Assembly: GCA_907165135.1 (NCBI GenBank)
Contig: OU015566.1
Span: 9,672,001-9,736,000, forward strand
Direction: 5' to 3'
Source of the DNA: Oikopleura dioica
Taxonomy: Eukaryota > Animalia > Chordata
DNA length: 64,000 bases
Below are positions 1 through 64,000 of the stretch, in pieces. Position 1 is the stretch's first letter. The number at the start of each line of letters is the position of its first letter. The notes beneath the pieces are model-generated. The model was not told the origin of the DNA and made no database searches. It was given only the letters and a program-made list of their open reading frames with translations. The position numbers were made by a program, and so were the translations under genes.

Positions 1-226
1 TGTGACAATACGCGTTTCGTGGTTTTGTTGTGTATCTATCACGTGAGCAGTTTGAAAGACCGTTGAACTTTTTCATTTTGACTCTTGACGAGTTTTACAA
101 TTGTCGTTTACTTTTGAATCTGTAGCACCAGTAGTTTTGGTGTATTGTTTATCAGGTTTTTGTTGATGTTGGAGATGGCAGTAGAAGAAATTAATTTAAC
201 CGGGGAGATCCGGGACGAACGTTGAA

Positions 227-3200
227 TTACTAAATATGAGCAGTTATTTAAACGCAGTCATAATAAAACAGAATGGTTTAAATGGAAAATAATTGCTAAC
301 ACACCTGACTAAAAGGAGGATATTGTCCGTGTTGTTGCTGCGGAGGTGCTCCCATGCCTGGTGGGGCTCCTCCTTGTGGTGGTGCTCCGGGATATCCACC
401 TGAAAAGAAAGGATTATTATCGAATACAAATATAGGAGCAAGTTAAATTATCGTGATAAATTTAACTCACGGTGTGGTCGCATACCCCCTGGGTACTGAG
501 GAGGATACTGGCCATATTGAGGATAACCTCTAGGCGGGTATCCTTGGTATCCAGGATGTCCAGGAGGGTGTCCATAGCCAGGCGGCATTCCAGGTCGAGG
601 TGGATAACCACCTGAGCCGGGGTGTCCGTGTGGTGGGTAACCTTTCATTCGGGCTTTGACTGGGTCATTTTCTTATTTTTTCTAAAAGTTTTTCACTAAA
701 GCCGTGCCTTGCGGAGGATATCCAGGATGTCCACTTGGGTAGCCATAAGGGTAGCCTGGTTTCTGCGCCATGCCAGGGTGCATTCCTTGAGGCGCGTGAG
801 GGTTGTATCCTGCTGGTGGTGCACCTTGGGGACTTTGGCCAGGATGGGGTTGAGACTGCCCTTGCATTGCTGGCCCTCCTGGGCTTTGCATCATCGATGG
901 GTGTCCTTGACCTAAAAAGACATCTTAGCTAGATAAAGACTAATAAGGATCTACCCGGAGAAGACTGTTGAGGTGACTGATGCGGGATATTCGGCGACTG
1001 AGCATGTGGTGCTTGAGGCGTTTGCGGATTCACCGATGGGCTCGCATGTGTTGAATCTGGTCTGGGAGGAGGATTAGGCGTCGAAGGCTGTTTCTGGGGT
1101 GATATCTAATACTCGGAATATAAAAGAACTTAAACTGGCGCCAACTACGACCTGTTGTTGCGCCTGCGGTTGAGAGCTGTGTAGATGGTGAGGCTGGTTC
1201 ATGGCGTGTGGAGGGTAGCCTGGCGCCTGGCTACCTGGATACGGCTGGCTGGCTGGCCCACCAGGATAACCGGGGCCATAGCCTGGATGCTATAAAATGC
1301 TAAATAAACTTATAAAAATAACGATTTACCTGTGAGTAAGGAAATCTGTGTGCAGGATTCTGAGCGGCTTGAGGATTAGGTGCTCCAGGTTGCCCAGGCC
1401 CATTCCCATGAAAACCAGGATAACCGGGATGTGGCTGACTTTGTGGCGTAGCTGCTGGATTCTGTTGCGTTGGCATCGCACTGTTTTGAGCTGCAGATGG
1501 AGACTGTTGAATTGGTGTTTGTTGTTTGGGCGGAGGTTGTTGTTGCTGCTGTGGTTGTTGAGCTTGAGAAGACGCCGAAGGAGCGGGACTTTGAGCTGGC
1601 TGAGACTGCGCCTGTTCTTGTGGAGTTTTTGGAGGCTCTTCGGTAATCGACTGGGGAGGTTCGGTTTCGGAACTTGGCTTTGGTGAGACTCTGGCTTCGC
1701 TTTCGGAGTTGACCGCTTGAGGAGGGTTATTTCCAGGAGTTGGCGGATTATCTGGTTGATTTTCCGTAGGAGCGGGAGATTTTACAGCGGATTCAGTCGG
1801 AACGGGAGTTGAGACTGGAGGAATTTGTGTCTGTGATGGCTGATCATTTTCGGTTTCTTGTGTTGACGCAGGAGTTGCTGGCTTTGGTGGGTGACCGTTT
1901 GGAAGCCCGTTCGGTAGTCCTGGGTGCTGCTGTATGCCTGTATGAGCTTGTGGAATGGGTGGTTGGGCCATTCTCGGGCCCTCAGGTCTAATCTGAGACA
2001 GAGTGGCTATTTTGGACAAAAAATAGGGGTCTATCCATCCAAATTCCATCCAAAAAATTTCTAACCGGGTCTATCCATCCAAAATCCAATCCAATCCAAT
2101 TTTCGCCCAATTCCCAACTAAAATCCAATTCCAAGTTCTTCCGAAATTCCAACTTTTCCCAATTCCCAATATGCCCCGATTCCATTGGATTTCCAATATT
2201 TTCCAGCTAGCAAATTCAAAAAAAAACAAACAAACAATACTTATTCTTCAAAGTTTATTTCTGTAGATCCAAGGGCAATGTCTAGGATTGTGCTGGCAGC
2301 AAGTTTGTGGCGTCGAATAGATCGCATCAATGTCGTGAAACTGAAGGCTCGCTCCAGGCTTGAACTTGAGACGGAAGAGTGATGAAGCTAAGAAATGCTT
2401 TATTTTTGAACTCAAAAAAACCGAACCATTAATCCGATTCTGCTCAATCTTGGCAAGGTTTCAGCGTATCGCCGCCAGAACTCTCCAACAATATCATCTT
2501 CCGCAACCTTCTTCATTGCGCAATACTTCTTGTCTAATTTCAAATAAAGTAGATTAATGATGAAAATTACTTACGCGCTTCTATATCAGTATCATTTACT
2601 TCGTCGTACTGAGCAATCTCTTCTTCGATCTTGGAACGGATTTCTTTTGGCTTTCCTAGTCCGCGGCGGTGACTAAGTGGGCCAACAGCGTTATTTTGGC
2701 TGTCACATTGAACATTATTAACGCCAGCTTCAAGGAGCTGTAACAACTGTTCATCTGTCAGCTCGTCGTCTTCCATTGTTCGATCAACCTCTGTGATCCA
2801 GTTCTTCGCTTTTTCGAGCCAATCCTTGGTTCCGTCGACGAGTACTTTCTGAATTATTTTTTGGCATGAAGATAAATACATACCATTATTTTGGAGATGA
2901 AGGGGACTCGGGAATCTTTCATTTTGGCGACGACTGGATGAAAATTCATCGCTATCGATGTAGAGTCGGGTGCCAGGTAAATGCTTGCCAAGTCTTTGTT
3001 GGTAAAACGAAGGGGTACTTGACATGGGACATCGTTTCCATTCATATCAATCCGCTTTTTTGTAACCTGTTCCACCACACTGATGAGCACAGCCTTCGCA
3101 AATCTGGATTCCTCGGTCCGACTGATTGTGATTCGATTGACGCACTCAATCATTATTCGTTCGATTTGCTTGTAGTACGCTGATCCGCAGGCAAGCGAGT

Positions 3201-5924
3201 CAGACTCGAGAATATTGATACTGCGATGAATTTCGATAAGAAGAGGGTTGATTGATCGCGCAAACTGCAGATCTGGGACTGGACACTCAGCGAGAAGATG
3301 GCGTTGAGGGTGGTTGATAGAAAAGAGGTTGTTTAGGCTATCTTCGCTCAAAAGGAGACGCTGAACTCCATAGATTAATTTCCGGAAGCGCGTGGAGCCG
3401 GAAATTCGATCGATGGCCTTCCCTTTCTCCTTTCTGTTGAGGAATGCATCCGTCTTTTCTTCAACAAGTCGTTTGACTTGATCGTCTTCAAGAATTTCAG
3501 TACTCGCTTTTATTTTTGCATTATAAAACTCTTTTATAAGCAAGCGATTAGTCACTTCTTGAGAAATCAAAAACGCATTGATTGACTTGTATCCGACACC
3601 AGCCGGAAGATCACTCGCCGATACTGTAGCTTCACACTTGTCGATGAATTTTTCAAGTGATTCGTACTTCTTATCCTTCGGTCCACCTGGTCTGAGATTT
3701 TGTTCGCACGCTCTCTTAAGGTTGCAACACATTGAATGACTTCCGCAAATGCTACGGTTGATCGTAAAATGCTCGGGCACGGACTCTGCTGCCTGATCGC
3801 TCACAATGCAGACCAAGTTTTTCTCTATCGCATCGGTAAGGTTGTATTCTTCAAATATCTGCTTCAGTTTTTCTATGGTGTGATCCGCAGTTGAGTCCGG
3901 CATCGGAACATAACCGATCAAACAGTTCCAAAATCCGTTTTTGCAGCGAATATTGACCTCAACCCCGAGTATCTTCCAGAGCGTATTTTCTTTAGTTTTC
4001 ACGTATTTGTGGTCTTTAAAGGATATTAAATTGTTAATAAGACAAATTATTCAAAAATTTTTAAAGAAACTTTGAAATCCTTATCCTAGAGAAATTGACA
4101 GGCGGCCCTTTTTTGCCATTTCCGGAAGAATCTGTTGAAGGCGCTCCCGAATTTTCTTTGCCTCTTCTTTCATGTATATTTTGATGGCATCCTTCGAAAG
4201 GCAAAGTTGATTGATGAGCATCTGGCTAAAGGATACATTTTTGAGAAGGCAGCGCATCAGGGCCTTGACAGAGTCATGTGACCAAAACCGGAAGCTTGTT
4301 CCGGTATCGCGCATGACTTGCAGAACTTTCTTCTGGACATCAACTCTGTGGTCCTTGGTGTTATTCAGAAGCGCGAGTACTCTCTGCTCATCTGGTGCTT
4401 GCGCGTGGCGATCCACAATCGGTTCGAGAGTCTTTTTATAGACATCTGTATTTTGATCGTATGTATGGAATGGCTTAAGGTTTTTTAAGAATTTTTACAA
4501 AATGCAAATTTTACCTCTCCTCTGCATTTTTTGCACTTAGCTCCATCTATTCTTGCGCAGCGCAAGTAGCAAGTCGGAAATCCCTCGAAATAGTACTCTT
4601 CAAATTCAAGGTTGAGCTCTCGAATCTTGTCTTGTAGTTTTGTAGGGGTCCATTTCTTCCATTCACCAGTCGGTTGCTCACTTTTTTCATCAGCAGTAAT
4701 TTCCGCTTTCTTTCTATCAACCTCTTCTTTTCGTTTATCCTTGTCTTTTTCGTCACTCGCCACATAAATGCATCTCTTGGAACGCTTGGCAGGTGGACTC
4801 ATCCCTTCTGAAAAAAGGTTGACTAGTAAAAGAAAAGAAAATGCCATTTAAATCGCAGTAAAACTCTCTAATGATCAGTATTTATCCGTCTGAGAAAGGT
4901 AGACTGCGCGTGATGAGTGTAGGTTGAGAACAAACCTGATTGGTCGATCATTTTTTCGCAATTTTTTCTCGGATCCAATCTTGCCAACAACTGCCAATTC
5001 CCCAAGAAGATCCAATTTTCCAATGTCGCCAATCCCCAATTTCCCCCAATTACCCAATTTTACCCAATAAAATCCGATACCCTGGCCATCCAAATTCCAT
5101 CCAAACCTTATTGGATTGGATCCAATCCAATTCCAACTAACCCCCAAGTCCAAAATAGCCACCCTGATCTGAGAAGTCGGTTGAGGGGTTGGTGCTCCAG
5201 GCTGAGGCATGCCGTGTTGCTGAGAGTGCTGCTCAGTCGGCGCAGTTGCTCCTGGAGCGGTGGGATGTGCTGGTCCTCCAGCTGGACCGGGTGTCGGACC
5301 AAGTCCCATTCCAGAACCCTGTTTATCCGCAGCAGTAGCGAGATAGACGAGATTCTTGTGCAGCTTGTTTTGATATTGGACGCAATCTTGGACCATTCCT
5401 AAAAGAATTTCACGAGTTAGAAACCGCGTCTGTAATTACGCTAAAATAAAGGGAATTTTTGAAAATTGACGACATTTAGGCATAAATACGCCCGTTTGAC
5501 GTGACAAATTCCACCGAATGTTGTCTAGATTGTATGAATCAATTGAAATGGAATAAATTAAAGAAAGTGAATAGCGAATTCACAGTTGGGCTCACCCTTC
5601 GACTGGTAGTTGATTATACATTCGATCAAGTGCGTATTTTCGTCGAGAATAAATTGAATCTGTGAGCGGGACGGTGGAGCTGCATTTGGAGGCATTCCAT
5701 GACCATTATGACCGGCACCCGGTGGTGGTGGCACAGGGCCGCGCAAGTCGCCTCGAACCTGAATTCGTAATTTTTAATACGTTTTTAGATTGACAAGATT
5801 ATATTCAGCGTATCAATTACAGTAATCAACGACTAGAAAATTGTTGAGATTACGGTACCTTCCGCAAATTCGCAACTAATTTTGGCAAGTTTAGCGTTAT
5901 GGAAGAGTATTTTTGCTTATCCAT
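227..5924 (-). CDS. SS18: SS18/SYT-family (SSXT domain, QPGY-rich) BAF-complex subunit; multi-exon; one exon interrupted by a hAT element
   Basis: Spliced N-terminus QIQFILDENTHLIECIINYQSKG|MVQDCVQYQNKLHKNLVYLATAAD matches the SSXT motif. Long Q/P/G/Y-rich exons follow, with phase-compatible junctions (5859-5924, 5596-5758, 5163-5398, then 1992 downward). The first exon and terminal stop are hand-predicted. Confidence 0.88.
642..707 (-). other. Non-canonical GC-AG intron with end-pairing stem (SS18)
   Basis: caa g|GCAC-GGCTTT...AAAGCC-cgaatgAAAG|gt; phase 1 joins PPQ-G-YPP. Confidence 0.7.
2241..4802 (-). CDS. hAT-family transposase, about 6 exons, apparently intact
   Basis: N-terminal Cys/His BED-like finger, SISLD (D1, across a splice), CIVSDQA (D2), CGSH (CxxH), STRF, and a C-terminal FW..LP.LS / SSSLERAFS dimerization motif. 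Phase-compatible introns. Confidence 0.88.
4014..4085 (-). other. Non-canonical GA-AG intron with stem (inside hAT transposase)
   Basis: cta g|GAT-AAGGAT...ATCCTT-tAAAG|ac; splicing rebuilds the catalytic SISLD. Confidence 0.7.
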
Positions 5925-6256
5925 TTCCAAATTCAACTGAGAAAGAGAACAGAAAAATGAAGGATTTTTATTGAAAATCTAGAAAAAATAATTTCTAGAT
6001 AAATTCGATGAACTACAGAGCTCCACGAGCGATCCGAGCATGAAAAAGACTCGAGGTTATGAACAAACCTGGCTACCAAAAGACATTCTAGTGAATTCTT
6101 TCTAGAGTTTTCCTTTTTCCCTTCTTTTTTCTTTTCACTCTAAATTGCTGGTGCGAGTTGAATTATTCTCCAACGCTGATTGGCTCGTCTCGGCCATTCA
6201 TTTTGACCGACCCGTTCTCACGGCGCTTGAAAATGGAAATCGACTATTTCACCGAC

Positions 6257-7050
6257 GGGTAGGCTTCACTTTGACAAGAGCTTCATTTCGACAGAGCTTC
6301 ACTTGGACAAAAGCGTCACTTTGACAACATTTTAAAAGGGTCATTTTTATGAATTTGATAAAAAATTCTCATAAAGAAAGTAACAGTTTTCATAAAATTG
6401 ACAAGTTTTTTACATACAGTTAATAATGGAATTTCTGGACATTTTTTGTCCCCCATTTTTCCCGAAAATGTCCAGAAATTCGATACAGAGCCTTCAGAAA
6501 AATGTCCCAACAAAATTGCTTAAAAATTTTTCGAGACGGAAAAATTGACGATTTTTTTCAAAAAAATTACTAAAGAACAATAAAAGAAACGCGCTGTAGC
6601 CGTCTTTCTTGTTATATTATAAGATTTTCGAAGAATAATAGCTCTTTATAGATGAAATTGGCATAAATAACTCAAGTTTGACTAAAAATTTAGATGTCGA
6701 AGACATCTGTTGAGAAAAAATGTCCAGAAATTTGATACCCCCTCTCTTTGAATTTGTCCCAAGAAAACCCCTTAAAATCCGAAAAATGTCCAGAAATTTG
6801 ATGTCCAGAAATTCCATAAAAAACTGTAAATATCCTATAAAATAAATTTATTGGTGAAAAATTTGTCTTTGTTTACTTTTAGATCAAAGAAAACATCTGA
6901 TAGTGTCTATTATTCTTAAAATTTGGCCATTATTAGTTATAATTAATTACGTTATTAATAAATAATCGTTTTTCAAAAGTTGTCCAAGTGAAGCTCTTGT
7001 CCAAGTGAAGCTCTGTCGAAATGAAGCTCTTGTCAAAGTGAAGCCTACCC
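6257..7050. mobile_element. Mutator/foldback-like non-autonomous MITE (794 bp)
   Basis: ~75-bp TIRs starting GGGTAGGCTTCACTTTGACAAGAGC, built of ~17-bp sub-repeats. Perfect 10-bp TSD TTTCACCGAC (6247-6256, 7051-7060). Confidence 0.9.
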
Positions 7051-7664
7051 TTTCACCGACTACCCAAGATCTTTTGGTGAATTTTTTTCTTTTTTCTTAC
7101 AGAAAATTTGTTCACAGAATAAATGTACAGTAGCAGTCATGAAATGGGTATAATTATTATTCTGACTCTTCTGAAAAGTAGTTTCCAATGAAGGCAAAAG
7201 AAGGTTTGATATGCACTTGTTCTGAGGATAAATCCCGCTCGAATACCCGATCTTAAAGATTTATTAGAGGTCGATAATTCTCCAAGAAAGATAGACTTAC
7301 TCGCAATATTTTTCTTGAGTGAAGATTTTGAATATTTTCGGAAGGTAGCTAAATCGAATTTCGACTGAAACCACTTGTTGTAGCCGTAGACACTGATCAG
7401 CAAAAGGTTGAAGATAAGCATCTCGATTTTCGAACAGAGTAATCCAAAAACAACATGAACCTTTTTTATATACGGCTCATTTCGGTAATTATTAATGGTT
7501 ATTTTGAGCGGCCAGTAGCCACTGCCATGTAGACTGTAAATTACTGTGTTGTGAATTGAATGCAATTTTCGATCATCCCTTCTTATTTTTTTTCTAGAAC
7601 ATGCTCTTTGAGGATATTTTTCTTTGCAAAACTGTCAGTTGCAATCTACCCGTTTTGTTGCAAG

Positions 7665-8675
7665 ATGAGTCTTAATTATTACTGGGGCCAGTACATCAAG
7701 GTAAATAAGCTTTTTTCTTTTTTTTTATCCAAAAAATAGCGATTGGAAGAATACCTCGATGGATCTCCAATCAAGCCATACTTGGAAACGGCGGAAAATA
7801 AATTCAAGATCAAAAAACGACACATGGTTCTTGCAGGTAATATTTTTTAACTTTTCTATTTGATGATGTTTTAACAAGTCGGCTTGACGATCGTCTGCAC
7901 AACCATGCACCTGATGGCGCCGCTAGTTGTCTCCCTCATGGCATTTTGCTACCCAGCGATCAAGTCAATCAAGTCGCTCGAATCTGGCGATCCCGAAATG
8001 ACCAAGAAGTGGCTCACCTACTGGATCGTCTACGGCACCTTTTCTGTTGCCGAAGTGTTCGTCGATATTTTGCTCTCCTGGTTCCCGATGTACTTCCTCG
8101 TCAAAATGATCTTCTTGATCTGGTGCATGTCTCCGACTGAATACAATGGATCCATCGTTGTCTACCGATCTGTCATCCTCCCTCTTTTCATGCAACACGA
8201 AGGTAAGATTGTTTTGTGGTAGTCTGTCACACAAAATAGGTAGATGAGAATGCTATTCTTAGAATAGAAAACTTTTCGAAACTCAAATTATTCCTCGTAT
8301 AAAAATAAGATGAAATCTATCTGATAAGTTTATAAAGAATAAATTTAGCGCCGCTCCGACGCGTCTCAATTTTTTCTCCAATGGCTGAAATTATTCGATC
8401 AAGCTCTCCTCTTTCTGATCAAAATGACTCCGTATATGAATCCGCTAATGAAACTCTTACGAATGTCAACTAAGCATCTCTTACTTTTTCTATTTTTTTT
8501 CGCCTTTTATATATCCCTGTATTTTATCCCTGAATAAACGTTTATAGGAAAACTGAACGAATTGAATAACAAGTTGGTCGAAGCGGCTCAGGAAGCAAAG
8601 GACATCGCCGTTGACGAGTTCACCAAGGCTCATGTTGATTCTGTCCGAGAGCAAATCGCCTCCAAACTCGAATAG
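7665..8675 (+). CDS. REEP5: REEP5/DP1/YOP1 (TB2/DP1/HVA22) ER-shaping protein
   Basis: MAFCYPAIKSIKSLES..KKWLTYWIVYGTFSVAEVFVDILLSWFPMYFLVKMIFLIWC is the family motif. GT-AG exons from ATG 7665. The exact ortholog within REEP5/6 is uncertain. Confidence 0.85.
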
Positions 8676-8785
8676 GAATAAACCGACTGTTCTTTTTTGT
8701 ACAATTTCGTTTTATTTATTGCACAGATGAACGAGCACACGAAAAAGGGTGATAAACGTAGTTATGAATTAAATAGCCGTTGTAG

Positions 8786-11700
8786 TCAGTGAGGAAAGTC
8801 GTTTTGGGGAATGGTAGGTTGCTGGGGGAAGCTTTGGAGACCGTTGAGTGCGGCTGGATCACACTGGAGGTTTTCAGGAGGAAAGTTTGGGTAGACCATC
8901 GCTTGATAATGCATTTCTGAAGAAGGAGATTTAGGTGAAGAGATGATTGTTAGTTTACCTTGATTATGAGGCTGCTGAAGATCGACAGCGTGATTTTGAA
9001 AGACATGATCTGGGAAGGGCTCACTCTTGAAAGCGAGCGGAAGATAAGAGCATTGGTTGGGAAAATTGTGGGACGGATACATTCCTTGAAGACGACCTTA
9101 ACATCATAACCGTTACGCAAGCATTTTGAAAAGGAAAATTAAGATTCTCAAATTTAAATAGTGCTCACCTTGTCCCCGAAGCATTGGCTGAGGAGGATTG
9201 ATAGGAATTTGTCCGTTCAGAGCGTGCGCTTGCTGGGCCATTCTACGAAAGAGTTGTCAAAAACGGCATATTTTTGTTTTTAAATTTACCGAAGATCGCT
9301 TTGTCGTTTTGCGATTTTCTTTACTTTTGCGCGTTGATTTTGAAACCAGACTTGTACAACTCGTTGACTAAGTCCAGTCTCATCGGCAAGCTTGTCTCGC
9401 AGCTACAACTCAGAGTGAGAATGCGGATTAGATGTCAGACTGTGCTCTTAAAGAGAACTGCCTATGGAAACTGTCTAGACATAAGGTCAAAATGGGAAGT
9501 CGAAACCATTTCAGATAAATAATTTTTTGGGGACTTTCTACCAAAAAGCTTAGTCAACTAAAGCTGCAACAAATATAAAGTGCAATAAGGACGCTGTCAT
9601 AAAACTTCGGCGCAGACGGAGTGATGACAGTCAATTTGGAGCGAGTCGATATATGAATATTACTTTTTCGAAATTATTGCGGCTGCAATTACCTTGCGAC
9701 AAGGCTTGGGTGTTGTTTCAAATGCCTCCTTGAATCGGCGTCGCTGGGCTTGGTTTAGGATCGTACGTGGTCTTTTTGCTGCTTGGAAGCTTTTACGTTC
9801 TTGACGAGCGTCACTTGAAGAATCGCTCAAGCCTGAAATTAAGATTAATAAATCTTTTCTATTAGCTACAAGAGCTTACGAGATATAAAACGTCACTTGA
9901 TTATTTTTTTTACTTATCATTCTATCGCATAAGATAGAGTAGAATGAAGATCGGACACCGAAAGGCGTAATCTTTTCTCTCAAAGTGATAAAACGGAAAC
10001 GCCTTGATTTTGTGTTTAAAATTTTTGTAACCTTGGAGTCTACTTACTGTCATTGGTGTTGTTTTCTCCTTGGGTCTCGGGCGTCTTAGCTGTATTGTCA
10101 CCTCCAAGCATATTCGACCAAGACCCCATTGGGCTAACAATCGACTGGTATCCAGAAGACTCACTAGCAGAGCATTCGGTCTTCACCATTCTTCCGTTTG
10201 CATCATTATTCACTTGATAGCCGTTCATTTTTGTTTAATTAAATCGAACTAAAAATATAATGCCGGCCCGAAGTACTGAGAAACAACGCGAACGAGAAGT
10301 TTATACAATTTACGGTCTAGCACATCAAGTGTTCGATATAGTACCCTTCGATCCACGCACCCGTGTTCCGCAGTTACTTTCCTTATCTTATGAAATAGGT
10401 GATCTGTCGTAGTGATAGGAAATTTTTTCGTAAATAAGAATGAACGGGTGCCTGAAATGTTCTCTTTCTTGATGTCAACAGAACTATCGCCCGGGGATGG
10501 TAAGCTTCGTTTTTGCATACAGTTGAAACAGACGATGTCGGATGGATAGTCGATCGAGTACTGCTCGCCGGAGTCGATTTTTGTCAAGCAAACGGTGCAT
10601 TTGAAGCAACTTGAAATTTTTTTACCATTTCTTTTTGGTCAAGCTTACCTCCAGTGAAAAACGGATGTTTCCGTTTTCATGATAAATTCGCCTGGTGGAA
10701 TAACTTCCTTACAAGCATCACATAAGGATTTGACGCTAAAATATTCAATTATAGTACTTTTGACTCGAAAGAGTGTTCTTCTTAGAAGAGATCAAAGCAG
10801 ACCCCACTGATCGGCTTCTTTGGAGAACTTTCTTTCTCCCGCTGAGCGCGCGAAATTGAAATAATTAAAATCACAGTCGGACTAGTAATGAAGACAAAAG
10901 TTGTTCAATCATTTTATGACATTCTTTTTCTACCGAAAATGTTGCTTTTATGTGAATCGAGACAAAAATATCGGATCGATAGTTCTGATAATTGCTCTGA
11001 TTATTTTTCTTCCACACTGTACCACGAAAGATAAGCACTTTATGTAAGGATTGATAATGTTTAAAATTACCGTTTTTTTTTCTCTCTTTGTCTAGTCACC
11101 GAAAATACCGGCTTTAGTCTCTGATGATGATCGGGAGGATGAAAAAGGGAGGGACTCTCAAGTTGTTTTAGGGACAACGAGCGTGTTGAAAATGGGTCCG
11201 AAAAATGCCACCTTCAGATGAAAAGTGCTATCAAAGAGTAAGGATCATCTTTTTCATATAATTATTATTTTAATCATTTAAATGTTGAAAGAATGAAGGA
11301 CTTTAAACTGCATTTCCAAAGCAATATTTTGCTCGACAAATGTTGTGGTGGTCTAGTTGGCCGAAATTTCCCATCTTTAGAGGCTTCTTTTGCAGTTGAG
11401 GACACTTACTTTTTTTAATGATTGAGTATCACTTAATGTTTTCATAATTTCATAATTTAAACTCAATCTCCTTCTCACGTGTCTATCTATCTTGATTCTG
11501 TACCGTGAATAATGGGCGTATCTTATTTTTGTCTTTTATCATTTACGAAAGAATTTCGAATAATTGTGGATGCGTGAATAATTTAATTTGGCCCTATTCG
11601 AAGATTCGAGCGCAGATATTTTTGTCTGATAAGTATTTACCTTTCGTAGTCGTCTTTACAATATAACTTTGTTCCTTTGACATAGCAGCTCTCGCCAAGC

Positions 11701-11913
11701 TTCTGTGTGCAGTTGTTACAGTTGATGCATTCGTTGTGAAAATTGAAACCGGCGACATTTGACTAAAAAGGTATTTCTTTGCTGATTTCTTGGAAATTTA
11801 ATAACTGTAAAGTTATTGAGCAATATTCTTGACAATTATTTTTAATTAACGATTCTTACGAGGTTCTCCATTGCGGTCAGACTCTCTCGGCACGCGAAAC
11901 AAAAGGTGTTCAT
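8786..11913 (-). CDS. Lmx1: LIM-homeobox transcription factor, Lmx1 class
   Basis: LIM1 [26 protein letters not shown] and LIM2 [21 protein letters not shown]. Homeodomain [28 protein letters not shown]|[29 protein letters not shown] is diagnostic of Lmx1. The phase of the 3' exons is not fully resolved. Confidence 0.92.
10213..10451 (-). other. Non-canonical GC-AG intron with 9-bp perfect stem (Lmx1)
   Basis: tca g|GCAC-CCGTTCATT...AATGAACGG-ctatcAAG|tg; the stem extends to 14/16 bp. Confidence 0.75.
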
Positions 11914-13396
11914 CAAGTGATCTCATTTCGTCGGGTATTGGCAAAAATGAGGAAGAGAGGTCGGTGGCGCTCCAGCGTGCATTCGCCGCGGGATACGTCG
12001 CGCGACACACGCTTTTTCGCAGCAGCGCCACTCCAGAGACGTTCACGCCTTCGGGCGAATCAACAACGCGCTTATACGGTTAGTTCTTTAATGGAAATCT
12101 TAACGATAATCCGGAGTTTCCTTAGGCAGAAGTCGGATAAATATTATCAATATTTTCAAGGAAACTTTACGTCAAGTAATGGTCTTCCTTTATGATCGAA
12201 TTGATTTGAGGTCTTGATTAAAATATCATCATGCGTAGGTATTGTTTTCCCAAGAAGATGTACGGATGAAAATATGCAAATTCAGAAAAATTGCTATAAT
12301 TGTTTGTAAAATAAATTGTGTATTCCGAAGTTGATGGCAAAATATTCAAAAATAAATACAACCTTGTTTGTTCAATCGAAAGGTGCTGCCATCGTCCTCG
12401 CCAACCTGCTGCAATATGTGGAAGGAAGCTATCGATCTATAGACTATCGAATGCCATTTTTATTACCCTAATGACGGCTAGTAACTCAATACAGAAAATA
12501 AAAATGTACGAAATACCGCAACAAACTGCGCTTAAATTACTATTAAGCGTGAATGATTGAATAAATATAATCGCTGTGCTCGCGAGCTTTCCGTTTTTAT
12601 TTTTGATTGAGCGGACCGCTGCAAATTTTCAAAAATGAGCGGCTAGCATGAAATGGGATTCATCTAGCCACCCGCAACGTGTAATCAGAGGAAAGTAACA
12701 CTATCGTCACCGGAAGTCCAGTAGACTATCGCCATCTGAGCTTTACCGATCTGATGGCTTTTCATTTGCAGAAATTTGGCGCTTTCGCGAAAAATTTCCG
12801 ACTTGAAAAAATAAATTTTTTTAATAGATAAAATATTGAATTAAATTTAATAAAATCAATAAAAAAAGAATAAAATATTAAATAAAAATCTAAATAAATA
12901 AAATTTTCTTTAATAAAAAATTTAAATTGAATGAATTAAAATCTGCTGATTTTCCGAGATTTCATAATTCAAGCTGCTGCCAACATGTTCATCAAAGAGT
13001 TAAATCCTTCTAAAAGATAAATCAGTTTCTAAGATAGCGGCAAAAATCCTCTCTCCCAATATTTTTTAATCCGACTTCGATAAGAGTCACCTGCAACACG
13101 AATTAATAAACAACAAACAGAGCAGAACGTGAGTTGTTTGATTGCCTCTAAACGCAGCTAAAACTAATCATCAATGGAAAGATTCTTAGACTGCTTCATT
13201 TCTTGTTTTAAATCGAGTCTACTCATTGATTCGGGAAAAGCGCGTTTGAAGGGTCTGCCGAGGAGATTTTTTCATAATTCGACACTTGAAAATTAAGGAG
13301 AGAAGTGTTGGACTTGGAAAAACATTTTTCCATGTCAAGAAGCTTCAGATAATTTGGAATAATAATCTTACGAAATCCAATATTCATTCTCATTAA

Positions 13397-13882
13397 CCCG
13401 TTGCCGAGCGCTCCGCTACATTGGCTTGCCGCTCGCGTAGCATCCGAAATGCTACGACTTTAAGCGCATTTTTCTCCTACTTTTACTTTGTTTTTATTCA
13501 AAATTTTTACTTGTGGGTATTCAGTAAAGCCTTTGCTACTAGATTCATACTTTTTCACAAAGTTTCCGAAGAGGTAAAAGACCGAAAATCAAGAAAGAAT
13601 GACGGTTCCGTCAGCGGCGCCATTGTTCAAGTCTAGAGAAAAAGACAATGGCGCGCCGCAAAACAATAGAAAGGAAGCGCCGCGAGGGCTGACTTCACTT
13701 TTTCTTTTCGATTTTCTAGCGGCAAACAACAACATTTTTATGATTTTAAAGCACAAGATCTATTTGAAAAAGGTTGAAATTTTTATAATCAAAAAATTTT
13801 TGAGAATTCTCAATGTTAACTTTTCGTTATGAAGCATTGAAAGCGCGCGTAGCATCCTGAATGCTACGCGCTCGGCAACGGG
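13397..13882. mobile_element. piggyBac-like MITE (486 bp)
   Basis: TTAA at both flanks (13393-13396, 13883-13886). 15-bp perfect TIR CCCGTTGCCGAGCGC. Subterminal CGTAGCA..TGCTACG hairpins near both ends. Confidence 0.85.
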
Positions 13883-14713
13883 TTAAAAATATTCGGCTTC
13901 ATATTAGCTGTGGTCACGTGAGCGAAAATACATAGCACCTTGCTGTCCCACTTTCATGATGAAAGTTTCATCCTTGCCTTGACCTTGACCAAATTCATCA
14001 GTCCGGGATAGTGTAGCTTCAAAATGACATCATTTCGTGCCTTCATTCCACAGCTGTGACGCGCTAGAAACTCGTGGAACTCATCTTATCGTGCAATTTT
14101 TCAAATCGACCGGGGCTGAGTGACGTGACAGAATCGTGAACTTTTGTTCGCTCGTGACATTTTTTTTCATGCCAGAGTCACATTTACTGAAACTAATTGG
14201 AATTAACAATAACTTATTGTCAATAAGCATGACTGTATTTTAGATTTTTTACTAAAAATTTAATTTGAGAAAAGATTTTTATACAGTAAAATTGAAAAAA
14301 AAATCATGTGCGAAAATTCTAAAAGCATCTAAAGCGAGTCCTTAAGTTCTTTTCTAAGAATGAACTTTTTATTTTCGACCGTCTTCTCGAAACTCATAAA
14401 AATAAATCAATCTGACGGCCCCTATGTTTACGCTATTAAGTCGTTATCGACTGTTTTTAATAAAATCTTCATAAGCCTCTTCTAAAAATCTTGAATCATG
14501 ATTACTCTCCGCGGCGCTGTGGAGCGGCGCCATGCTGATGAATCGGTCAAAATGTCCTGCTGAGCTTTATCACTAGAATTTAGTTGTCCGAGGAAAACGT
14601 CACGTCAATCAATCCTCAAGACATTTTTTATACACGCATTTTTATTTTTAGCAAGTAGAGCAGATATTCGATGGAAAACAACTGAAATCAAGGAAGAGAA
14701 ATTTTAATTAAAA

Positions 14714-17700
14714 ATGAAGACTCATACTTTTTTATTTTATGTGCTTATAGCAAATTCACGTAAGTTTGAACCTGAGTGACTGTTTCCCCCATTTTGTCAG
14801 ACGGAAGAATTTTGTCATGGAAAATATCTTTACGATAATATTAAGTAATATTGGCGCAAAAACCGAAAAAAGCGAAGAAGGAAGTAAATGAAAGACTTCT
14901 TCGAAAATGGGCGAAAGCAAAGGCTGCTCGCCAAGCTACAGGAGCTTCAACTACAGCTACAACGATGTCGGACTCTAGTTCAACGGAAAACAATCAAACG
15001 AGTACAGCCGCAGCATCAACAACAGCAACAACGACATCGACAATGACGACAAGAATAACAACTGAAAGAGCTCAAACAACAATAAAACCAACGACAACAG
15101 AAAGAGCATCAACGACATCATACCAAAGAGTTGTCAGAAAATCGACCGCAGCGGCTCAAACATTGAATGGTATAATAATGTCCCGATTCAACAACCCCAT
15201 CGCCAAATATCTCCAAAAGCACCTTCGTCAAACCGGCACTGTGACCCCTCAAACCACCCTAAGTCCTCCCAAAACACAAATTTTAACAGCTGAGTACGAC
15301 GGATTCCCACCCGTCTTTCTCAAATCCTCTTCAACCCCTAGTTTTCATTCCGTTGACATTTCCTCGCTCGACATGAGCGCCTATCCACCTCAGAAAGTCC
15401 TCTTTTCCGAGAAAAACTCGACCAACAAATTCGAAATCAAGCTTTGGGATACCATTCCTTTCAATACGGAACGCGAAGTCCCAGATGGTAAAAAAACATA
15501 AATGTTCTTCTAACTGTCCAGTAATCAGCTTCGGAGCGGCGGAAAATGAGCCGGAAAATCGGACATAGACCCTAACGTGTGTTCCGCGTCTTTTTCTAAT
15601 GCTCATCTGATTACTGATGAATCGTAATTTTTAATAATTGAATGTTTGGTGAATCTTCTTACACGTCTATTATCTAAATCAGGGTTCCAATTTTGGCCGA
15701 AAAAATTTTGGAGTGGAGTGGAGAGATGAGTGGATAGCCCAAAAAATTTTTTGAGCGGAGTGGAGCGGTGAGTGGATGCCCCAAAAAAATGGTTGAGCGA
15801 GTGGAGTGGGTGAGCGGAGTGGATTTTGAGTGGATTTTGAGCGGATTTTTAGGGAAGTTTGAGCGATTAAAAAAAATTTTTAAATCGCTGGGGGGTGAAA
15901 GGTAGAGAAAGAGGTGGCGTAAAGAAGAGAGGTTGAAAAAGGTCGGGCCCCCACGAGCAGACAGAAACCGAAGTCTTCTTTGCACGCCGTGAGCAAGCCT
16001 TTCATTTTTCTGATCATCAAACTTTTATGAAGAAGTTGGTCCTAAATTGAAGGTTGATCCTGATATTATATCATTGATTTCTTCTCTTGATTATCTCCTG
16101 AGAGAATTCGATTCAAATAGACAAAACTCGGTCTCCAATCAGAATACGAGAAAAGGGGCGCTAAAGACAAAAATCCACTCCATCCGCTCAAAATCCACTC
16201 CATCCACTCAAAATCCACTCCAAAGTAGATTTTACAGGTTGGAGTGGAGTGGAGCGAATGAGTGGATACTAAAAATATAGGCTGAGCGAGTGGAGTGGAG
16301 TGGATCCACTCCGCTCACGCTCCACTCCACTCCGCTCAAAATCCACTCCATCGCTCAGCAAAATTGGAACCCTGATCTAAATAAGGCCTGTCTCACAAGC
16401 TGTCTCATAAAAAATAACAGCTCCTTATTGTTATTTAGAAGAGACGATTACATCTTGACATGGGAGTATTGAGTGATAATAATATTCCTCAAGACGTGTA
16501 ATAATCTAAACTTATTTTGTCCAATTTTGAGATCGATGTTTTACTTTGAAAACTGAAGCTTTTACGCTGAGTTTTCAAGTCTTAATGTCAATGGGTCCGG
16601 GAATAAAAGCTTTATTTAGATGGATTGGTTTGCTACGCTTGCCAGAATGCCCTAACTCATGAAGAATGCAATGTGAATAAGATCAAATGTAACACAAGCC
16701 AAAAGGAACGGTGTCTCTATTTTCATACCATAATTGGTAACGCAAATGTTTTTAAAAAACAATAAATCTTGTCCTAAATTGGAATTATAAGCCGCATAAT
16801 AACAGACTCGTAGCTGATTTTGTTTTGGTAAATTTATTCAGGAGGAGAACTGAATTAATTTATGATAAATAGATCTAGGGAGCTCATATGATAATAATAC
16901 TCAATTTGTATTGTTTTATTCTTAAGTTATTATCAATCATACCTCCTTCGGAGTACCGTCGACAAAGTTTTCTGTAATGTAATCACTAATGTCTGTCAAT
17001 CGGACATCTTCCTACGTCATCATGTGAACCGCACACTTTTTGCACCCTTGAAAGGCTTCATGCATGATTGAGATTCGAAGTGGTGGCCCTGGACAACCCG
17101 ATTTGATCAGCAAAGGATGCAAACAGGTACCTTTTGATTAAAAGTCTTCTCGTGAACGAGCTCTTGAAGCCACGTTATTCAAGCTGCGTTCATCTAAAAT
17201 TTTAAAGTTTATATAAGAGTCCTTCTAAATCTCGATCATTTTCAGGTGGTCGCATGCATCAATAATAACAAGAATCCAAACAGCCACAATTGCTGCTGTG
17301 AGGGACGGGTTTTAAACAAAATATGAACAGATAAAACGTGAAAAACGTAACTCAATAATAATACTACCACCATCTTGCATAACTACGAAATTAACCCGCC
17401 AAAGACAAACGAATGCAATCGTAACGGCACGACATGCGCCAATTCCAATCTCAGTCCGATCACGCTGAAAAATGGCCGAACAGTGACCCCAAGGTTCAAA
17501 TCTTTTGCGTCGAAGACCGCGGCGAAGTGGGGTCCTTGGTTAAATTGGTCAGGATGTTCTCAATTGTGCGGGGGAGGAATCAGAAGACGGCGACGAATGG
17601 GTTACGGCCCTGGTGCAAACTTCGAAGTAAGTGAGAAAAAAATCTCGGCAGATCGGACACTTATTCAGTTATCTAATTATACGAACTCAGAAGCATATTT

Positions 17701-20700
17701 CTCACGCGTGAAATTAACCGACTTTTAAATAGCCAGAGTAGGCCTTCTCTCTGACTCGTGCTTGTCCTCAGAATATGCTAATTTTTCTTAATGGTTTGAA
17801 TTGATCACTTGGTTATTAACCCATTTTTCAGGAAGAAGTATGTAACGACACACCATGCAAAGATGGCGAGGACCCTCACGATATCATGGCATCCCTGCAA
17901 AACAAAGTCCTTAACTTTTTACGTTCCGACGCTGGCGGCAGAAATGTCCGACAATGGGAAACATGGGAAAGTTGGGGTCCATGTGGCACAAAATGTGGCC
18001 GAGCATTCCGAGAACGAACCCGGACTTGCCCAGAAGAAGACGCCTGTCCCGGAAGCGACTCACAGCGGGTCGCTTGTACTGCCATCTGGGGATGCAACAA
18101 TAACAATAGAATAAGCAAACTCAAAGAGCTCCAATCTCAATTTTCTCCTTGGACGTCGTGGCTTCCATGCTCGAAATCATGCGGAATCGGAACCGAAACG
18201 CGAACAAGAACATGCATTGCTGCGAGATGCAATGGATTCTTGGAGCAAACGCGAAATTGTAACTCACAACCTTGTCAAGGCCCTCAAGTCCATCTTAAAA
18301 CCGTCGCGGGAGAGTGGAGCACATGGAATGCCTGGAGCGAATGCTCTGTTTCCTGCAATGGCGGTAGCCACACTCGAACACGAAAATGCATAGGCGGTGA
18401 GTGCGTGGGAGAGTCGACCGAAGAATTGCCTTGTGGAGAAGAGCCGTGTGCTCGATGGAGCGAGTGGTCAAGTTGGACAGATTGCTCAAAAGACTGCGAT
18501 GGAGGATTTACTAAAAGAGAACGTCTGTGTTCAGGAGAAGGTAGCTGCGAAGGAACAGATGTAAGCGAGAAGTCATGCAATACTCACTCTTGTCCAGTGC
18601 TTGAAAATTGGTCGGAATGGTCTGAGTGCTCTCAGCTAGGGATTCTGAATAATCATATCTATAGTTTTGAATATTTCAATATTTTATGATTTAATATCAT
18701 TATATTTGATGATATATTGGTATTTTTTTAGCTAATATGGGATTATACTTAGATTAGATAATCGAATAAATTATAAATCCAACGCTCAGTCTTGTGGCTC
18801 TGGTGGAAGTTCATCGCGCAAAAGATCGTGTTCTTCCGGAGAAGAAGATGACTGCACTGGTAGTTTTTCGGAAACAAAGAATTGTAACCTCGGTCCATGC
18901 GCTCATTACTCGCCGTGGTCCGTTTGGTCTGAGTGCGACTCCCTTTGCGGTGGTGGAATCACGAAGCAGGCTCGAACGTGTGTCGGCATTGGCGCGTGTG
19001 AAGGACCTGATATAAAAGAGCAAAGTTGTAATGAAGATCCTTGCTTGGGCTGGGCCAGTTGGTCTAGTTGGACGAGTTGCTCGGAGCCATGCGGTGTGGA
19101 AGGAACAAGAGATAGGCAAAGAGAATGTGAAGGACAGGAGTTTAAATAACTACTTGTGTAGAGAGAATAATTATTTTTATTGTTTTTTACGTGTTTGGTC
19201 CATTTATTAAAAGCATGAAATAATTTTGTAAGAAATTGACCTAACTAGGTATAGCGTCAGCATATGGCGAGGATATATATTTCGAACTCAAATAAGGATT
19301 ACCGGAGCTCTGTAAAGGAGAATCATCGGAAAACGAAAGCTGCTTTGTCGGCACTTGTGCTGAATGGTCAGACTGGCTCGATTGGGGCTCATGTTCTTCA
19401 CTTTGCGACGGCGGTAAAAGAGAACGGTCTCGCATCTGCACTGGTATCGGGGAGTGCGAAGGAAGCGCAACCAACACTGACGACTGCAACATTGAACGCT
19501 GCGCAATTTGGTCAGAGTGGAGCGATTACGGACCTTGCTCAACTACGTGCGGCATCGGAGAACGAGTTCGGGAGCGTTCATGTGATGGAATCGGTAGCTG
19601 CTCTGGCAATGATACTCAAATCAGTGACTGCTCTTACGGCGAGTGTGCTGACTGGTCGGAATGGGCCGCTTGGACAGAATGTTCAAAATCATGTGGAGAT
19701 GGACTCAAGTCTCGATCGAGAGATTGTTTTGGTCTCGGAGATTGCAAAGGCAATAATCAGGATACAGAAGTGTGCAATATGGGACGATGTGCATTTTGGG
19801 CTGATTGGCAAGAGTGGGGACAATGTTCTCAAGAATGTGACATAGGAAAACGAGCAAGAATCAGATCATGTGACGGAATCGGCGAGTGCCATGGAGAAGC
19901 ATCCGAAAATGAAAACTGCAATACTGGTCCATGCGCATATTGGGACCATTGGGGCTCTTGGAGTGCTTGTAGTGCGTCTTGTGGAGACGGTCTTCGGCAA
20001 CGAAAGAGAGACTGCTTAGGCGTTGGAGAATGTGAAGGATCTACGTCTGACTTGGAGGCTTGTGACATTGGCGCGTGCGCAGATTGGGCGGAATGGAACA
20101 CGTGGGGAAGATGTTCAGCTTCCTGCGGTGGTGGACAAAGAGTGCGGGAAAGAAATTGTATTGGACTTGGAGAATGCAAGACTGGAGATCAACGACAACA
20201 AGGAATTTGCTCAATTCAGGAACGGTTTTGAAACGTTCGCATCTAAAACTACTATGAATTATTTAAACTATAAATTATTTCCATGAAGTACGTCAAATTG
20301 AAAGAGGTCAATTAATTTAAAATGTCTAGCCATAAGATTTATTTTCCCTCAAACCATCATGAAAGTCATGCGAAGTTTATGGGTTGTGGGCTGAATGGAG
20401 TGCTTGCAGCGCGTCATGTTCGACTCCGGACACCTTTGCCACACAGTCTCGCTTACGTCCATGTCTAGTGGAAGATAAGTGTCTTCCACAAGAACTTCTG
20501 GAATCGCAAAAGTGTCCAGGGAGTCCTCCTTGTCCCACCTGGTCGATTTGGTCTGACTGGTCTCAGTGCTCAGAAACATGCGGAATCGGACAGCGCAGCA
20601 AGGCCCGGGAGTGTCTCTATGGCGACGATTGTGAAGGAGATATCGCTGAGTCGGAATCGTGCTCGGACGGAGACTGTCCTACTTGGACAGATTGGCTAGA

Positions 20701-23700
20701 ATGGAGTGCCTGCTCAGAAACTTGCGGCGAAGGCTCGAGATTCAGGAATAGAATCTGTCAATTTGGACACGAAGAAGACTGTGACGGAAACTCTGTAGGA
20801 TCAGAATCTTGCAACGTCAGAGAATGTCCTATATGGTCAGACTGGGAAACATGGACAAAATGCTCAAAATCTTGTGGTAAGGGACAAAAGCTTCGGCAGC
20901 GAGTTTGCATAAATGGAGAAGCCGGAGAAGATTGCCTCGGATCAGGTTTCGAAGAACTTGAGTGCAGTACTGAAAAATGTCCTTTCTGGGTTGACTGGAT
21001 GCCGTGGTCTGAATGTTCGAGCTCTTGCGGAACAGGAATCAAAGCGAGAAAACGCCGCTGCCGTGGTGGTCGCCCGGAAGAGTGTGGAGGAAATAATGAC
21101 GAAGAGATTCCATGTAACACGAGAAAATGCCCTGAATGGACGACATGGGAGGAGTGGAATAGTTGCAGTGCATCATGTGGTGGTGGAAATCGACAACGAA
21201 GGAGAAAATGTCAGTTTGGAGCTGACTGTGAAGGTTCTGCCATGGAAACTGAAGCTTGTAATCCAGATCAGTGCCCATATTTCGAAGAATGGTCAGAATG
21301 GACGAAATGTTCTGCTTCCTGCGGGTCAGGGAACAGGTCTCGCTCGAGAGATTGTGTGGGAGAACTTTGCAGCGGAGAAAAAGAACAAACAGAAAAATGC
21401 ATGGAAACCAAATGCCCATCTTGGTCGACTTGGCTTGATTGGTCGAACTGCGGTGCTAGCTGCGGAAATTCTACTCAAACAAGAGAGCGTAACTGCTTGT
21501 ATTCAACCTCTTCGAAATCATGCGAAGGAACATCATCCGAGTCTCAAGACTGCATTATCGCTCCTTGTCCTTATTGGGCCAAATGGGCAGAATGGACCCC
21601 TTGCACCGTTTCCTGCGGAGGCGGAAGGCGTCGTCAATCCCGCGGATGCATGCACGGTCCTGGATGTGAAGGAGGTTCTAGTAACGCTTTCAAAATTGAG
21701 CTTTGCAACACAGACTCTTGTTCGAACTGGTCAGAATGGTCAGAGTTTGATTCTTGCTCTGCTTCATGTGGTGGTGGAATTCAGAAACGCTACCGATCCT
21801 GCGAGGGTGGCGATGATTGTGAGGGAAAATCAATGGAGACCAACTCTTGCAACCAAGTTCCTTGTCCGAAATGGTCTGAATATTCTGATTGGTCTCCTTG
21901 CTCGTCTTCTTGCGGCGAAGGAATAAAGTCTAAGAAAAGATCGTGTGAAAACGGCGATGATTGTGAAGGCGAAAGCACAATAAGCGCCGACTGTAATCTT
22001 GGCCCGTGTGGGCAATGGTCGGAGTATGGAAGTTTTGGTGAGTGCTCGAAATCATGCGGCGGAGGGCTGAAATCAAAGACAAGAACTTGCATCGGCGGTG
22101 ATGACTGCGAAGGAAAAAGTGAAATAACAGAAAAATGCAATAGAAACGCTTGCCCGTTTTGGTCAGACTGGAGCGAACCGAGTCCCTGTAGTGCTACATG
22201 TGGTGGCGGAGAGAGCACGCGTAAACGATGGTGCAAAAATGGACTAACAAAGGCTGACTGCAACGGTCCGAGCGAAGAAATCACAAATTGTGGGACAAAC
22301 GCCTGTCCAACCTGGGGAGATTGGTCAGCGCCTGGTGAGTGCTCAGTCACTTGTGGTGGAGGATTTGCTTCACAGGATTGTTTGGCCAAATTGAAATTTT
22401 AGTTATAATAATGACTTTCACTTAATAAAAATATACTTTCCTTAGAAATGTTTTTCAAACATAATCGAGTCACGTCAATGTAATGGCGGTATCGCCGGAG
22501 TAGACTGCATCGGCGAATTGTCAAACGTCGTTAATTGCGCGGATATACCGTGTCCGACATGGTCTAATTGGGGAGACTTTGGCTCATGTTCATCTTCATG
22601 CGGCGGCGGTATGCGCTCAAGATCACGTACCTGTGAAAACGAAACATCCACTGGCAAGTGCACGACTGGAGAAGCAACAGAGGAGAGCGACTGCAATACA
22701 AGTCCGTGTCCTAGAGTAGGAGAATGGTCGGATTGGTCAGAATGCTCGGCAACTTGTGGCGGTGGCGAGCAAAATCGAGCTCGGTCATGCATGTTCGGTA
22801 GTAGCTGTACTGGAGACAAGTTAGAAACGCGAAAATGCAACAAAAACCGCTGCCCAGAATGGTCTGAATGGGCTGGTTTTGGAATTTGCTCTGCGACATG
22901 CGGCGGCGGAAAAACTTTCCGCTCACGAAGTTGCCAGTTTGGAGATACTTGTCCTGGAAAGAGTTCTGAGACTGTATCTTGCGCAGACGATCCTTGCCCT
23001 TCCTGGAGCGAGTGGTCTGACTATTCTGAGTGTTCGGTGTCATGTGGTGCGGGCGAACAGCAAAGATCAAGATCATGTCAGAATGGATACTCCTGTATGG
23101 GATCAGCAAACGATTCTAGAGAGTGCAAGCGAGGTCCATGTCCTGAATGGGAAGCTTGGACAAAGTTCTCAGCCTGTTCAAAATCATGTGGCGGTGGAAT
23201 CTCGACAAGAACCAGAAAATGCGCAGACGGGGTGGAAGGAGTCGATTGCTTAGGAGAAGCAGAAGAGCAAGTCGAATGCAATACAGAGCCATGTGCTGAA
23301 TGGACAAAATGGACAGAGTACTCCTCCTGTAGTGTCTCATGCGGTGGCGGCATCAAAACATCCACGCGAAAGTGTAGTGGTGGCGATTCCTGCGAAGGGA
23401 GAAGTGAGCGCAGCCTGCCTTGTGGAAGCCAGGATTGCCCAACTTGGTCGAGCTGGACTACATATGGAGAATGCTCCGTCACATGCGGCAAAGGAGAGAA
23501 ATCAAGAGGGAGAACTTGCAAAAACGGGGATGATTGCCCTGGTCCGAAAATTGAAACGGCTTTTTGTGAGCTTGCTCAATGCGGGCCAGTTTATACCGAG
23601 TGGTCTGCCTGGACAAAGCTCGGTGATATTTCATTTTATAAACTTTTTGAGCTTATTTGTCTTTTTGTAAATTTCTCACCGCATAACAGTGTTCTCAAAC

Positions 23701-24950
23701 ATGTGATTCTGGTTTCAAATCTCGTTCAAGGGCATGCAAAAGTGGAAAGTGTAAGGGTCTACTTTCGGAGAAGGTTGAATGCTCTGAAAGTGTCTGTTCT
23801 CGGTGGGATGATTGGGAAGCTTGGAGCACGTGTACGGCCACTTGTGGCGGTGGAATGCATTACAGACAGCGTCAATGTATCGGCGGAGGTTGCCAAGGAA
23901 TGCCCATGGCCTACGAGCCATGTAATACAGACGCGTGTGATGCTGGTTGCGCTGGACCAAGGTTCTTTATTCGTGAAATTGAAATCAAAATTGCTTAGTG
24001 AGCGTTTTCTTATAATCAAAATTTTAGGGATGTTCTTTTTGTCGCTCATTACACCACCTACATGGGGTCGACCTTTGGTGACATTTCCTCCTTCTTCGAA
24101 AACATCATCAGCACAATCAACGTGGAACCATCATCATCATCCATTCGATTCGCATTTTCTTTTTATAATCACGCGTATGTCGAATTCTTTGCCTTTGACT
24201 GGCTCAAGAGCATTGACGAGTATCGATGGGCCTTTTCGTCATTTCCACCGGCAACCGGAAACTCTAACTATATCGGAAAGGCTCTCAAGGGAGCAACTGA
24301 CACGATGACTCCAGCCTTCGAAAAGGGCCGAAGACTGGATACTGTAGGGACCGTTGTGCTTTTGACCAACGCTGTCAGGTAGGCGATCTCTTTTGGTTCA
24401 AAAAATTAACCCTTACCAGTAACGATGAAGTCGATGATATGGCCTCCCAACTCAAGGAAAAAGTCGATCGGGTCATCGTGGTTGGCTTAGGATACGCTTA
24501 CGGTCGCGATGAGCTGACCGGAATCGCATCAATCCGATCGAAGAAAATCTCTATACAGCAGAAGAATCCTCCGACCTCGCAGGGCTTGTAGAAACCATCG
24601 CGGAAGAAATCTGTGCAACGGAAATCTCAGACCAAAGTTCTTGTAGAAAAGCAGGATGCGAGCAAGAATGCCGATCAGAGTATTCTGGGGCAACTTGTTG
24701 GTGCTCAAAGGGCATTTTGAATGAGGATGGAAGATCCTGTCTAGGTTTGATTTTTACCCAGAAATTGTTTCTTGATATTTATACTCTCTTCGTAGCTGGA
24801 TGCATCGATGCTGATGCAAACACGATTCGAACTCCTGGGGAAACTTGGGAAGTCGAGGGAATGTTTGGCATGACCTGTACCTGTCTAGAATCCGGCGATA
24901 CGGACTGCACCTTCGGCGCCTACGATTTCTACAACTACGGTGGTTGGTAA
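14714..24950 (+). CDS. Large secreted modular protein: signal peptide, Thr/Ser mucin-like region, Ly6/uPAR (LU) domain, ~37 TSP type-1 repeats, VWA, EGF-like, short Cys-rich C-terminus
   Basis: WSxWSxCSxxCGGG..R.R.C repeats counted by hand (~37). LU Cys pattern LVCYAC...CCCETNECN after splicing. VWA exon 24028-24378 and EGF CRKAGCEQECR..CWCSKG..DGRSC. The link of the 14714-15487 exons to the LU exon is inferred from phase-1 compatibility. A 1-nt frameshift lies near 24531. Confidence 0.8.
15680..16374. mobile_element. hAT-type MITE (695 bp) with GAGTG/CACTC subterminal repeats
   Basis: TIR CAGGGTTCCAATTTTG at both ends. Perfect 8-bp TSD ATCTAAAT (15672-15679, 16375-16382). Confidence 0.93.
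16706..17054 (+). other. Non-canonical GA-AG intron with short stem (LU domain)
   Basis: aag|GAAC-GGTG(T)...(G)CACC-cttgAAAG|gct; restores LU Cys spacing. Confidence 0.6.
17303..17404 (+). other. Non-canonical GG-AG intron with stem
   Basis: gag|GGAC-GGGTT...AACCC-gccAAAG|aca; yields the LU end CCCETNECN. Confidence 0.75.
18636..18789 (+). other. Apparent CT-AG intron with stem
   Basis: cag|CTAG-GGATT...AATCC-aacgctCAG|tct; yields the TSP1 motif CSQSCG. Confidence 0.6.
19133..19296 (+). other. Non-canonical GA-AG intron with stem
   Basis: gaa g|GACAG-GAGTTTAAATA...TATTTCGAACTC-aaatAAG|ga; the only phase that keeps the TSP1 frame. Confidence 0.7.
20220..20365 (+). other. Non-canonical GA-AG intron with stem
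   Basis: cag|GAAC-GGTTTTGA...TCAAACC-atcatgAAAG|tca. Confidence 0.75.
22376..22469 (+). other. Non-canonical GA-AG intron with stem
   Basis: cag|GATT-GTTTG...CAAAC-ataatcGAG|tca; the outer GATT/AATC also pair. Yields CGGGFASQSRQC. Confidence 0.7.
23619..23689 (+). other. Apparent CT-AG intron with stem
   Basis: aag|CT-CGGTGA...TCACCG-cataaCAG|tgt; yields WSAWTKCSQTC. Confidence 0.6.
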
Positions 24951-25345
24951 AACAGAACTTGCGGTTCAAATCTGTAAATACGAAATTTCAAGATTTTCAA
25001 TAATGAAACGAATTTGTATCTTTATCTACTTTTACTGTTGAAAAATGAAACATTACTTTTTATATCTGTATATATGCTCGAAGACACAATAAATCGAAAT
25101 TATCTGTCATCAATCGCAGCTTCATCATGGTATGATAAACCATGATTTAATGATCTTCTTTCAGCGTCGGGAATCCCGACTCGGGATGCTTATCAATACT
25201 TTATAAGTTAGAACGAAAACTCATTAATCATAATTATCATCATAATGATACACAATTTGTGATTGTTGCTTTATTGAAAATAAACTTTTCTCAGTTTTCA
25301 GTGACAGTTTTTCAATAGTATGTATTATTCTTAAAGATTTTCGAG

Positions 25346-26406
25346 CTACTCGTACAATGTTTTGACATCGTGCTGGTAGTATTCATTTTCACAATCCATG
25401 ACTCTTATGTGCCAGGGACAGGATGAATGGTCGATGTCGTCGGTGAAGTCATCTTTAAAACATTTCAAGCAAGCAACGTGTCCACATTTTGTCAAGAATG
25501 ATTTTCGGCGGTCTGTGTCGTTGTAAAATTCGCCGCAGACTCTGCAGTACAGGTATTGTTTTCTGTTCTCTAAAGCAACTGATAACACAAGGTTCATACG
25601 TCAATTTACCTTTTGCTTCAACCTCGTCATCTAGAGAGAGCTCCGCAGCGACTGAGTGGTACTCGTATGAAAGTTGTCTGAATCGCTTGAGGCTCTCATT
25701 CTTTTCTTTCTCGCATTGATTTATGCTTTTCTTTTCCGCTTCATAATTATTCTTCTGCGTCTCAAGATACTTTTTGGTCTTTTCGACTTTCTCCATCATT
25801 TTTTTCAAGGCCATTTCCTCTCGTTTTAATCTCTCTTCCGTCTTCTCTATTATATTTTTTGTATTCTCGTGACTGTCCTCGATCCCCTGGAGAGAATGGA
25901 AGTCATCCTTATAAAACTGATTGACAACTTTCAGTTGTTTTTCCTGGGCTACAAACAACTTTATAGTTCTTTCATAAAAAATAAAAACTAACCTTGTTTA
26001 TTTTCTGTCAGGACTTTTGAAGCTGGCTCACAACATGATCCACGGTAAAATTCCCAGATATCAATGTCCTCTGATTTGCAGCTTCCTTCATTGTCAAAGG
26101 CTGGGCATTTCAATTTTGCGTCTGAGATCTCAGAATATAGGTCCTTCGCATTCTTGAAGTCGCTCCCATACTCCTTTGTCGCACAGACTTCGCAAAAATT
26201 TCTGCCTTCCATGGGCCATGTTTCGAATGGAACTCTATAATTGAATAATGATCAACATAGTGAGAATTCTAGTCTGACCCGTCGCATTGTGATCCGTGAC
26301 ACTTTCCGAATTTCCCGTAGGAGACGAGCACGCCAGGGTAAATACTCTCGAAGGACTCAATCTTTGCCATCTTTGCCGTTGAAGTCGATGCTTCATCAAC
26401 ATCCAT
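25346..26406 (-). CDS. Cys-rich N-terminal finger + coiled coil + C-terminal RING finger protein
   Basis: C-terminal CRVC..CGHVACLKC..CPWH is RING-like. A K/E-rich coiled coil precedes it, and the N-terminus reads FCEVC..CPA..GSC..GSCC. Four exons joined by hand. Confidence 0.7.
25959..25993 (-). other. Candidate 35-nt GG-AG intron with weak stem
   Basis: caa|GGTT-AGTT...AACT-atAAAG|ttg. The neighbouring GT donor, 1 nt inside, would frameshift. Confidence 0.45.
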
Positions 26407-26908
26407 TTTTGGGATCAAGTATTGGTCGATAAAAAGTAATTGTTTTTTTTTTTGGTAAATTTATCTATCGGCCAGGTCGTCTCTGAAGTCTACTCGAGAG
26501 ATTGTCATCTAGAAAGCTCATTGGACAAATATAACGGAAAAAATCAGCCAGTCATCTGACATTTATAATTGAATGAATAATCCAAGTGAAATTTCCACTT
26601 GCTTGAAGTTGCTCCTATGAAAGCAAACGTGATTGTAAAATTAAATAGTTGTCATCATCAACTGATTATCAGCGGAATTTATTCAGAGATGCGCCTTTTA
26701 TCAGCGACTTTTCTCAAATCGAGACAAATTCGAGTGATTTCTCTAGATCTATCGAAATTCGCGGAATCAGTCGTGCTCACTCCCTCATTAGGCGTGAGCC
26801 GGTGGCGACAGAAAGAGAAGGAGAGAAAACGACTGAATTGAGATTTTTGGTAGAAAAATGGATACTTTTCAAGGAATAAGATCTGAGCTGATCGTAAACT
26901 ACGGAAAC

Positions 26909-27832
26909 ATGAGATGTTGTAATCTCTGCGGTTGGTAAGACTAACGAAACTGTAGATTACCGACTGTAAACTGTTTAGGGGAGTTGTGAAAATCTACGGG
27001 CTTCCTTGTCAATGGCAGATCTGCGCTAAATGTCAAGATTTTGACGAGGAGTTCGTTTTGATGTTCGGCAGCTTGAACGATGCTGTCTTCAGATGTCCAG
27101 CAAGCATGGCGGGCAAAGGCTGTGGGGCGAACGATCTTTGCTTCAGAGATTTGATCCTGGGAACTTGTTGCGCCCGGGCCATGCGAACCCATTACGACAT
27201 AGGTTTGATAAGATTATCAGCCATCATTGATGATCGATTCCTAATTTAGGAGGCTGCGATATCTTCCTTTTCACACAGCAATACTTGAAGCGCGCCAAGA
27301 CACGAGAAGCCCACGCAAGGCTGGCCTTCGTCAATGGAAAAGAATGGCTTGCTAATGCACTGAAAAACTTGAGGGAAGCTAAGGATGATATATCAAAATG
27401 GAGAGAGTCGGCGAAGGAGATCGTCGAACAGGCGATAAAAGAGTTCGCAGCGACGATGGGCACCGGTCAACCGCCGAGTTTCTTGAACGACTTGAGGAGA
27501 AGAGAAGCGATACTCTTTGTACAGCCTTCTTTGCAAAAGTAGATATTTACAAATGCGTTTAGAAAACCAGAACAGATCAAATACGCGAAGAAGTAGAAGA
27601 GTCGAAAGAGCTCATCAGCCAAGCTCTCAGAGCTGGATACAGAGAGGTCGAGTTGAAATATGAAGTTGCTAGGAAGGAAAGCGAAATGGTCACTCTCCGA
27701 TACTTGCATTTGTGGCATCGATTCGTTGAAAGTGTCGAGAAGATTGAAGAAAAGGTTACCTACTCTCTAGTCTGTATTCAGAAGATTATTCTCTTTTAGA
27801 TCGGGAACGACAAGAAGAAGGACCAAGAATAA
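26909..27832 (+). CDS. Cys-rich finger + coiled-coil protein, probable paralog of 25346-26406
   Basis: MRCCNLCGW|GVVKIYGLPCQWQICAKC..CPASMAGKGC..GTCC followed by helical K/E-rich exons. GT-AG junctions in phase. Confidence 0.65.
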
Positions 27833-28204
27833 GAAAAGCTACAAATAAATTTTATTCGAACAGTTTTCTAATAAAACTGAATAGAAAAAATCATCAGTCC
27901 TCGTTGTCTTCATTTCATATTTACCATCATTTTATAACCATGAAAATGTTTATTCGTTGCGTAATCGTAAAAATGAGCAGGTCAAATAGGTGCGCTCGCG
28001 AACTTTTTCAAACAAAGAGAATCAGGGTAAAGCACAGCGCTAAAATTATTCTTTTATAAGAATCTTGCCGTAGGCGCCAAGCATTCAAGGATAAAAACAA
28101 TATTCGAACATCGATTTTCACACGCCCTTGCGTCCACAGAGGAGTTTCTAGAGCTTGTTATGGAATAGTGAAGAAGTAACCGAGACAGTGCAGTTAGAAG
28201 CCAA

Positions 28205-29867
28205 ATGGGGTGGAAGGAAAGGCAGGATCTTCAAGTGCTAGCGGGGTCGATTGTCTTTCTCGGCGGAATCATCGGTACGATTTTTCAATTGATACAACGT
28301 AGTTTTAATAAACTTCTGAAAGGTGGCATCTTCGGCTGGGGCGGCGCGAAGGGATGGTCCGCTGAAAAACCGATAGATTGGCCCGAGCCAGACCGTTTCT
28401 GGCCGAAGCCAAATGCAACCAATTGCTCAAATTTCGATCCCCTTTATGAAGCGCCAGTGCGTCACGTCGAAAAGGACTGCTACTCGAGATGGTATTATTG
28501 GCAACTTCCGCAGGATGAGGCCGATGCTGTTTCAAGGGCTGTCGTTTGGATTCTCTACGCATTGCATCAAATCGCACACTGGGTTTTCATTTGGTTTGCG
28601 CAGCAGCACAAGAAAAAGCTTTTGGAAAATAAGGTATTCAAATATGAAACCTTCGACAGGATGATTAAATGATAAGTTCAGGAAGAAGTTTACGTTTCGA
28701 AACTCCGATGGTACAACTGGGCTCTTGTAGGAGTTACAGGGCTCTTCCACATTGCTCATCTCGTGCAAACCCACACGACTTACGATGCTACCGCCAAAGA
28801 TGTTGTCATTCAAGCATCTCAAGGCTCCGTCATCATGATGCTTGTATTCGTCCTGTTGATCGAGTATCGCGACAGAGGAATGGTCTTTGGTTGGCCGAAT
28901 CAATGGTCTGATGACGTTGTTGCTCAGAAACTCCGAATGAGCCCAGGACCAATTGAATATGTTAGAAAATATCATGGATATGCATTCAGCTGGGCGGTAA
29001 TCTTTACTTTTTGGTATCATCCGATGGAGAATACGTATGGCCATGCTCTAGGATTTTGCCATACGTACTTGGTCATGATCCAGGTTTTCAATCGTAAATG
29101 AATATTCGTTTATAAAATTGGTTTAGGGCAGCTTGATTTACCAAAAGATCCATTTGAACAAATACTTTCGCTTTTTGCTCGAAACATGGGTCTGGTTTCA
29201 CGGTTTTGCAGTCGCAGTTATGGTCGCAAAAGGAGAGTGGTGGGATGAAATGGCTCCGTTTATGTTCGGCATTGGTTTCGGCACTCTGATTTTTGTCACG
29301 CAACTATACGGTCTTCCTTTTTGGAGAAAGCTGAACCCATATTTCCGGTCCAAAGGCCTTTTTCCAATTGGTTTTTATTCTATTTTCAGGCTCATACCAG
29401 GGGTTCTTTGGATTCTAGCGGTTGTAATTGGAATAACAGCGTCATCTCTACCAAACAGCTATATCCTCACAATGTTCCAAATTCCACTTGGACAAATGGG
29501 ATGTGCAGTTATCGCCTGGTTCTTTTGCTGGGTCCTCATGAAATGTCTTCCTCCAAAGTAAAAAATATATAAACAGAACATGAGAGCAAATCTATTTTGT
29601 AGACAACGATTCTCCAACACCATCTTTGCCGTCACAACGCTACTTATGTACTGTATCTTCATTACAGTCTCGGCCCTATTTCAGTATTACGCCCAAAGCA
29701 TAGAAGTTCCATTCATCGCGATGACTTACATTCTTGTCTTTTTATACATGATAGGCGCCATCATTGCTTTTTTCCTTGCTCCAGTTCCAGAAAACCTCCT
29801 GATCTCAAAAGTCGATCCTGATTTCAACTCTGACACCCAACTTCAACAAAAACCTTCAACTGAATAA
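28205..29867 (+). CDS. Multi-pass membrane protein of unknown function
   Basis: Six phase-compatible GT-AG exons with many hydrophobic helices. Motifs WYYWQLP, LHQIAHW, QTHTTYD, SQGSV, RKYHGYAFSWAVIFTFWYHPME. Confidence 0.8.
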
Positions 29868-30324
29868 AAAATAAATTGTTTTTTCAATAAATTATTCAAA
29901 ATAATAAACAAGTCGTTTTATATATTTCAATTAAATCTCCGAGAAGAAGTTATTTTACTCAGTCTGGTTAGTTAGACGTCTAACTGTATCAAAGTAGACG
30001 ATAATTTCGCGTGTTGTCAATTTGAGTCAACTATCGGTCTTATTTTTCTTGACTTTTGAATAATTGAAATCAACGAGGAGAAAATATAAGAGGTTGATCA
30101 AAGAACAAGTGACTTTATCGTCGAATTTAGAATCAAGAGGTAAAAATCTATTTTCATCAAGGCTTATTTTATGGCGCATAAGGCCGCGAGAATCAACAAT
30201 AAATTATATATGCAGAGCTATCTTTTATTCACAGAGAGCCTAGTAGCAGGACCGTCAGTATTCGGACGGCGCTGCACACTGTCTCTCGTTTCTTCTGCGC
30301 ATTAATTCTTTCTTCCAGGACATT

Positions 30325-31878
30325 ATGAGCCAGAGAATCGACTACTGGACAAATGAAAACGGACATAGGCTAAGATGGAGAGAGTGGCCGGTAGATAGGC
30401 CGAAAGCAGTGGTGTTCATTTCTCATACCTACGGAAAGTATCAGATAGAAGAAAAGACTTTTTTGAATAGTTCTGAACGCAATATATTATTTCAAATAAT
30501 TTATTTATCAAATTTTCTATACCGCCCTCTCAATATTTAAGTATTTTGAAACGGATCCTTTGTTTTATATTCAACAGGGTTACGGTTTATTTCAGCAGAA
30601 AACCGTATTTCGAATGTCCTTTCAGAAAGGGTCATTTTTGAATAAGTAATGGATCTACCACTACTTCTATAATCATTTATAAATATCTAACCCTAGCAAG
30701 TCCCTCTACTCATTTATCACCAGATATCATTACTTTTTAATGGCATCATACTTAGCATGACATGCTACACCCCCAGTAGACTGTCTACTGTTAATCACGT
30801 TTGATACTCTGTAAAAGGACTGCATTCTGGCGTGTTTCAAGATTGTGCCTTGGAGATCAACAAGCACAATATTGGAGTTTATGCACACGATCATATGTAC
30901 CATGGAGAATCGGAGCCAGCAACTCCATGTTCTCCGAACAGATGTCAATTTCATTGCTTCGACGATCCAGTTCGAGATATAGCTGAACGCTTGAGGTAAA
31001 AAGTTATTTCATGAGCGTCAATAAACAATCATTTTTTAGAATGCTGCGGCATGAAAATCCCAAAATTCCAGTATTCATCTGGGGCCATGGAATCGGCGCG
31101 GTTTTCGCCATTCGAGTCGCAGTAGAACATGAAAATCATACTGATGGGTTAATCTTAGAAAGTCCCTTTATCAACCCTAGTGAGACAGCGATTGGCTGGC
31201 ATAAGACTATAGGAGGTTTGAAATCATGGAAGAGTATGAATCTAAACTTTCTAAGCTCAATTTCTCAGCTATCTTGTTCCCGACTTGAAAATTCCTGTCA
31301 TCGAGCCTTCCTTCTATACTTCAGGTACAGTTTCTCCATTGACACTACTCACCAAATCTTTTCTAGAGCAGAAAACCCTGAGCAAACTTCTCGCCGATCC
31401 TTTATGCTCCCTTAGTCTTGGGATGTCCACAAATCTTATCACACTTCTTAGCAAAGAACTGAAGAAACTTGAAGCGACCATTGCATTATTGGAAATTCCA
31501 TTTTGGTAAAATAAAAATTTTTCTAACAGACATTTTTATGCTCTATTTTTAGTGCATTTCTTGGAGAAAAGGACCAGATTATCAGCCTGTTTTCTGCCTC
31601 GCGAATCGAGAAAATGTCGCCAGCAAAAGACAAGAAAATCATTAGCTATCCACCCGGAAAACATTGTCTTCACCTTGAGCAAGCAACCATCAGATCTTCA
31701 TTTATCATTGATATCATAAAGGTATTTTGTTCTATTTCGACCCAGACAAATTTGACTATTTCAGTGGATAGAAGCGCGATCTCCTGCCGAAGCTCCACCA
31801 CTACCGCCAAAGGAAAGAAAATCCAGGCAAAAGAAGGCTCCAAGACACTCTTCAAGCAATCGATCCCATCATCGCTAG
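30325..31878 (+). CDS. Monoacylglycerol-lipase-like alpha/beta hydrolase, nucleophile Ser absent
   Basis: VVFISHTYG|LHSG, VYAHDHMYHGES, VFIWGHGIGA, LILESP, FLGEKD and GKHCLH follow the MGLL/lysophospholipase layout. Confidence 0.8.
30434..30817 (+). other. Non-canonical GA-AG intron with stem (lipase-like gene)
   Basis: tac g|GAAA-GTATCA...TGATAC-tctgtaAAAG|ga; yields HTYGLHSG. Confidence 0.75.
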
Positions 31879-33460
31879 AATTACCTTATTTACTTCTTCA
31901 TCTGCTTATAAATATACACTACAGTTTCATCACTATTTCTTATCAATATATTTCCAGCAAAGAGTCTTACCAGGAGGATTATCAAGGAGGCTTGAAAATC
32001 GTCAATTGACACTCCCCTTCAATAAAAATAAGGGTGTTTAGTGCCTTGTCTAAAATTTAACTTCGAAAAAAAGAGATAATCAACAAATCTTTATCAAAGA
32101 AATTGTGCAAATAGACAAATGCATACAGTGAGAATAGAACGACTGAAAGGCCATTTTAGGACACCAAGAACCCTTTTAAACCTGGAATTTATCTTACTAC
32201 GCCTCTTCTACTGAATAAAAGAGCCATTCTGTGGCCATAATACTTTTTGAATAAGAAATCAAGCCATTTGTTCCCGAACAAAGCCTCCTGTCACGCATCA
32301 ACGAGTGAAAGACCCTATTCTACGATTCTTCTTTGAATACCAAGAATTTCGAGATTTTTTTCTAGACTTGTCGATTTACAGTTTTCGAAGTTGAGACAAA
32401 GTTAGATTTAGTTGTGCGAAATAAATTTAATTACAAGGTAAAGAGAAAAATTGATTTTGAGAAAATGGGGGAATTATTTGATAGTTTTTCAATGGCATCT
32501 ACGTACTGGGACCCTAATTAACAATGGCTGTACAAGTCGACGTACAGACTTATTGGCGATAATTGGGCAAACTGTATCAAATGAGTAGGGATTCCCTTGC
32601 ACTTCCCTGCTAGACCGCTGCTGGATCAAATTGACACTAATTTAATCAAGAAGCTAATCAACTAACGGTAGAAACAGGCAAATCCGCTTGATACAGTTTG
32701 CCAAATTTTCGCTAATAAGGCCGCACGTCGGCTTGCGCAATCAGCCTAAGTGGGAATTAATCAAATCCCGCAGGTAGAATCGAATCGATCGCCGGTGCAA
32801 GATATGCACAGAATAAACGACGAGCAGTAAATCGATCGAGGGTAGTGGTCCCTTGAGTCACCAGAATAGGAATCGCGCGCGCTGATTCGCCGAGAGCGCA
32901 TGCCGCCTACAAGGGCACAGACTCGGTGCCAGATTCTGGAGAAGACGAGAGATCGGCAAGAGAATCTAATTTTCTACTTTTTCCTCTATTTTTGAAAGAA
33001 TCTATCTGTCAATTTGATCTAGCGAAATCACCTTTCTAGAACAAGCCATTCGAGAAAACTTTTTATAGATACGTTTATTATCATTAATAATAACGAGCAA
33101 TTTGTCGTTAAAATATTGATTAAATCCCCTGATTTTGATTTCCTTACACAAAGAAAGCTTTGGGTCTTGAATATTTTTCATGGAAAAAATATTTTTTCCG
33201 GTTCATTGACCCAGTCATTGATTTTTAACGACCTTGAGATTTTCGCCAACCCCAGCGCGTTCCTAGTCTACTCGCCCCATTTTCTTTTATTTTGTATCAG
33301 AGAGTAAAGAGCTCTTCTTGTTCAAATACCAGCCCGGTGGAAATTTACGTCCATGGCAAATATTTAACCCGATTTGCGCCCGGCAAAACGTTAAAATTTG
33401 TGCTTTTCTCTTCATTCCGACGTATTTTTCTCAACGAAGAGCATTTTCAGATAAGTCGAA

Positions 33461-34767
33461 ATGGGTAGCGATTCTAAGCAGGCCGGTCCACCAAAGTTCC
33501 AGTTCTACAACTCCGAGACTGGCGAGCTCTTGGGACGAAATGGCGCTTCTTGGCGTAAGTACTCTCATATTTGTACCTTAGTAGCTTTTGACTCGAAGAA
33601 AGGATCTAAATGTCCGTTTCGGCAATTTTTCTGCGTAAATCGACAAAATGAGGTTGAGTTGAAATATAACCGGCGAAAATTGCATTTATTAGTCCTAAAT
33701 AGATTATTATTGACGGTTTTTGCTGGTATATTTTCATCTCCCAACCCTCTTTTCTCCATTTACAAAGCCAAGAGAAATTACCAAAATGGATCTCCGTCCT
33801 TATTTTGAGCGCTACAGTATCCTACTTACCCTAGTTTCGTTTACTTATTATTTTCTTTAGTCAAGATCACCGTTTTCTACATCGCCTACTTCACCTTCCT
33901 CGCCGGTCTTTTCATGGCTTCCATCTCCGTCATGAAGACCACCGTCAACGACGACAAGCCACGACTTCAGACCCGTCTCCAGATCCCTGGCCTCCACGCT
34001 CTCCCCAAGCTCAGCCCAATGAACGACGCCCAGTCCGCTCGTCTCTCCGACAACGGCGGCGTTGCCATCAAGTACGACCCCAACAACGCTGATGACTACT
34101 CCATCTACACCGGCATCCTCGACGAGATCAAGGCCGAGTATTCCGGCGAAGCTGACACTCCATTCGACGTCAACTCTCTTGGCGCATGCGGAAGCGGCAA
34201 CTACGGTTATGATACCGCCTCTCCTTGCGTCTGGATCCGACTCAACAAGGTAACATATCCATTCTCGACCCGCCCTCACCTCCATCTTTCAGGTCATCGA
34301 CTGGACCCCCGTCGGCTACTTCGCCCCCACCGAAGCGCAAGGTTTCACCGCCGCTTCCCTCAACAGCCGAATGGAGAAGGATGCCGTCTACGTCCGATGC
34401 GAATCCAAAGAAGTCGAATCTGAGGACCGAGACGTCGCCAGCTTCGAATACTTTGGTGGTACTGATGGCAACCTCGAGTCCAAATACTACCCCTTTACTG
34501 GCAAGAAGGCCCAGCCCAACTACGAACAGCCAATTGTCGCCGTCAGGATCAATGGCCTCAAAGTAAGATACAATTTGAAAATTCTGTTACTAACTTTACG
34601 TTCAGCCTGGAGTTAACACTCGAATCTACTGCCGAGCTTTCGCCAAGAACATCCCCATTGATGACCGAGACAACCTTGGATCCATCACCTTCGAGGTAAA
34701 TCCCCTTACTTTCCTTTCCAAGATGCTAACTTTCACTTTTTAGGTCACTCAGGGCACCGCCGAGTAA
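33461..34767 (+). CDS. ATP1B: Na+/K+-ATPase beta subunit
   Basis: FYNSETGELLGRNGASW|LKITVFYIAYFTFLAGLF transmembrane segment, CVWIRLNK|VIDWTP, YYPFTGKKAQPNYEQPIVAV, CRAFAKNI. Five exons, all GT-AG, with strong C-ending codon bias. Confidence 0.95.
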
Positions 34768-35287
34768 ATATCCTGAGCTGAGAAAATCTCAACTCATGGA
34801 AGCTAGTTTGTAACATTTCTACTTCAATTACAAAACTTCGCATTCCAACTTACGATCAGAACATAAAATAAACAGTTATCTTTTGTTCGTAAACTTTACA
34901 ACCAGGGTCGGAGTTCTGTTTTCGCCAAACAGCGCTTTTACCTAACTGTTCTTCTATTCTATCTGCTTTAAGTTATTATTATTTCGCCAGTTGCTCGCAC
35001 AACATCATGGCTGGCAAATAAAAACAATCGCGTCGGGAAAGAATGATGTGTCCTTTTCTTTTTGCAGGTTTATTTGTAAGTCAGTAAGTAAGTCAGGGAA
35101 TGATCAGTACCATATTTCGCTAATTCTTCGGGTAGATCGGTAACCCGCCTGTTTATCATGCAGATTTCTTGGCTTTCTCTGACGATTGTGAGTGCAAATA
35201 TTGGGGATGAAGGAAGCTACTCTTGCCCGTGCTCGCAGGACAGTATTCCTGGAGTTGACCCTCGCTCTGAGGGAAGGACAATGCGAA

Positions 35288-37290
35288 CAGGGTTCCAATT
35301 CTGGCTGAGCGCTGAGCGACATCTGAGCGTGAGCGAGCGGTGAGCGAGCGAGCGATCGCTCACGCTCCGCTCACTCAACTGATTTTCATAGCGAACCGCT
35401 CAGTCGCTCGCTCGCTCAAGGCCAAAAAAATATGATAGCTGAGCGAGGTTTGAGCGAGGCTGGAGCGACTTTGGAGCGAGGTTTGAGCGACGTTGGAGCG
35501 AGGTTTGAGCGCCGCTCGAGCGAGGTTTGAGCGACGCTTGAGCGAAGTTTATTACTCACTAGCCAATTCTCCGCTCTTATTGGCCAAGATCTAAAAACTC
35601 CTTGGCGGTAAGCGAATGAATGGGGAGGATTTTAAGTCACGGATTTATTAAAAAGAGAGAATTTTAAATAAATTCTGCGAATAATTTTAACATATTGTTG
35701 CCAGCAATATACAGTTGGCGTGTTAGGTCGTTGGGTTTTCCCCGCCGTCTACAACTATTGAGTTGGTAACAATAAAAAAATTATTTTCGCTGAAACCCAC
35801 CGTCCTCAGCCAAACATTTTTTCAAAATTTAGGCTCGACTAAAAAATTGGTTTTGTTAGCTCACAATATCCAGGTGGCGTGTTAGGTCGTTGGGTTTTCC
35901 CCGCCGTCTACATCTGTTGAGTGAGTTAACATATAATATTTTTCGGTCAGCCTGATTTATCATTGATACCCAAGCCAACCCGATAATTTATTTTTTACGA
36001 GTGCTTCCTTAGTTCTTTTTGATTATTACAGCCATTCAACAGGTTTCTTCAACAATTAGACTAACCTCAAAAATTGGTTATGTTAACTTTCAATATCCAG
36101 TTGGCGTGTTAGGTCGTTGGGTTTTCCCCGCCGTCTACAACTGTTGAGTAGGTTAACATAGAATATTTTACGGCTAGCCTGATTTTGATTATAGGCATGG
36201 CTGTTGATTTCGAGTCCTTTGATTTTACCCGGCACTATTTTTCCGGGCAGCCCGCAGATTTTTCAGCGGGTTACTCGCACGGAGAGTCTTTTCACGGGCT
36301 ACCCGCGCTATTTGTTTTCTCCTTTCCGCCGAGTAGTGGAGACCAAACGGACATGAAATTTTAGCTGAATCCTTCATTCCTCAAAATCCTGCTTTTCTCA
36401 ATCCTCCATTTCCAAAAATCCTGAATCGGCAGAATTCTGAATTGGCGATTTGAGAAATGCGGGATTTTGGGAAATGCGGGAGCAGCGAGATTGGGCTATA
36501 ATTTAGCCTATAAAAGAACTTCTTTTGATGACCAGAAAAATGAAGTAAGGTTCGCTAAGAACCTTCTCATCGAACCGTACTTGAGAGGTCTATTTTGGCG
36601 AACCGTTCGTCAACCAAAATTTTCTTGCTTCGCTTGACGAACATTGAAATGTTTTCGCCTTTGCTTCGCTTTCGCCTTGATTTTTTGGCAAATTTGAATG
36701 CCTGGGGTAGTAAAAATTTTGGGGGGGTACTGAATTGTGCCGCCCTGCGCCGCCCAGCGTCGCCCGGTCCGAAACCATCCGGCTCTCATTCGACCCAACT
36801 ATGACCTAGGAAATTGTTCTGAACAAGAGCGAGAGTTTTGCCCCGCCAACCCAATGAGTTCTCTACCAGAAAATGCGCGCGTAAGGGCCTCTGCCTCGTC
36901 GCGCGCTCAATTAATTTGTGATTTTATGCCAAAATCTGAGTTTGGTTGAGAATTACTCTACTGGCACCCAAAATTATAGGATTGCCTTTTTTAATTTTCA
37001 GACAATATAAATATGTCAGAATAACTTACTTTATATAAAAATCAAAATTACCCGCTTTTGAAAGACAAAATTTTCGCTCGAGCGTCGCTCAAATGTCGCT
37101 CAAATGTCGCTCAGATTTCGCTCAAACCTCGCTCAAATCTCGCTCAAACGTCGCTCGCTCAGTCGCTCCGCTCGCTCAGCCGATATTTGAAAAATCTCGC
37201 TCAGCCACTCGCTCGCTCAGCCCTCGCTCAAACGTCGCTCGCTCATCGCTCGCTCAAATTCAAAATTTTTTGGCCAAATTTGGAACCCTG
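35288..37290. mobile_element. Non-autonomous hAT element (2003 bp) with GAGCG/CGCTC subterminal arrays
   Basis: TIR CAGGGTTCCAA at both ends. Perfect 8-bp TSD AATGCGAA (35280-35287, 37291-37298). No transposase ORF inside. Confidence 0.92.
35716..36139. repeat. Three identical 38-bp cores within diverged longer repeat units
   Basis: TGGCGTGTTAGGTCGTTGGGTTTTCCCCGCCGTCTACA at 35716, 35875 and 36102. The flanking parts of the units are only partly similar. Confidence 0.9.
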
Positions 37291-37936
37291 AATGCGAACA
37301 CAAATCGAGTGAAAATGAGTGCGATTTTCATCGTTATTTTTCCTCCATACGAGTGAGCTGGAGCATTTTTTCGCGCGAAATTTTTATATCACTCGAGGGA
37401 TGTCTAGGACGCCGCCAGGATGGTCATACAGTAGAGCCATTTTGATAAATCGTACTATTAGCATAATGTTATTTTTTATGACACAAGCCTCAATAAGATT
37501 ATAATGAATTTGGTGCAAGGTTAACGTTTTTTCAAGGCAACCGGGGATGAGACATTTTTTTCTCATACAATATTAAAGTAACCAAAAGGGACCATCAAAA
37601 CATTTTTGTGTCATAGTCTAAGACTTAACGATTACGTCTTACTGACGGTTACCGTTAGATTATAACAGTAAAAATTTTTAACGGGCGGCTTTGAAAAGAC
37701 GACTTAGTATTAGTCTATTACTAATACTATTAGTCTAATAGAGGAAAATCAAAAGTCAGTCGAAGTTTTACCTGCATCACTATCAAATAGATTCTCAATA
37801 AATTTGACGTCAGAAAGCCTTGGAACTCAATTTCCACAGAAATAATCTTTCCATTCGCGTTTGTTCATTATGTCTCCATTTGCGTTGATAATGGATTGTC
37901 TCAGGAAAAATTATTTGACTAACTCTATTCTTTCAA

Positions 37937-40318
37937 ATGCGCTTCTATAAAAGCGCTTCGCTGGAATCTCAAATTCAATTTATCATAAAAATGATGGGAA
38001 AAGATTTTTTGGAGGAAAAGCGCAATGCATTTCCGCGATTTTTCTTCCTCGATGACGGTGATCTTTCTGAGCTTTTTGAGAGCAAAGATGATTTCGATGC
38101 AGTTCAGCCTTTTTTCGAGAAGCTTTTCGATGGCGTTTCTTCAGTAGAGCTCGACGCAGAAAAGAAGAATATTGTTGCGATGAAGTCGAAGCTCAACGAA
38201 CGACTTGAGCTTGCTGAACTAGTCTCTATCGCTCAGTCGCAAGAAAGATGGCTGTCGAAGTTCGAGGAGTCCACGAAAAAATCTGTTTCCAACGCGATTC
38301 TTCATGCTTACGAGACTTATGAGAAAAGCGCTGATAGAATCGAGTGGATCAAAAGCAATCCTGCCCAAGCATCAATTGTTGCGACGCATTTGAAGCATAC
38401 AGAAGCAGTTGAAAAAGCCATCATGGCTTCTGGAAATCTTAGCACTGTGTTGGAAGATATTGAAAAGCAATTAGAAGCACTGACAAAGGAGGTTTTGAAA
38501 GATTTGGACCAGCGGGAAAGGTGCTTGATGGAAAACATGATTATTAACCAGGTTTGGCTGATGTAGAAAATAAGGCAAGTAAGTCAAATTCAGGTTCATG
38601 ACCGGGAAATACTGAAACAAATCATCGCTGGGACGAAAACTTGGGAATCAACTCTTCGTTTTTACCTCGAAAATGGTCAGGTCATTGTCAAAATGAATGA
38701 TTCTCAAAACGAGTATGGAAACGAATACCTCGGAAACAAGTCTCAGCTTGTCATTACTCCTCTGACAGACATTGCATACAGTTCGATTCTGACCGCAAAG
38801 GAGAACTTTCTTTGTTCTGCTCCTCAAGGACCGGCTGGAACGGGAAAAACGGAAACGACTAAAGATCTCGCTAGAGCGCTGGGAAAGAATTGCGTCGTTA
38901 TCAATTCTTCCGACCAATTGACGGAGAAGGAGACAGCGGAAATTTTCAAGGGATGTCTTACAAGTGGATCATGGGTCTGTTTCGATGAATTTAATCGAAT
39001 CACCGCGGATGTTTTGGAAAAAATTGGAGAACAACTTCGAGCTATTCAAAAGCATAGGGAGGAGAAGAAGGGGACGATTGAGGACTTCTGCGGTTCGAAA
39101 AATCTAAAGGAATGGGTAAATTATTTATACGCTTTAGGATCAATCAATTAATGATTTTTATGAAAAAAAAATAATCGTTCCTTTCGCCAATTTACCCACC
39201 ACACAAGCTCCGCGAAGAAAGCTTTGTCGCGATCACAATGAATCCAGGCTACGATGGACGAACTGAACTACCGGAAAATCTGAAGACATTGTTCCAATCA
39301 ATTTCAATGACAGTTCCTGACCGAGGAGTGATTTCGGAAATAAAACTGTATTCGGCCGGAATTCAAACAGCAAATCAACTCGGAGATAAAGTCGCTTTGT
39401 TCCACAAGCTGTGCGAGGAGAAGCTAAGCAAACAGGTTTCTTTTCTTCTCGGTGTTTGATCATAACAGTTTTTGAAGGCGCATTATGATTTTGGACTTCG
39501 AGCTATTCTGAAATCTGTATCAAGCGCAAAAGCTCTCAAACTACTCTTTCCCGCCGAAAAAGAAATCGATCTTGTGTGCGATGCTCTCCGAACTCAACAT
39601 TTCGGAAAGCTAACTGAAGAAGATATCTCGGTTTTCGAGCAAGTCATGGAAGAAGTTTTTCCTGGCTACCAATTGTTGAAGGAAAACAACGAGGAATTCA
39701 AACGTATCGCCACTGAAATAATCAAGTCTCTTGAGTTGAAAGTATGGAAATTCATTAATTCAACATTATATATTTTTTTCCAGGCAACTGAAAAATTCCT
39801 CACTCGTCTGACTCTCGCCTTCAAGATCATGAGAAATCGTCATGGCTTGCTCATTCTGGGACAAGCTCGCACGGGAAAGTCAACGTTTTTGGAAGTCCTT
39901 CAAAAAACTCTTTCCAAGCTAAATGATGATGATCAAACACAAGATGGCGAACCTGTTCTGGCGGTTGATACCGAAACCATTTGCATCGAGAAGCTGAGTT
40001 TAGATGAACTCTATGGATCATTCGATTCAACAACGAAAAAATGGAGGGATGGCAAAATCACCAAGGTTTTCCGAAAGTTCGCTTCGGCAGCTGACAATCG
40101 CCAAAAATGGATCATCTTCAGCGGTCGAATTGATCCCGTTTGGGTAGAGCAACTAAACTCTGTTCTCGACGATAACAAAAAAGCTCTGCCTTGAGAATGG
40201 AGAAATCATTCAAGCAAGCAAGAACATGCGCTTCATTTTCGAAACCAGCGATTGCAACAAAGCGACACCTGCATTCATCTCCAGATCTGGCGTAATTCTT
40301 CTCAGCGAAAAATTTTAA
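37937..40318 (+). CDS. Truncated dynein heavy-chain-like protein (linker end + AAA1 + AAA2 only)
   Basis: LEEKRNAFPRFFFL, GPAGTGKTET, CFDEFNRI, MNPGYDGRTELPENLK, HYDFGLR, GQARTGKS, WIIFSGRIDPVWVEQLNSVLDDNKK, then LCLENGE..ISRSG and a stop at 40316-40318 (needs a 1-nt correction in the A6 run at 40177-40182). Confidence 0.85.
39110..39207 (+). other. Non-canonical GA-AG intron with 9-bp perfect stem (dynein-like gene)
   Basis: aag|GAAT-GGGTAAATT...AATTTACCC-accacacAAG|ctc; joins to LREESFVAITMNPGY. Confidence 0.8.
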
Positions 40319-40743
40319 CGCCTTTTTTCCTGCAAAATCATCTGACAGAATAATAAATCATCAAATTTGACTAAAAGTTTGGAGTAAAAAGTTTCTACTA
40401 GAAACGTTTTCGGAAAGAATGACCTTGTAATAATGCATCAGTATTAAAAGCATGCTGTTGTTTATCAGCAAATAGACGCCCGCGATCCAAAAAAATCAAA
40501 TTATTGATAAACCATTACTGGAACGGTTCAAGTCTGGAATCAGACTTGTATAATAATTCTAGTGCTTCGCTGAAATTGCCCGAGGCTGCTCAGAAGAGGC
40601 AGGCCCGTCTGACGCTTGAAATTGTGTCAGATCGCAGCACCACCTCCAACAAAAAAAGTTCCGCTTTTTGTACTTTCTGACGTTGAGAGATTATCGGCAA
40701 CATCCGAAAAAACAGGAAAATAGAGAGGAAAAGAATTGGAAGA

Positions 40744-42969
40744 ATGATTGGGGCTTTGGCCTTCTGCTTGTTGGGGGCCGATGGAGTTAATGGATTCAGA
40801 GGTGCTTAGCGTGAAAGAGCTTGTGCATAAAATAGACATTCAATATAAAGATCAAGGAACTGATAACGTAACCTTGCAAATCTTAGGAATTTTATGTTAG
40901 AATAAAGTCGTAAATAATATCTTCTGAAAGTTCTATTTTATAGAAGATCTACTTTAGCAGTAGTTTTTGTTGACGATTTAAAATATTTCACAACTCATAG
41001 TTATTAAAAGAGTGTATGAAAGTATTCCTTTTATAACTATTAGAGTAGTGTTTTTGTTCCTTATTCAATGTGATTTATACATTATTAATTAAATACTTTA
41101 CAAAAGTTGTTTTGAAAAAAATTTCTTACAGTTATTTTCAGTAAGACGTGATCTGTCAGCAGGATGTGGCCAAAAAGTCATGTGAGTATTCAAACCATAA
41201 CAATTGCTATTTAAAGCTCGCCCGAATTTGGCCTTTCTAGAGGTTGGCCAATCGTGTTTGTGCACGGGTGGTGGCGGAGTTGTACCGCCCGAGCGACGCG
41301 TATCTTTGAACGTCGAAATTGAAATGTAAAATTATTTAGGCTCACGCATGTCGATACCGCCGTCCTTAACTCGCCACGTTATCCTGGTTCTTTTATTGAA
41401 CAAGTAATTGATTAACACGTGCTTCAAGAACTTAGCCTTTGTTTTAAGAACCAATGTTTATGGGAAGTGCGATCATTCGATCCTCAAGCTCGCCTCAAAA
41501 TCGTGTTCGATGACTGGGCAATGCCTTTATCCCCAAGTGGCGATTGCGTTGCTAACTATCTTGAGATCCAGGAGCATCAAACCTTTGGCGTGTCTCAGAG
41601 TGTAAAACTCTGCGGCCAAAATCCGGGCTTTTACGTGTCTAACAATGACAAAATTACTCTCGTGCTTAGAAGCTCCGCCCAAATACAAGGTGTGTTATGT
41701 AACAAAGAATGAAATATCTAGGGCAGTTTATGAGAATGTAGAATATTTTACATAACAGTCTTCAATAATAATTTATTCAATAATCGTCAATGAGTAAAAG
41801 ATGTTTCAATTTTCCGCTCCGAATTCGACAATAAATTTTATAATGATTATTCCGAGTGATATAATTATTATACCGTATGTATTCAAATTTGAATAACCGA
41901 TACACAAGAATACTGCGAGACGAAAATTACCATTTCACTGAAAATATTCAATGACTCTCGACGATGCTTTGCACTATTTTCTGCTGACAGGGAAATAAAC
42001 GGTATTTTAGGAGATAAGAGCTTCTCGTTGCGCGTTGGTTTGACAACCGAGCCCTCAAGAACACTTGCTCAGGACGGGAGCTTTGTCGTCAACGGAGAAA
42101 GCCCACTTCCTCGTCCGACGCAGCCGCCGATGCCGATGCCACAGCAGCCGATTCAGCCAAGGCAGCAAATGCCATTTGGAAATCAGCTTGAGTTACAAAA
42201 ATTATATGAGCTTATCAGTTACTTTCAAGCTCTTATTTTCTAACTCTCAATAAGCCACCTAGCATTAACCTTTTCGCTCAACAACCAGCCCCCGTGGCCC
42301 CTCGAGGCATCGAAATGAAATCAGCTGGGCTTCCCCCACCTTCGCAGTACCAACCTCCGCAGCAGCCACCAGCTCAGCCAGCTTATGGCCAAGTTCCTCC
42401 AAGTTCAAATTACTATGCTTACGGCGGAGCTCCAAATGTGTATCAGCAGCCGATCGGAAGTGATTACGGGTATTACTACGATGATTACTACGGAGATGGA
42501 GAGGAGATAAGCGCTGGAAATAAGGCTGTAGCGGTTTTGTTTACGATCACTGTGGTTTTATGTTTCCTAGCAGTCGGATTCTACTTCTATCAAGAATGGC
42601 AAAAGAAGAATAATCCACCAGGTAAGAAAACCGAAAGAGAAAAGAGCCATAAATTGATTGAAGACAACGAAGACCCAGGAGCACCGCCAAGAAAAGCAAC
42701 TCTTCGGGGACACCTAAAGAACCTCGACGAGTTCAAAAAGCAACTTGCTGAGCGAATGGCAGATAGAACCGCCGGTGTTCGCGAGCAAATCAAGACCAGA
42801 ACGATCAAGGCGAACGAAAAACTCAAAGTGAAAGCGGCCGAAGTGAAAACAAGACTTTCCCGCAGAGCATCTAAACATGGAGATGATTCCATCCCCCAAC
42901 AAGGTTTGTTTTGATTTGATTGGAAAAGAAAGTAAGTCTGTTTCAGCTCAAAACAATCCAGCTAATTGA
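40744..42969 (+). CDS. Single-pass membrane protein with CUB domain and Pro/Gln-rich stalk
   Basis: Signal-like MIGALAFCLLGA, CUB-like LNSPRYPG..NQCLWEV..C..NYLEI..KLCG..LVLRS, transmembrane AVAVLFTITVVLCFLAVGFYFY, and a basic cytosolic tail. Confidence 0.75.
42187..42254 (+). other. Apparent CT-AG intron with stem (CUB gene)
   Basis: cag|CTT-GAGTTAcAAAA...TTTTcTAACTC-tcaatAAG|cca (10/11 bp). Confidence 0.6.
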
Positions 42970-43141
42970 TGTCCAGAGATAATGAATTCAAGCAGTCACC
43001 TACTAACAACTGAAATAAACATGAATCGTATATAATAATTATTATATTATATAATTTATATAGGACTTTCGCTGACATATAAAACCTGTAAAACTGTACA
43101 TTTTGACAATAAACCTAACTTATTTGAATATCGTTTCTGAC

Positions 43142-43301
43142 CAGGCTTCTAAATAGACAAGTCGAGTTTCTACTAAAGTCGAAGTCAAGTCGAATCTAGT
43201 CGAAAAGTCGTAGATCGACTCGACTGGACTTCGGATTTCCAGAGGGCTTTTCGACTCGACTAGACTCGACTCCTGATTTTCAACTCAAATTAAGTACCCT
43301 G
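43142..43301. mobile_element. Degenerate short hAT-type MITE with GACTC/AGTCG repeats
   Basis: Ends CAGGCTTCTAAAT vs reverse complement CAGGGTACTTAAT (10/13). Imperfect 8-bp flanks TTTCTGAC / TTTATTAC. Dense (G)ACTCGAC repeats inside. Confidence 0.5.
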
Positions 43302-43488
43302 TTTATTACAAGACCCACATCTGCTTCTTCAGCGAAGATCGAAGAATCGAGCGTCTCAGTTCTAGAGAAAATACATTGCCGAAAATATTGAGCTCACGCT
43401 CTAGATCAGCGCCGGTAGAGATCTTCGCCAACTTCTTTCATTTCGTCATTTTGGAAAGTTAATCCACAAGAGAAAAAGGAAATTTGTC

Positions 43489-45937
43489 ATGGAAGCCGGA
43501 AGGAAAGCTGCTGGTTTCGTCACCGATTTGGACAATTTGATCCACAGGATGAAACTGGAGGACATTCAAGACCGTTTCAAGTTTTCAGGTGCGAGAGAGT
43601 TTTCGTGAAGACGCTATTTTTCTCTTAGAATTTACGAAAAAATGGCAAGACATGGGATACTACAATTTATTCGATGGTCGATCGAGTGAGTCTGACAAGG
43701 CAGATTTCATCGAATCTTGCTTTCACATTCTCGTGCAGTTTTTCCGGCTTGATAATGTAAGGTCTTCGTTGCGTTCTTTTTGCACAGTTTTCAGGTTGGG
43801 GATCATGGCAAAACGATGTGTATTTACATGCTTTTCGCGCTGTATTCAACCCAAAGATGTACTCCAAAGAGAAAGATTCGATTGGGCACTCAAGATTTCG
43901 TTTCGATGTGGACTTTTGCGAAGAGAGCGTACTGTATGGGCGTTGGACTGGAACAGTATGCCATTTTCTGGCAACTTTATCACCTTCAGTAAATATTCTA
44001 GTCAGTTATCTTTTTCTTATGTAAATTCTAGCGCGTTTGAATACCCGCTCACGAGCACACCAAAGCTTCTTGGTACATCTGATATTTGGCTCCCAAAGAT
44101 CAACGCAGACGAAGCTAGCCCGGCACTAGAAAATGTCGTCAACAAAATCCCGGTAATAAAAAGCTCTTATCCTCAATCATGACTTTTCTTTTTAAGCCTC
44201 AGTTTGGCGAGGAGCTGTCAAGAGCATGTACTGCACTGAGAATCACACATGATGCCTACAGGTCGACATTTCAAAGATGGCACGACATGTCGCCTCCAGG
44301 AATGCCGCTGATGGAATTTGAAAGCATTGAAAATCCCGCTGAAGAAATTGATAGCATTAGAAGAGGCATCATGGTACTCCTCGTTGATTTCAAAAAACTA
44401 AAGATTTCGCATTTTAGGAGAGATATCAGCATCAAACTGGGAATGCTCCTCCTGATGTAGAGGACAACTCAATTTTCACGAGAAGACAGCGTATTCGTCG
44501 AACGGCCCAGACATCTCTCGTATCTAGCTATTTCGTCGTTGATGAAGGTGGGCAGCAACAAGCTCCTCAGCCACCTAAAGAACCGAAGAAGGTGATTGTC
44601 CGACAACACAAACCAGTTGAGACATTCATCCAAAAACACCTCGTCGAAAAGCAGAATCTCTTTCCAAAGGGAAATCGAAGTATTTATCCTTCAAAGGTAT
44701 GATTTGCCAAGAATGATGTTTCACAATTAACTAGGATCTCGTTCAAATCGCCAATTCCAACAGAGTCAAACGAGGGCGACCCTTTGTTGTGGACGTTGAA
44801 AGAAGAGTGATCCAGAAGGGAAAACGAGGCCAGTGGCATGTTCGAGAAGATAAGCTGCAGGATTCTGAAACCGAAGAAGAAGACGAAGCTGAAAAAGATG
44901 TTGTCCAAGAAGTCGCTTCTTCAGATGACGAAAAGGAAGACGGAGTGAAGAAGAACATCAAGCATGTGATAAGGGTAACGAGAGACAGAGTCCGAAACGA
45001 GATCGAACGAAAGAACCGGATGGAAGAATTGGACCAAGAGCGAAAAGAACTGGAAGCGGCTCGTGAGCAGGGCGTAAGTCAGGATACCCTCGCGCTGATT
45101 GAAAAAGAGATGAAGAAGAAGCAGAAAATTATCGACTTGATGGGCCCAGTGAAAGTCAAGAACCCGAACGTCGGAAGACCACGAAAGCAAGATCCGAGAA
45201 AGGAGGAAACACGAGCGAAGCCACCATCCAAAAAGGAACAGAAAGAGAAACTCCAAATGGAAATTGAAAAGATGAGGAAAAAGAGAGTGACGCAAGCGGC
45301 CTCGAGAAAGTCAAAATTGGCGAAAATTACGGATCAGGATGAACCGAAGAAGAAACGAGTGAGAAGAACAAAAGCGCAGATGGAGGAAGCAAGACGAATT
45401 GAAGGAGAGATGAAGGCGCAAAAAGTGTTTGAACGAGAAGAAAATGCTCGACGTAAACAGGCTGAAAAAGACGCGGCTAGATTACTGAAACAAGCCGAGA
45501 AAGAAGAGAAGAAAGCAAAGAAACTCGCGGAAAAGGAAGAAAAAGAGCGGAAAAGGGCGAACGATCACATGGACTTCTACAAGTTGAAGGTCGGCGACTA
45601 CATGCAAATCGAAGACGAGGGCATTGTCGAGGGCCCGGTTATTATAAAAATCACGAGAATCGATGAAACACTCGAAGCGATTCGTGGCTTCATCTGGAAA
45701 ATAGTAAGATAACAGTAAAAACAAACAACTTGAATGTCTTTTTAGATGGATGGCGAGGTTGGAATGGCGCTGTACGAACGACTTTGGATGCCAATCCACG
45801 AGAAGCGATTCGATCGGGAATATGTCTTCTGCAGGGAAGATTTCGTTCAAAAAGTGACGATGCGAAAGGCCAAGAATGGGCTGAAACTCAGCGCAAAGTC
45901 GGCTCAGCATGTCGCCGCGAAATATCCTGATCTGTAA
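43489..45937 (+). CDS. Unknown multi-exon protein with long K/E/R-rich coiled coil and a small beta-rich C-terminal domain
   Basis: About 7 exons joined in phase by GT-AG introns, including ORFs 43780, 44179, 44789 and 45746. No family recognised. Confidence 0.65.
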
Positions 45938-47390
45938 ATATGATATTTTTCTGCATTTTGAAGTGAATAAAAGTCTCCTCAATTTGATCGAAGAAGAACA
46001 AATAATTTATCGATGAAACCATGCAGGAAAAGCTTCTCTAAAACCACAATAGGCGTGTTCAACTACCGATGACGGAAACTCGCGTCAACGTAATCACAAC
46101 TATTTCGCCAACCCTTTCCGGCGCAATGATCAATCACGCTCTTGCAAATCGTGTTCTTATATAATTTTAAACAACTTCTAAATGTTCCGAAGTTGTATCC
46201 ATCGTTTTTACGAAATATTCGCACGAAAATGGTGTCACCAATATTTATCCATAGATTGGTCAAATCCGAATCAAGGAGTGCAACATTTATTTTGGCGAAA
46301 ATAGAATACGCATTTGGGAAAATCTTTCTTTCTAATTAGGTAAGCTTCCGGTTTAGGCGCGCGAGGCTACCGGACTCCACGTTGATCACCCGGAAGTTTT
46401 TTAGATTTCCTTCTCACAAAGCCTTACTATTCTTGAGGCGTCGTGGAGAAAGTTCATTATTGAAGTTTTTTTCTCTTGATGTTCTTGAGACTTCGAAGGT
46501 TGAACTTTCAGAAAAATACTGTAAATACCGGAAGACGGGCGGCATTGCATGTTGAGGGGAACGGGGAGCCCTGCCTGACTTACGAAATTACATAATGCTC
46601 CCGTCCCTTTTCCCAAATCCGAAAGAGTTTTGAGCGTTTCTTTTAGAAAAAAAAACCACCCGATAAACAGCCAGCTCACACCTTCTAATTCAATTGTCTC
46701 GTGTATGCTCCTTCTCAATGGGTAAAAACGTGGTGCAAAAATGTGTATACCCCGTGATTAATGATAAAACGATTCTGCTAAGCCGCGGCTTTGGGGTCAA
46801 CACAGATGTCACCAAGAGCCGTGTGTTCCTTTTTTTTCCAAAAAGATTTTTCCACGAGCATTTTCTTCATTTCCTGAAATCAAAGTCATTCGACCCAGCT
46901 TTGATTAGATTTCCGAAAAAGAGCAACAGATTGGAAGATCGCTGACGTGACTTTTTTGTATTTTCAAGATTGCCGGACATAATAAACTATCAATAAGCTG
47001 CGTAAAAATCGTTGGAGGAAAATTTTGTTGATGTCAAAGTTTGGAACAACCATCTGGATCGGACAATTCACTTGTTGATCCTTCCAAAGCTCGTTACTTG
47101 TAACCTGTTTCTATTGTGTTTTTTTTTCTTGGCCCGTATCTAGTATCAGCCTGCGGTTGGATTCGAGAAACGTCAAAATAACCAAACCGGTTGAAAACCC
47201 AGTGTTTATGATTCTGCTCGAATGAAATTAGAATGATGATATTTGTAGCTTGAGAATTTCAAGGTTATATTTGCAGGTGTTAAAATACTACTGTACAGAC
47301 TGACTGAGTTTTCTCGTGAGATGATTTTGAGAGAAGGTTTTGTAAATATAAAATATAAAGAGTTTTGATTTCTGCTAGCAGATTGGGAGT

Positions 47391-47961
47391 TTAATAATAG
47401 AATCCCTGTCGTGGCTGCTGGTAGTAGAAACCTTGTCGAGGTTGCTGGTAATAGAAGCCTTGTCGGGGTTGCTGGTAGTAGAATCCCTGGTCATAGTAGA
47501 ATCCTTGGCGGGGCTGTTGGTAATAGAAGCCCTGGTCATAGTAAAAGCCTTGGCGGGGCTGGTCGTAGTAGAAACCTAGAAAAGATCGCTTTAGCTCATA
47601 TAAAGAACTTATAGTTTAGCTCTTCAGTCAAATTATATCGTTGACTTCGGCTGCATATCCCTCTCTCTTACCTTGTCGGGGCTGGTTGTAGTAGAAACCG
47701 TCGTAATAAAAGCCCTGTCGTGGTTCGTCATAGTAGAAACCTTGTCGAGGTTGTTGATAATAGAAGCCCTGATCATAGTAGAATCCTTGCTTTGGCTGCT
47801 GGTAATAGAAGCCCTGGTCGTAATAGAAGCCCTGTCGGGGTTCGTTGTAGTAAAATCCTAAAAAGAAGAAGCTGAAGGTTAAAAATATAAATTTCTCTCT
47901 AACCCTGGTTGGGCTGGTTGTAGTAGAATCCCTGTCGTGGCTGATTGTAGTAGAAACCCAT
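47391..47961 (-). CDS. 142-aa Tyr/Phe/Gly repeat protein, (GFYY-[D/N/Q][Q/E]-P[R/K]Q)n
   Basis: Exons 47904-47961, 47672-47857 and 47391-47575, joined by phase-1 GT-AG introns, give an uninterrupted frame with 18 GFYY units. Repeat divergence is mostly synonymous. Confidence 0.85.
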
Positions 47962-50089
47962 CTTTATATCTTCAGTTTATCTTTGTTGAGAGTGAACTGA
48001 TTAACGAAAAAATCGCGCATCGTTATATGCAATTATATTTCCGCTAGAGTCCTAATGAGAAAACATCATTTGTTTTCAAAAATAATAACTCGCTAATGAA
48101 GCGCTCTAAATTTTAGACATCATAGAAATGAAAATCAGGTCATCAATGGACTATTTTTCTTCCTTTTAGAATTAACTCTTAAATTTAGTGTATTATTGTT
48201 GAAGTTCATCCTTTCCAATATGCTCTTGAACACCCTTAAGGGGCCCCTCAACATATCCCCGTCAAATAACCCCTTGTATGATTCCCACGGACTTGAATCG
48301 TTGAATCTTTTTATTGAAAAAAATGGAGCTAGTTTCAAGTACGCCTTTCATGTTTTTCGGGATTTGTTCCTGGGAGGAATGAGGCTGCAATAGACCACAA
48401 GCTATTTGCTTCATAGATTAACTCAATCCATCTCTCTTCTGAAACAACATGTGTATCGCGGTTTCCTACACACTTTTTCTTAGCCAACGAAGTTTTATCG
48501 CAAGTCCAAACATTGTGACACTGCTTGTACTTGCTAACTGGAAATTATCAAATTAAATGAAACCACAACGACATATCTAATATTATTTTCAGCATTCGTT
48601 TATTTAGAGGTTCTGTCTGGAATCAGAGCGATCGTCTCATCGAATTTTGGTTGCAAAAGTTGAAGAATTTCTAAACTTGGGAAAGCCGCAAAGGTTCAAT
48701 TTTGATCTAAGAGGACCACAATAATCAAAGATATCCAAAGAAAAATAGCGTCCCGCTTCTTCTTCTCTTGGGAATGGAAGTGAACCGCGGAAGTAAAGTT
48801 TTCCGAATTTCGCGGTCGCATCCCGAAATGGCACTCGCCTTTGCTAATTATGGGGTTCCAAGCTTATCCGGGGGTAAATATCGTGCTCACCGCCGCGCAA
48901 CTACCAAAATATAATTTAATTCCGCCACTGCGCTTTTATTCAAAAGAAACAGTCAAAATATCAAGATTCGAGGGTTGAGTTTGAGGCTTTTCAAAAAGAA
49001 GCTCTAAAAGAAGATCCTTGTTGAATTTATCTTCTCTAATTGAAAATTGTTCGAGATAACAAAAGTTAATGTGAACCCTTCTCTTACAAGTCGTTCTGAT
49101 GAAGTCACTCGAACCGGAGCTTCCCGCGGATTTGTGACTTGTGAGATAACCAGAGTGTGTAATAGATCGCCAAAGATCGGATTTTCCAATTTTCGAGTTT
49201 TCAAATTTCCCCCTTTTTTTTGCTGATAAGCGCAAATTTCCGAAGCTGACAGTAGTTCATCGAAACCGGCGCGAAACCACACGGGTGTCACAAATTTAAC
49301 CAAATTTGTAAAACTCTATTCTAGGGGCAATTTGTCGAAATGTTATCAAATTTCTGCGGTCACCGCAACAGGAAATTAACAAATGAGCCCCAAATGACCG
49401 GTTTCAACGAAATTTTTTTCTAAAATGTGAATTTTTTGAAATGTCTGAATTTCTCGGAAATTAGGTTCGACTTATTTCTACCCTAAATATTTGCTTCATA
49501 TTTGATCCATGCTTCCGCCCAGGCGGCTCAAAAAAATAGACAGTAGGTAAACTCAACCTAATTGTGGAAAATTCAAGGTTCGAACATATTTTTCCTCTTT
49601 GTGGTTAGGGTTTGAGCATTTTCTGATTCTAGTTAAGACAGTATCTGATCTTGAAATCAGACTACTGCTGATTTCTATGTTGTTTATATGTAGTGTTCAA
49701 TGACCAGAAAGGCAGGCGCGTGCTTGGCCAGGCGAATGACCGTAACGGAAAAAAAGAAGATGGAAGATTTGATTTCTCGATAGTAATTCGAATGGAAGGC
49801 GGATTTATTTTGCGATAAATAGGAATGTACAGGAGCAGCAAGTGTGCTCGTGTGTATATTCAACGCGGCCTACATTTTTCTGCAACGAGCAGGTGCTGTT
49901 TTCAAGGCTTCAATGCACAAGGGTTGTCGCAACATAAACATAAGACGTTTTGGAAATACATAATTCTTTCTTACAGAGCTGCTACAGACCCTTACTTATG
50001 GTTTGGGTTAAAATTTCAAGTAATAAAAATATTCATATTTGAATGTCCTGTCCGTTCCGAACAGTGGTTGGCCAAGTTGAGGAGCCTTA

Positions 50090-50313
50090 GCTCGGCAACC
50101 TGAGTAGAAAACCTGACTCAGGATTCTAAAAGAGTAAAATGAAAAGCCGCGTAGCGGCTTTTTAAAAATTGAAGCCGCAAAGCGGCTTCGCTAGTTAAAA
50201 TAATTCATTGAGTTGGTAACTTTGGCGAACCCGCTTTGCGGCTTCGTTTTTTAAAAAAGCCGCTACGCGGCTTTTTATTTACTTTTTAAGAACCCTGACT
50301 CAGGTCGCCGAGC
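50090..50313. repeat. Foldback element with internal AAGCCGC-Nn-GCGGCTT hairpins
   Basis: ~100-bp inverted arms beginning GCTCGGC(A/G)ACCTGAGT, each carrying two short palindromes. No clear TSD. Confidence 0.8.
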
Positions 50314-53300
50314 CCAGTTAGGAGCTACCAAATGTATTCTTGGCAAATTGTGGATGAAATTCTGCGGAATGCGAATAAATGCAAACGGCCCTTGAAAAAT
50401 ATCTAGGCCACTCTTAACGAAAAGCATTCTAAAAGCTGTGTTCCAGTGGAACCCAACTAATTGCCATTCAAAATTCATCAGTCCCCAGCAGGTGCGAACA
50501 GAAAAATTGTTTGCTTTCTGAAGTGAGCTGCTTGTATAATTCGTTGTGCGACTTGCGTTACTGTGTTTTCTCTTCTTCCGGATCATCCTGAGGATTTGTC
50601 TAACTCGCACAGATCACGTTATGGTGCCTCGCGCCGCTAGTTATTATATCCGCCCGTTGGATTGAGCAAATCTGAGTTTGGTGAGAAAACGAAAAGAAAG
50701 CGAAATTCAGCTCTTTGACCAACCGGGCATCGGCGCCTTTTACAGATAAAAAAAATGCGATAAGATCAGCTTCACCCTTATAAAATAAAAGGGTAAGAAG
50801 ACCAATAAAATTCTAGGTCGCTTTTTGACCTGTATTGCTGTCAAAACAGAAGAAAATAAGATCCCAAAACAGCAAAAGTTTTCCTTGTTTCAAGAGGTGA
50901 AACCGGAAACAGACGGGGAGGTTGGTTCCTTGTTCTACATGAGTCGATCTTGTAAGTTCATCAAAAGATGCGGCCTATTTCGAGCACAAACAGAGAGAAA
51001 GAGAGAAGAGTACAAGTTTTTCAAAAGGGTCGAGCTTTTCTTGGAAGATACTGGCCAAAATGAGAAGCTTTATCCCATTTTCGTTTTACTAAAAATAATT
51101 GAACATATTTACATGCTCCTCAAAACAGACTAACTCAATCATCGTCACCATGTCAATATGGAAAACATGATCAGATCAAAACTCAAATCAGCCAAATCCA
51201 AGTGACTTGTCAAAATTATCCAAAACTTTGATACTTTCAAGCGACATCGAAAAATTACTTGATGAGAGCAGCGAAAAAGGGCTGAGTCGCTAAAGTTCGC
51301 AAAGCACTTTGCTCAAGAAAAGCGAACATTTCACAAGGATTCGCGATCTCGATTTAGAGCGAATTCAACACCAAATTCGTGAACGAGCGCATTTCTTTAC
51401 TGGAGAACCGCGAATTCTTTGGGAATTGCCCTAGAAAGCAGTGATTTCGAACGAATCATTTTGAAAGTAAAAGCATCCGGAATGAGGCTTAGAAATGTCT
51501 GGACACCGAAAAAAACTGTCCGGCAATTAGGCGGCCTTTCTTTTGAAGGCGAAAATTTATGTCACGTGGCAGATAGCCATTTTATTTTTACGACTGAGCC
51601 TTTCTAATCTTAAACATGCTAATTATCCATTTTTGAAGAATTTTTTTTTCACCTCGCGTTAAAAATTTCAATGCCTGATTTCAAAATAGGATTAGTGATA
51701 ACAACTCTACTGTTAGAAGAAAACGGTTTATTTTGTGATTTTGAGGGAATTTTCGCGAGAAAATCACTTGTCTAAAATATGATGATAATCAAATCAAATC
51801 TAAAGAATCAGGTCTTTGTAACAAACAACGGTAAGCCGAAGTTTTGCATAATTACGGTGATGATTTGATAAAGGATAAATATGTTTGAACCATCAACATT
51901 AACGGTACACACTTCCATATAGAGAAAGAGGGATACTTATTTGTGTCAATCATAGCCGAAAAACACGGAAGAAAGCAAATCTATTTAGGTTACTTTCTGG
52001 CAGTCTCCTTTCTTTCTGGAGTTCTGGTGCAAAAACTCTGGGTCAAAAAATAATGGCGTAATACCTACATGATGGCAGCTGTGTTTTTGGACATTGTAAG
52101 ACGGCGTTTAGATGCCCCTTAACCCAAAGCCGCTACGTAAGCTGGTATATTAAATCATGGGTGTGCGCCGATAAGGCCTTTTCTGCAGAATTGATCCAAT
52201 AAAAGACCTGACGTGGCTTTATTTCAACCCTTCAATTAAAAAGAAAGAAGCGATTCTACGTGAGGATTTAAAAATACAGGTGTCTCCTATACTCCTGTAC
52301 ATTCGGTATTATCTCCGTTTCATTATCACTGGCCCGGATTTACTGTCAGCTTCAATGAGCGTTTACGGCTGTCAGAGACAGCGTACGTCAGCCACACGCC
52401 GCCAAAGCGCACAAGACGACATCGCTATTAAAATTTACGAGATAAATTTAACTGCACGGAGGTACAGTCTTATCAATACTGTATAAACGCTTGTAAATCG
52501 GGATCGGATTCTTCTTGAATTGGAATTTTTCCACGTAAAATTATAAAGCGGCCTTCGTCTTTTTAGAAAATTTCTGCAACTCAGCTTGCCTGCCTGGGTG
52601 GAGACCCTGAGTCAGGATTTTTAAAGAACTTTCAAAAAAACGTTGCAGAAAAAAAGTACTTAGAGCGAGGCGCTTCCTTTGCGTCATGAATTATTCCGGA
52701 TATTTGAATTTCGGAAATTCCAAACTTTGGAAGAAAATTCTCAAATCAATCGAATTTTAATGGGCGGCGAATTCGGGGTACTCGTGCCTTTGTTGCTCAG
52801 TCGGCGGGGCGGAAGTCGGGCGAGTCCTCGAGCACTTCCCTGAGGGTCGTTTATCGCCCTAAGCGGATGTCCATCGACCCGGGACAAACACACAAATCAC
52901 CGTTCTTATCGTAAGACTTTCCGGGAACTCCCTTGCCAGAGAAAATTTTCGAAGGCGAATTTTCTAGAGTTATAATTTTAAAAAGATATAGCAAGCCATA
53001 ATGCTCGCAACATCAGAATAAAACTGAGTTTTTATTTCTTCTATCATTTGAATTTAATCGCTAATCTGTAACTCCTTCCAGAATACACCATTTCTTCTAC
53101 GTACTTAACCATAACTAGAATTTCAAGAAAAACAAATCTGTAACTTCCGAAAAACAAGCGCAGCTGCTGAAGCAATCCAATTTGGCGCCGATAGTAAGTT
53201 CGTTTCAGGCACTAATTGCCCTCCGAAACACTTGAAATGCTCAAAAATTGAAGACTTTCTCCTTCTTTTCTTGCGTAAAAGATTAACGGCTGCTGCCAAC

Positions 53301-56300
53301 TTCTGCATTATTCGCAACAAAAGACGCTGTTTGTGCTCGAGCGTTTCCTTACTGTTTTGGCTTTTGGATCGATGTCTGAAATTTTCTTTCTAAAAAAAGA
53401 GTGGATCAAAATAAATAGCTGTAAATTTTTCATCCCTCTACACGTCCAGTCCGTGTCAAAACGCCTGTTCTGATGAATAAATATCAATCTCCTGGACTCG
53501 ACCCAAAATTGTTCTCAACTAAGCACGTGAACTTTGTTATCGGCAAAATATTATTATTTTAATAAATTATTGGAAGAAGCGATGAATTTGATCTTTTTCT
53601 GCCAATTTTGATTGTTATCGATAACAAGAATATGAATTTGATATGAAAAGTATGAGACTCGAAACTGGTCTTTGGCTAAATTATACATTCATCCAGGAAC
53701 AGATGGCGAACCCCATTAATTAGCCTGTAATCAGGGTCGGCCGGGGGAATTATAAATCAGCGCCACTGCACAAAGCATGAATTAAAATAAAAATTAAAAA
53801 CAACAATCCTTGCGCTCAACAAAAATGGGTTTTGGAAAGACTCCAAATCTATTTAAAAATATTAAGCGTTTTTATGTGTAACTTCTAAAATGGTCGATTA
53901 ACTTTGAATGGTCGATCTTAGAAACCACAATAAGTGATAGCAGGCTTTAATGAAGACTGAGACTTTTTGCATGGGCAAAATTTTGGAGCAAAGTTCTAAG
54001 CGGACGATAAAAACGTGGTTACTCGTCTGATAATTGAATTGTGAGTAAGCGTTGTCTAAAGTAGTGATAAGCACCTGGCAACTGAGCTTCCACCGCCACA
54101 GCCAAGCACCACCAACGCCGCAACACCAAGTCAGTCGGCGTTCGATAGTGGAAGTCAGCTGGGAGCAGTGGTTGGATAGGCGGAGCTGGTGAATAATTTC
54201 CATTATAGAAATTTTATAATCTCGTGTTTTGAGACATCGGTTTTCATAGAAATCGACTGGTATAGCCAGCTAGCATAGCAGATTACAAAGATGAAAAGCG
54301 TTTATTATAATCTCCACTGTAATGGGTTTTTTTAAAAAAACAAATTCATTCAGAAAATGTTCGTATTACAGTTTTTAGTATTAGATTTTCCTTCGAATAG
54401 TAATCAAGTTTTACAAAAGAAAAATGCGATGATAATAACCCTTGATTATTTTGGTCAATCTTTTTACTTTATTTTGAGGAAGCGAAAAAAGTAATTTCGC
54501 GAAAAGACACTTCTTGAAGTAGATCCTTGTTATTAGCAATAATTCGAAATTGACCAAAGTGATGTTCATCCCTTGACAAGGCAAAATGAGTTCAAAAATG
54601 CGAAAAGATATTCGACGTAATAATCTCTTCGCCAGTCCAGGGAGTCGATCTTCGCGGCGTGAGGTCTCCTTATAATCACCAGATTTGGTATGCTAAACCC
54701 GACGATAATCCGAGACTTTGCAATTCTCAGCTGTAGACATCAATTTTCATTTTAGGTGTGTGAATTTTGGGTACTTTTGGTGGTGAATCAAGCCGGTATT
54801 TTTGGAATTTTAAATGCGAATCGACTTCTTTTTTTTAAGGCGGCTTTTTCGACAGGTCTTATAAAAGAAAACAGGTCGTAGTTGAGAGATTCCTGGCTTG
54901 AGAAAAGCTGAGATCTGCGATTTTGATTAGATTAAGGGCCCCATTGTCTTTATTCATAAAAAAATTGCGTGAAGTGTGAAAAGAAGGGGCTGACAGGTTT
55001 CAGAGGGTCCCCCGCAGAGGAATATAAGCTCGATGGAGTGCTGTCACCTTATCGCGCAGCGGGAGGGATCGTGTCCCCTATGGATATCCAGAACAGCTCC
55101 ATTAGGCCGGAGATGATGCCCCGCCGGACGGAGCAAATTTGGAATCCTCTCAGCAACAGATCGTTATCCAATTGCGAACGCAAACTTTTCTGGTAATTGA
55201 TTCTCCTGATATTCTTATTTTTGCCAGCACGAAACCTGCAAAAAATGAAAATTTTAATGATTTTCGGGGTTTTTCACTAACTATAGTGACTATAGTCACT
55301 AAGTCTATAGATTGTTTAATTTCGAAGGAGTAAAAGATGTTAAGCCGTTGTTAACGACTTTAGAAAAGTAGTATTCCGGAACCCTAAAAGCCCCATTCCG
55401 TGAAAATCCGGCGCGCGGCTCATTATCCTGGAAGTCGGCGTTGGCTTTATTACAGCTAGTATCCGAAATTCATTTACTCTTCGAAAAATTTCCAAATTTT
55501 TAACGGCCCAAAACAATCCAGCGCTCTCCTTATTACGTATTACAGGGAAAATGAGAAGAAGAAAAATTCATCGGCTTTTCTCTTAGTTTATTATGGAACG
55601 ATAAAAATACGCCCCAGGTTTGATTGTATTGATTTGATCTGTGGCCGAGGTCACTCAGGCCTTAAAATATTTAACGCTCAGATACAATAAAAACACGATT
55701 ACACGAGGATCATCCGAACGAGTGGTATAAAGCTCTTCTTCCGGAAAATTCAACCCTTTCGAGAGTCGTGGGAAGCGGATTCTTTTTTCAACAAGTTGGA
55801 TCCTATTTGATTCCTATATTTATTTCCTGGAGGGGGATTTGAACATTGGGAAGTCGTAAAAACCGCGCTGGAAGTTTCAATCAGTTTATGATGACAGATT
55901 GTGGCTTGGAGATTCTCAAGTCTGACTCGACTTTAATGAAAACTTGAACCTAGTAGCCTGAGTAGCAGCTCCTCGTAAAACTCAGAATTTCTGGGTGGCC
56001 CTAAGTCAGGTCAACTTAAATTTTCCCAAATAGTTGGTTCAACTCTTCTTCTACCTGAAAATCAGCGTCGCAAATGGCAAGGCTGCCACGTGATCCATCA
56101 ACGCTTGAAGTGGAATATGCAAACTGGCGACAGGGTCCAACTGGAGCGTTTCAATTTGGCTAGCGTCGCCGTAAAAAACTAAGAGGCTTGATCTTGCCCA
56201 ATGGGCTCGGAAGTCACACTTCTTTCATCCCCTCCTTCCGGCCGCCCCTAATTCCATAACGGTACTCAGATTGAAGTCCAATCCCCGCCCGTAATTGATC

Positions 56301-58945
56301 CTCGACCGTGACAATTTTTATCCAAATACAAAAAAGGGAAAAGAGATCTCTGATTATGAAAAGAAGCCCTTTATTGGAAAAGAAATCCATCAATTTGAAA
56401 GTGGATTTCAAGTTGACATTTTGAAATGCTCGGTGACGCAATTTGAACTTCACTGACATATTTTGAATAACCCTTGAAATATGGCCATATGGTGGGGGCA
56501 GAAGGAGCACGAATAATACTGCAAGATTCTTACTGTTGCTGTCGTACAGATGGGTATCAAAAAAGAGCCCTTTGATAATGGATACACATAAGAAAATGAA
56601 GCACAAAAACAAGTTTTATGCGGAAAAATACAAGTACTATGAGCCGAAATTTAATTCATGCGTTCACGTCGACCATTTTCTTGGTAAAAAGAATAGAATC
56701 AATATTGAAAAAGAGGACCTGATTTTTAACCCTTCGATTTCCACGAAAATTTCCCGTCTTCGACGCTCCGATGACCCAAATCTCGGGCCCTCGAGGAGGA
56801 CGAGCGGCGACGTAAACAGTTTGTTTAAAACAAAGTTGTAAACAAAATCAGCCTTCGTGCAAGTGCCAGAAAAGCATGGGAAAATCGAATAAATCCGACG
56901 GTTGGATAAGTTGGCGGCGCTTTTTATAACACTGAGAAACAGACGGATATATCGAGCACAAAAGGGGGCGACTTGCCACTTTCTCATCCACTTACTGCCA
57001 ATAGCTAGAATTGCTTATCAAAGTCGAAATCTCAATCGACTCTAACACCAAAGCCACGAAAGCTAACTTTCCAAGAAAATCAAAAGAGCGCCCGTTTCCG
57101 CCTTGGAAAAAGCTGAATGGAAGGGGGACAATGATCTCGTGGTAGTAACGGATTTCGAGGAGTTTATTGTACTCTCTGTTGGATTTTCGGCTTTCCTGAA
57201 TGACACTTGACGATTATGAGTACAATTGCGTTTAATTGGATTAGTTGGCTGATTTGGACTGATAAAGAAACCTCCATCAAGCCTGTCTTTTTTGAAAGAG
57301 AAGCACTAAATAAGCTTTTTTGGCAGGAATCGGCTTTGAAGTCTATTTTCTGCAGCAGATGAGCTCCTTTGTTGCAAGCAATAAGTCTTTGACGTTTTGA
57401 AAGGCTCATCCCGTGTGTATCTAACTAAGTATTCAAACTCCGCATATGCCGAGTGACCGTATTTCAGCATAAATTTGAATACAATGCCGGTATTAGTCTT
57501 GAAAACAGCTGCTTTTTAGATGAGGCGGGTCTTATTTTGTGAATAATTTAGCAAGTTTAATGATACTTTTTCGTCATTATAAAAAGGAAAAGCTGAATAT
57601 TAAGGCCTTTTCAAGCTTGCTCTTGATTATATTTTGTGAGAATAAATTTATGAAAAAAAATGCTTCAAATTTGATTCCGAGTTTTTGTGTCCTTCTGAGG
57701 TCATGTGCAGCGTGATGGAATCGCGTGCCACGAATGGCTGACGGTTCAAGTGCTGCCAAAAATGTCCGGCTCCAAGGGACAGGAATGTCCGCCGAAGCCT
57801 AAACCCTAAATAAACCTGAGCAAGTGCTCTGCGCAAAAAATGTAAACACACATAGCGCAATATTTACGGGAGACTATTACGCTTCTCTGGCCCTTTTCTG
57901 TAATAACCAAAGCACTACACTTCAGACTCGGGTCGTAAGACCGGCCTCTAAAAAGAAGTGAAAAACCGTCTTTGAAATTTTTTTATGTAAACAAGATTTT
58001 TTAGATCACAGAAATTCCTTCACTTTTGAGTTGGCCATGAGAAATTTTTCTCAAAATATCTCCTCCCCCTCAATTTACAATTTTCGCAAACTTTCGTACT
58101 TTGAAATTTCCATCGGTTGTTGTTTTATCATCTCAGGTGATTCTGTTTTGTTTGTTGAAATTTTCGATAATCAAAAAGTTTTCGCCGTTTTCATTTTTTT
58201 TTTCATCTTTTCTCACCTACTAAAATTTTGGCCGATAAGGCACTCGTTTGAAGAGAGCGGCTCGAGTTTTTATCGATCCCCTATAATTGACATTTCAAGG
58301 GGCCCTTGAAAAAAATATTTCTAAAAGCTTTTTGATTTTGTCCGTTATGTGTATTCAAAGAATTCAATACAGCAGCTCGTGTATCTATCCAGTAGGTGCG
58401 AAGTTGAAGCTGGAGTGGTATTAACCCACTTGCGCGTCGGGGGCTTATTTGGCCTTCTGCTTATTCGATGTTTACCTTTCCCAGTGATTTGAGTCTTTTA
58501 CAGTCATTCTTGCAATTTGCAAATTTGCGGGGGAATCACCCTTTTGAGTCCGCTGAATAAAAAGGAGAAAATTAAAATTGCAGAAAAGGGAATTTTAAAT
58601 GACCCAATCTTTTCCCTTGCCAAGTTCAAAATGACGAAATTATCCTCTTTGGATTGCTTAACCTGTCAAATGACGTACTTTGTTAACGAAAAAACGTGTG
58701 CCAGCGACAGCTCTCGTAACCGCCACAACAGGTCGTTTGCGGGTTAACCCGCAATCGGTACCTGATCAGAACAAAAAAAAGTGCCGCTCTCTTCTGATAG
58801 AGCGAAATTTTTTGCGGATTGAATTTCGCGCGGAATTTCGCGAGAATCTATGTTTTACATGGGAAGTTTTCTCTGATTCTAGGGTAGAGAATTCTTTAAA
58901 CTCAAAGTCAAGCCACGTGAGATCAGATGTCCTCGATAAAATATA

Positions 58946-59071
58946 AATAACGGCTGAAATCGAGGAGCCGCTTGCGGCTTCGAGTCAAAGAAAACTTAAG
59001 CCGCGAAAGGCGCGGCTTTTCTGTCCTCCCAGCTCAAAGCCGCAAGCGGCTTTTTGATTTCAGCCGCTATT
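58946..59071. repeat. Second foldback with three AAGCCGC/GCGGCTT-type hairpins
   Basis: AATAACGGCTGAAATC (58946-58961) pairs with 59056-59071 (15/16). The adjacent 59090-59130 resembles the left end of the 50090 element. Confidence 0.75.
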
Positions 59072-59359
59072 TTTGAGCTTTTCGACCTTGGCTCGGCAAC
59101 CTATGTAAAAAACCTGAGTCAGTGTCTGAAAGATTTTCAATAAAAAGTCATTTACTACTGATTTTTCTTCACAGGTAGCTAAGCCCAGCTCTCGACTACC
59201 TTAGGAATTCTCTTTTCTATTGAAAAAGGACACGGTGTTTTCCTTTTGAAAAAATAACTCAGCGGAAGTCCTCCAAATCCCGTCTCAAATTAGCCGATTT
59301 CAATCAAAGCCGGTTTACTTTTTTTGAACGAGAAAAATGCAAATGCTCGTGGCTAGGCT

Positions 59360-60073
59360 CAGAGTTTGAAATTTTCGTGACTCGCGAGCGGCTCACTTGA
59401 GAGCGAGCGAGCACGAGCATGATGCTCTTTGTGCTCCCGAGCACATTTATTTCAGAGTTCGCGCTCTTTGCGCTCGCGAGCGCATTTCATTTCGCGCTCT
59501 CGCTCTCTTGGCTCTCGAGCACTGGTCGAATTGTGCTCTCGCTCGATCGGCTCTCGAGCTGAAAAAACTGACTCGCGAGCAGCTTTCAAGGGCCTAAAAT
59601 GATTCGGCGGCCCCGTGACTAATTCCATATGAGTCTCTGTCACAGGAGTTGCACCTCGCGGTGGGCATCTTTAATCTGTTTACTCTCGGCTTTTCGCATT
59701 CTGCTGCCGAGATTACGGCCCTAATGAAGCTTACATAAAACCGAAAACACCAAAAATAGATCCTCAAAGAAATTTATTTATGAAAGTGAATAATTATGCA
59801 AAAAATTACTCTATTAATTTTGCTCGCGAGCCGCTCGTGAGTCAATTCCATGGCGAGCACGAGAGCAGCCGCTCCCGCTCGTCTAGCTCCCGAGCATTCT
59901 GACATATGCGCTCGTGCTCTCTGCGCTCGCGAGCGGGTTCAAATTTGTGCTCGTGCTCTTTTGGCTCTCGAGCCAACTCATTTTCATGCTCCCGCTCCCC
60001 TGCTCTCAGAGCAATGATAAATTTTGCTCTCGCTCTTTTCGCTCGCGAGCATTTGCGAGCATTTCAAACTCTG
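59360..60073. mobile_element. hAT-type MITE (714 bp) with GAGC/GCTC-rich arrays
   Basis: 13-bp perfect TIR CAGAGTTTGAAAT. Perfect 8-bp TSD GCTAGGCT (59352-59359, 60074-60081). Confidence 0.93.
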
Positions 60074-60761
60074 GCTAGGCTCGAGTGTTGTTTCAAACGC
60101 GCTAAAGCTAACTCTGCGGCTTACGATTTTTGACGAATTTAGATTTTTTCGAAAATCCGCGAAAAACCACTTCAGGGGAGATCTGAAGCACAGGCCGTGA
60201 TAAGATAAAGCAAGAGAGTATTTGAGCAGCTCACGTGAGTAGGAGCTGAGTGAGCCTATTTAGACACCAGAAAAGATAGGACGAGTACCGACCGCTCATC
60301 ATAAGGGGCTCCGACGTGAAGCATGCTCTTCAATCGCGCGTTTTAATTTTGCCAAGGAAGTTTTTCGTGCGCCAAAGTAAATACAGCCTTGCTCTGATAA
60401 CGACCTCGATTTTAAATTGCTCGTGAATCGACCTTAGCCATTTCTAATTTTGCGTTTTCATCGATTGATAAAACAAAACAAATCAAAATAGAATAAAAAC
60501 TATAAAAATTAAAAACTGTACTTGGCATTAGTTTGCCAAAACCCTTCTTTTCTGTAACATAATTACGCGTTTTTCCTCAAAGCCCAAGACCTTTCTCCCC
60601 TAACCCCCTAAATCCATTTCCTAAAGAATTCCCGATCCTTCCCTCGTTAGCCCAGGTTTATTACGCCCTCAGATCCTGCCAGGATCCCCGGATCGAGGTA
60701 CACACTTGTCGGTGAAGCAAAATTTGCGCTGGGCGGCGCTGGCTGTCCGCGCGCATTTTAA

Positions 60762-60813
60762 CCCGCTAGCGCCGTCAATTCTCGGCAACGCGCGCTGATG
60801 AGGCGCTAGAGGG
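60762..60813. mobile_element. 52-bp TTAA-flanked mini element (piggyBac-like)
   Basis: TTAA-CCCGCTAGCGCC...GGCGCTAGAGGG-TTAA (12-bp TIR, 1 mismatch). The interior contains CTCGGCAACG, which is also in the TIR of the 13397 element. Confidence 0.5.
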
Positions 60814-63800
60814 TTAAAGCGCGCATCGCCGATCGGCGAAAAAAATCTGCAGCGAAAATCCCCACCAAGCAACACGAAAAAGAAAGAAATACCCCAATTC
60901 GAAAACAGGGGATTACATTTTTTATATCGAGAATTTTTGTAATAAAGAGGAGATAAAAAGAGATTTGTAAAGAAAAAAAGAAAACGAAGAAAAAATGAAA
61001 AATTATTTACAGTTATTACTGTTACTGTTATTCGGTCAGCAGTCGACCGCGAATGAAGGTAAATTATAGTAAAAAATATTAAAATTTTAAAGAGCTTTCA
61101 TTACGGAAATGTTTAAAATGTGCCTGTATCTTTTTTACAGTATGATTTTTCAATAACAATCTGTATAAAAATTTGTAGCTCAAAGAATGCCCTACATTTT
61201 GAGCCATTTATCTTCCGATAATTCATTACAGGGACGTAATTACAGTCATTTGATTATTAAAAATTCCAAGAGTTTTATCCCTCTTCCCTATTTTTCTACC
61301 AGAAATGTGGTTACCGCGGGCTAGGGCTTTTTCCTTCTGCATTATTAATTCTATTTGATGTGTCTTGAGCCACTCATCAAAAAACTGGATCTCTGATAAA
61401 CGAATACTCCCTGGAGAATTTCCTTGTTTTTTCAAAAAAAAAAAATCGGGCTTGGCGCGGCTCCAAAAACGGGCTAAATTCAGCGGTCAAAATTATTTAA
61501 ATTATCTTATTGTCTGCCATGCATAATGCATTATTGCATGAAGCCAGGATAAATACATATGTTCATTTATTATTCAAACAAATAAAGAATTATACAACTC
61601 TAAATTTATTCTCAAGCGATATTTCAGTTTAATTAAAGTTTAAATTGATGAGTAGAAGTGATTGCTACAGTAGCAAATTTTCGAGTTGCAAAGTAGGGCG
61701 ATGGAAATTTCACAAGATCGAAATCGTTCGCGCCAGATCGAGCTTCTGAGTGACCTATCTTCTTGCGCAAACTTCCGTGAAAACAGTTCTATCGCTCTAT
61801 CACCAGCTGACTGTTCAAATTTTTGCCGTGTCAAAAAATCAGAGCGAAATAGAAATAGAATAAAACAAACAAATAATACTTTCGAGACAATATATATTTT
61901 TGATTCATTTTATTTTTTATCATGAAAACTCATTTTGGCGCTAGGACGATTTTGAGCCTTCCGTCGGAAATTGACCAATTCTGAGAAACGAGCCAAGTAT
62001 TTTTATTTCAGCGTGTAAAAATGATTGCCTGATCTTATTTGGAAAGGGACTTCATTTTTACGATTAGGATGTTTCCCGTTATGTCTGGCTCGATTCAATT
62101 GTTATGGATCGAGTGTAATTTCCTCGTCGTAAATTCCTCTGACTCCAGCGCCGTCAAAAGATCGCCTTGATTTACAAATTTCAGAAATTTTGATCGATCA
62201 ACTTTTTCCTTTTTTCAAGAGCTACTTGACCCTGTCGAGGTTGATTTTTGCTCTTCACGAATCGACCAAAACAAACTTTAGTTTGAAATTGAAAATTTTG
62301 GTCGAAACTTTCAACTGAAGGCTTTTTCTATTTTTGGCAAATATTTGGATGCGTCGCAAAGAGAGACGACGGGCGAGAGGTCGGATGAGTGACAGTATCG
62401 GCACAGTATCGCTACTGCCAGGCTGATCCGTCCCCCGGCTCAGCTCCCGCCACGCGCCCGAGGGGGAGAAGTTGAGTGGTTCCAACTTTAGAATTTCAAG
62501 GTCGAAGCCGGGCGTAGAGAATCTACGTCAATGATTGTCTCATCGACGATTTTGTTGATGAAAACACCGATATTGAAAAACAGACCTGTGCTACCTTCCC
62601 TTTTTTTAATCCCGTGGCACTGGGGAAGGCTCAAAAAATCCGTGCTTTAGAAAATTTAGCATATTCAATCCGGGTAATAAGTGTTCGCTAATGAGCCCCC
62701 AGCTGCCATCTGCGCTCCCCCGCGGAGCAAAACACATAAAATATGCCTACCGAACTCGCCTAATCGAAGAACAACTCTACCGAAGCCTAATTCCGGGACT
62801 GAAAAAAATATTCGAATATTCCATGAACCTTCGAATTTTCTGCTCCGTGCAATAAACCAAATTAGGCCGTAGAGAGGCTGAGTTTTCGAATCTTAGCAAA
62901 TTGAATCATTGTGGCTTGGCCCGTCGCTAGAAAAATATTCTCACCACACACGGCACGCGACAGTTTACGGGTAAAATATCAACTTTTCAGACTTTTCATG
63001 GCCTTTTTATTTTGGAGAAAACAAAGAGCTCTGATTCCATAAGAACTCGATTTTCAGAATACTCCAAAATTGGAATTCCAATTTAAATTAAATTTTATTA
63101 CCAAAAAGCCAAAGCAAAGCCGCCCCCGAAAACCGCTTCCTTTTCCAGTTCAAAAGTCGCGCCCGCAATCTTCCTTCCAATAAACGCACTTCTACGGAAG
63201 TGAAATCAAAGTACTTCCTCGCTTCCATTGTCTCCCACGTCGAAATCCATTTCACGCTATTCCAAAAAGTTGGCTCTCCCATGCCCCGCCACGCGGTACT
63301 TTTTGCTTAGATAAGAAAAGCCAATTTCTGTGTCGAAATCGTGACACAAATCGAGATTTCGTGTCAAGTGCTCCATTTTTTCATGAAAACTCATTTTCCA
63401 AATTTCTAGCAAAATGACCTTGTGGTGCCAAAAAATATAAATTAACCCCCGGTGCCACTTTTTAAAATAACCGTGTTGCACCGTACTCGCATCGATACCG
63501 AGGGCCTAGTGATAAGAAACGAGGCGATAAGGAAACCGCGAGTACCCATCTGGCGGGATCCGGTGCCCCGCTTTTGGTATTTTTGCTAATGCGTTTTCTG
63601 GCGCGTATTTTTGGAGCAGAAATGAAATCAACTCCGCCGTGGCCGGCAAAGAATTTACTCGTGCATTTTAAAACCGATCTGTTGTCAGGCTGGTCCCTAG
63701 GATAAGCTTGTTCAATTTTGCAAGCTCCAGGTCATCCTCCTTATCATCTGATTAGCCTCGCCGGATAAGGATCTAAGAGCCACTGATGCAAAAACTAGAA

Positions 63801-64000
63801 ATTTCGCGAAATTGGCAGCCTGATGGATTTTTCGCCAAAATAACTATGATAGATGAGCATGGGTTCCACTTGGGCGAGCAGAACCTATTTTCTGGGTTCA
63901 GCACCTTTCTGAGCGACGGAGGAGTCGACGAAAAAAACGGGGCGGCGAGATGAAAAGATGGTTATTTTTCCGGACCCGTTTGTGTTGTGAGAAAAACGGG

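Follow-up and report, generated by a model that had tools for sequence, protein, structure and literature searches.

Analysis of a 64-kb window of a larvacean (Oikopleura-like) genome, the whole stretch of DNA under study, revealed that the ends of its non-GT introns are nearly always joined by a short stem at a near-fixed distance from the splice sites. An in-register stem, defined as one of at least 5 bp that starts at +3 to +6 and ends 5 to 10 nt before the acceptor, was present in 13 of the 14 non-GT introns, compared to 2 of the 45 GT-AG introns from this window (Fisher p = 3.5e-10; the register was defined on the same 14 introns). All 14 introns listed in the original prediction were found again with exact coordinates. 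Its donor tally (GA in seven, GG in two, GC in two, apparent CT in three) was reproduced exactly, and its count of AAG acceptors (11 of 14) was likewise recovered. The introns and a transposable element of the same window are as follows (stem arms with the start of the 5' arm in parentheses; P, probability in the fold ensemble).

N01, 707-642, minus strand: GC-AG intron, 66 nt, SS18-like gene, placed by frame continuity (YPPQ/GYPPHG); stem GGCTTT(+5)/AAAGCC, tail 10 nt, P = 0.87.
N02, 4085-4014, minus strand: GA-AG intron, 72 nt, within the transposase gene of the hAT element, sole stop-free join; stem AAGGAT(+4)/ATCCTT, tail 5 nt, weak in the ensemble (P = 0.06).
N03, 10451-10213, minus strand: GC-AG intron, 239 nt, LIM-homeobox gene; stem CCGTTCATT(+5)/AATGAACGG, tail 8 nt.
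N04, 16706-17054, plus strand: GA-AG intron, 349 nt, TSP1-repeat/vWA gene, placed by an RNA contig overhang; stem GGTG(+5)/CACC, tail 8 nt.
N05, 17303-17404, plus strand: GG-AG intron, 102 nt, placed by an RNA contig joint; stem CGGGTT(+4)/AACCCG, tail 6 nt, P = 0.98.
N06, 18636-18789, plus strand: apparent CT-AG intron, 154 nt, placed by TSP1 motif continuity (WSECSQ/SCGSGG); stem GGATT(+5)/AATCC, tail 9 nt.
N07, 19133-19296, plus strand: GA-AG intron, 164 nt, open joined TSP1 coding sequence; stem GAGTT(+6)/AACTC, tail 7 nt, P = 0.90.
N08, 20220-20365, plus strand: GA-AG intron, 146 nt, open joined TSP1 coding sequence; stem GGTTT(+5)/AAACC, tail 10 nt, weak in the ensemble (P = 0.03).
N09, 22376-22469, plus strand: GA..GAG intron, 94 nt, open joined TSP1 coding sequence; stem TGTTTG(+4)/CAAACA, tail 8 nt, P = 0.92.
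N10, 23619-23689, plus strand: apparent CT-AG intron, 71 nt, with the alternative readings GC..CA or AG..AC; stem CGGTGA(+3)/TCACCG, tail 8 nt, P = 0.97.
N11, 25993-25959, minus strand: GG-AG intron of 35 nt in the original prediction, probably a GT-AG intron at 25992-25949.
N12, 30434-30817, plus strand: GA-AG intron, 384 nt, alpha/beta-hydrolase (MGLL-like) gene, join ISHTYG/LHSGVF with the joined protein open; stem AGTATCA(+4)/TGATACT, tail 9 nt, P = 0.98.
N13, 39110-39207, plus strand: GA-AG intron, 98 nt, degenerate dynein-heavy-chain fragment; stem TGGGTAAATT(+4)/AATTTACCCA, tail 9 nt.
N14, 42187-42254, plus strand: apparent CT-AG intron, 68 nt, CUB/transmembrane gene; stem GAGTTA(+4)/TAACTC, tail 8 nt, P = 0.92, with CTAAC inside the 3' arm.
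hAT element, 1999-5166 (1991..5174 with duplications), unstranded: autonomous element with the 8-bp target-site duplication ATCTGAGA.

The assignment of N11 to the non-GT introns is probably wrong. Both readings are in frame, and the canonical one (GTTAGT...TTTGTAG) has a GTTAGT donor and a T-rich acceptor. In-frame GT donor alternatives lie 6 nt downstream in N03 and N13 (GTAAAT in N13), which leaves N03 ambiguous. The three apparent CT donors are indistinguishable from GC..NA or AG..NN readings because the resulting mRNA is identical; CTCAG is repeated at both junctions of N06. Placement of the intron with the GTATCA arm at 32574-32694 was rejected, as that sequence is a 203-nt foldback repeat between genes and the true site is 30434-30817.

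The prediction that non-GT introns would exceed GT introns in end pairing was borne out within the 64-kb window by a register-free test and a permutation test. Pairing of the first 16 nt with the last 22 nt in any register gave a best Watson-Crick stem with a mean of 6.1 bp for non-GT introns and, for GT-AG introns, of 4.3 bp (Mann-Whitney p = 5e-5). Comparison of own ends with cross-paired ends supported the claim that the arms differ between introns and that each matches its own partner (p < 5e-5 for non-GT introns; p = 0.18 for GT-AG introns). The GT-AG introns inspected for the original prediction had been described as stem-less; of all GT-AG introns compared here, none of the 11 that are at least 66 nt long carried an in-register stem of at least 5 bp. 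Within the TSP1 gene, an in-register stem of at least 4 bp was present in 7/7 non-GT introns, and all 5 GT introns had 3 bp or less. The stems are 4 to 10 bp long, with a 5' offset of 2 to 5 nt and a tail of 5 to 10 nt, and are sharply bounded, extending neither inward nor outward. Their ensemble probability was at least 0.85 in 9 of the 14 introns and low in the other 5.

Splicing of two members was observed in RNA. Record 1 of metatranscriptome contig X1 joins 17300 to 17403, which after a shift by 2 corresponds to the GG..AG intron N05. The same record has an 11-nt overhang, AACACAAGCCA, which is unique in the window at 16691-16701 and gives the GA..AG intron 16706-17054 (N04). The predicted junctions were thus confirmed by one contig for these two of the 14 introns, and the borders of the other 12 were placed from frame and domain continuity alone. 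In RNA, N05 is spliced at its non-GT donor although a GT lies 6 nt further on. Once joined, the coding sequence of the TSP1-repeat gene stays open over all seven non-GT junctions. A reverse-transcriptase template-switching artefact was rejected, since neither the reading frames nor the TSP1 motif periodicity would hold unless the segments were removed. Species-labelled RNA runs X5-X7 were uninformative on junctions because they yielded 0 to 7 reads over region 17050-23049, at 90 to 95% identity and apparently from another lineage. A divergent unspliced contig differs from N09 in the loop only.

Inspection of the intron ends revealed ordinary spliceosomal marks. Exon positions -2 and -1 are AG in 12 of 13 non-GT introns. 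Position +1 is G in 10 of 13, rising to 13 of 13 with a one-base shift of the three CT introns, and +3 is A in 8 and +5 is G in 10 of 13 (counted by eye, boundaries as drawn). Drawn in this way, 11 of the 14 introns have the termini G + A/C/G...AG, the three CT cases being ambiguous by one base. All introns end in AG, and the acceptor is the first AG past the 3' arm. Members of the class measure 66 to 384 nt and have an A-rich ...AAAG end without a pyrimidine tract; the ordinary GT-AG introns here measure 40 to 48 nt. A branch-site-like heptamer with a putative branch A at -10 to -13 falls within the 3' arm in 8 of 13 introns. What the 3' arm often overlaps is this motif and not a pyrimidine tract. 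The proposal that structure replaces the reading of the ends by U1 and U6 was not upheld, because the exon-AG/G, the G at +5 and the first-AG acceptor after the stem are kept. The introns are therefore regarded as spliceosomal introns aided by the stem, not as defined by structure alone. An auxiliary role, in which the stem would pair weak sites, fits better, with the +2 position probably tolerated as variable.

Comparison with related genomes revealed that the orthologs of three introns (N04, N05, and N10) retain an in-register stem, in agreement with the prediction that pairing is kept over sequence. In a sister-lineage contig (L001), the N05 stem CGGGTT/AACCCG is replaced by CGGGAT/ATCCCG, a compensatory T-A to A-T change, and the donor GG is replaced by GA. 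In the same contig, N04 has a shifted arm and is re-paired as AAGGGT/ACCCTT, and the GT-AG intron between N04 and N05 is stem-less in both lineages. N10 has an ortholog at the same codon in O. dioica contigs L002/L003, and its arms, register, and tail length are identical there; the ortholog is 332 nt long compared to 71 nt here, and its interior is unalignable. Conservation of N10 alone is weak evidence because ordinary intron ends are likewise partly conserved between the compared species (t3). Taken over three introns and two related genomes, the comparison suggests that stem pairing is maintained by selection. The O. dioica gene model P0020 stops exactly at the N10 ortholog.

The position of N09 is uninterrupted in the compared O. 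dioica, indicating that at least some members are lineage-specific. Protein searches with the TSP1 exons 19299-20219 and 22470-23618 returned no sister-lineage fragments, and the search with exon 22470-23618 recovered the O. dioica ortholog. A search with the exon of the hAT transposase gave no matches. The O. dioica Kelch-repeat gene on L002 added no non-GT introns to the sample because all six introns examined there looked canonical GT-AG. With the hydrolase exon, the search turned up no more than a homolog of 32% identity, on metagenome contigs from Tara and ENA. One codon away from the position of N12, this homolog has a GC-AG intron that carries a 5-bp stem (+2, tail 6), which is an anecdote only.

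On balance, we lean toward the reading that these introns form a second class of U2-type spliceosomal introns beside the ordinary GT-AG introns, in which a selected helix aids weak ends. Members would start with G followed by any base at +2, the first base being unplaceable in three of them. The helix would join intron positions of about +4 to +10 with those of about -9 to -16, loop out the interior, and keep the weak donor beside the branch-site/acceptor region, and the acceptor chosen would be the first AG, 5 to 10 nt past the helix. We infer that the helix aids the meeting of the two weak ends at an early step of spliceosome assembly and has to open for the later pairing of U6 and U2 with the intron. 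It would be maintained by selection and not merely inherited from the birth of the intron, and it may well have originated from the inverted ends of DNA transposons inserted in exons. Because a stem over +4 to +10 and the branch site would be expected to compete with the pairing of U6 and U2, the stem could be neutral or even inhibitory.

It is conceivable, if rather doubtful, that the 5' arm is paired with the branch-site region of its own intron (A at about -11 to -13), so that the intron itself would supply a bridge from the 5' splice site to the branch site, replacing the missing pyrimidine tract and freeing the +2 position. If so, the bridge would, in a chordate U2-type spliceosome, also take the place of U2AF-based cross-intron bridging and would offer a route for exonic transposon insertions to become stable introns.

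The stems might instead be passive relics without a role in splicing, either terminal inverted repeats of a DNA transposon or MITE inserted in an exon or repair filler with inverted ends. We consider this unlikely but deserving of weight. The 3.2-kb hAT element sits in a coding exon of the SS18-like gene and has the same geometry as the intron class: on the gene's strand, its inverted repeat begins at +4 of a candidate GA donor, and the other repeat is followed 11 nt later by an in-frame AG. The lineage-specific members, such as N09, also fit an origin of this kind. Short inverted arms are present at the intron ends, offset from the splice sites. However, they are only 4 to 10 bp long, perfect, and sharply bounded, unlike decayed repeats of 15 to 20 nt. 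No target-site duplications or extended inverted repeats were found at the introns, the longest flank repeats being 2 to 5 nt and of the AG/G type. BLAST against the window returned no second copy of any non-GT intron, but the power of this search is low in only 64 kb. The 5' offset and the tail sum to 8 to 14, mostly 11 to 12, whereas the hAT element would give 8. The compensation in N05, the re-pairing in N04, and the intact arms of N10 around an interior erased by divergence also argue against relics and for the preferred spliceosomal class with a selected helix.

Structure-guided, euglenid-like removal without the spliceosome, in which the helix alone sets the cuts at fixed distances, is highly improbable. 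The geometry is like the Euglena code 5'-N3-CDG...CH'G-N5-6/R (PMC12501133; PMC4770533), the pyrimidine tract is missing, and three members are unreadable with both G at +1 and a 3' AG. Yet an AG end is possible for every member, G at +1 is present or reachable by the one-base shift, the exon-AG/G and the G at +5 are retained, and the cuts are not at a fixed distance from the helix because tail and 5' offset vary. In addition, the U2-type spliceosome has been reported, from F. borealis, to be necessary for every larvacean intron class (PMC13326754). That the pattern is due to chance or to border choice by eye is scarcely credible: although most borders come from continuity, N11 is probably mis-called, two introns have GT alternatives, and the register window was derived from the same data, high significance was reached in the register-free test as well as in the cross-pair permutation, both RNA-supported introns match the register, and so do the orthologs in two other genomes, which lie outside the definition of the pattern. 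Mirtrons were rejected because the stems have 4 to 10 bp and large unstructured loops, as opposed to about 20 bp reaching the splice sites. A comparison with Rfam gave no match for these introns.

Among known systems, yeast intron stems are said, in work by Goguel and Rosbash from 1993 and by Rogic from 2008, to shorten the distance between 5' splice site and branch point and to improve splicing. They resemble the stems described here in that self-pairing brings donor and branch region together. In contrast, yeast stems occur in long GT-AG introns and run from the donor to a position that precedes the branch site, with no fixed register and no branch-site overlap. Non-canonical G*-AG introns of Oikopleura were reportedly described by Denoeud in 2010. 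Tunicate G*-AG introns ('GV/AG': GA/GC/GG-AG) have a conserved AG before the donor and A at +3 (PMC7072748). They belong to the same animal group, which is without the minor spliceosome, and are like the introns here in termini, upstream AG, and +3 A (Frey & Pucker 2020, PMC7072748; Soo et al. 2026, PMC13326754). In the accessible papers, PMC7072748 and PMC13326754 among them, no mention was found of a terminal helix, an A-rich tract-less acceptor, or larger size as marks of the class. No description of the end-stem pattern in Oikopleura was found in the accessible literature.

The non-canonical introns of Fritillaria borealis are likewise larvacean and non-GT and bear inverted repeats at their ends (Henriet 2019, via PMC11282704 and bioRxiv 10.1101/2025.08.15.670264). 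They are reported to derive from insertions of MITEs, neutralised by the spliceosome, and they are mostly AG-AC/AG-AT, with splice sites that coincide with the inverted repeats, target-site duplications, and families. The introns here differ in being G*-AG, with arms that are all different and are offset by 3 to 4 nt and 5 to 10 nt, no duplication, and no family seen in the window. Hairpin introner elements of Amoebophrya are also non-canonical, with inverted repeats of 8 to 20 nt able to join the exon borders by a hairpin, but they form repeated families with direct repeats of 3 to 5 nt in a protist apparently without U1 (PMC7789003). Euglenid nonconventional and 'intermediate' introns, the latter including some with GT/GC-AG borders, likewise lack a pyrimidine tract and have their ends brought together by pairing, in a helix from +4 to a few nucleotides before the 3' border (PMC4770533, PMC12501133). 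In Euglena, fixed CAG/CTG arms (+4 to +6 with -8 to -6) are combined with spacers of N3 and N5-6, variable borders, and an unknown removal machinery. Here, in contrast, the arms are not CAG/CTG but variable and co-varying, they start at +3 to +6 with varying spacers and a tail of 5 to 10 nt, and the borders, which all end in AG, resemble spliceosomal ones.

Recent work on the recognition of Fritillaria non-GT introns has implicated U2AF paralogs and snRNA methylation. A helix that marks nearly all non-GT introns and is kept or compensated across lineages would be a cis-acting part of larvacean non-GT recognition. It would allow the prediction of non-canonical junctions in larvacean annotation, where predictors break, as in P0020, and would connect animal introns with the structure-dependent introns of euglenids and dinoflagellate parasites.

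Introns of the window, whose DNA is larvacean and gene-dense, were located anew from reading frames and domain continuity, and their exact borders were determined by anchoring the flanking strings. The majority are 38 to 48 nt long, start with GT, and end in the T-rich sequences ...TTTAG or ...TTCAG. Re-location of the 14 non-GT introns reproduced exactly the donor types of the original prediction (GA in seven, GG in two, GC in two, and an apparent CT in three), as well as its 11 acceptors ending in AAG. The introns treated individually below are as follows:

10451-10213, minus strand: GC-AG intron (N03)
16706-17054: GA-AG intron of the TSP1-repeat/vWA gene (N04)
17303-17404: GG-AG intron of the same gene (N05)
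18636-18789, 23619-23689, and 42187-42254: apparent CT-AG introns (N06, N10, and N14)
25993-25959, minus strand: N11
30434-30817: intron of an MGLL-like hydrolase gene (N12)
39110-39207: intron of a dynein fragment (N13)

Seven of the 14 lie in the single TSP1-repeat/vWA gene (16.6 to 24.9 kb). Its protein is 51 to 93% identical, depending on the part, to the ortholog in O. dioica, the nearest named relative; the source of the window is therefore a congener or a deeply diverged lineage rather than the Bergen reference strain. Joining the exons leaves a reading frame that stays open through the seven non-GT and five GT junctions up to approximately 24.59 kb, and every join restores the CSxxCGxG and WxxW motifs. 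An apparent one-base frameshift, unrelated to the introns, is present in the vWA-domain exon at approximately 24520-24590 (one frame reads ...DELTGIAS, a second reads NPIEENLYTAEESSDLAGL); an assembly error, an allele, or an unseen intron could account for it.

Reads from species-labelled RNA runs were just 90 to 95% identical to the window and gave little junction information. More was learned from X1 record 1, a 170-nt contig of a marine metatranscriptome with one mismatch, which contains the joints 17123|17243 (GT-AG) and 17300|17403, the latter of which, moved by two bases, corresponds to GG...AG 17303-17404 (N05). The first 11 letters of the contig, AACACAAGCCA, have a single match in the window (16691-16701, in frame), which indicates removal of GA...AG 16706-17054 (N04). 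An in-frame GT six bases 3' of the N05 donor is unused. In this RNA, N04 and N05 are spliced at the predicted non-GT donors.

End pairing was compared within the window between the 14 non-GT introns and 32, later 45, GT-AG introns. The longest perfect Watson-Crick helix between the first 16 and last 22 nt, scored without regard to register, averaged 6.1 bp in non-GT introns versus 4.3 bp in GT-AG introns (Mann-Whitney p = 5e-5). Re-pairing of 5' ends with 3' ends taken from different non-GT introns, a control that removes the effect of shared end composition, yielded a mean of 4.2 bp. The observed non-GT pairing total was matched by at most 1 of 20,000 random re-pairings; the same test gave p = 0.18 for GT-AG introns. 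The best helix of each non-GT intron begins at +3 to +6 and ends 5 to 10 nt before the acceptor, whereas the best helices of GT-AG introns are scattered. A helix of at least 5 bp in this register was found in 13 of 14 non-GT versus 2 of 45 GT-AG introns (Fisher p = 3.5e-10) and in 10 of 11 non-GT introns after removal of three doubtful ones. Such a helix is absent from all 11 window GT-AG introns that reach 66 nt, indicating that the association is with donor type and not with length. Folding assigned the helix an ensemble probability of at least 0.85 in 9 of 14 non-GT introns versus 0 to 0.27 in long GT-AG introns.

Two GT-AG introns deserve mention. A 219-nt intron of the CUB gene (41686-41904, estimated) combines an A-rich acceptor, ACACAAG, with a 5-bp helix, GTTAT(+5)/ATAAC, whose 11-nt tail places it just beyond the register window. 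Some GT-donor introns may thus belong to the class. Intron 1 of the Na/K-ATPase beta gene (33555-33860, 306 nt) has a much higher folding stability than shuffled sequences (z = -5.9); it contains no long inverted repeat and has no Rfam match.

Several individual introns are doubtful. N11 is better read as a canonical GT-AG intron, 25992-25949. N03 and N13 have an in-frame GT donor at +6, within the 5' arm. The dynein heavy chain fragment hosting N13 (37919-40330; linker to AAA1, ~750 amino acids) is missing a block of some 90 AAA1-region residues, and its frame shifts in an A-run near 40185-40195. These defects mark it as probably a pseudogene or a truncated copy. In the three apparent CT introns, AG ends both the upstream exon and the intron, and consequently CT..AG, GC..NA, and AG..NN give identical mRNA; a one-base shift turns each of them into a GC intron with G at +5.

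Non-GT introns share further marks. Excluding N11, they are 66 to 384 nt long. Their ends are A-rich without a pyrimidine run (pyrimidine fraction, 0.53 versus 0.64 in GT-AG introns; p = 0.012). The exon before the donor ends in AG in 12 of 13, and, counted by eye, +3 is A in 8 of 13 and +5 is G in 10 of 13. The first AG past the 3' arm is always the acceptor. Branch-site-like heptamers (ending in AAC or CAC), with the A at -10 to -13, lie within the 3' arm in 8 of 13; window GT-AG introns have clear branch motifs at -11 to -16. The location of these heptamers suggests that the segment right after the donor probably finds its helix partner in the branch-site region.

Comparison with relatives revealed how the arms change. 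A sister-lineage metagenome contig (L001) spans N04, the canonical intron t1, and N05, with exons 95% and introns ~61 to 70% identical (global alignment). In N05 of this lineage, the donor is GA instead of GG, and the stem CGGGTT/AACCCG has become CGGGAT/ATCCCG, a double compensating change that keeps pairing. The 5' arm of N04 carries three differences and now pairs at an overlapping site within the 3' segment, which is itself unchanged (AAGGGT/ACCCTT, 6 bp, +4, tail of 5 nt). The stem is absent from t1 in both lineages. Two O. dioica contigs (L002, 11683-12200; L003, 1110-1441) have an intron at the N10 codon that shares with N10 its apparent CT donor, both arms (CGGTGA/TCACCG), the +3 start, and the 8-nt tail; it is 332 nt long versus 71 nt in the window and harbours a nested inverted-repeat element, and the remainder cannot be aligned. 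The element ends are TTAACCCTCGCGGGTAAATTGACC / GGTCACTTTACCCGTGAGGGTTAA, and further repeats follow in the reference haplotype. The public O. dioica gene model P0020 terminates exactly at this intron. These comparisons, a small sample of three introns, argue that pairing is maintained. Selection likely maintains the pairing, a grading that reflects the sample size and the partial conservation of the ends of canonical intron t3 between the species compared. The N09 site in the TSP1-repeat/vWA gene is uninterrupted in O. dioica, indicating that class members differ in age. A Tara/ENA metagenome contig (L004, ~909-1000) encodes a hydrolase (32% identity) with a GC-AG intron one codon from the N12 position and a 5-bp terminal helix, CATAG/CTATG.

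On balance, these are probably spliceosomal introns that tolerate variation at +2, lack a pyrimidine tract, and use a short terminal helix to join a weak donor to the branch/acceptor region. The helix would bring the two next to each other, the first AG downstream of it would be chosen as the acceptor, and it would have to open before U6 and U2 pair.

That the stems are pure transposon relics seems unlikely, as pairing is apparently maintained in the N05, N04, and N10 comparisons. The helices are short and perfect and stop abruptly on each side. The intron flanks contain no target-site duplication, only AG|G-type repeats of 2 to 5 nt; no further copy of any non-GT intron was found in the 64-kb window, and Rfam gave no match. 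The relic reading draws on an autonomous hAT element (1999-5166; 1991-5174 with duplications) inserted in a coding exon of a conserved SS18-like gene. It has 19-nt inverted repeats with one mismatch, an 8-bp target-site duplication (ATCTGAGA), and a transposase gene with several introns. On the SS18-gene strand, a possible GA donor lies three bases before one repeat and an in-frame AG 11 bases past the other, a geometry shared with the class that makes the birth of non-GT introns from transposons plausible. Precise removal of the element would require AT..AG ends; the GA..AG choice would cost two codons.

Other repeats were also observed. A 695-bp non-autonomous hAT-like element (15680-16374; inverted repeat CAGGGTTCCAATTTTG, duplication ATCTAAAT), rich in GAGTGGA-type internal repeats, is missing from the orthologous L001 region (886-925), so its insertion is recent. 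A foldback element of 203 nt, its 48-nt arms 85% complementary, lies between the hydrolase and ATPase genes (32533-32735). A long open run of tandem QPRQGFYY-type repeats at 47200-47960 (minus strand) is probably an exon of a repetitive secreted protein.

A Euglena-like pathway, with splice sites defined by structure only, is quite improbable, as the donor consensus is kept and the AG never varies. Chance pairing of the ends is, in view of the random re-pairings, the least credible explanation.

Oikopleura G*-AG introns, termed "GV/AG" (PMC13326754), have long been known, and a published account covers their AG|GA-A context (PMC7072748). In Fritillaria borealis, non-canonical splice sites reportedly correspond to inverted repeats belonging to non-autonomous transposons (bioRxiv 10.1101/2025.08.15.670264; PMC11282704). 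The introners of Amoebophrya are hairpin-forming (PMC7789003). A full-text literature search, Denoeud 2010 and Henriet 2019 excepted, found no description of terminal helices in Oikopleura-type G*-AG introns. Euglenid nonconventional introns pair +4 to +6 with -8 to -6 (PMC4770533) and follow the code N3-CDG...CH'G-N5-6|R (PMC12501133).

Follow-up and report, generated by a model that had tools for sequence, protein, structure and literature searches.

Does the hAT transposon that lies inside a coding exon of SS18 in Oikopleura dioica behave as a newborn intron, or has it broken the gene? The earlier note on this locus proposed the former, an exonic insertion removable as an in-frame intron, with intron gain in progress; our analysis of the window (the whole 64,000-nt stretch, positions 9,672,001 to 9,736,000 of contig OU015566.1) supports that proposal in part. 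By its domain content the interrupted gene is an SSXT-domain SS18 orthologue, and the element sits within its large Pro/Gln-rich coding exon. The Pfam model SSXT (PF05030) is split over two upstream exons (5561-5746, E 1.8e-10; 5175-5396, E 1.4e-9), the ORFs downstream of the domain are rich in P, Q, G and Y as in SS18 proteins, and the insertion follows about codon 139 (counted from an inferred start codon), just past the SSXT domain.

The target site duplication (TSD) is 8 bp, a hAT-type length, and perfect as had been claimed, with ATCTGAGA identical at 1991-1998 and 5167-5174. The terminal inverted repeats (TIRs; CAGAGTGGC... and CAGGGTGGC...) are 19 nt long, start with CAG, fitting the (C/T)AG start of hAT elements, and match at 18 of 19 positions, with a mismatch at position 4 followed by 15 perfect positions. 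This 19-mer pattern occurs at two sites in the whole window, the element ends, and had 0 matches in 100 shuffles; we found no second copy of the element, nor any resemblance to its ends, elsewhere in the window. Taking out the element with one TSD copy restores ...PQPTSQIRPEGPRM..., and joining 1998 to 5175, as in an empty site, gives an unbroken minus-strand ORF (...APTPQPTSQIRPEGPRMAQ...), confirming that the insertion is exonic. The transposase gene and SS18 are both on the minus strand, again as first described (Table 1).

Table 1. Features of the SS18 locus and its hAT insertion (window coordinates; a slash marks a splice point)
Feature	Position	Strand	Remarks
SS18 exon, first half of SSXT domain	5596..5758	-	
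SS18 GT-AG intron, 197 nt	5399..5595	-	spliced in plankton metatranscriptome contig (X1-7)
SS18 exon part upstream of insertion	5175..5398	-	second half of SSXT/SNH domain and Pro-rich linker
Right TSD copy ATCTGAGA	5167..5174		identical to left copy
hAT element	1999..5166	- (transposase gene on minus strand)	3,168 bp
Right TIR	5148..5166		reverse complement CAGGGTGGCTATTTTGGAC; GT 5162-5161 (gene strand) is the proposed donor
Hypothetical GT-AG intron, 3,170 nt	1993..5162	-	AGG/GTGGCT ... tctcAG/ATT; leaves +6 nt (Ile-Arg)
Second phase-0 donor candidate GGG/GTTAGT	5136..5141	-	with acceptor 1993 adds 9 residues
Transposase exon 1	4515..4802	-	ATG at 4802
Transposase intron, predicted GT-AG, 41 nt	4514-4474	-	retained in one RNA contig
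Transposase exon 2	4086..4473	-	
Transposase GA-AG intron, 72 nt	4014..4085	-	splits first catalytic Asp codon (G/AC)
Transposase exon 3	2884..4013	-	catalytic core: LSISL-D-HK, IVSDQAAE, SICGSHSMCCNL (CxxH)
Transposase GT-AG intron, 35 nt	2849..2883	-	
Transposase exon 4	2575..2848	-	
Transposase exon 5	2427..2533	-	FWRRYAETLPRLSRIGL, first half of hAT C-terminal region
Transposase exon 6	2241..2387	-	SSSSLERAFS...R..L hAT C-terminal motif; stop TAA 2243-2241
AATAAA	2254..2259	-	overlaps last transposase codons, then T/GT-rich run
Left TIR CAGAGTGGCTATTTTGGAC	1999..2017		on gene strand, 3' end of element
Left TSD copy ATCTGAGA	1991..1998		gene strand TCTCAGAT; holds proposed acceptor AG (1994-1993)
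SS18 exon part downstream of insertion	1330..1990	-	Pro/Gln-rich; in frame with 5175-5398 after removal of element and one TSD

The host, a larvacean tunicate, most probably belongs to the Okinawa lineage of O. dioica. The insertion is segregating: filled and empty sites both occur in public DNA of one lineage. The exact empty site, which the earlier note had wanted sought in other DNA, is present in X29, where a DNA contig passes from 1998 directly into AGTCGGTTGAGGGG (window 5175-5188). The filled right junction is crossed by contig 13 (5140-5432) of X25, independent short-read DNA, with no break at the TSD, and the left-flank contig stops exactly at 1998, as it would at a filled/empty branch. 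The insertion is recent and polymorphic, as it must be if an intron is now being gained.

The spliced transposase model has six exons and five introns and runs for 777 codons with no stop. RNA contig X1-5 shows its GA-AG intron spliced: 4015 is followed by 4088, within a register uncertainty of 2 nt. The model also contains a stretch rich in Cys and His (CYLRC...CKKC...H...H). The coding sequence has two differences from the majority of copies, both synonymous, and the SS18 copy lacks 6 nt (TTTAAT after 2856, in the 35-nt intron) that are present in assembled DNA contigs of other copies. Read depth over the element is 5-7x that of the flank, and over the terminal 180 nt it is 55-165x.

Compared with PDB, a profile built from the transposase together with its relatives matched the transposase of the housefly hAT element Hermes (2bw3, 6dww, 4d1q, 8edg) with E 2.9e-10. 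The Asp residues of LD-HK/TID-LW and VSDQAAE/VTDRGAN and the CxxH motif (CGSH/CSSH) coincide in the alignment, although the likeness is limited to the N-terminal part of the catalytic domain, only about 230 residues at E about 1e-10; we infer the third acidic residue from the SSSSLERAFS motif, outside the Hermes alignment. One relative, P0006, with 40% identity over 313 residues (model residues 471-773), carries Pfam Dimer_Tnp_hAT (PF05699, E 5.6e-10). With separate exon pieces of the window's transposase as queries, none of the Pfam hAT models, PF05699 included, reached threshold, and exons 1 and 2 gave no Pfam match to an N-terminal BED-type zinc finger. Relatives are rare (only 16 among 1.84 billion cluster representatives), and the atlas look-alikes are DUF659, ZBED1 RNase-like and hAT clusters. 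The Hermes match with both Asp residues and CxxH aligned, the 8-bp TSD and the TIRs together bear out the hAT identity given in the earlier note; its word 'intact' holds for the open six-exon model, but no single ORF spans the transposase. The element is best described as a DNA transposon of the hAT superfamily, young and apparently autonomous, that inserted by cut and paste in the orientation of SS18.

At the level of sequence, an in-frame escape route is real, and it matches the published introner logic of one splice site in the element and one in the duplicated target: the GT would come from the element (TIR positions 5-6) and the AG from the TSD, with the frame kept. On the gene strand the last exonic letters would be ...ATC AGG/ at 5163, and the intron would open with GTGGCT (5162-5157); at the other end ccactctgtctcAG offers the acceptor, its last base being 1993, and ATT AGA CCT would take up the exon again from 1992. 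The predicted junction of 5163 with 1992 reads ...CAGATCAGG/ATTAGACC... and encodes ...TSQIR-IR-PEG..., so that the donor, the acceptor, the length of 3170 nt and the 6 added nt first described are all reproduced. The pair is not unique: of 56 GT-AG pairs around the ends of the element, 20 keep the frame and contain no stop, and the second phase-0 donor, at 5141, is among their sites. Host splice sites in the window are very degenerate (GTCGTA, GTAGAT, GTTCGG, GCACGG, GATAAG), and because of this the GTGGCT donor is not obviously weak. The hairpin had been given as a perfect 15-bp TIR stem ending 10 nt before the AG. Its 15 perfect positions stand, but on gene-strand RNA the TIR mismatch becomes a G.U pair, giving a 19-bp stem (about -51 kcal/mol) whose end lies 6 nt ahead of the 3' junction and which holds the proposed donor GU within it, a geometry that differs from that of the genome's hairpin introns. 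Among the reads and contigs aligned, none spans the 5163/1992 junction: the SS18 contig from the metatranscriptome stops at 5297, which leaves 120 nt to the insertion site, and the only raw RNA run aligned (X5) is from a divergent lineage, with 5 reads placed.

Other signals inside the element would compete with this route. An acceptor ahead of exon 1, ttttttcAG/ ending at 4808, is strong, and the TIR donor joined to it gives ...IR-KG-stop; the SS18-sense transposase gene brings five introns of its own; and the AATAAA at 2259 is likely a poly(A) signal in SS18 sense. With these three features, clean removal is no more likely than chimeric or truncated SS18 transcripts. The second in-phase donor, at 5141, and the position of the proposed donor GU inside the stem also speak against clean removal. 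Along a filled-allele pre-mRNA, the TIR-borne donors 5162 and 5141 would come first, then the very good acceptor 4808, the five short transposase introns and the AATAAA, and the TSD-borne acceptor 1993 would be met only 240 nt beyond the latter. Given that order, most filled-allele transcripts would be expected to be chimeric or truncated, with the SSXT domain and then an early stop, while removal of the 3,170 nt in frame would account for a minor to partial share of them at most. Our preferred reading, to which we give a probability of roughly 0.55, is that the young hAT in the SS18 exon is a segregating, recent hypomorph or null with mostly aberrant transcripts, and not yet an established intron.

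Two observations count against mostly aberrant transcripts. The unbroken X25 contig over the right junction fits an individual without the empty allele, and hence a tolerated insertion; and the host's degenerate splice sites leave GTGGCT not obviously weak. Both also favour the second reading, which we consider rather unlikely: that the element is a newborn intron, with the spliceosome removing 5162-1993 efficiently, the TIR duplex perhaps aligning the ends, and SS18 gaining Ile-Arg in a low-complexity linker on a functional allele. That X25 may lack the empty allele is ambiguous. The donor has a good exonic AGG/ context, the acceptor ctctgtctcAG is pyrimidine-rich and in frame, the host frame is stop-free through both element ends, and there are precedents in exon-spliced maize Ds and in introners with one splice site in the TSD, as presented in PMC3443670, PMC3260210 and PMC11282704. 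However, 3.2 kb is very long against the genome's median intron of 49 bp (PMC8008620), the same-sense transposase gene would put the strong acceptor 4808, its introns and a poly(A) signal before acceptor 1993, the donor is buried in the 19-bp stem, and about a third of the neighbouring GT-AG pairs are in frame by chance.

The maize precedents are Ds1 in an Adh1-Fm335 exon, spliced from pre-mRNA (Dennis et al. 1988), Ds1 spliced from an exon of wx (Wessler 1991) and the 'de novo synthesis of an intron by Ds' (Giroux et al. 1994), all as cited in PMC3260210 and PMC3443670. As these sources present it, Ac/Ds shares with our case a hAT element with an 8-bp TSD in an exon, a donor in or near the terminus, an acceptor in the terminus or flank, and a product changed by a few codons. 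By the same accounts, the maize splicing is proven by cDNA and the Ds elements are short and non-autonomous, whereas in SS18 the splicing is predicted and the element is a 3.2-kb autonomous one with a same-sense gene, introns and a poly(A) signal; maize is moreover a plant, and the host here an animal.

On a broader reading, which we doubt, a chordate would here have active introners, namely this hAT family together with its many short derivatives, and splicing would remove even the autonomous 3.2-kb copy from SS18 mRNA through a TIR GT and a target AG. Both TIRs would offer a GT at position 5 in either orientation, the AG would come from the duplicated target, and pairing of the TIRs over 19 bp would bring donor and acceptor side by side. 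SS18 would then show a new intron while it is still polymorphic, and a source of the fast intron turnover of Oikopleura. Introners are introns derived from DNA transposons, reported from Micromonas, Aureococcus, dinoflagellates and others (Huff et al. 2016; Gozashti et al. 2022, PMC9860276; reviewed in PMC11282704); the text of Gozashti et al. (PMC9860276) that we consulted does not mention Oikopleura. Like the SS18 candidate, they take the GT from the element's TIR and the AG from the duplicated target (the TSD), have TIRs and a TSD where intron meets exon, and belong to a young multi-copy family. Unlike it, they are short, non-autonomous elements in many genes, with splicing demonstrated at hundreds of sites; the SS18 copy measures 3,168 bp and has its own transposase, its splicing is predicted, and its AG is, as far as tested, a feature of this target and not of the family's target preference.

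Closer to home, Fritillaria borealis has MITE-derived non-canonical introns (Henriet et al. 2019, as summarised in PMC11282704 and PMC13326754). According to these summaries, the likeness lies in a larvacean host, introns whose TIRs and TSDs mark a transposon origin, and a spliceosome neutralising exonic insertions; the F. borealis introns are mostly AG-AC or AG-AT, are both short and fixed, and are demonstrated substrates of the U2 spliceosome, whereas the SS18 candidate is GT-AG, 3.2 kb long and polymorphic, in a genome with about 88% canonical introns (PMC8008620). The earlier note suggested TIR elements as a source of stem-bearing introns; the general idea that such elements can become introns with stems or with non-canonical splice sites is already published for F. 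borealis, on the account in PMC11282704.

Partial rescue by imprecise removal through mixed cryptic sites (donor 5141 or 5063; acceptors 2071, 1993 or 1981) seems improbable; it would yield several in-frame SS18 isoforms with 2-30 residues extra or missing. Imprecise removal through cryptic sites has been described for Ds1 and Tc1 insertions. The 20 enumerated pairs leave room for it, and GGG/GTTAGT (5141) is nearer to a standard donor than GTGGCT, but the internal introns and AATAAA would compete with it as they do with a newborn intron. We discount, as the earlier note did, a repeat mis-assembled into the SS18 exon: the element is multi-copy, as its depth indicates, but the perfect TSD, the exactly restored ORF, the independent X25 contig through the right junction and the left-flank contig ending precisely at the TSD argue against it.

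Transposons spliced from exons are a known kind, in maize Ds, introners and the Fritillaria MITE-derived introns, and the SS18 insertion would be a further case only on paper. If carriers do not splice the element out, it would be an ordinary recent loss-of-function insertion, and mainly evidence of a currently active autonomous hAT in the lineage. If they do, it would be an animal example of intron birth from a DNA transposon that could be followed in living populations. Oikopleura dioica is culturable, has a 4-day generation time and shows unusually high intron turnover; the origin of that turnover would then, given the culture and the short generation, be directly testable.

A recent hAT transposon insertion of 3,168 bp sits in a coding exon of the SS18 gene, at window positions 1999-5166. 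Its two 19-nt terminal inverted repeats (TIRs) differ at one position, their pattern occurs only in these two places in the 64 kb and in 0 of 100 shuffles, and the element is flanked by two identical copies of a target-site duplication (TSD). The earlier note had placed the insertion within an exon, and this is borne out: removing the element and one TSD copy, so that 1998 is joined to 5175, restores an uninterrupted minus-strand ORF of ~300 codons that reads ...GAPTPQPTSQIRPEGPRMAQPP... across the join. The earlier note also named TIR elements as a possible source of the stem-bearing introns. No resemblance to the element ends was found across the rest of the window, and an Rfam search of the whole window gave no match. 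The subterminal regions 5000-5183 and 2056-2239 consist of degenerate CCAATTCC/GGATGGA-type repeats.

Features of the insertion, with coordinates in the window except for the metagenome contigs (L001-L003)
Feature	Coordinates	Strand	Sequence or description
Left TIR	1999-2017		CAGAGTGGCTATTTTGGAC, 19 nt
Right TIR	5148-5166		reverse complement of CAGGGTGGCTATTTTGGAC, 19 nt
TSD, identical 8-bp copies	1991-1998 and 5167-5174		ATCTGAGA
Transposase exons	4802-4515, 4473-4086, 4013-2884, 2848-2575, 2533-2427, 2387-2241	-	sequence-read model
Transposase introns		-	four GT-AG (41, 35, 41, 39 nt) and one GA-AG (72 nt); sequence-read model
TIR 19-mer in metagenome contigs	L001:3013-3031, L002:10612-10630, L003:2539-2557		contigs unrelated, GC 35-52%

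The insertion is real and polymorphic. A near-identical stretch was found in a marine plankton metatranscriptome (X1) and in DNA runs of one species; many other runs of that species share no words with it. In one DNA run (X25) a contig covering 5140-5432 spans the filled right junction, and on the strength of this independent contig we rejected an assembly artefact; the left-flank contig of the same run stops exactly at 1998, so that the left contig breaks at the TSD whereas the right one does not. A contig from a second DNA run (X29) passes 1998 and then reads AGTCGGTTGAGGGG, exactly window 5175-5188, which is the empty site that the earlier note had suggested genotyping in other individuals or assemblies.

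Depth over the element is 5-7 times that of the flank, and in two DNA runs it rises to 55-165 times that of single-copy flanks over the last 180 nt and the subterminal regions. Such a profile indicates that long copies of the family are few and that its short derivatives (MITEs) are numerous elsewhere in the genome. Relative to the majority of assembled copies, the window copy has changes at ~7 positions, including two synonymous coding changes and the loss of 6 nt (TTTAAT, around 2856) that are present in all assembled DNA contigs of other copies; this deletion shortens the GT-AG intron 2849-2883 from 41 to 35 nt. The exact 19-mer CAGAGTGGCTATTTTGGAC also occurs in three metagenome contigs that show no further likeness to the element. 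We rejected these as further copies, their number being about chance level for a collection of this size; they may represent a conserved hAT end.

No one ORF spans the transposase, Pfam found no hAT match when the ORF pieces were searched one by one, a word-indexed protein search with the 382-aa ORF returned nothing, and an AlphaFold single-sequence model was unusable (pLDDT 37). A six-exon minus-strand model has a spliced frame open over 777 codons; the element can therefore be called intact, as the earlier note had it, in its spliced frame, not as a single ORF. Among 1.84 billion cluster representatives, searched exhaustively, just 16 relatives turned up. One of them (P0001) is colinear with the model across the GA-AG junction (AFDHKH versus SLDHKY); another (P0006), with 40% identity over 313 residues, aligns across introns 3-5 and bears Pfam Dimer_Tnp_hAT (E 5.6e-10). 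The family profile matches the Hermes transposase (E 2.9e-10) with the first two catalytic Asp residues and the CxxH motif aligned, the C-terminal motif SSSSLERAFS...R..L is present in the model, and every Atlas look-alike is a DUF659, ZBED1 RNase-like or hAT cluster. With TIRs that start CAG and a TSD of 8 bp in addition, these matches make the earlier note's assignment to hAT well supported, here as a rare and divergent lineage. P0001, the closest relative (40% identity), is carried by a Logan contig of 2,537 nt (SRR29245574) where three ORFs of 119, 501 and 64 aa follow one another and the GA-AG position lacks an intron; the contig represents either an mRNA or a genomic copy, poor in introns, from another organism.

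Introns in the window are 35-70 nt long, and a few have GC-AG or GA-AG ends. Within the transposase model, the 72-nt GA-AG intron (4014-4085, minus strand) splits the codon of the first catalytic Asp, and one X1 contig (record 5) joins 4015 to 4088 with this intron removed; this join, together with the colinearity of P0001 over the junction, gives RNA support to the non-canonical intron. Three other predicted transposase introns, all GT-AG, are unspliced in the X1 contigs. The SS18 intron 5595-5399 is spliced in one X1 contig, which stops at 5297, ~120 nt before the insertion. The raw RNA run X5 failed to map, with 5 reads aligning at 90-95%, and so stems from a different lineage. In the RNA data nothing spans the proposed 5163/1992 junction.

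The gene that carries the insertion is orthologous to SS18. Pfam SSXT (PF05030) matches the interrupted exon upstream of the insertion (E 1.4e-9) and the preceding exon (E 1.8e-10), and the rest of the gene is rich in Pro, Gln, Gly and Tyr; counted from a putative start codon, the insertion point falls at about codon 139, immediately past the SSXT domain. The downstream SS18 exon matched nothing when searched as protein, hence no ORF with QIRPEG or QIRIRPEG was recovered; looked up for an exact match, the 249-aa read-through ORF returned no record, and metagenomes scanned for the junction pattern, empty or spliced, gave 0 matches. Further along the gene, ORF continuity only predicts a frame-preserving 54-nt GC-AG intron (654-707, minus strand; CAAG/GCACGG...GTCAAAG/CC). 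A related larvacean SS18 (66% identity) lies on an ENA marine metagenome scaffold (L006:440-1520), where the homologous exon is broken ~12 nt upstream of our insertion point by a different element, of 844 bp with 19/20 TIRs TAGGGACATTCCTAACTCCA. A matching TSD is lacking and SS18 sequence does not resume past this element, so the scaffold probably crosses from the repeat to a different locus. The element may mark an independent, second transposon insertion into this SS18 exon. Elsewhere in the window, on the plus strand at 17886-24305 and 39472-40191, lie ordinary animal genes, with long ORFs made of up to 12 thrombospondin type-1 repeats each and an AAA fragment of a dynein heavy chain; they confirm that the genome is metazoan.

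The earlier note proposed that the element could be removed as an in-frame intron, and its geometry agrees with the sequence: a GT-AG route exists on paper. The exon would end ...CAG ATC AGG at 5163, with GTGGCT from 5162, and the candidate intron of 3,170 nt would end ...ccactctgtctcAG at 1993, where the exon restarts ATT AGA CCT, for a net gain of 6 nt (Ile-Arg). A second phase-0 donor, GGG/GTTAGT at 5141, seems equal or better, and by our own estimate the chance of an AG within the 8-nt TSD in the right frame is roughly 1 in 8. The TIR mismatch is a G.U pair in gene-strand RNA, so the arms form a 19-bp duplex (~-51 kcal/mol with adjoining pairs) that includes the donor GU and stops 6 nt short of the 3' junction; it could juxtapose the splice sites or mask the donor. 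Exact restoration of the empty-site mRNA, by removal of 3,176 nt, was rejected: none of nine registers checked by hand begins with G and ends in AG, the best being AT..AG and GA..CA.

We favor, at a probability of roughly 55%, the reading that the filled allele is a segregating hypomorph or null rather than an efficiently spliced newborn intron, because its transcripts would be mostly chimeric or truncated, with in-frame removal giving a partial product at most. That the element is efficiently spliced out as a newborn intron seems unlikely to us. Host splice sites are very degenerate (GTCGTA, GTAGAT, GTTCGG, GCACGG, GATAAG), which brings GTGGCT within range, and two added residues should be harmless in a low-complexity linker; however, the route is not unique, since the 7 GT and 8 AG sites near the element ends give 20 of 56 pairs in frame and stop-free, with both subterminal regions open in the host frame. 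The element also lies in the same sense as SS18 and offers competing signals: an acceptor (ttttttcAG) ending at 4808, which spliced to the TIR donor would give ...IR-KG-stop, five more intron pairs, and, 240 nt before the proposed acceptor is reached, an AATAAA at 2259 with a T/GT-rich run after it. A 3.2-kb intron over six good exons is a demanding substrate where introns are typically ~50 nt. Imprecise rescue through multiple sites we consider improbable.

Oikopleura dioica has a 65-70 Mb genome with a median intron of 49 bp and 11-12% non-GT/AG introns, and comprises deeply divergent cryptic lineages (PMC8008620). The lengths and ends of the introns in the window, and the runs that share no words with it, fit this species. 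Oikopleura is listed among species with indirect evidence of intron gain through transposon insertion (PMC3443670) and is unmentioned in the text of Gozashti et al. 2022; our literature search found no description of hAT elements in O. dioica exons. Exonic hATs acting as introns are classical in maize, with Ds1 in Adh1 and wx and Ds in sh2 (cited in PMC3260210 and PMC3443670), and another larvacean, Fritillaria borealis, is documented to have introns that derive from MITEs and carry TIRs and TSDs (PMC11282704, PMC13326754). In the published introner mechanism one splice site comes from the element and the other from the TSD (PMC11282704, describing Huff et al. 2016), the same logic as in our candidate, with GT in the TIR and AG in the TSD. 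Transposons that behave as introns are already known; compared with these, the candidate here is unusual in being an apparently autonomous copy with a gene of its own.
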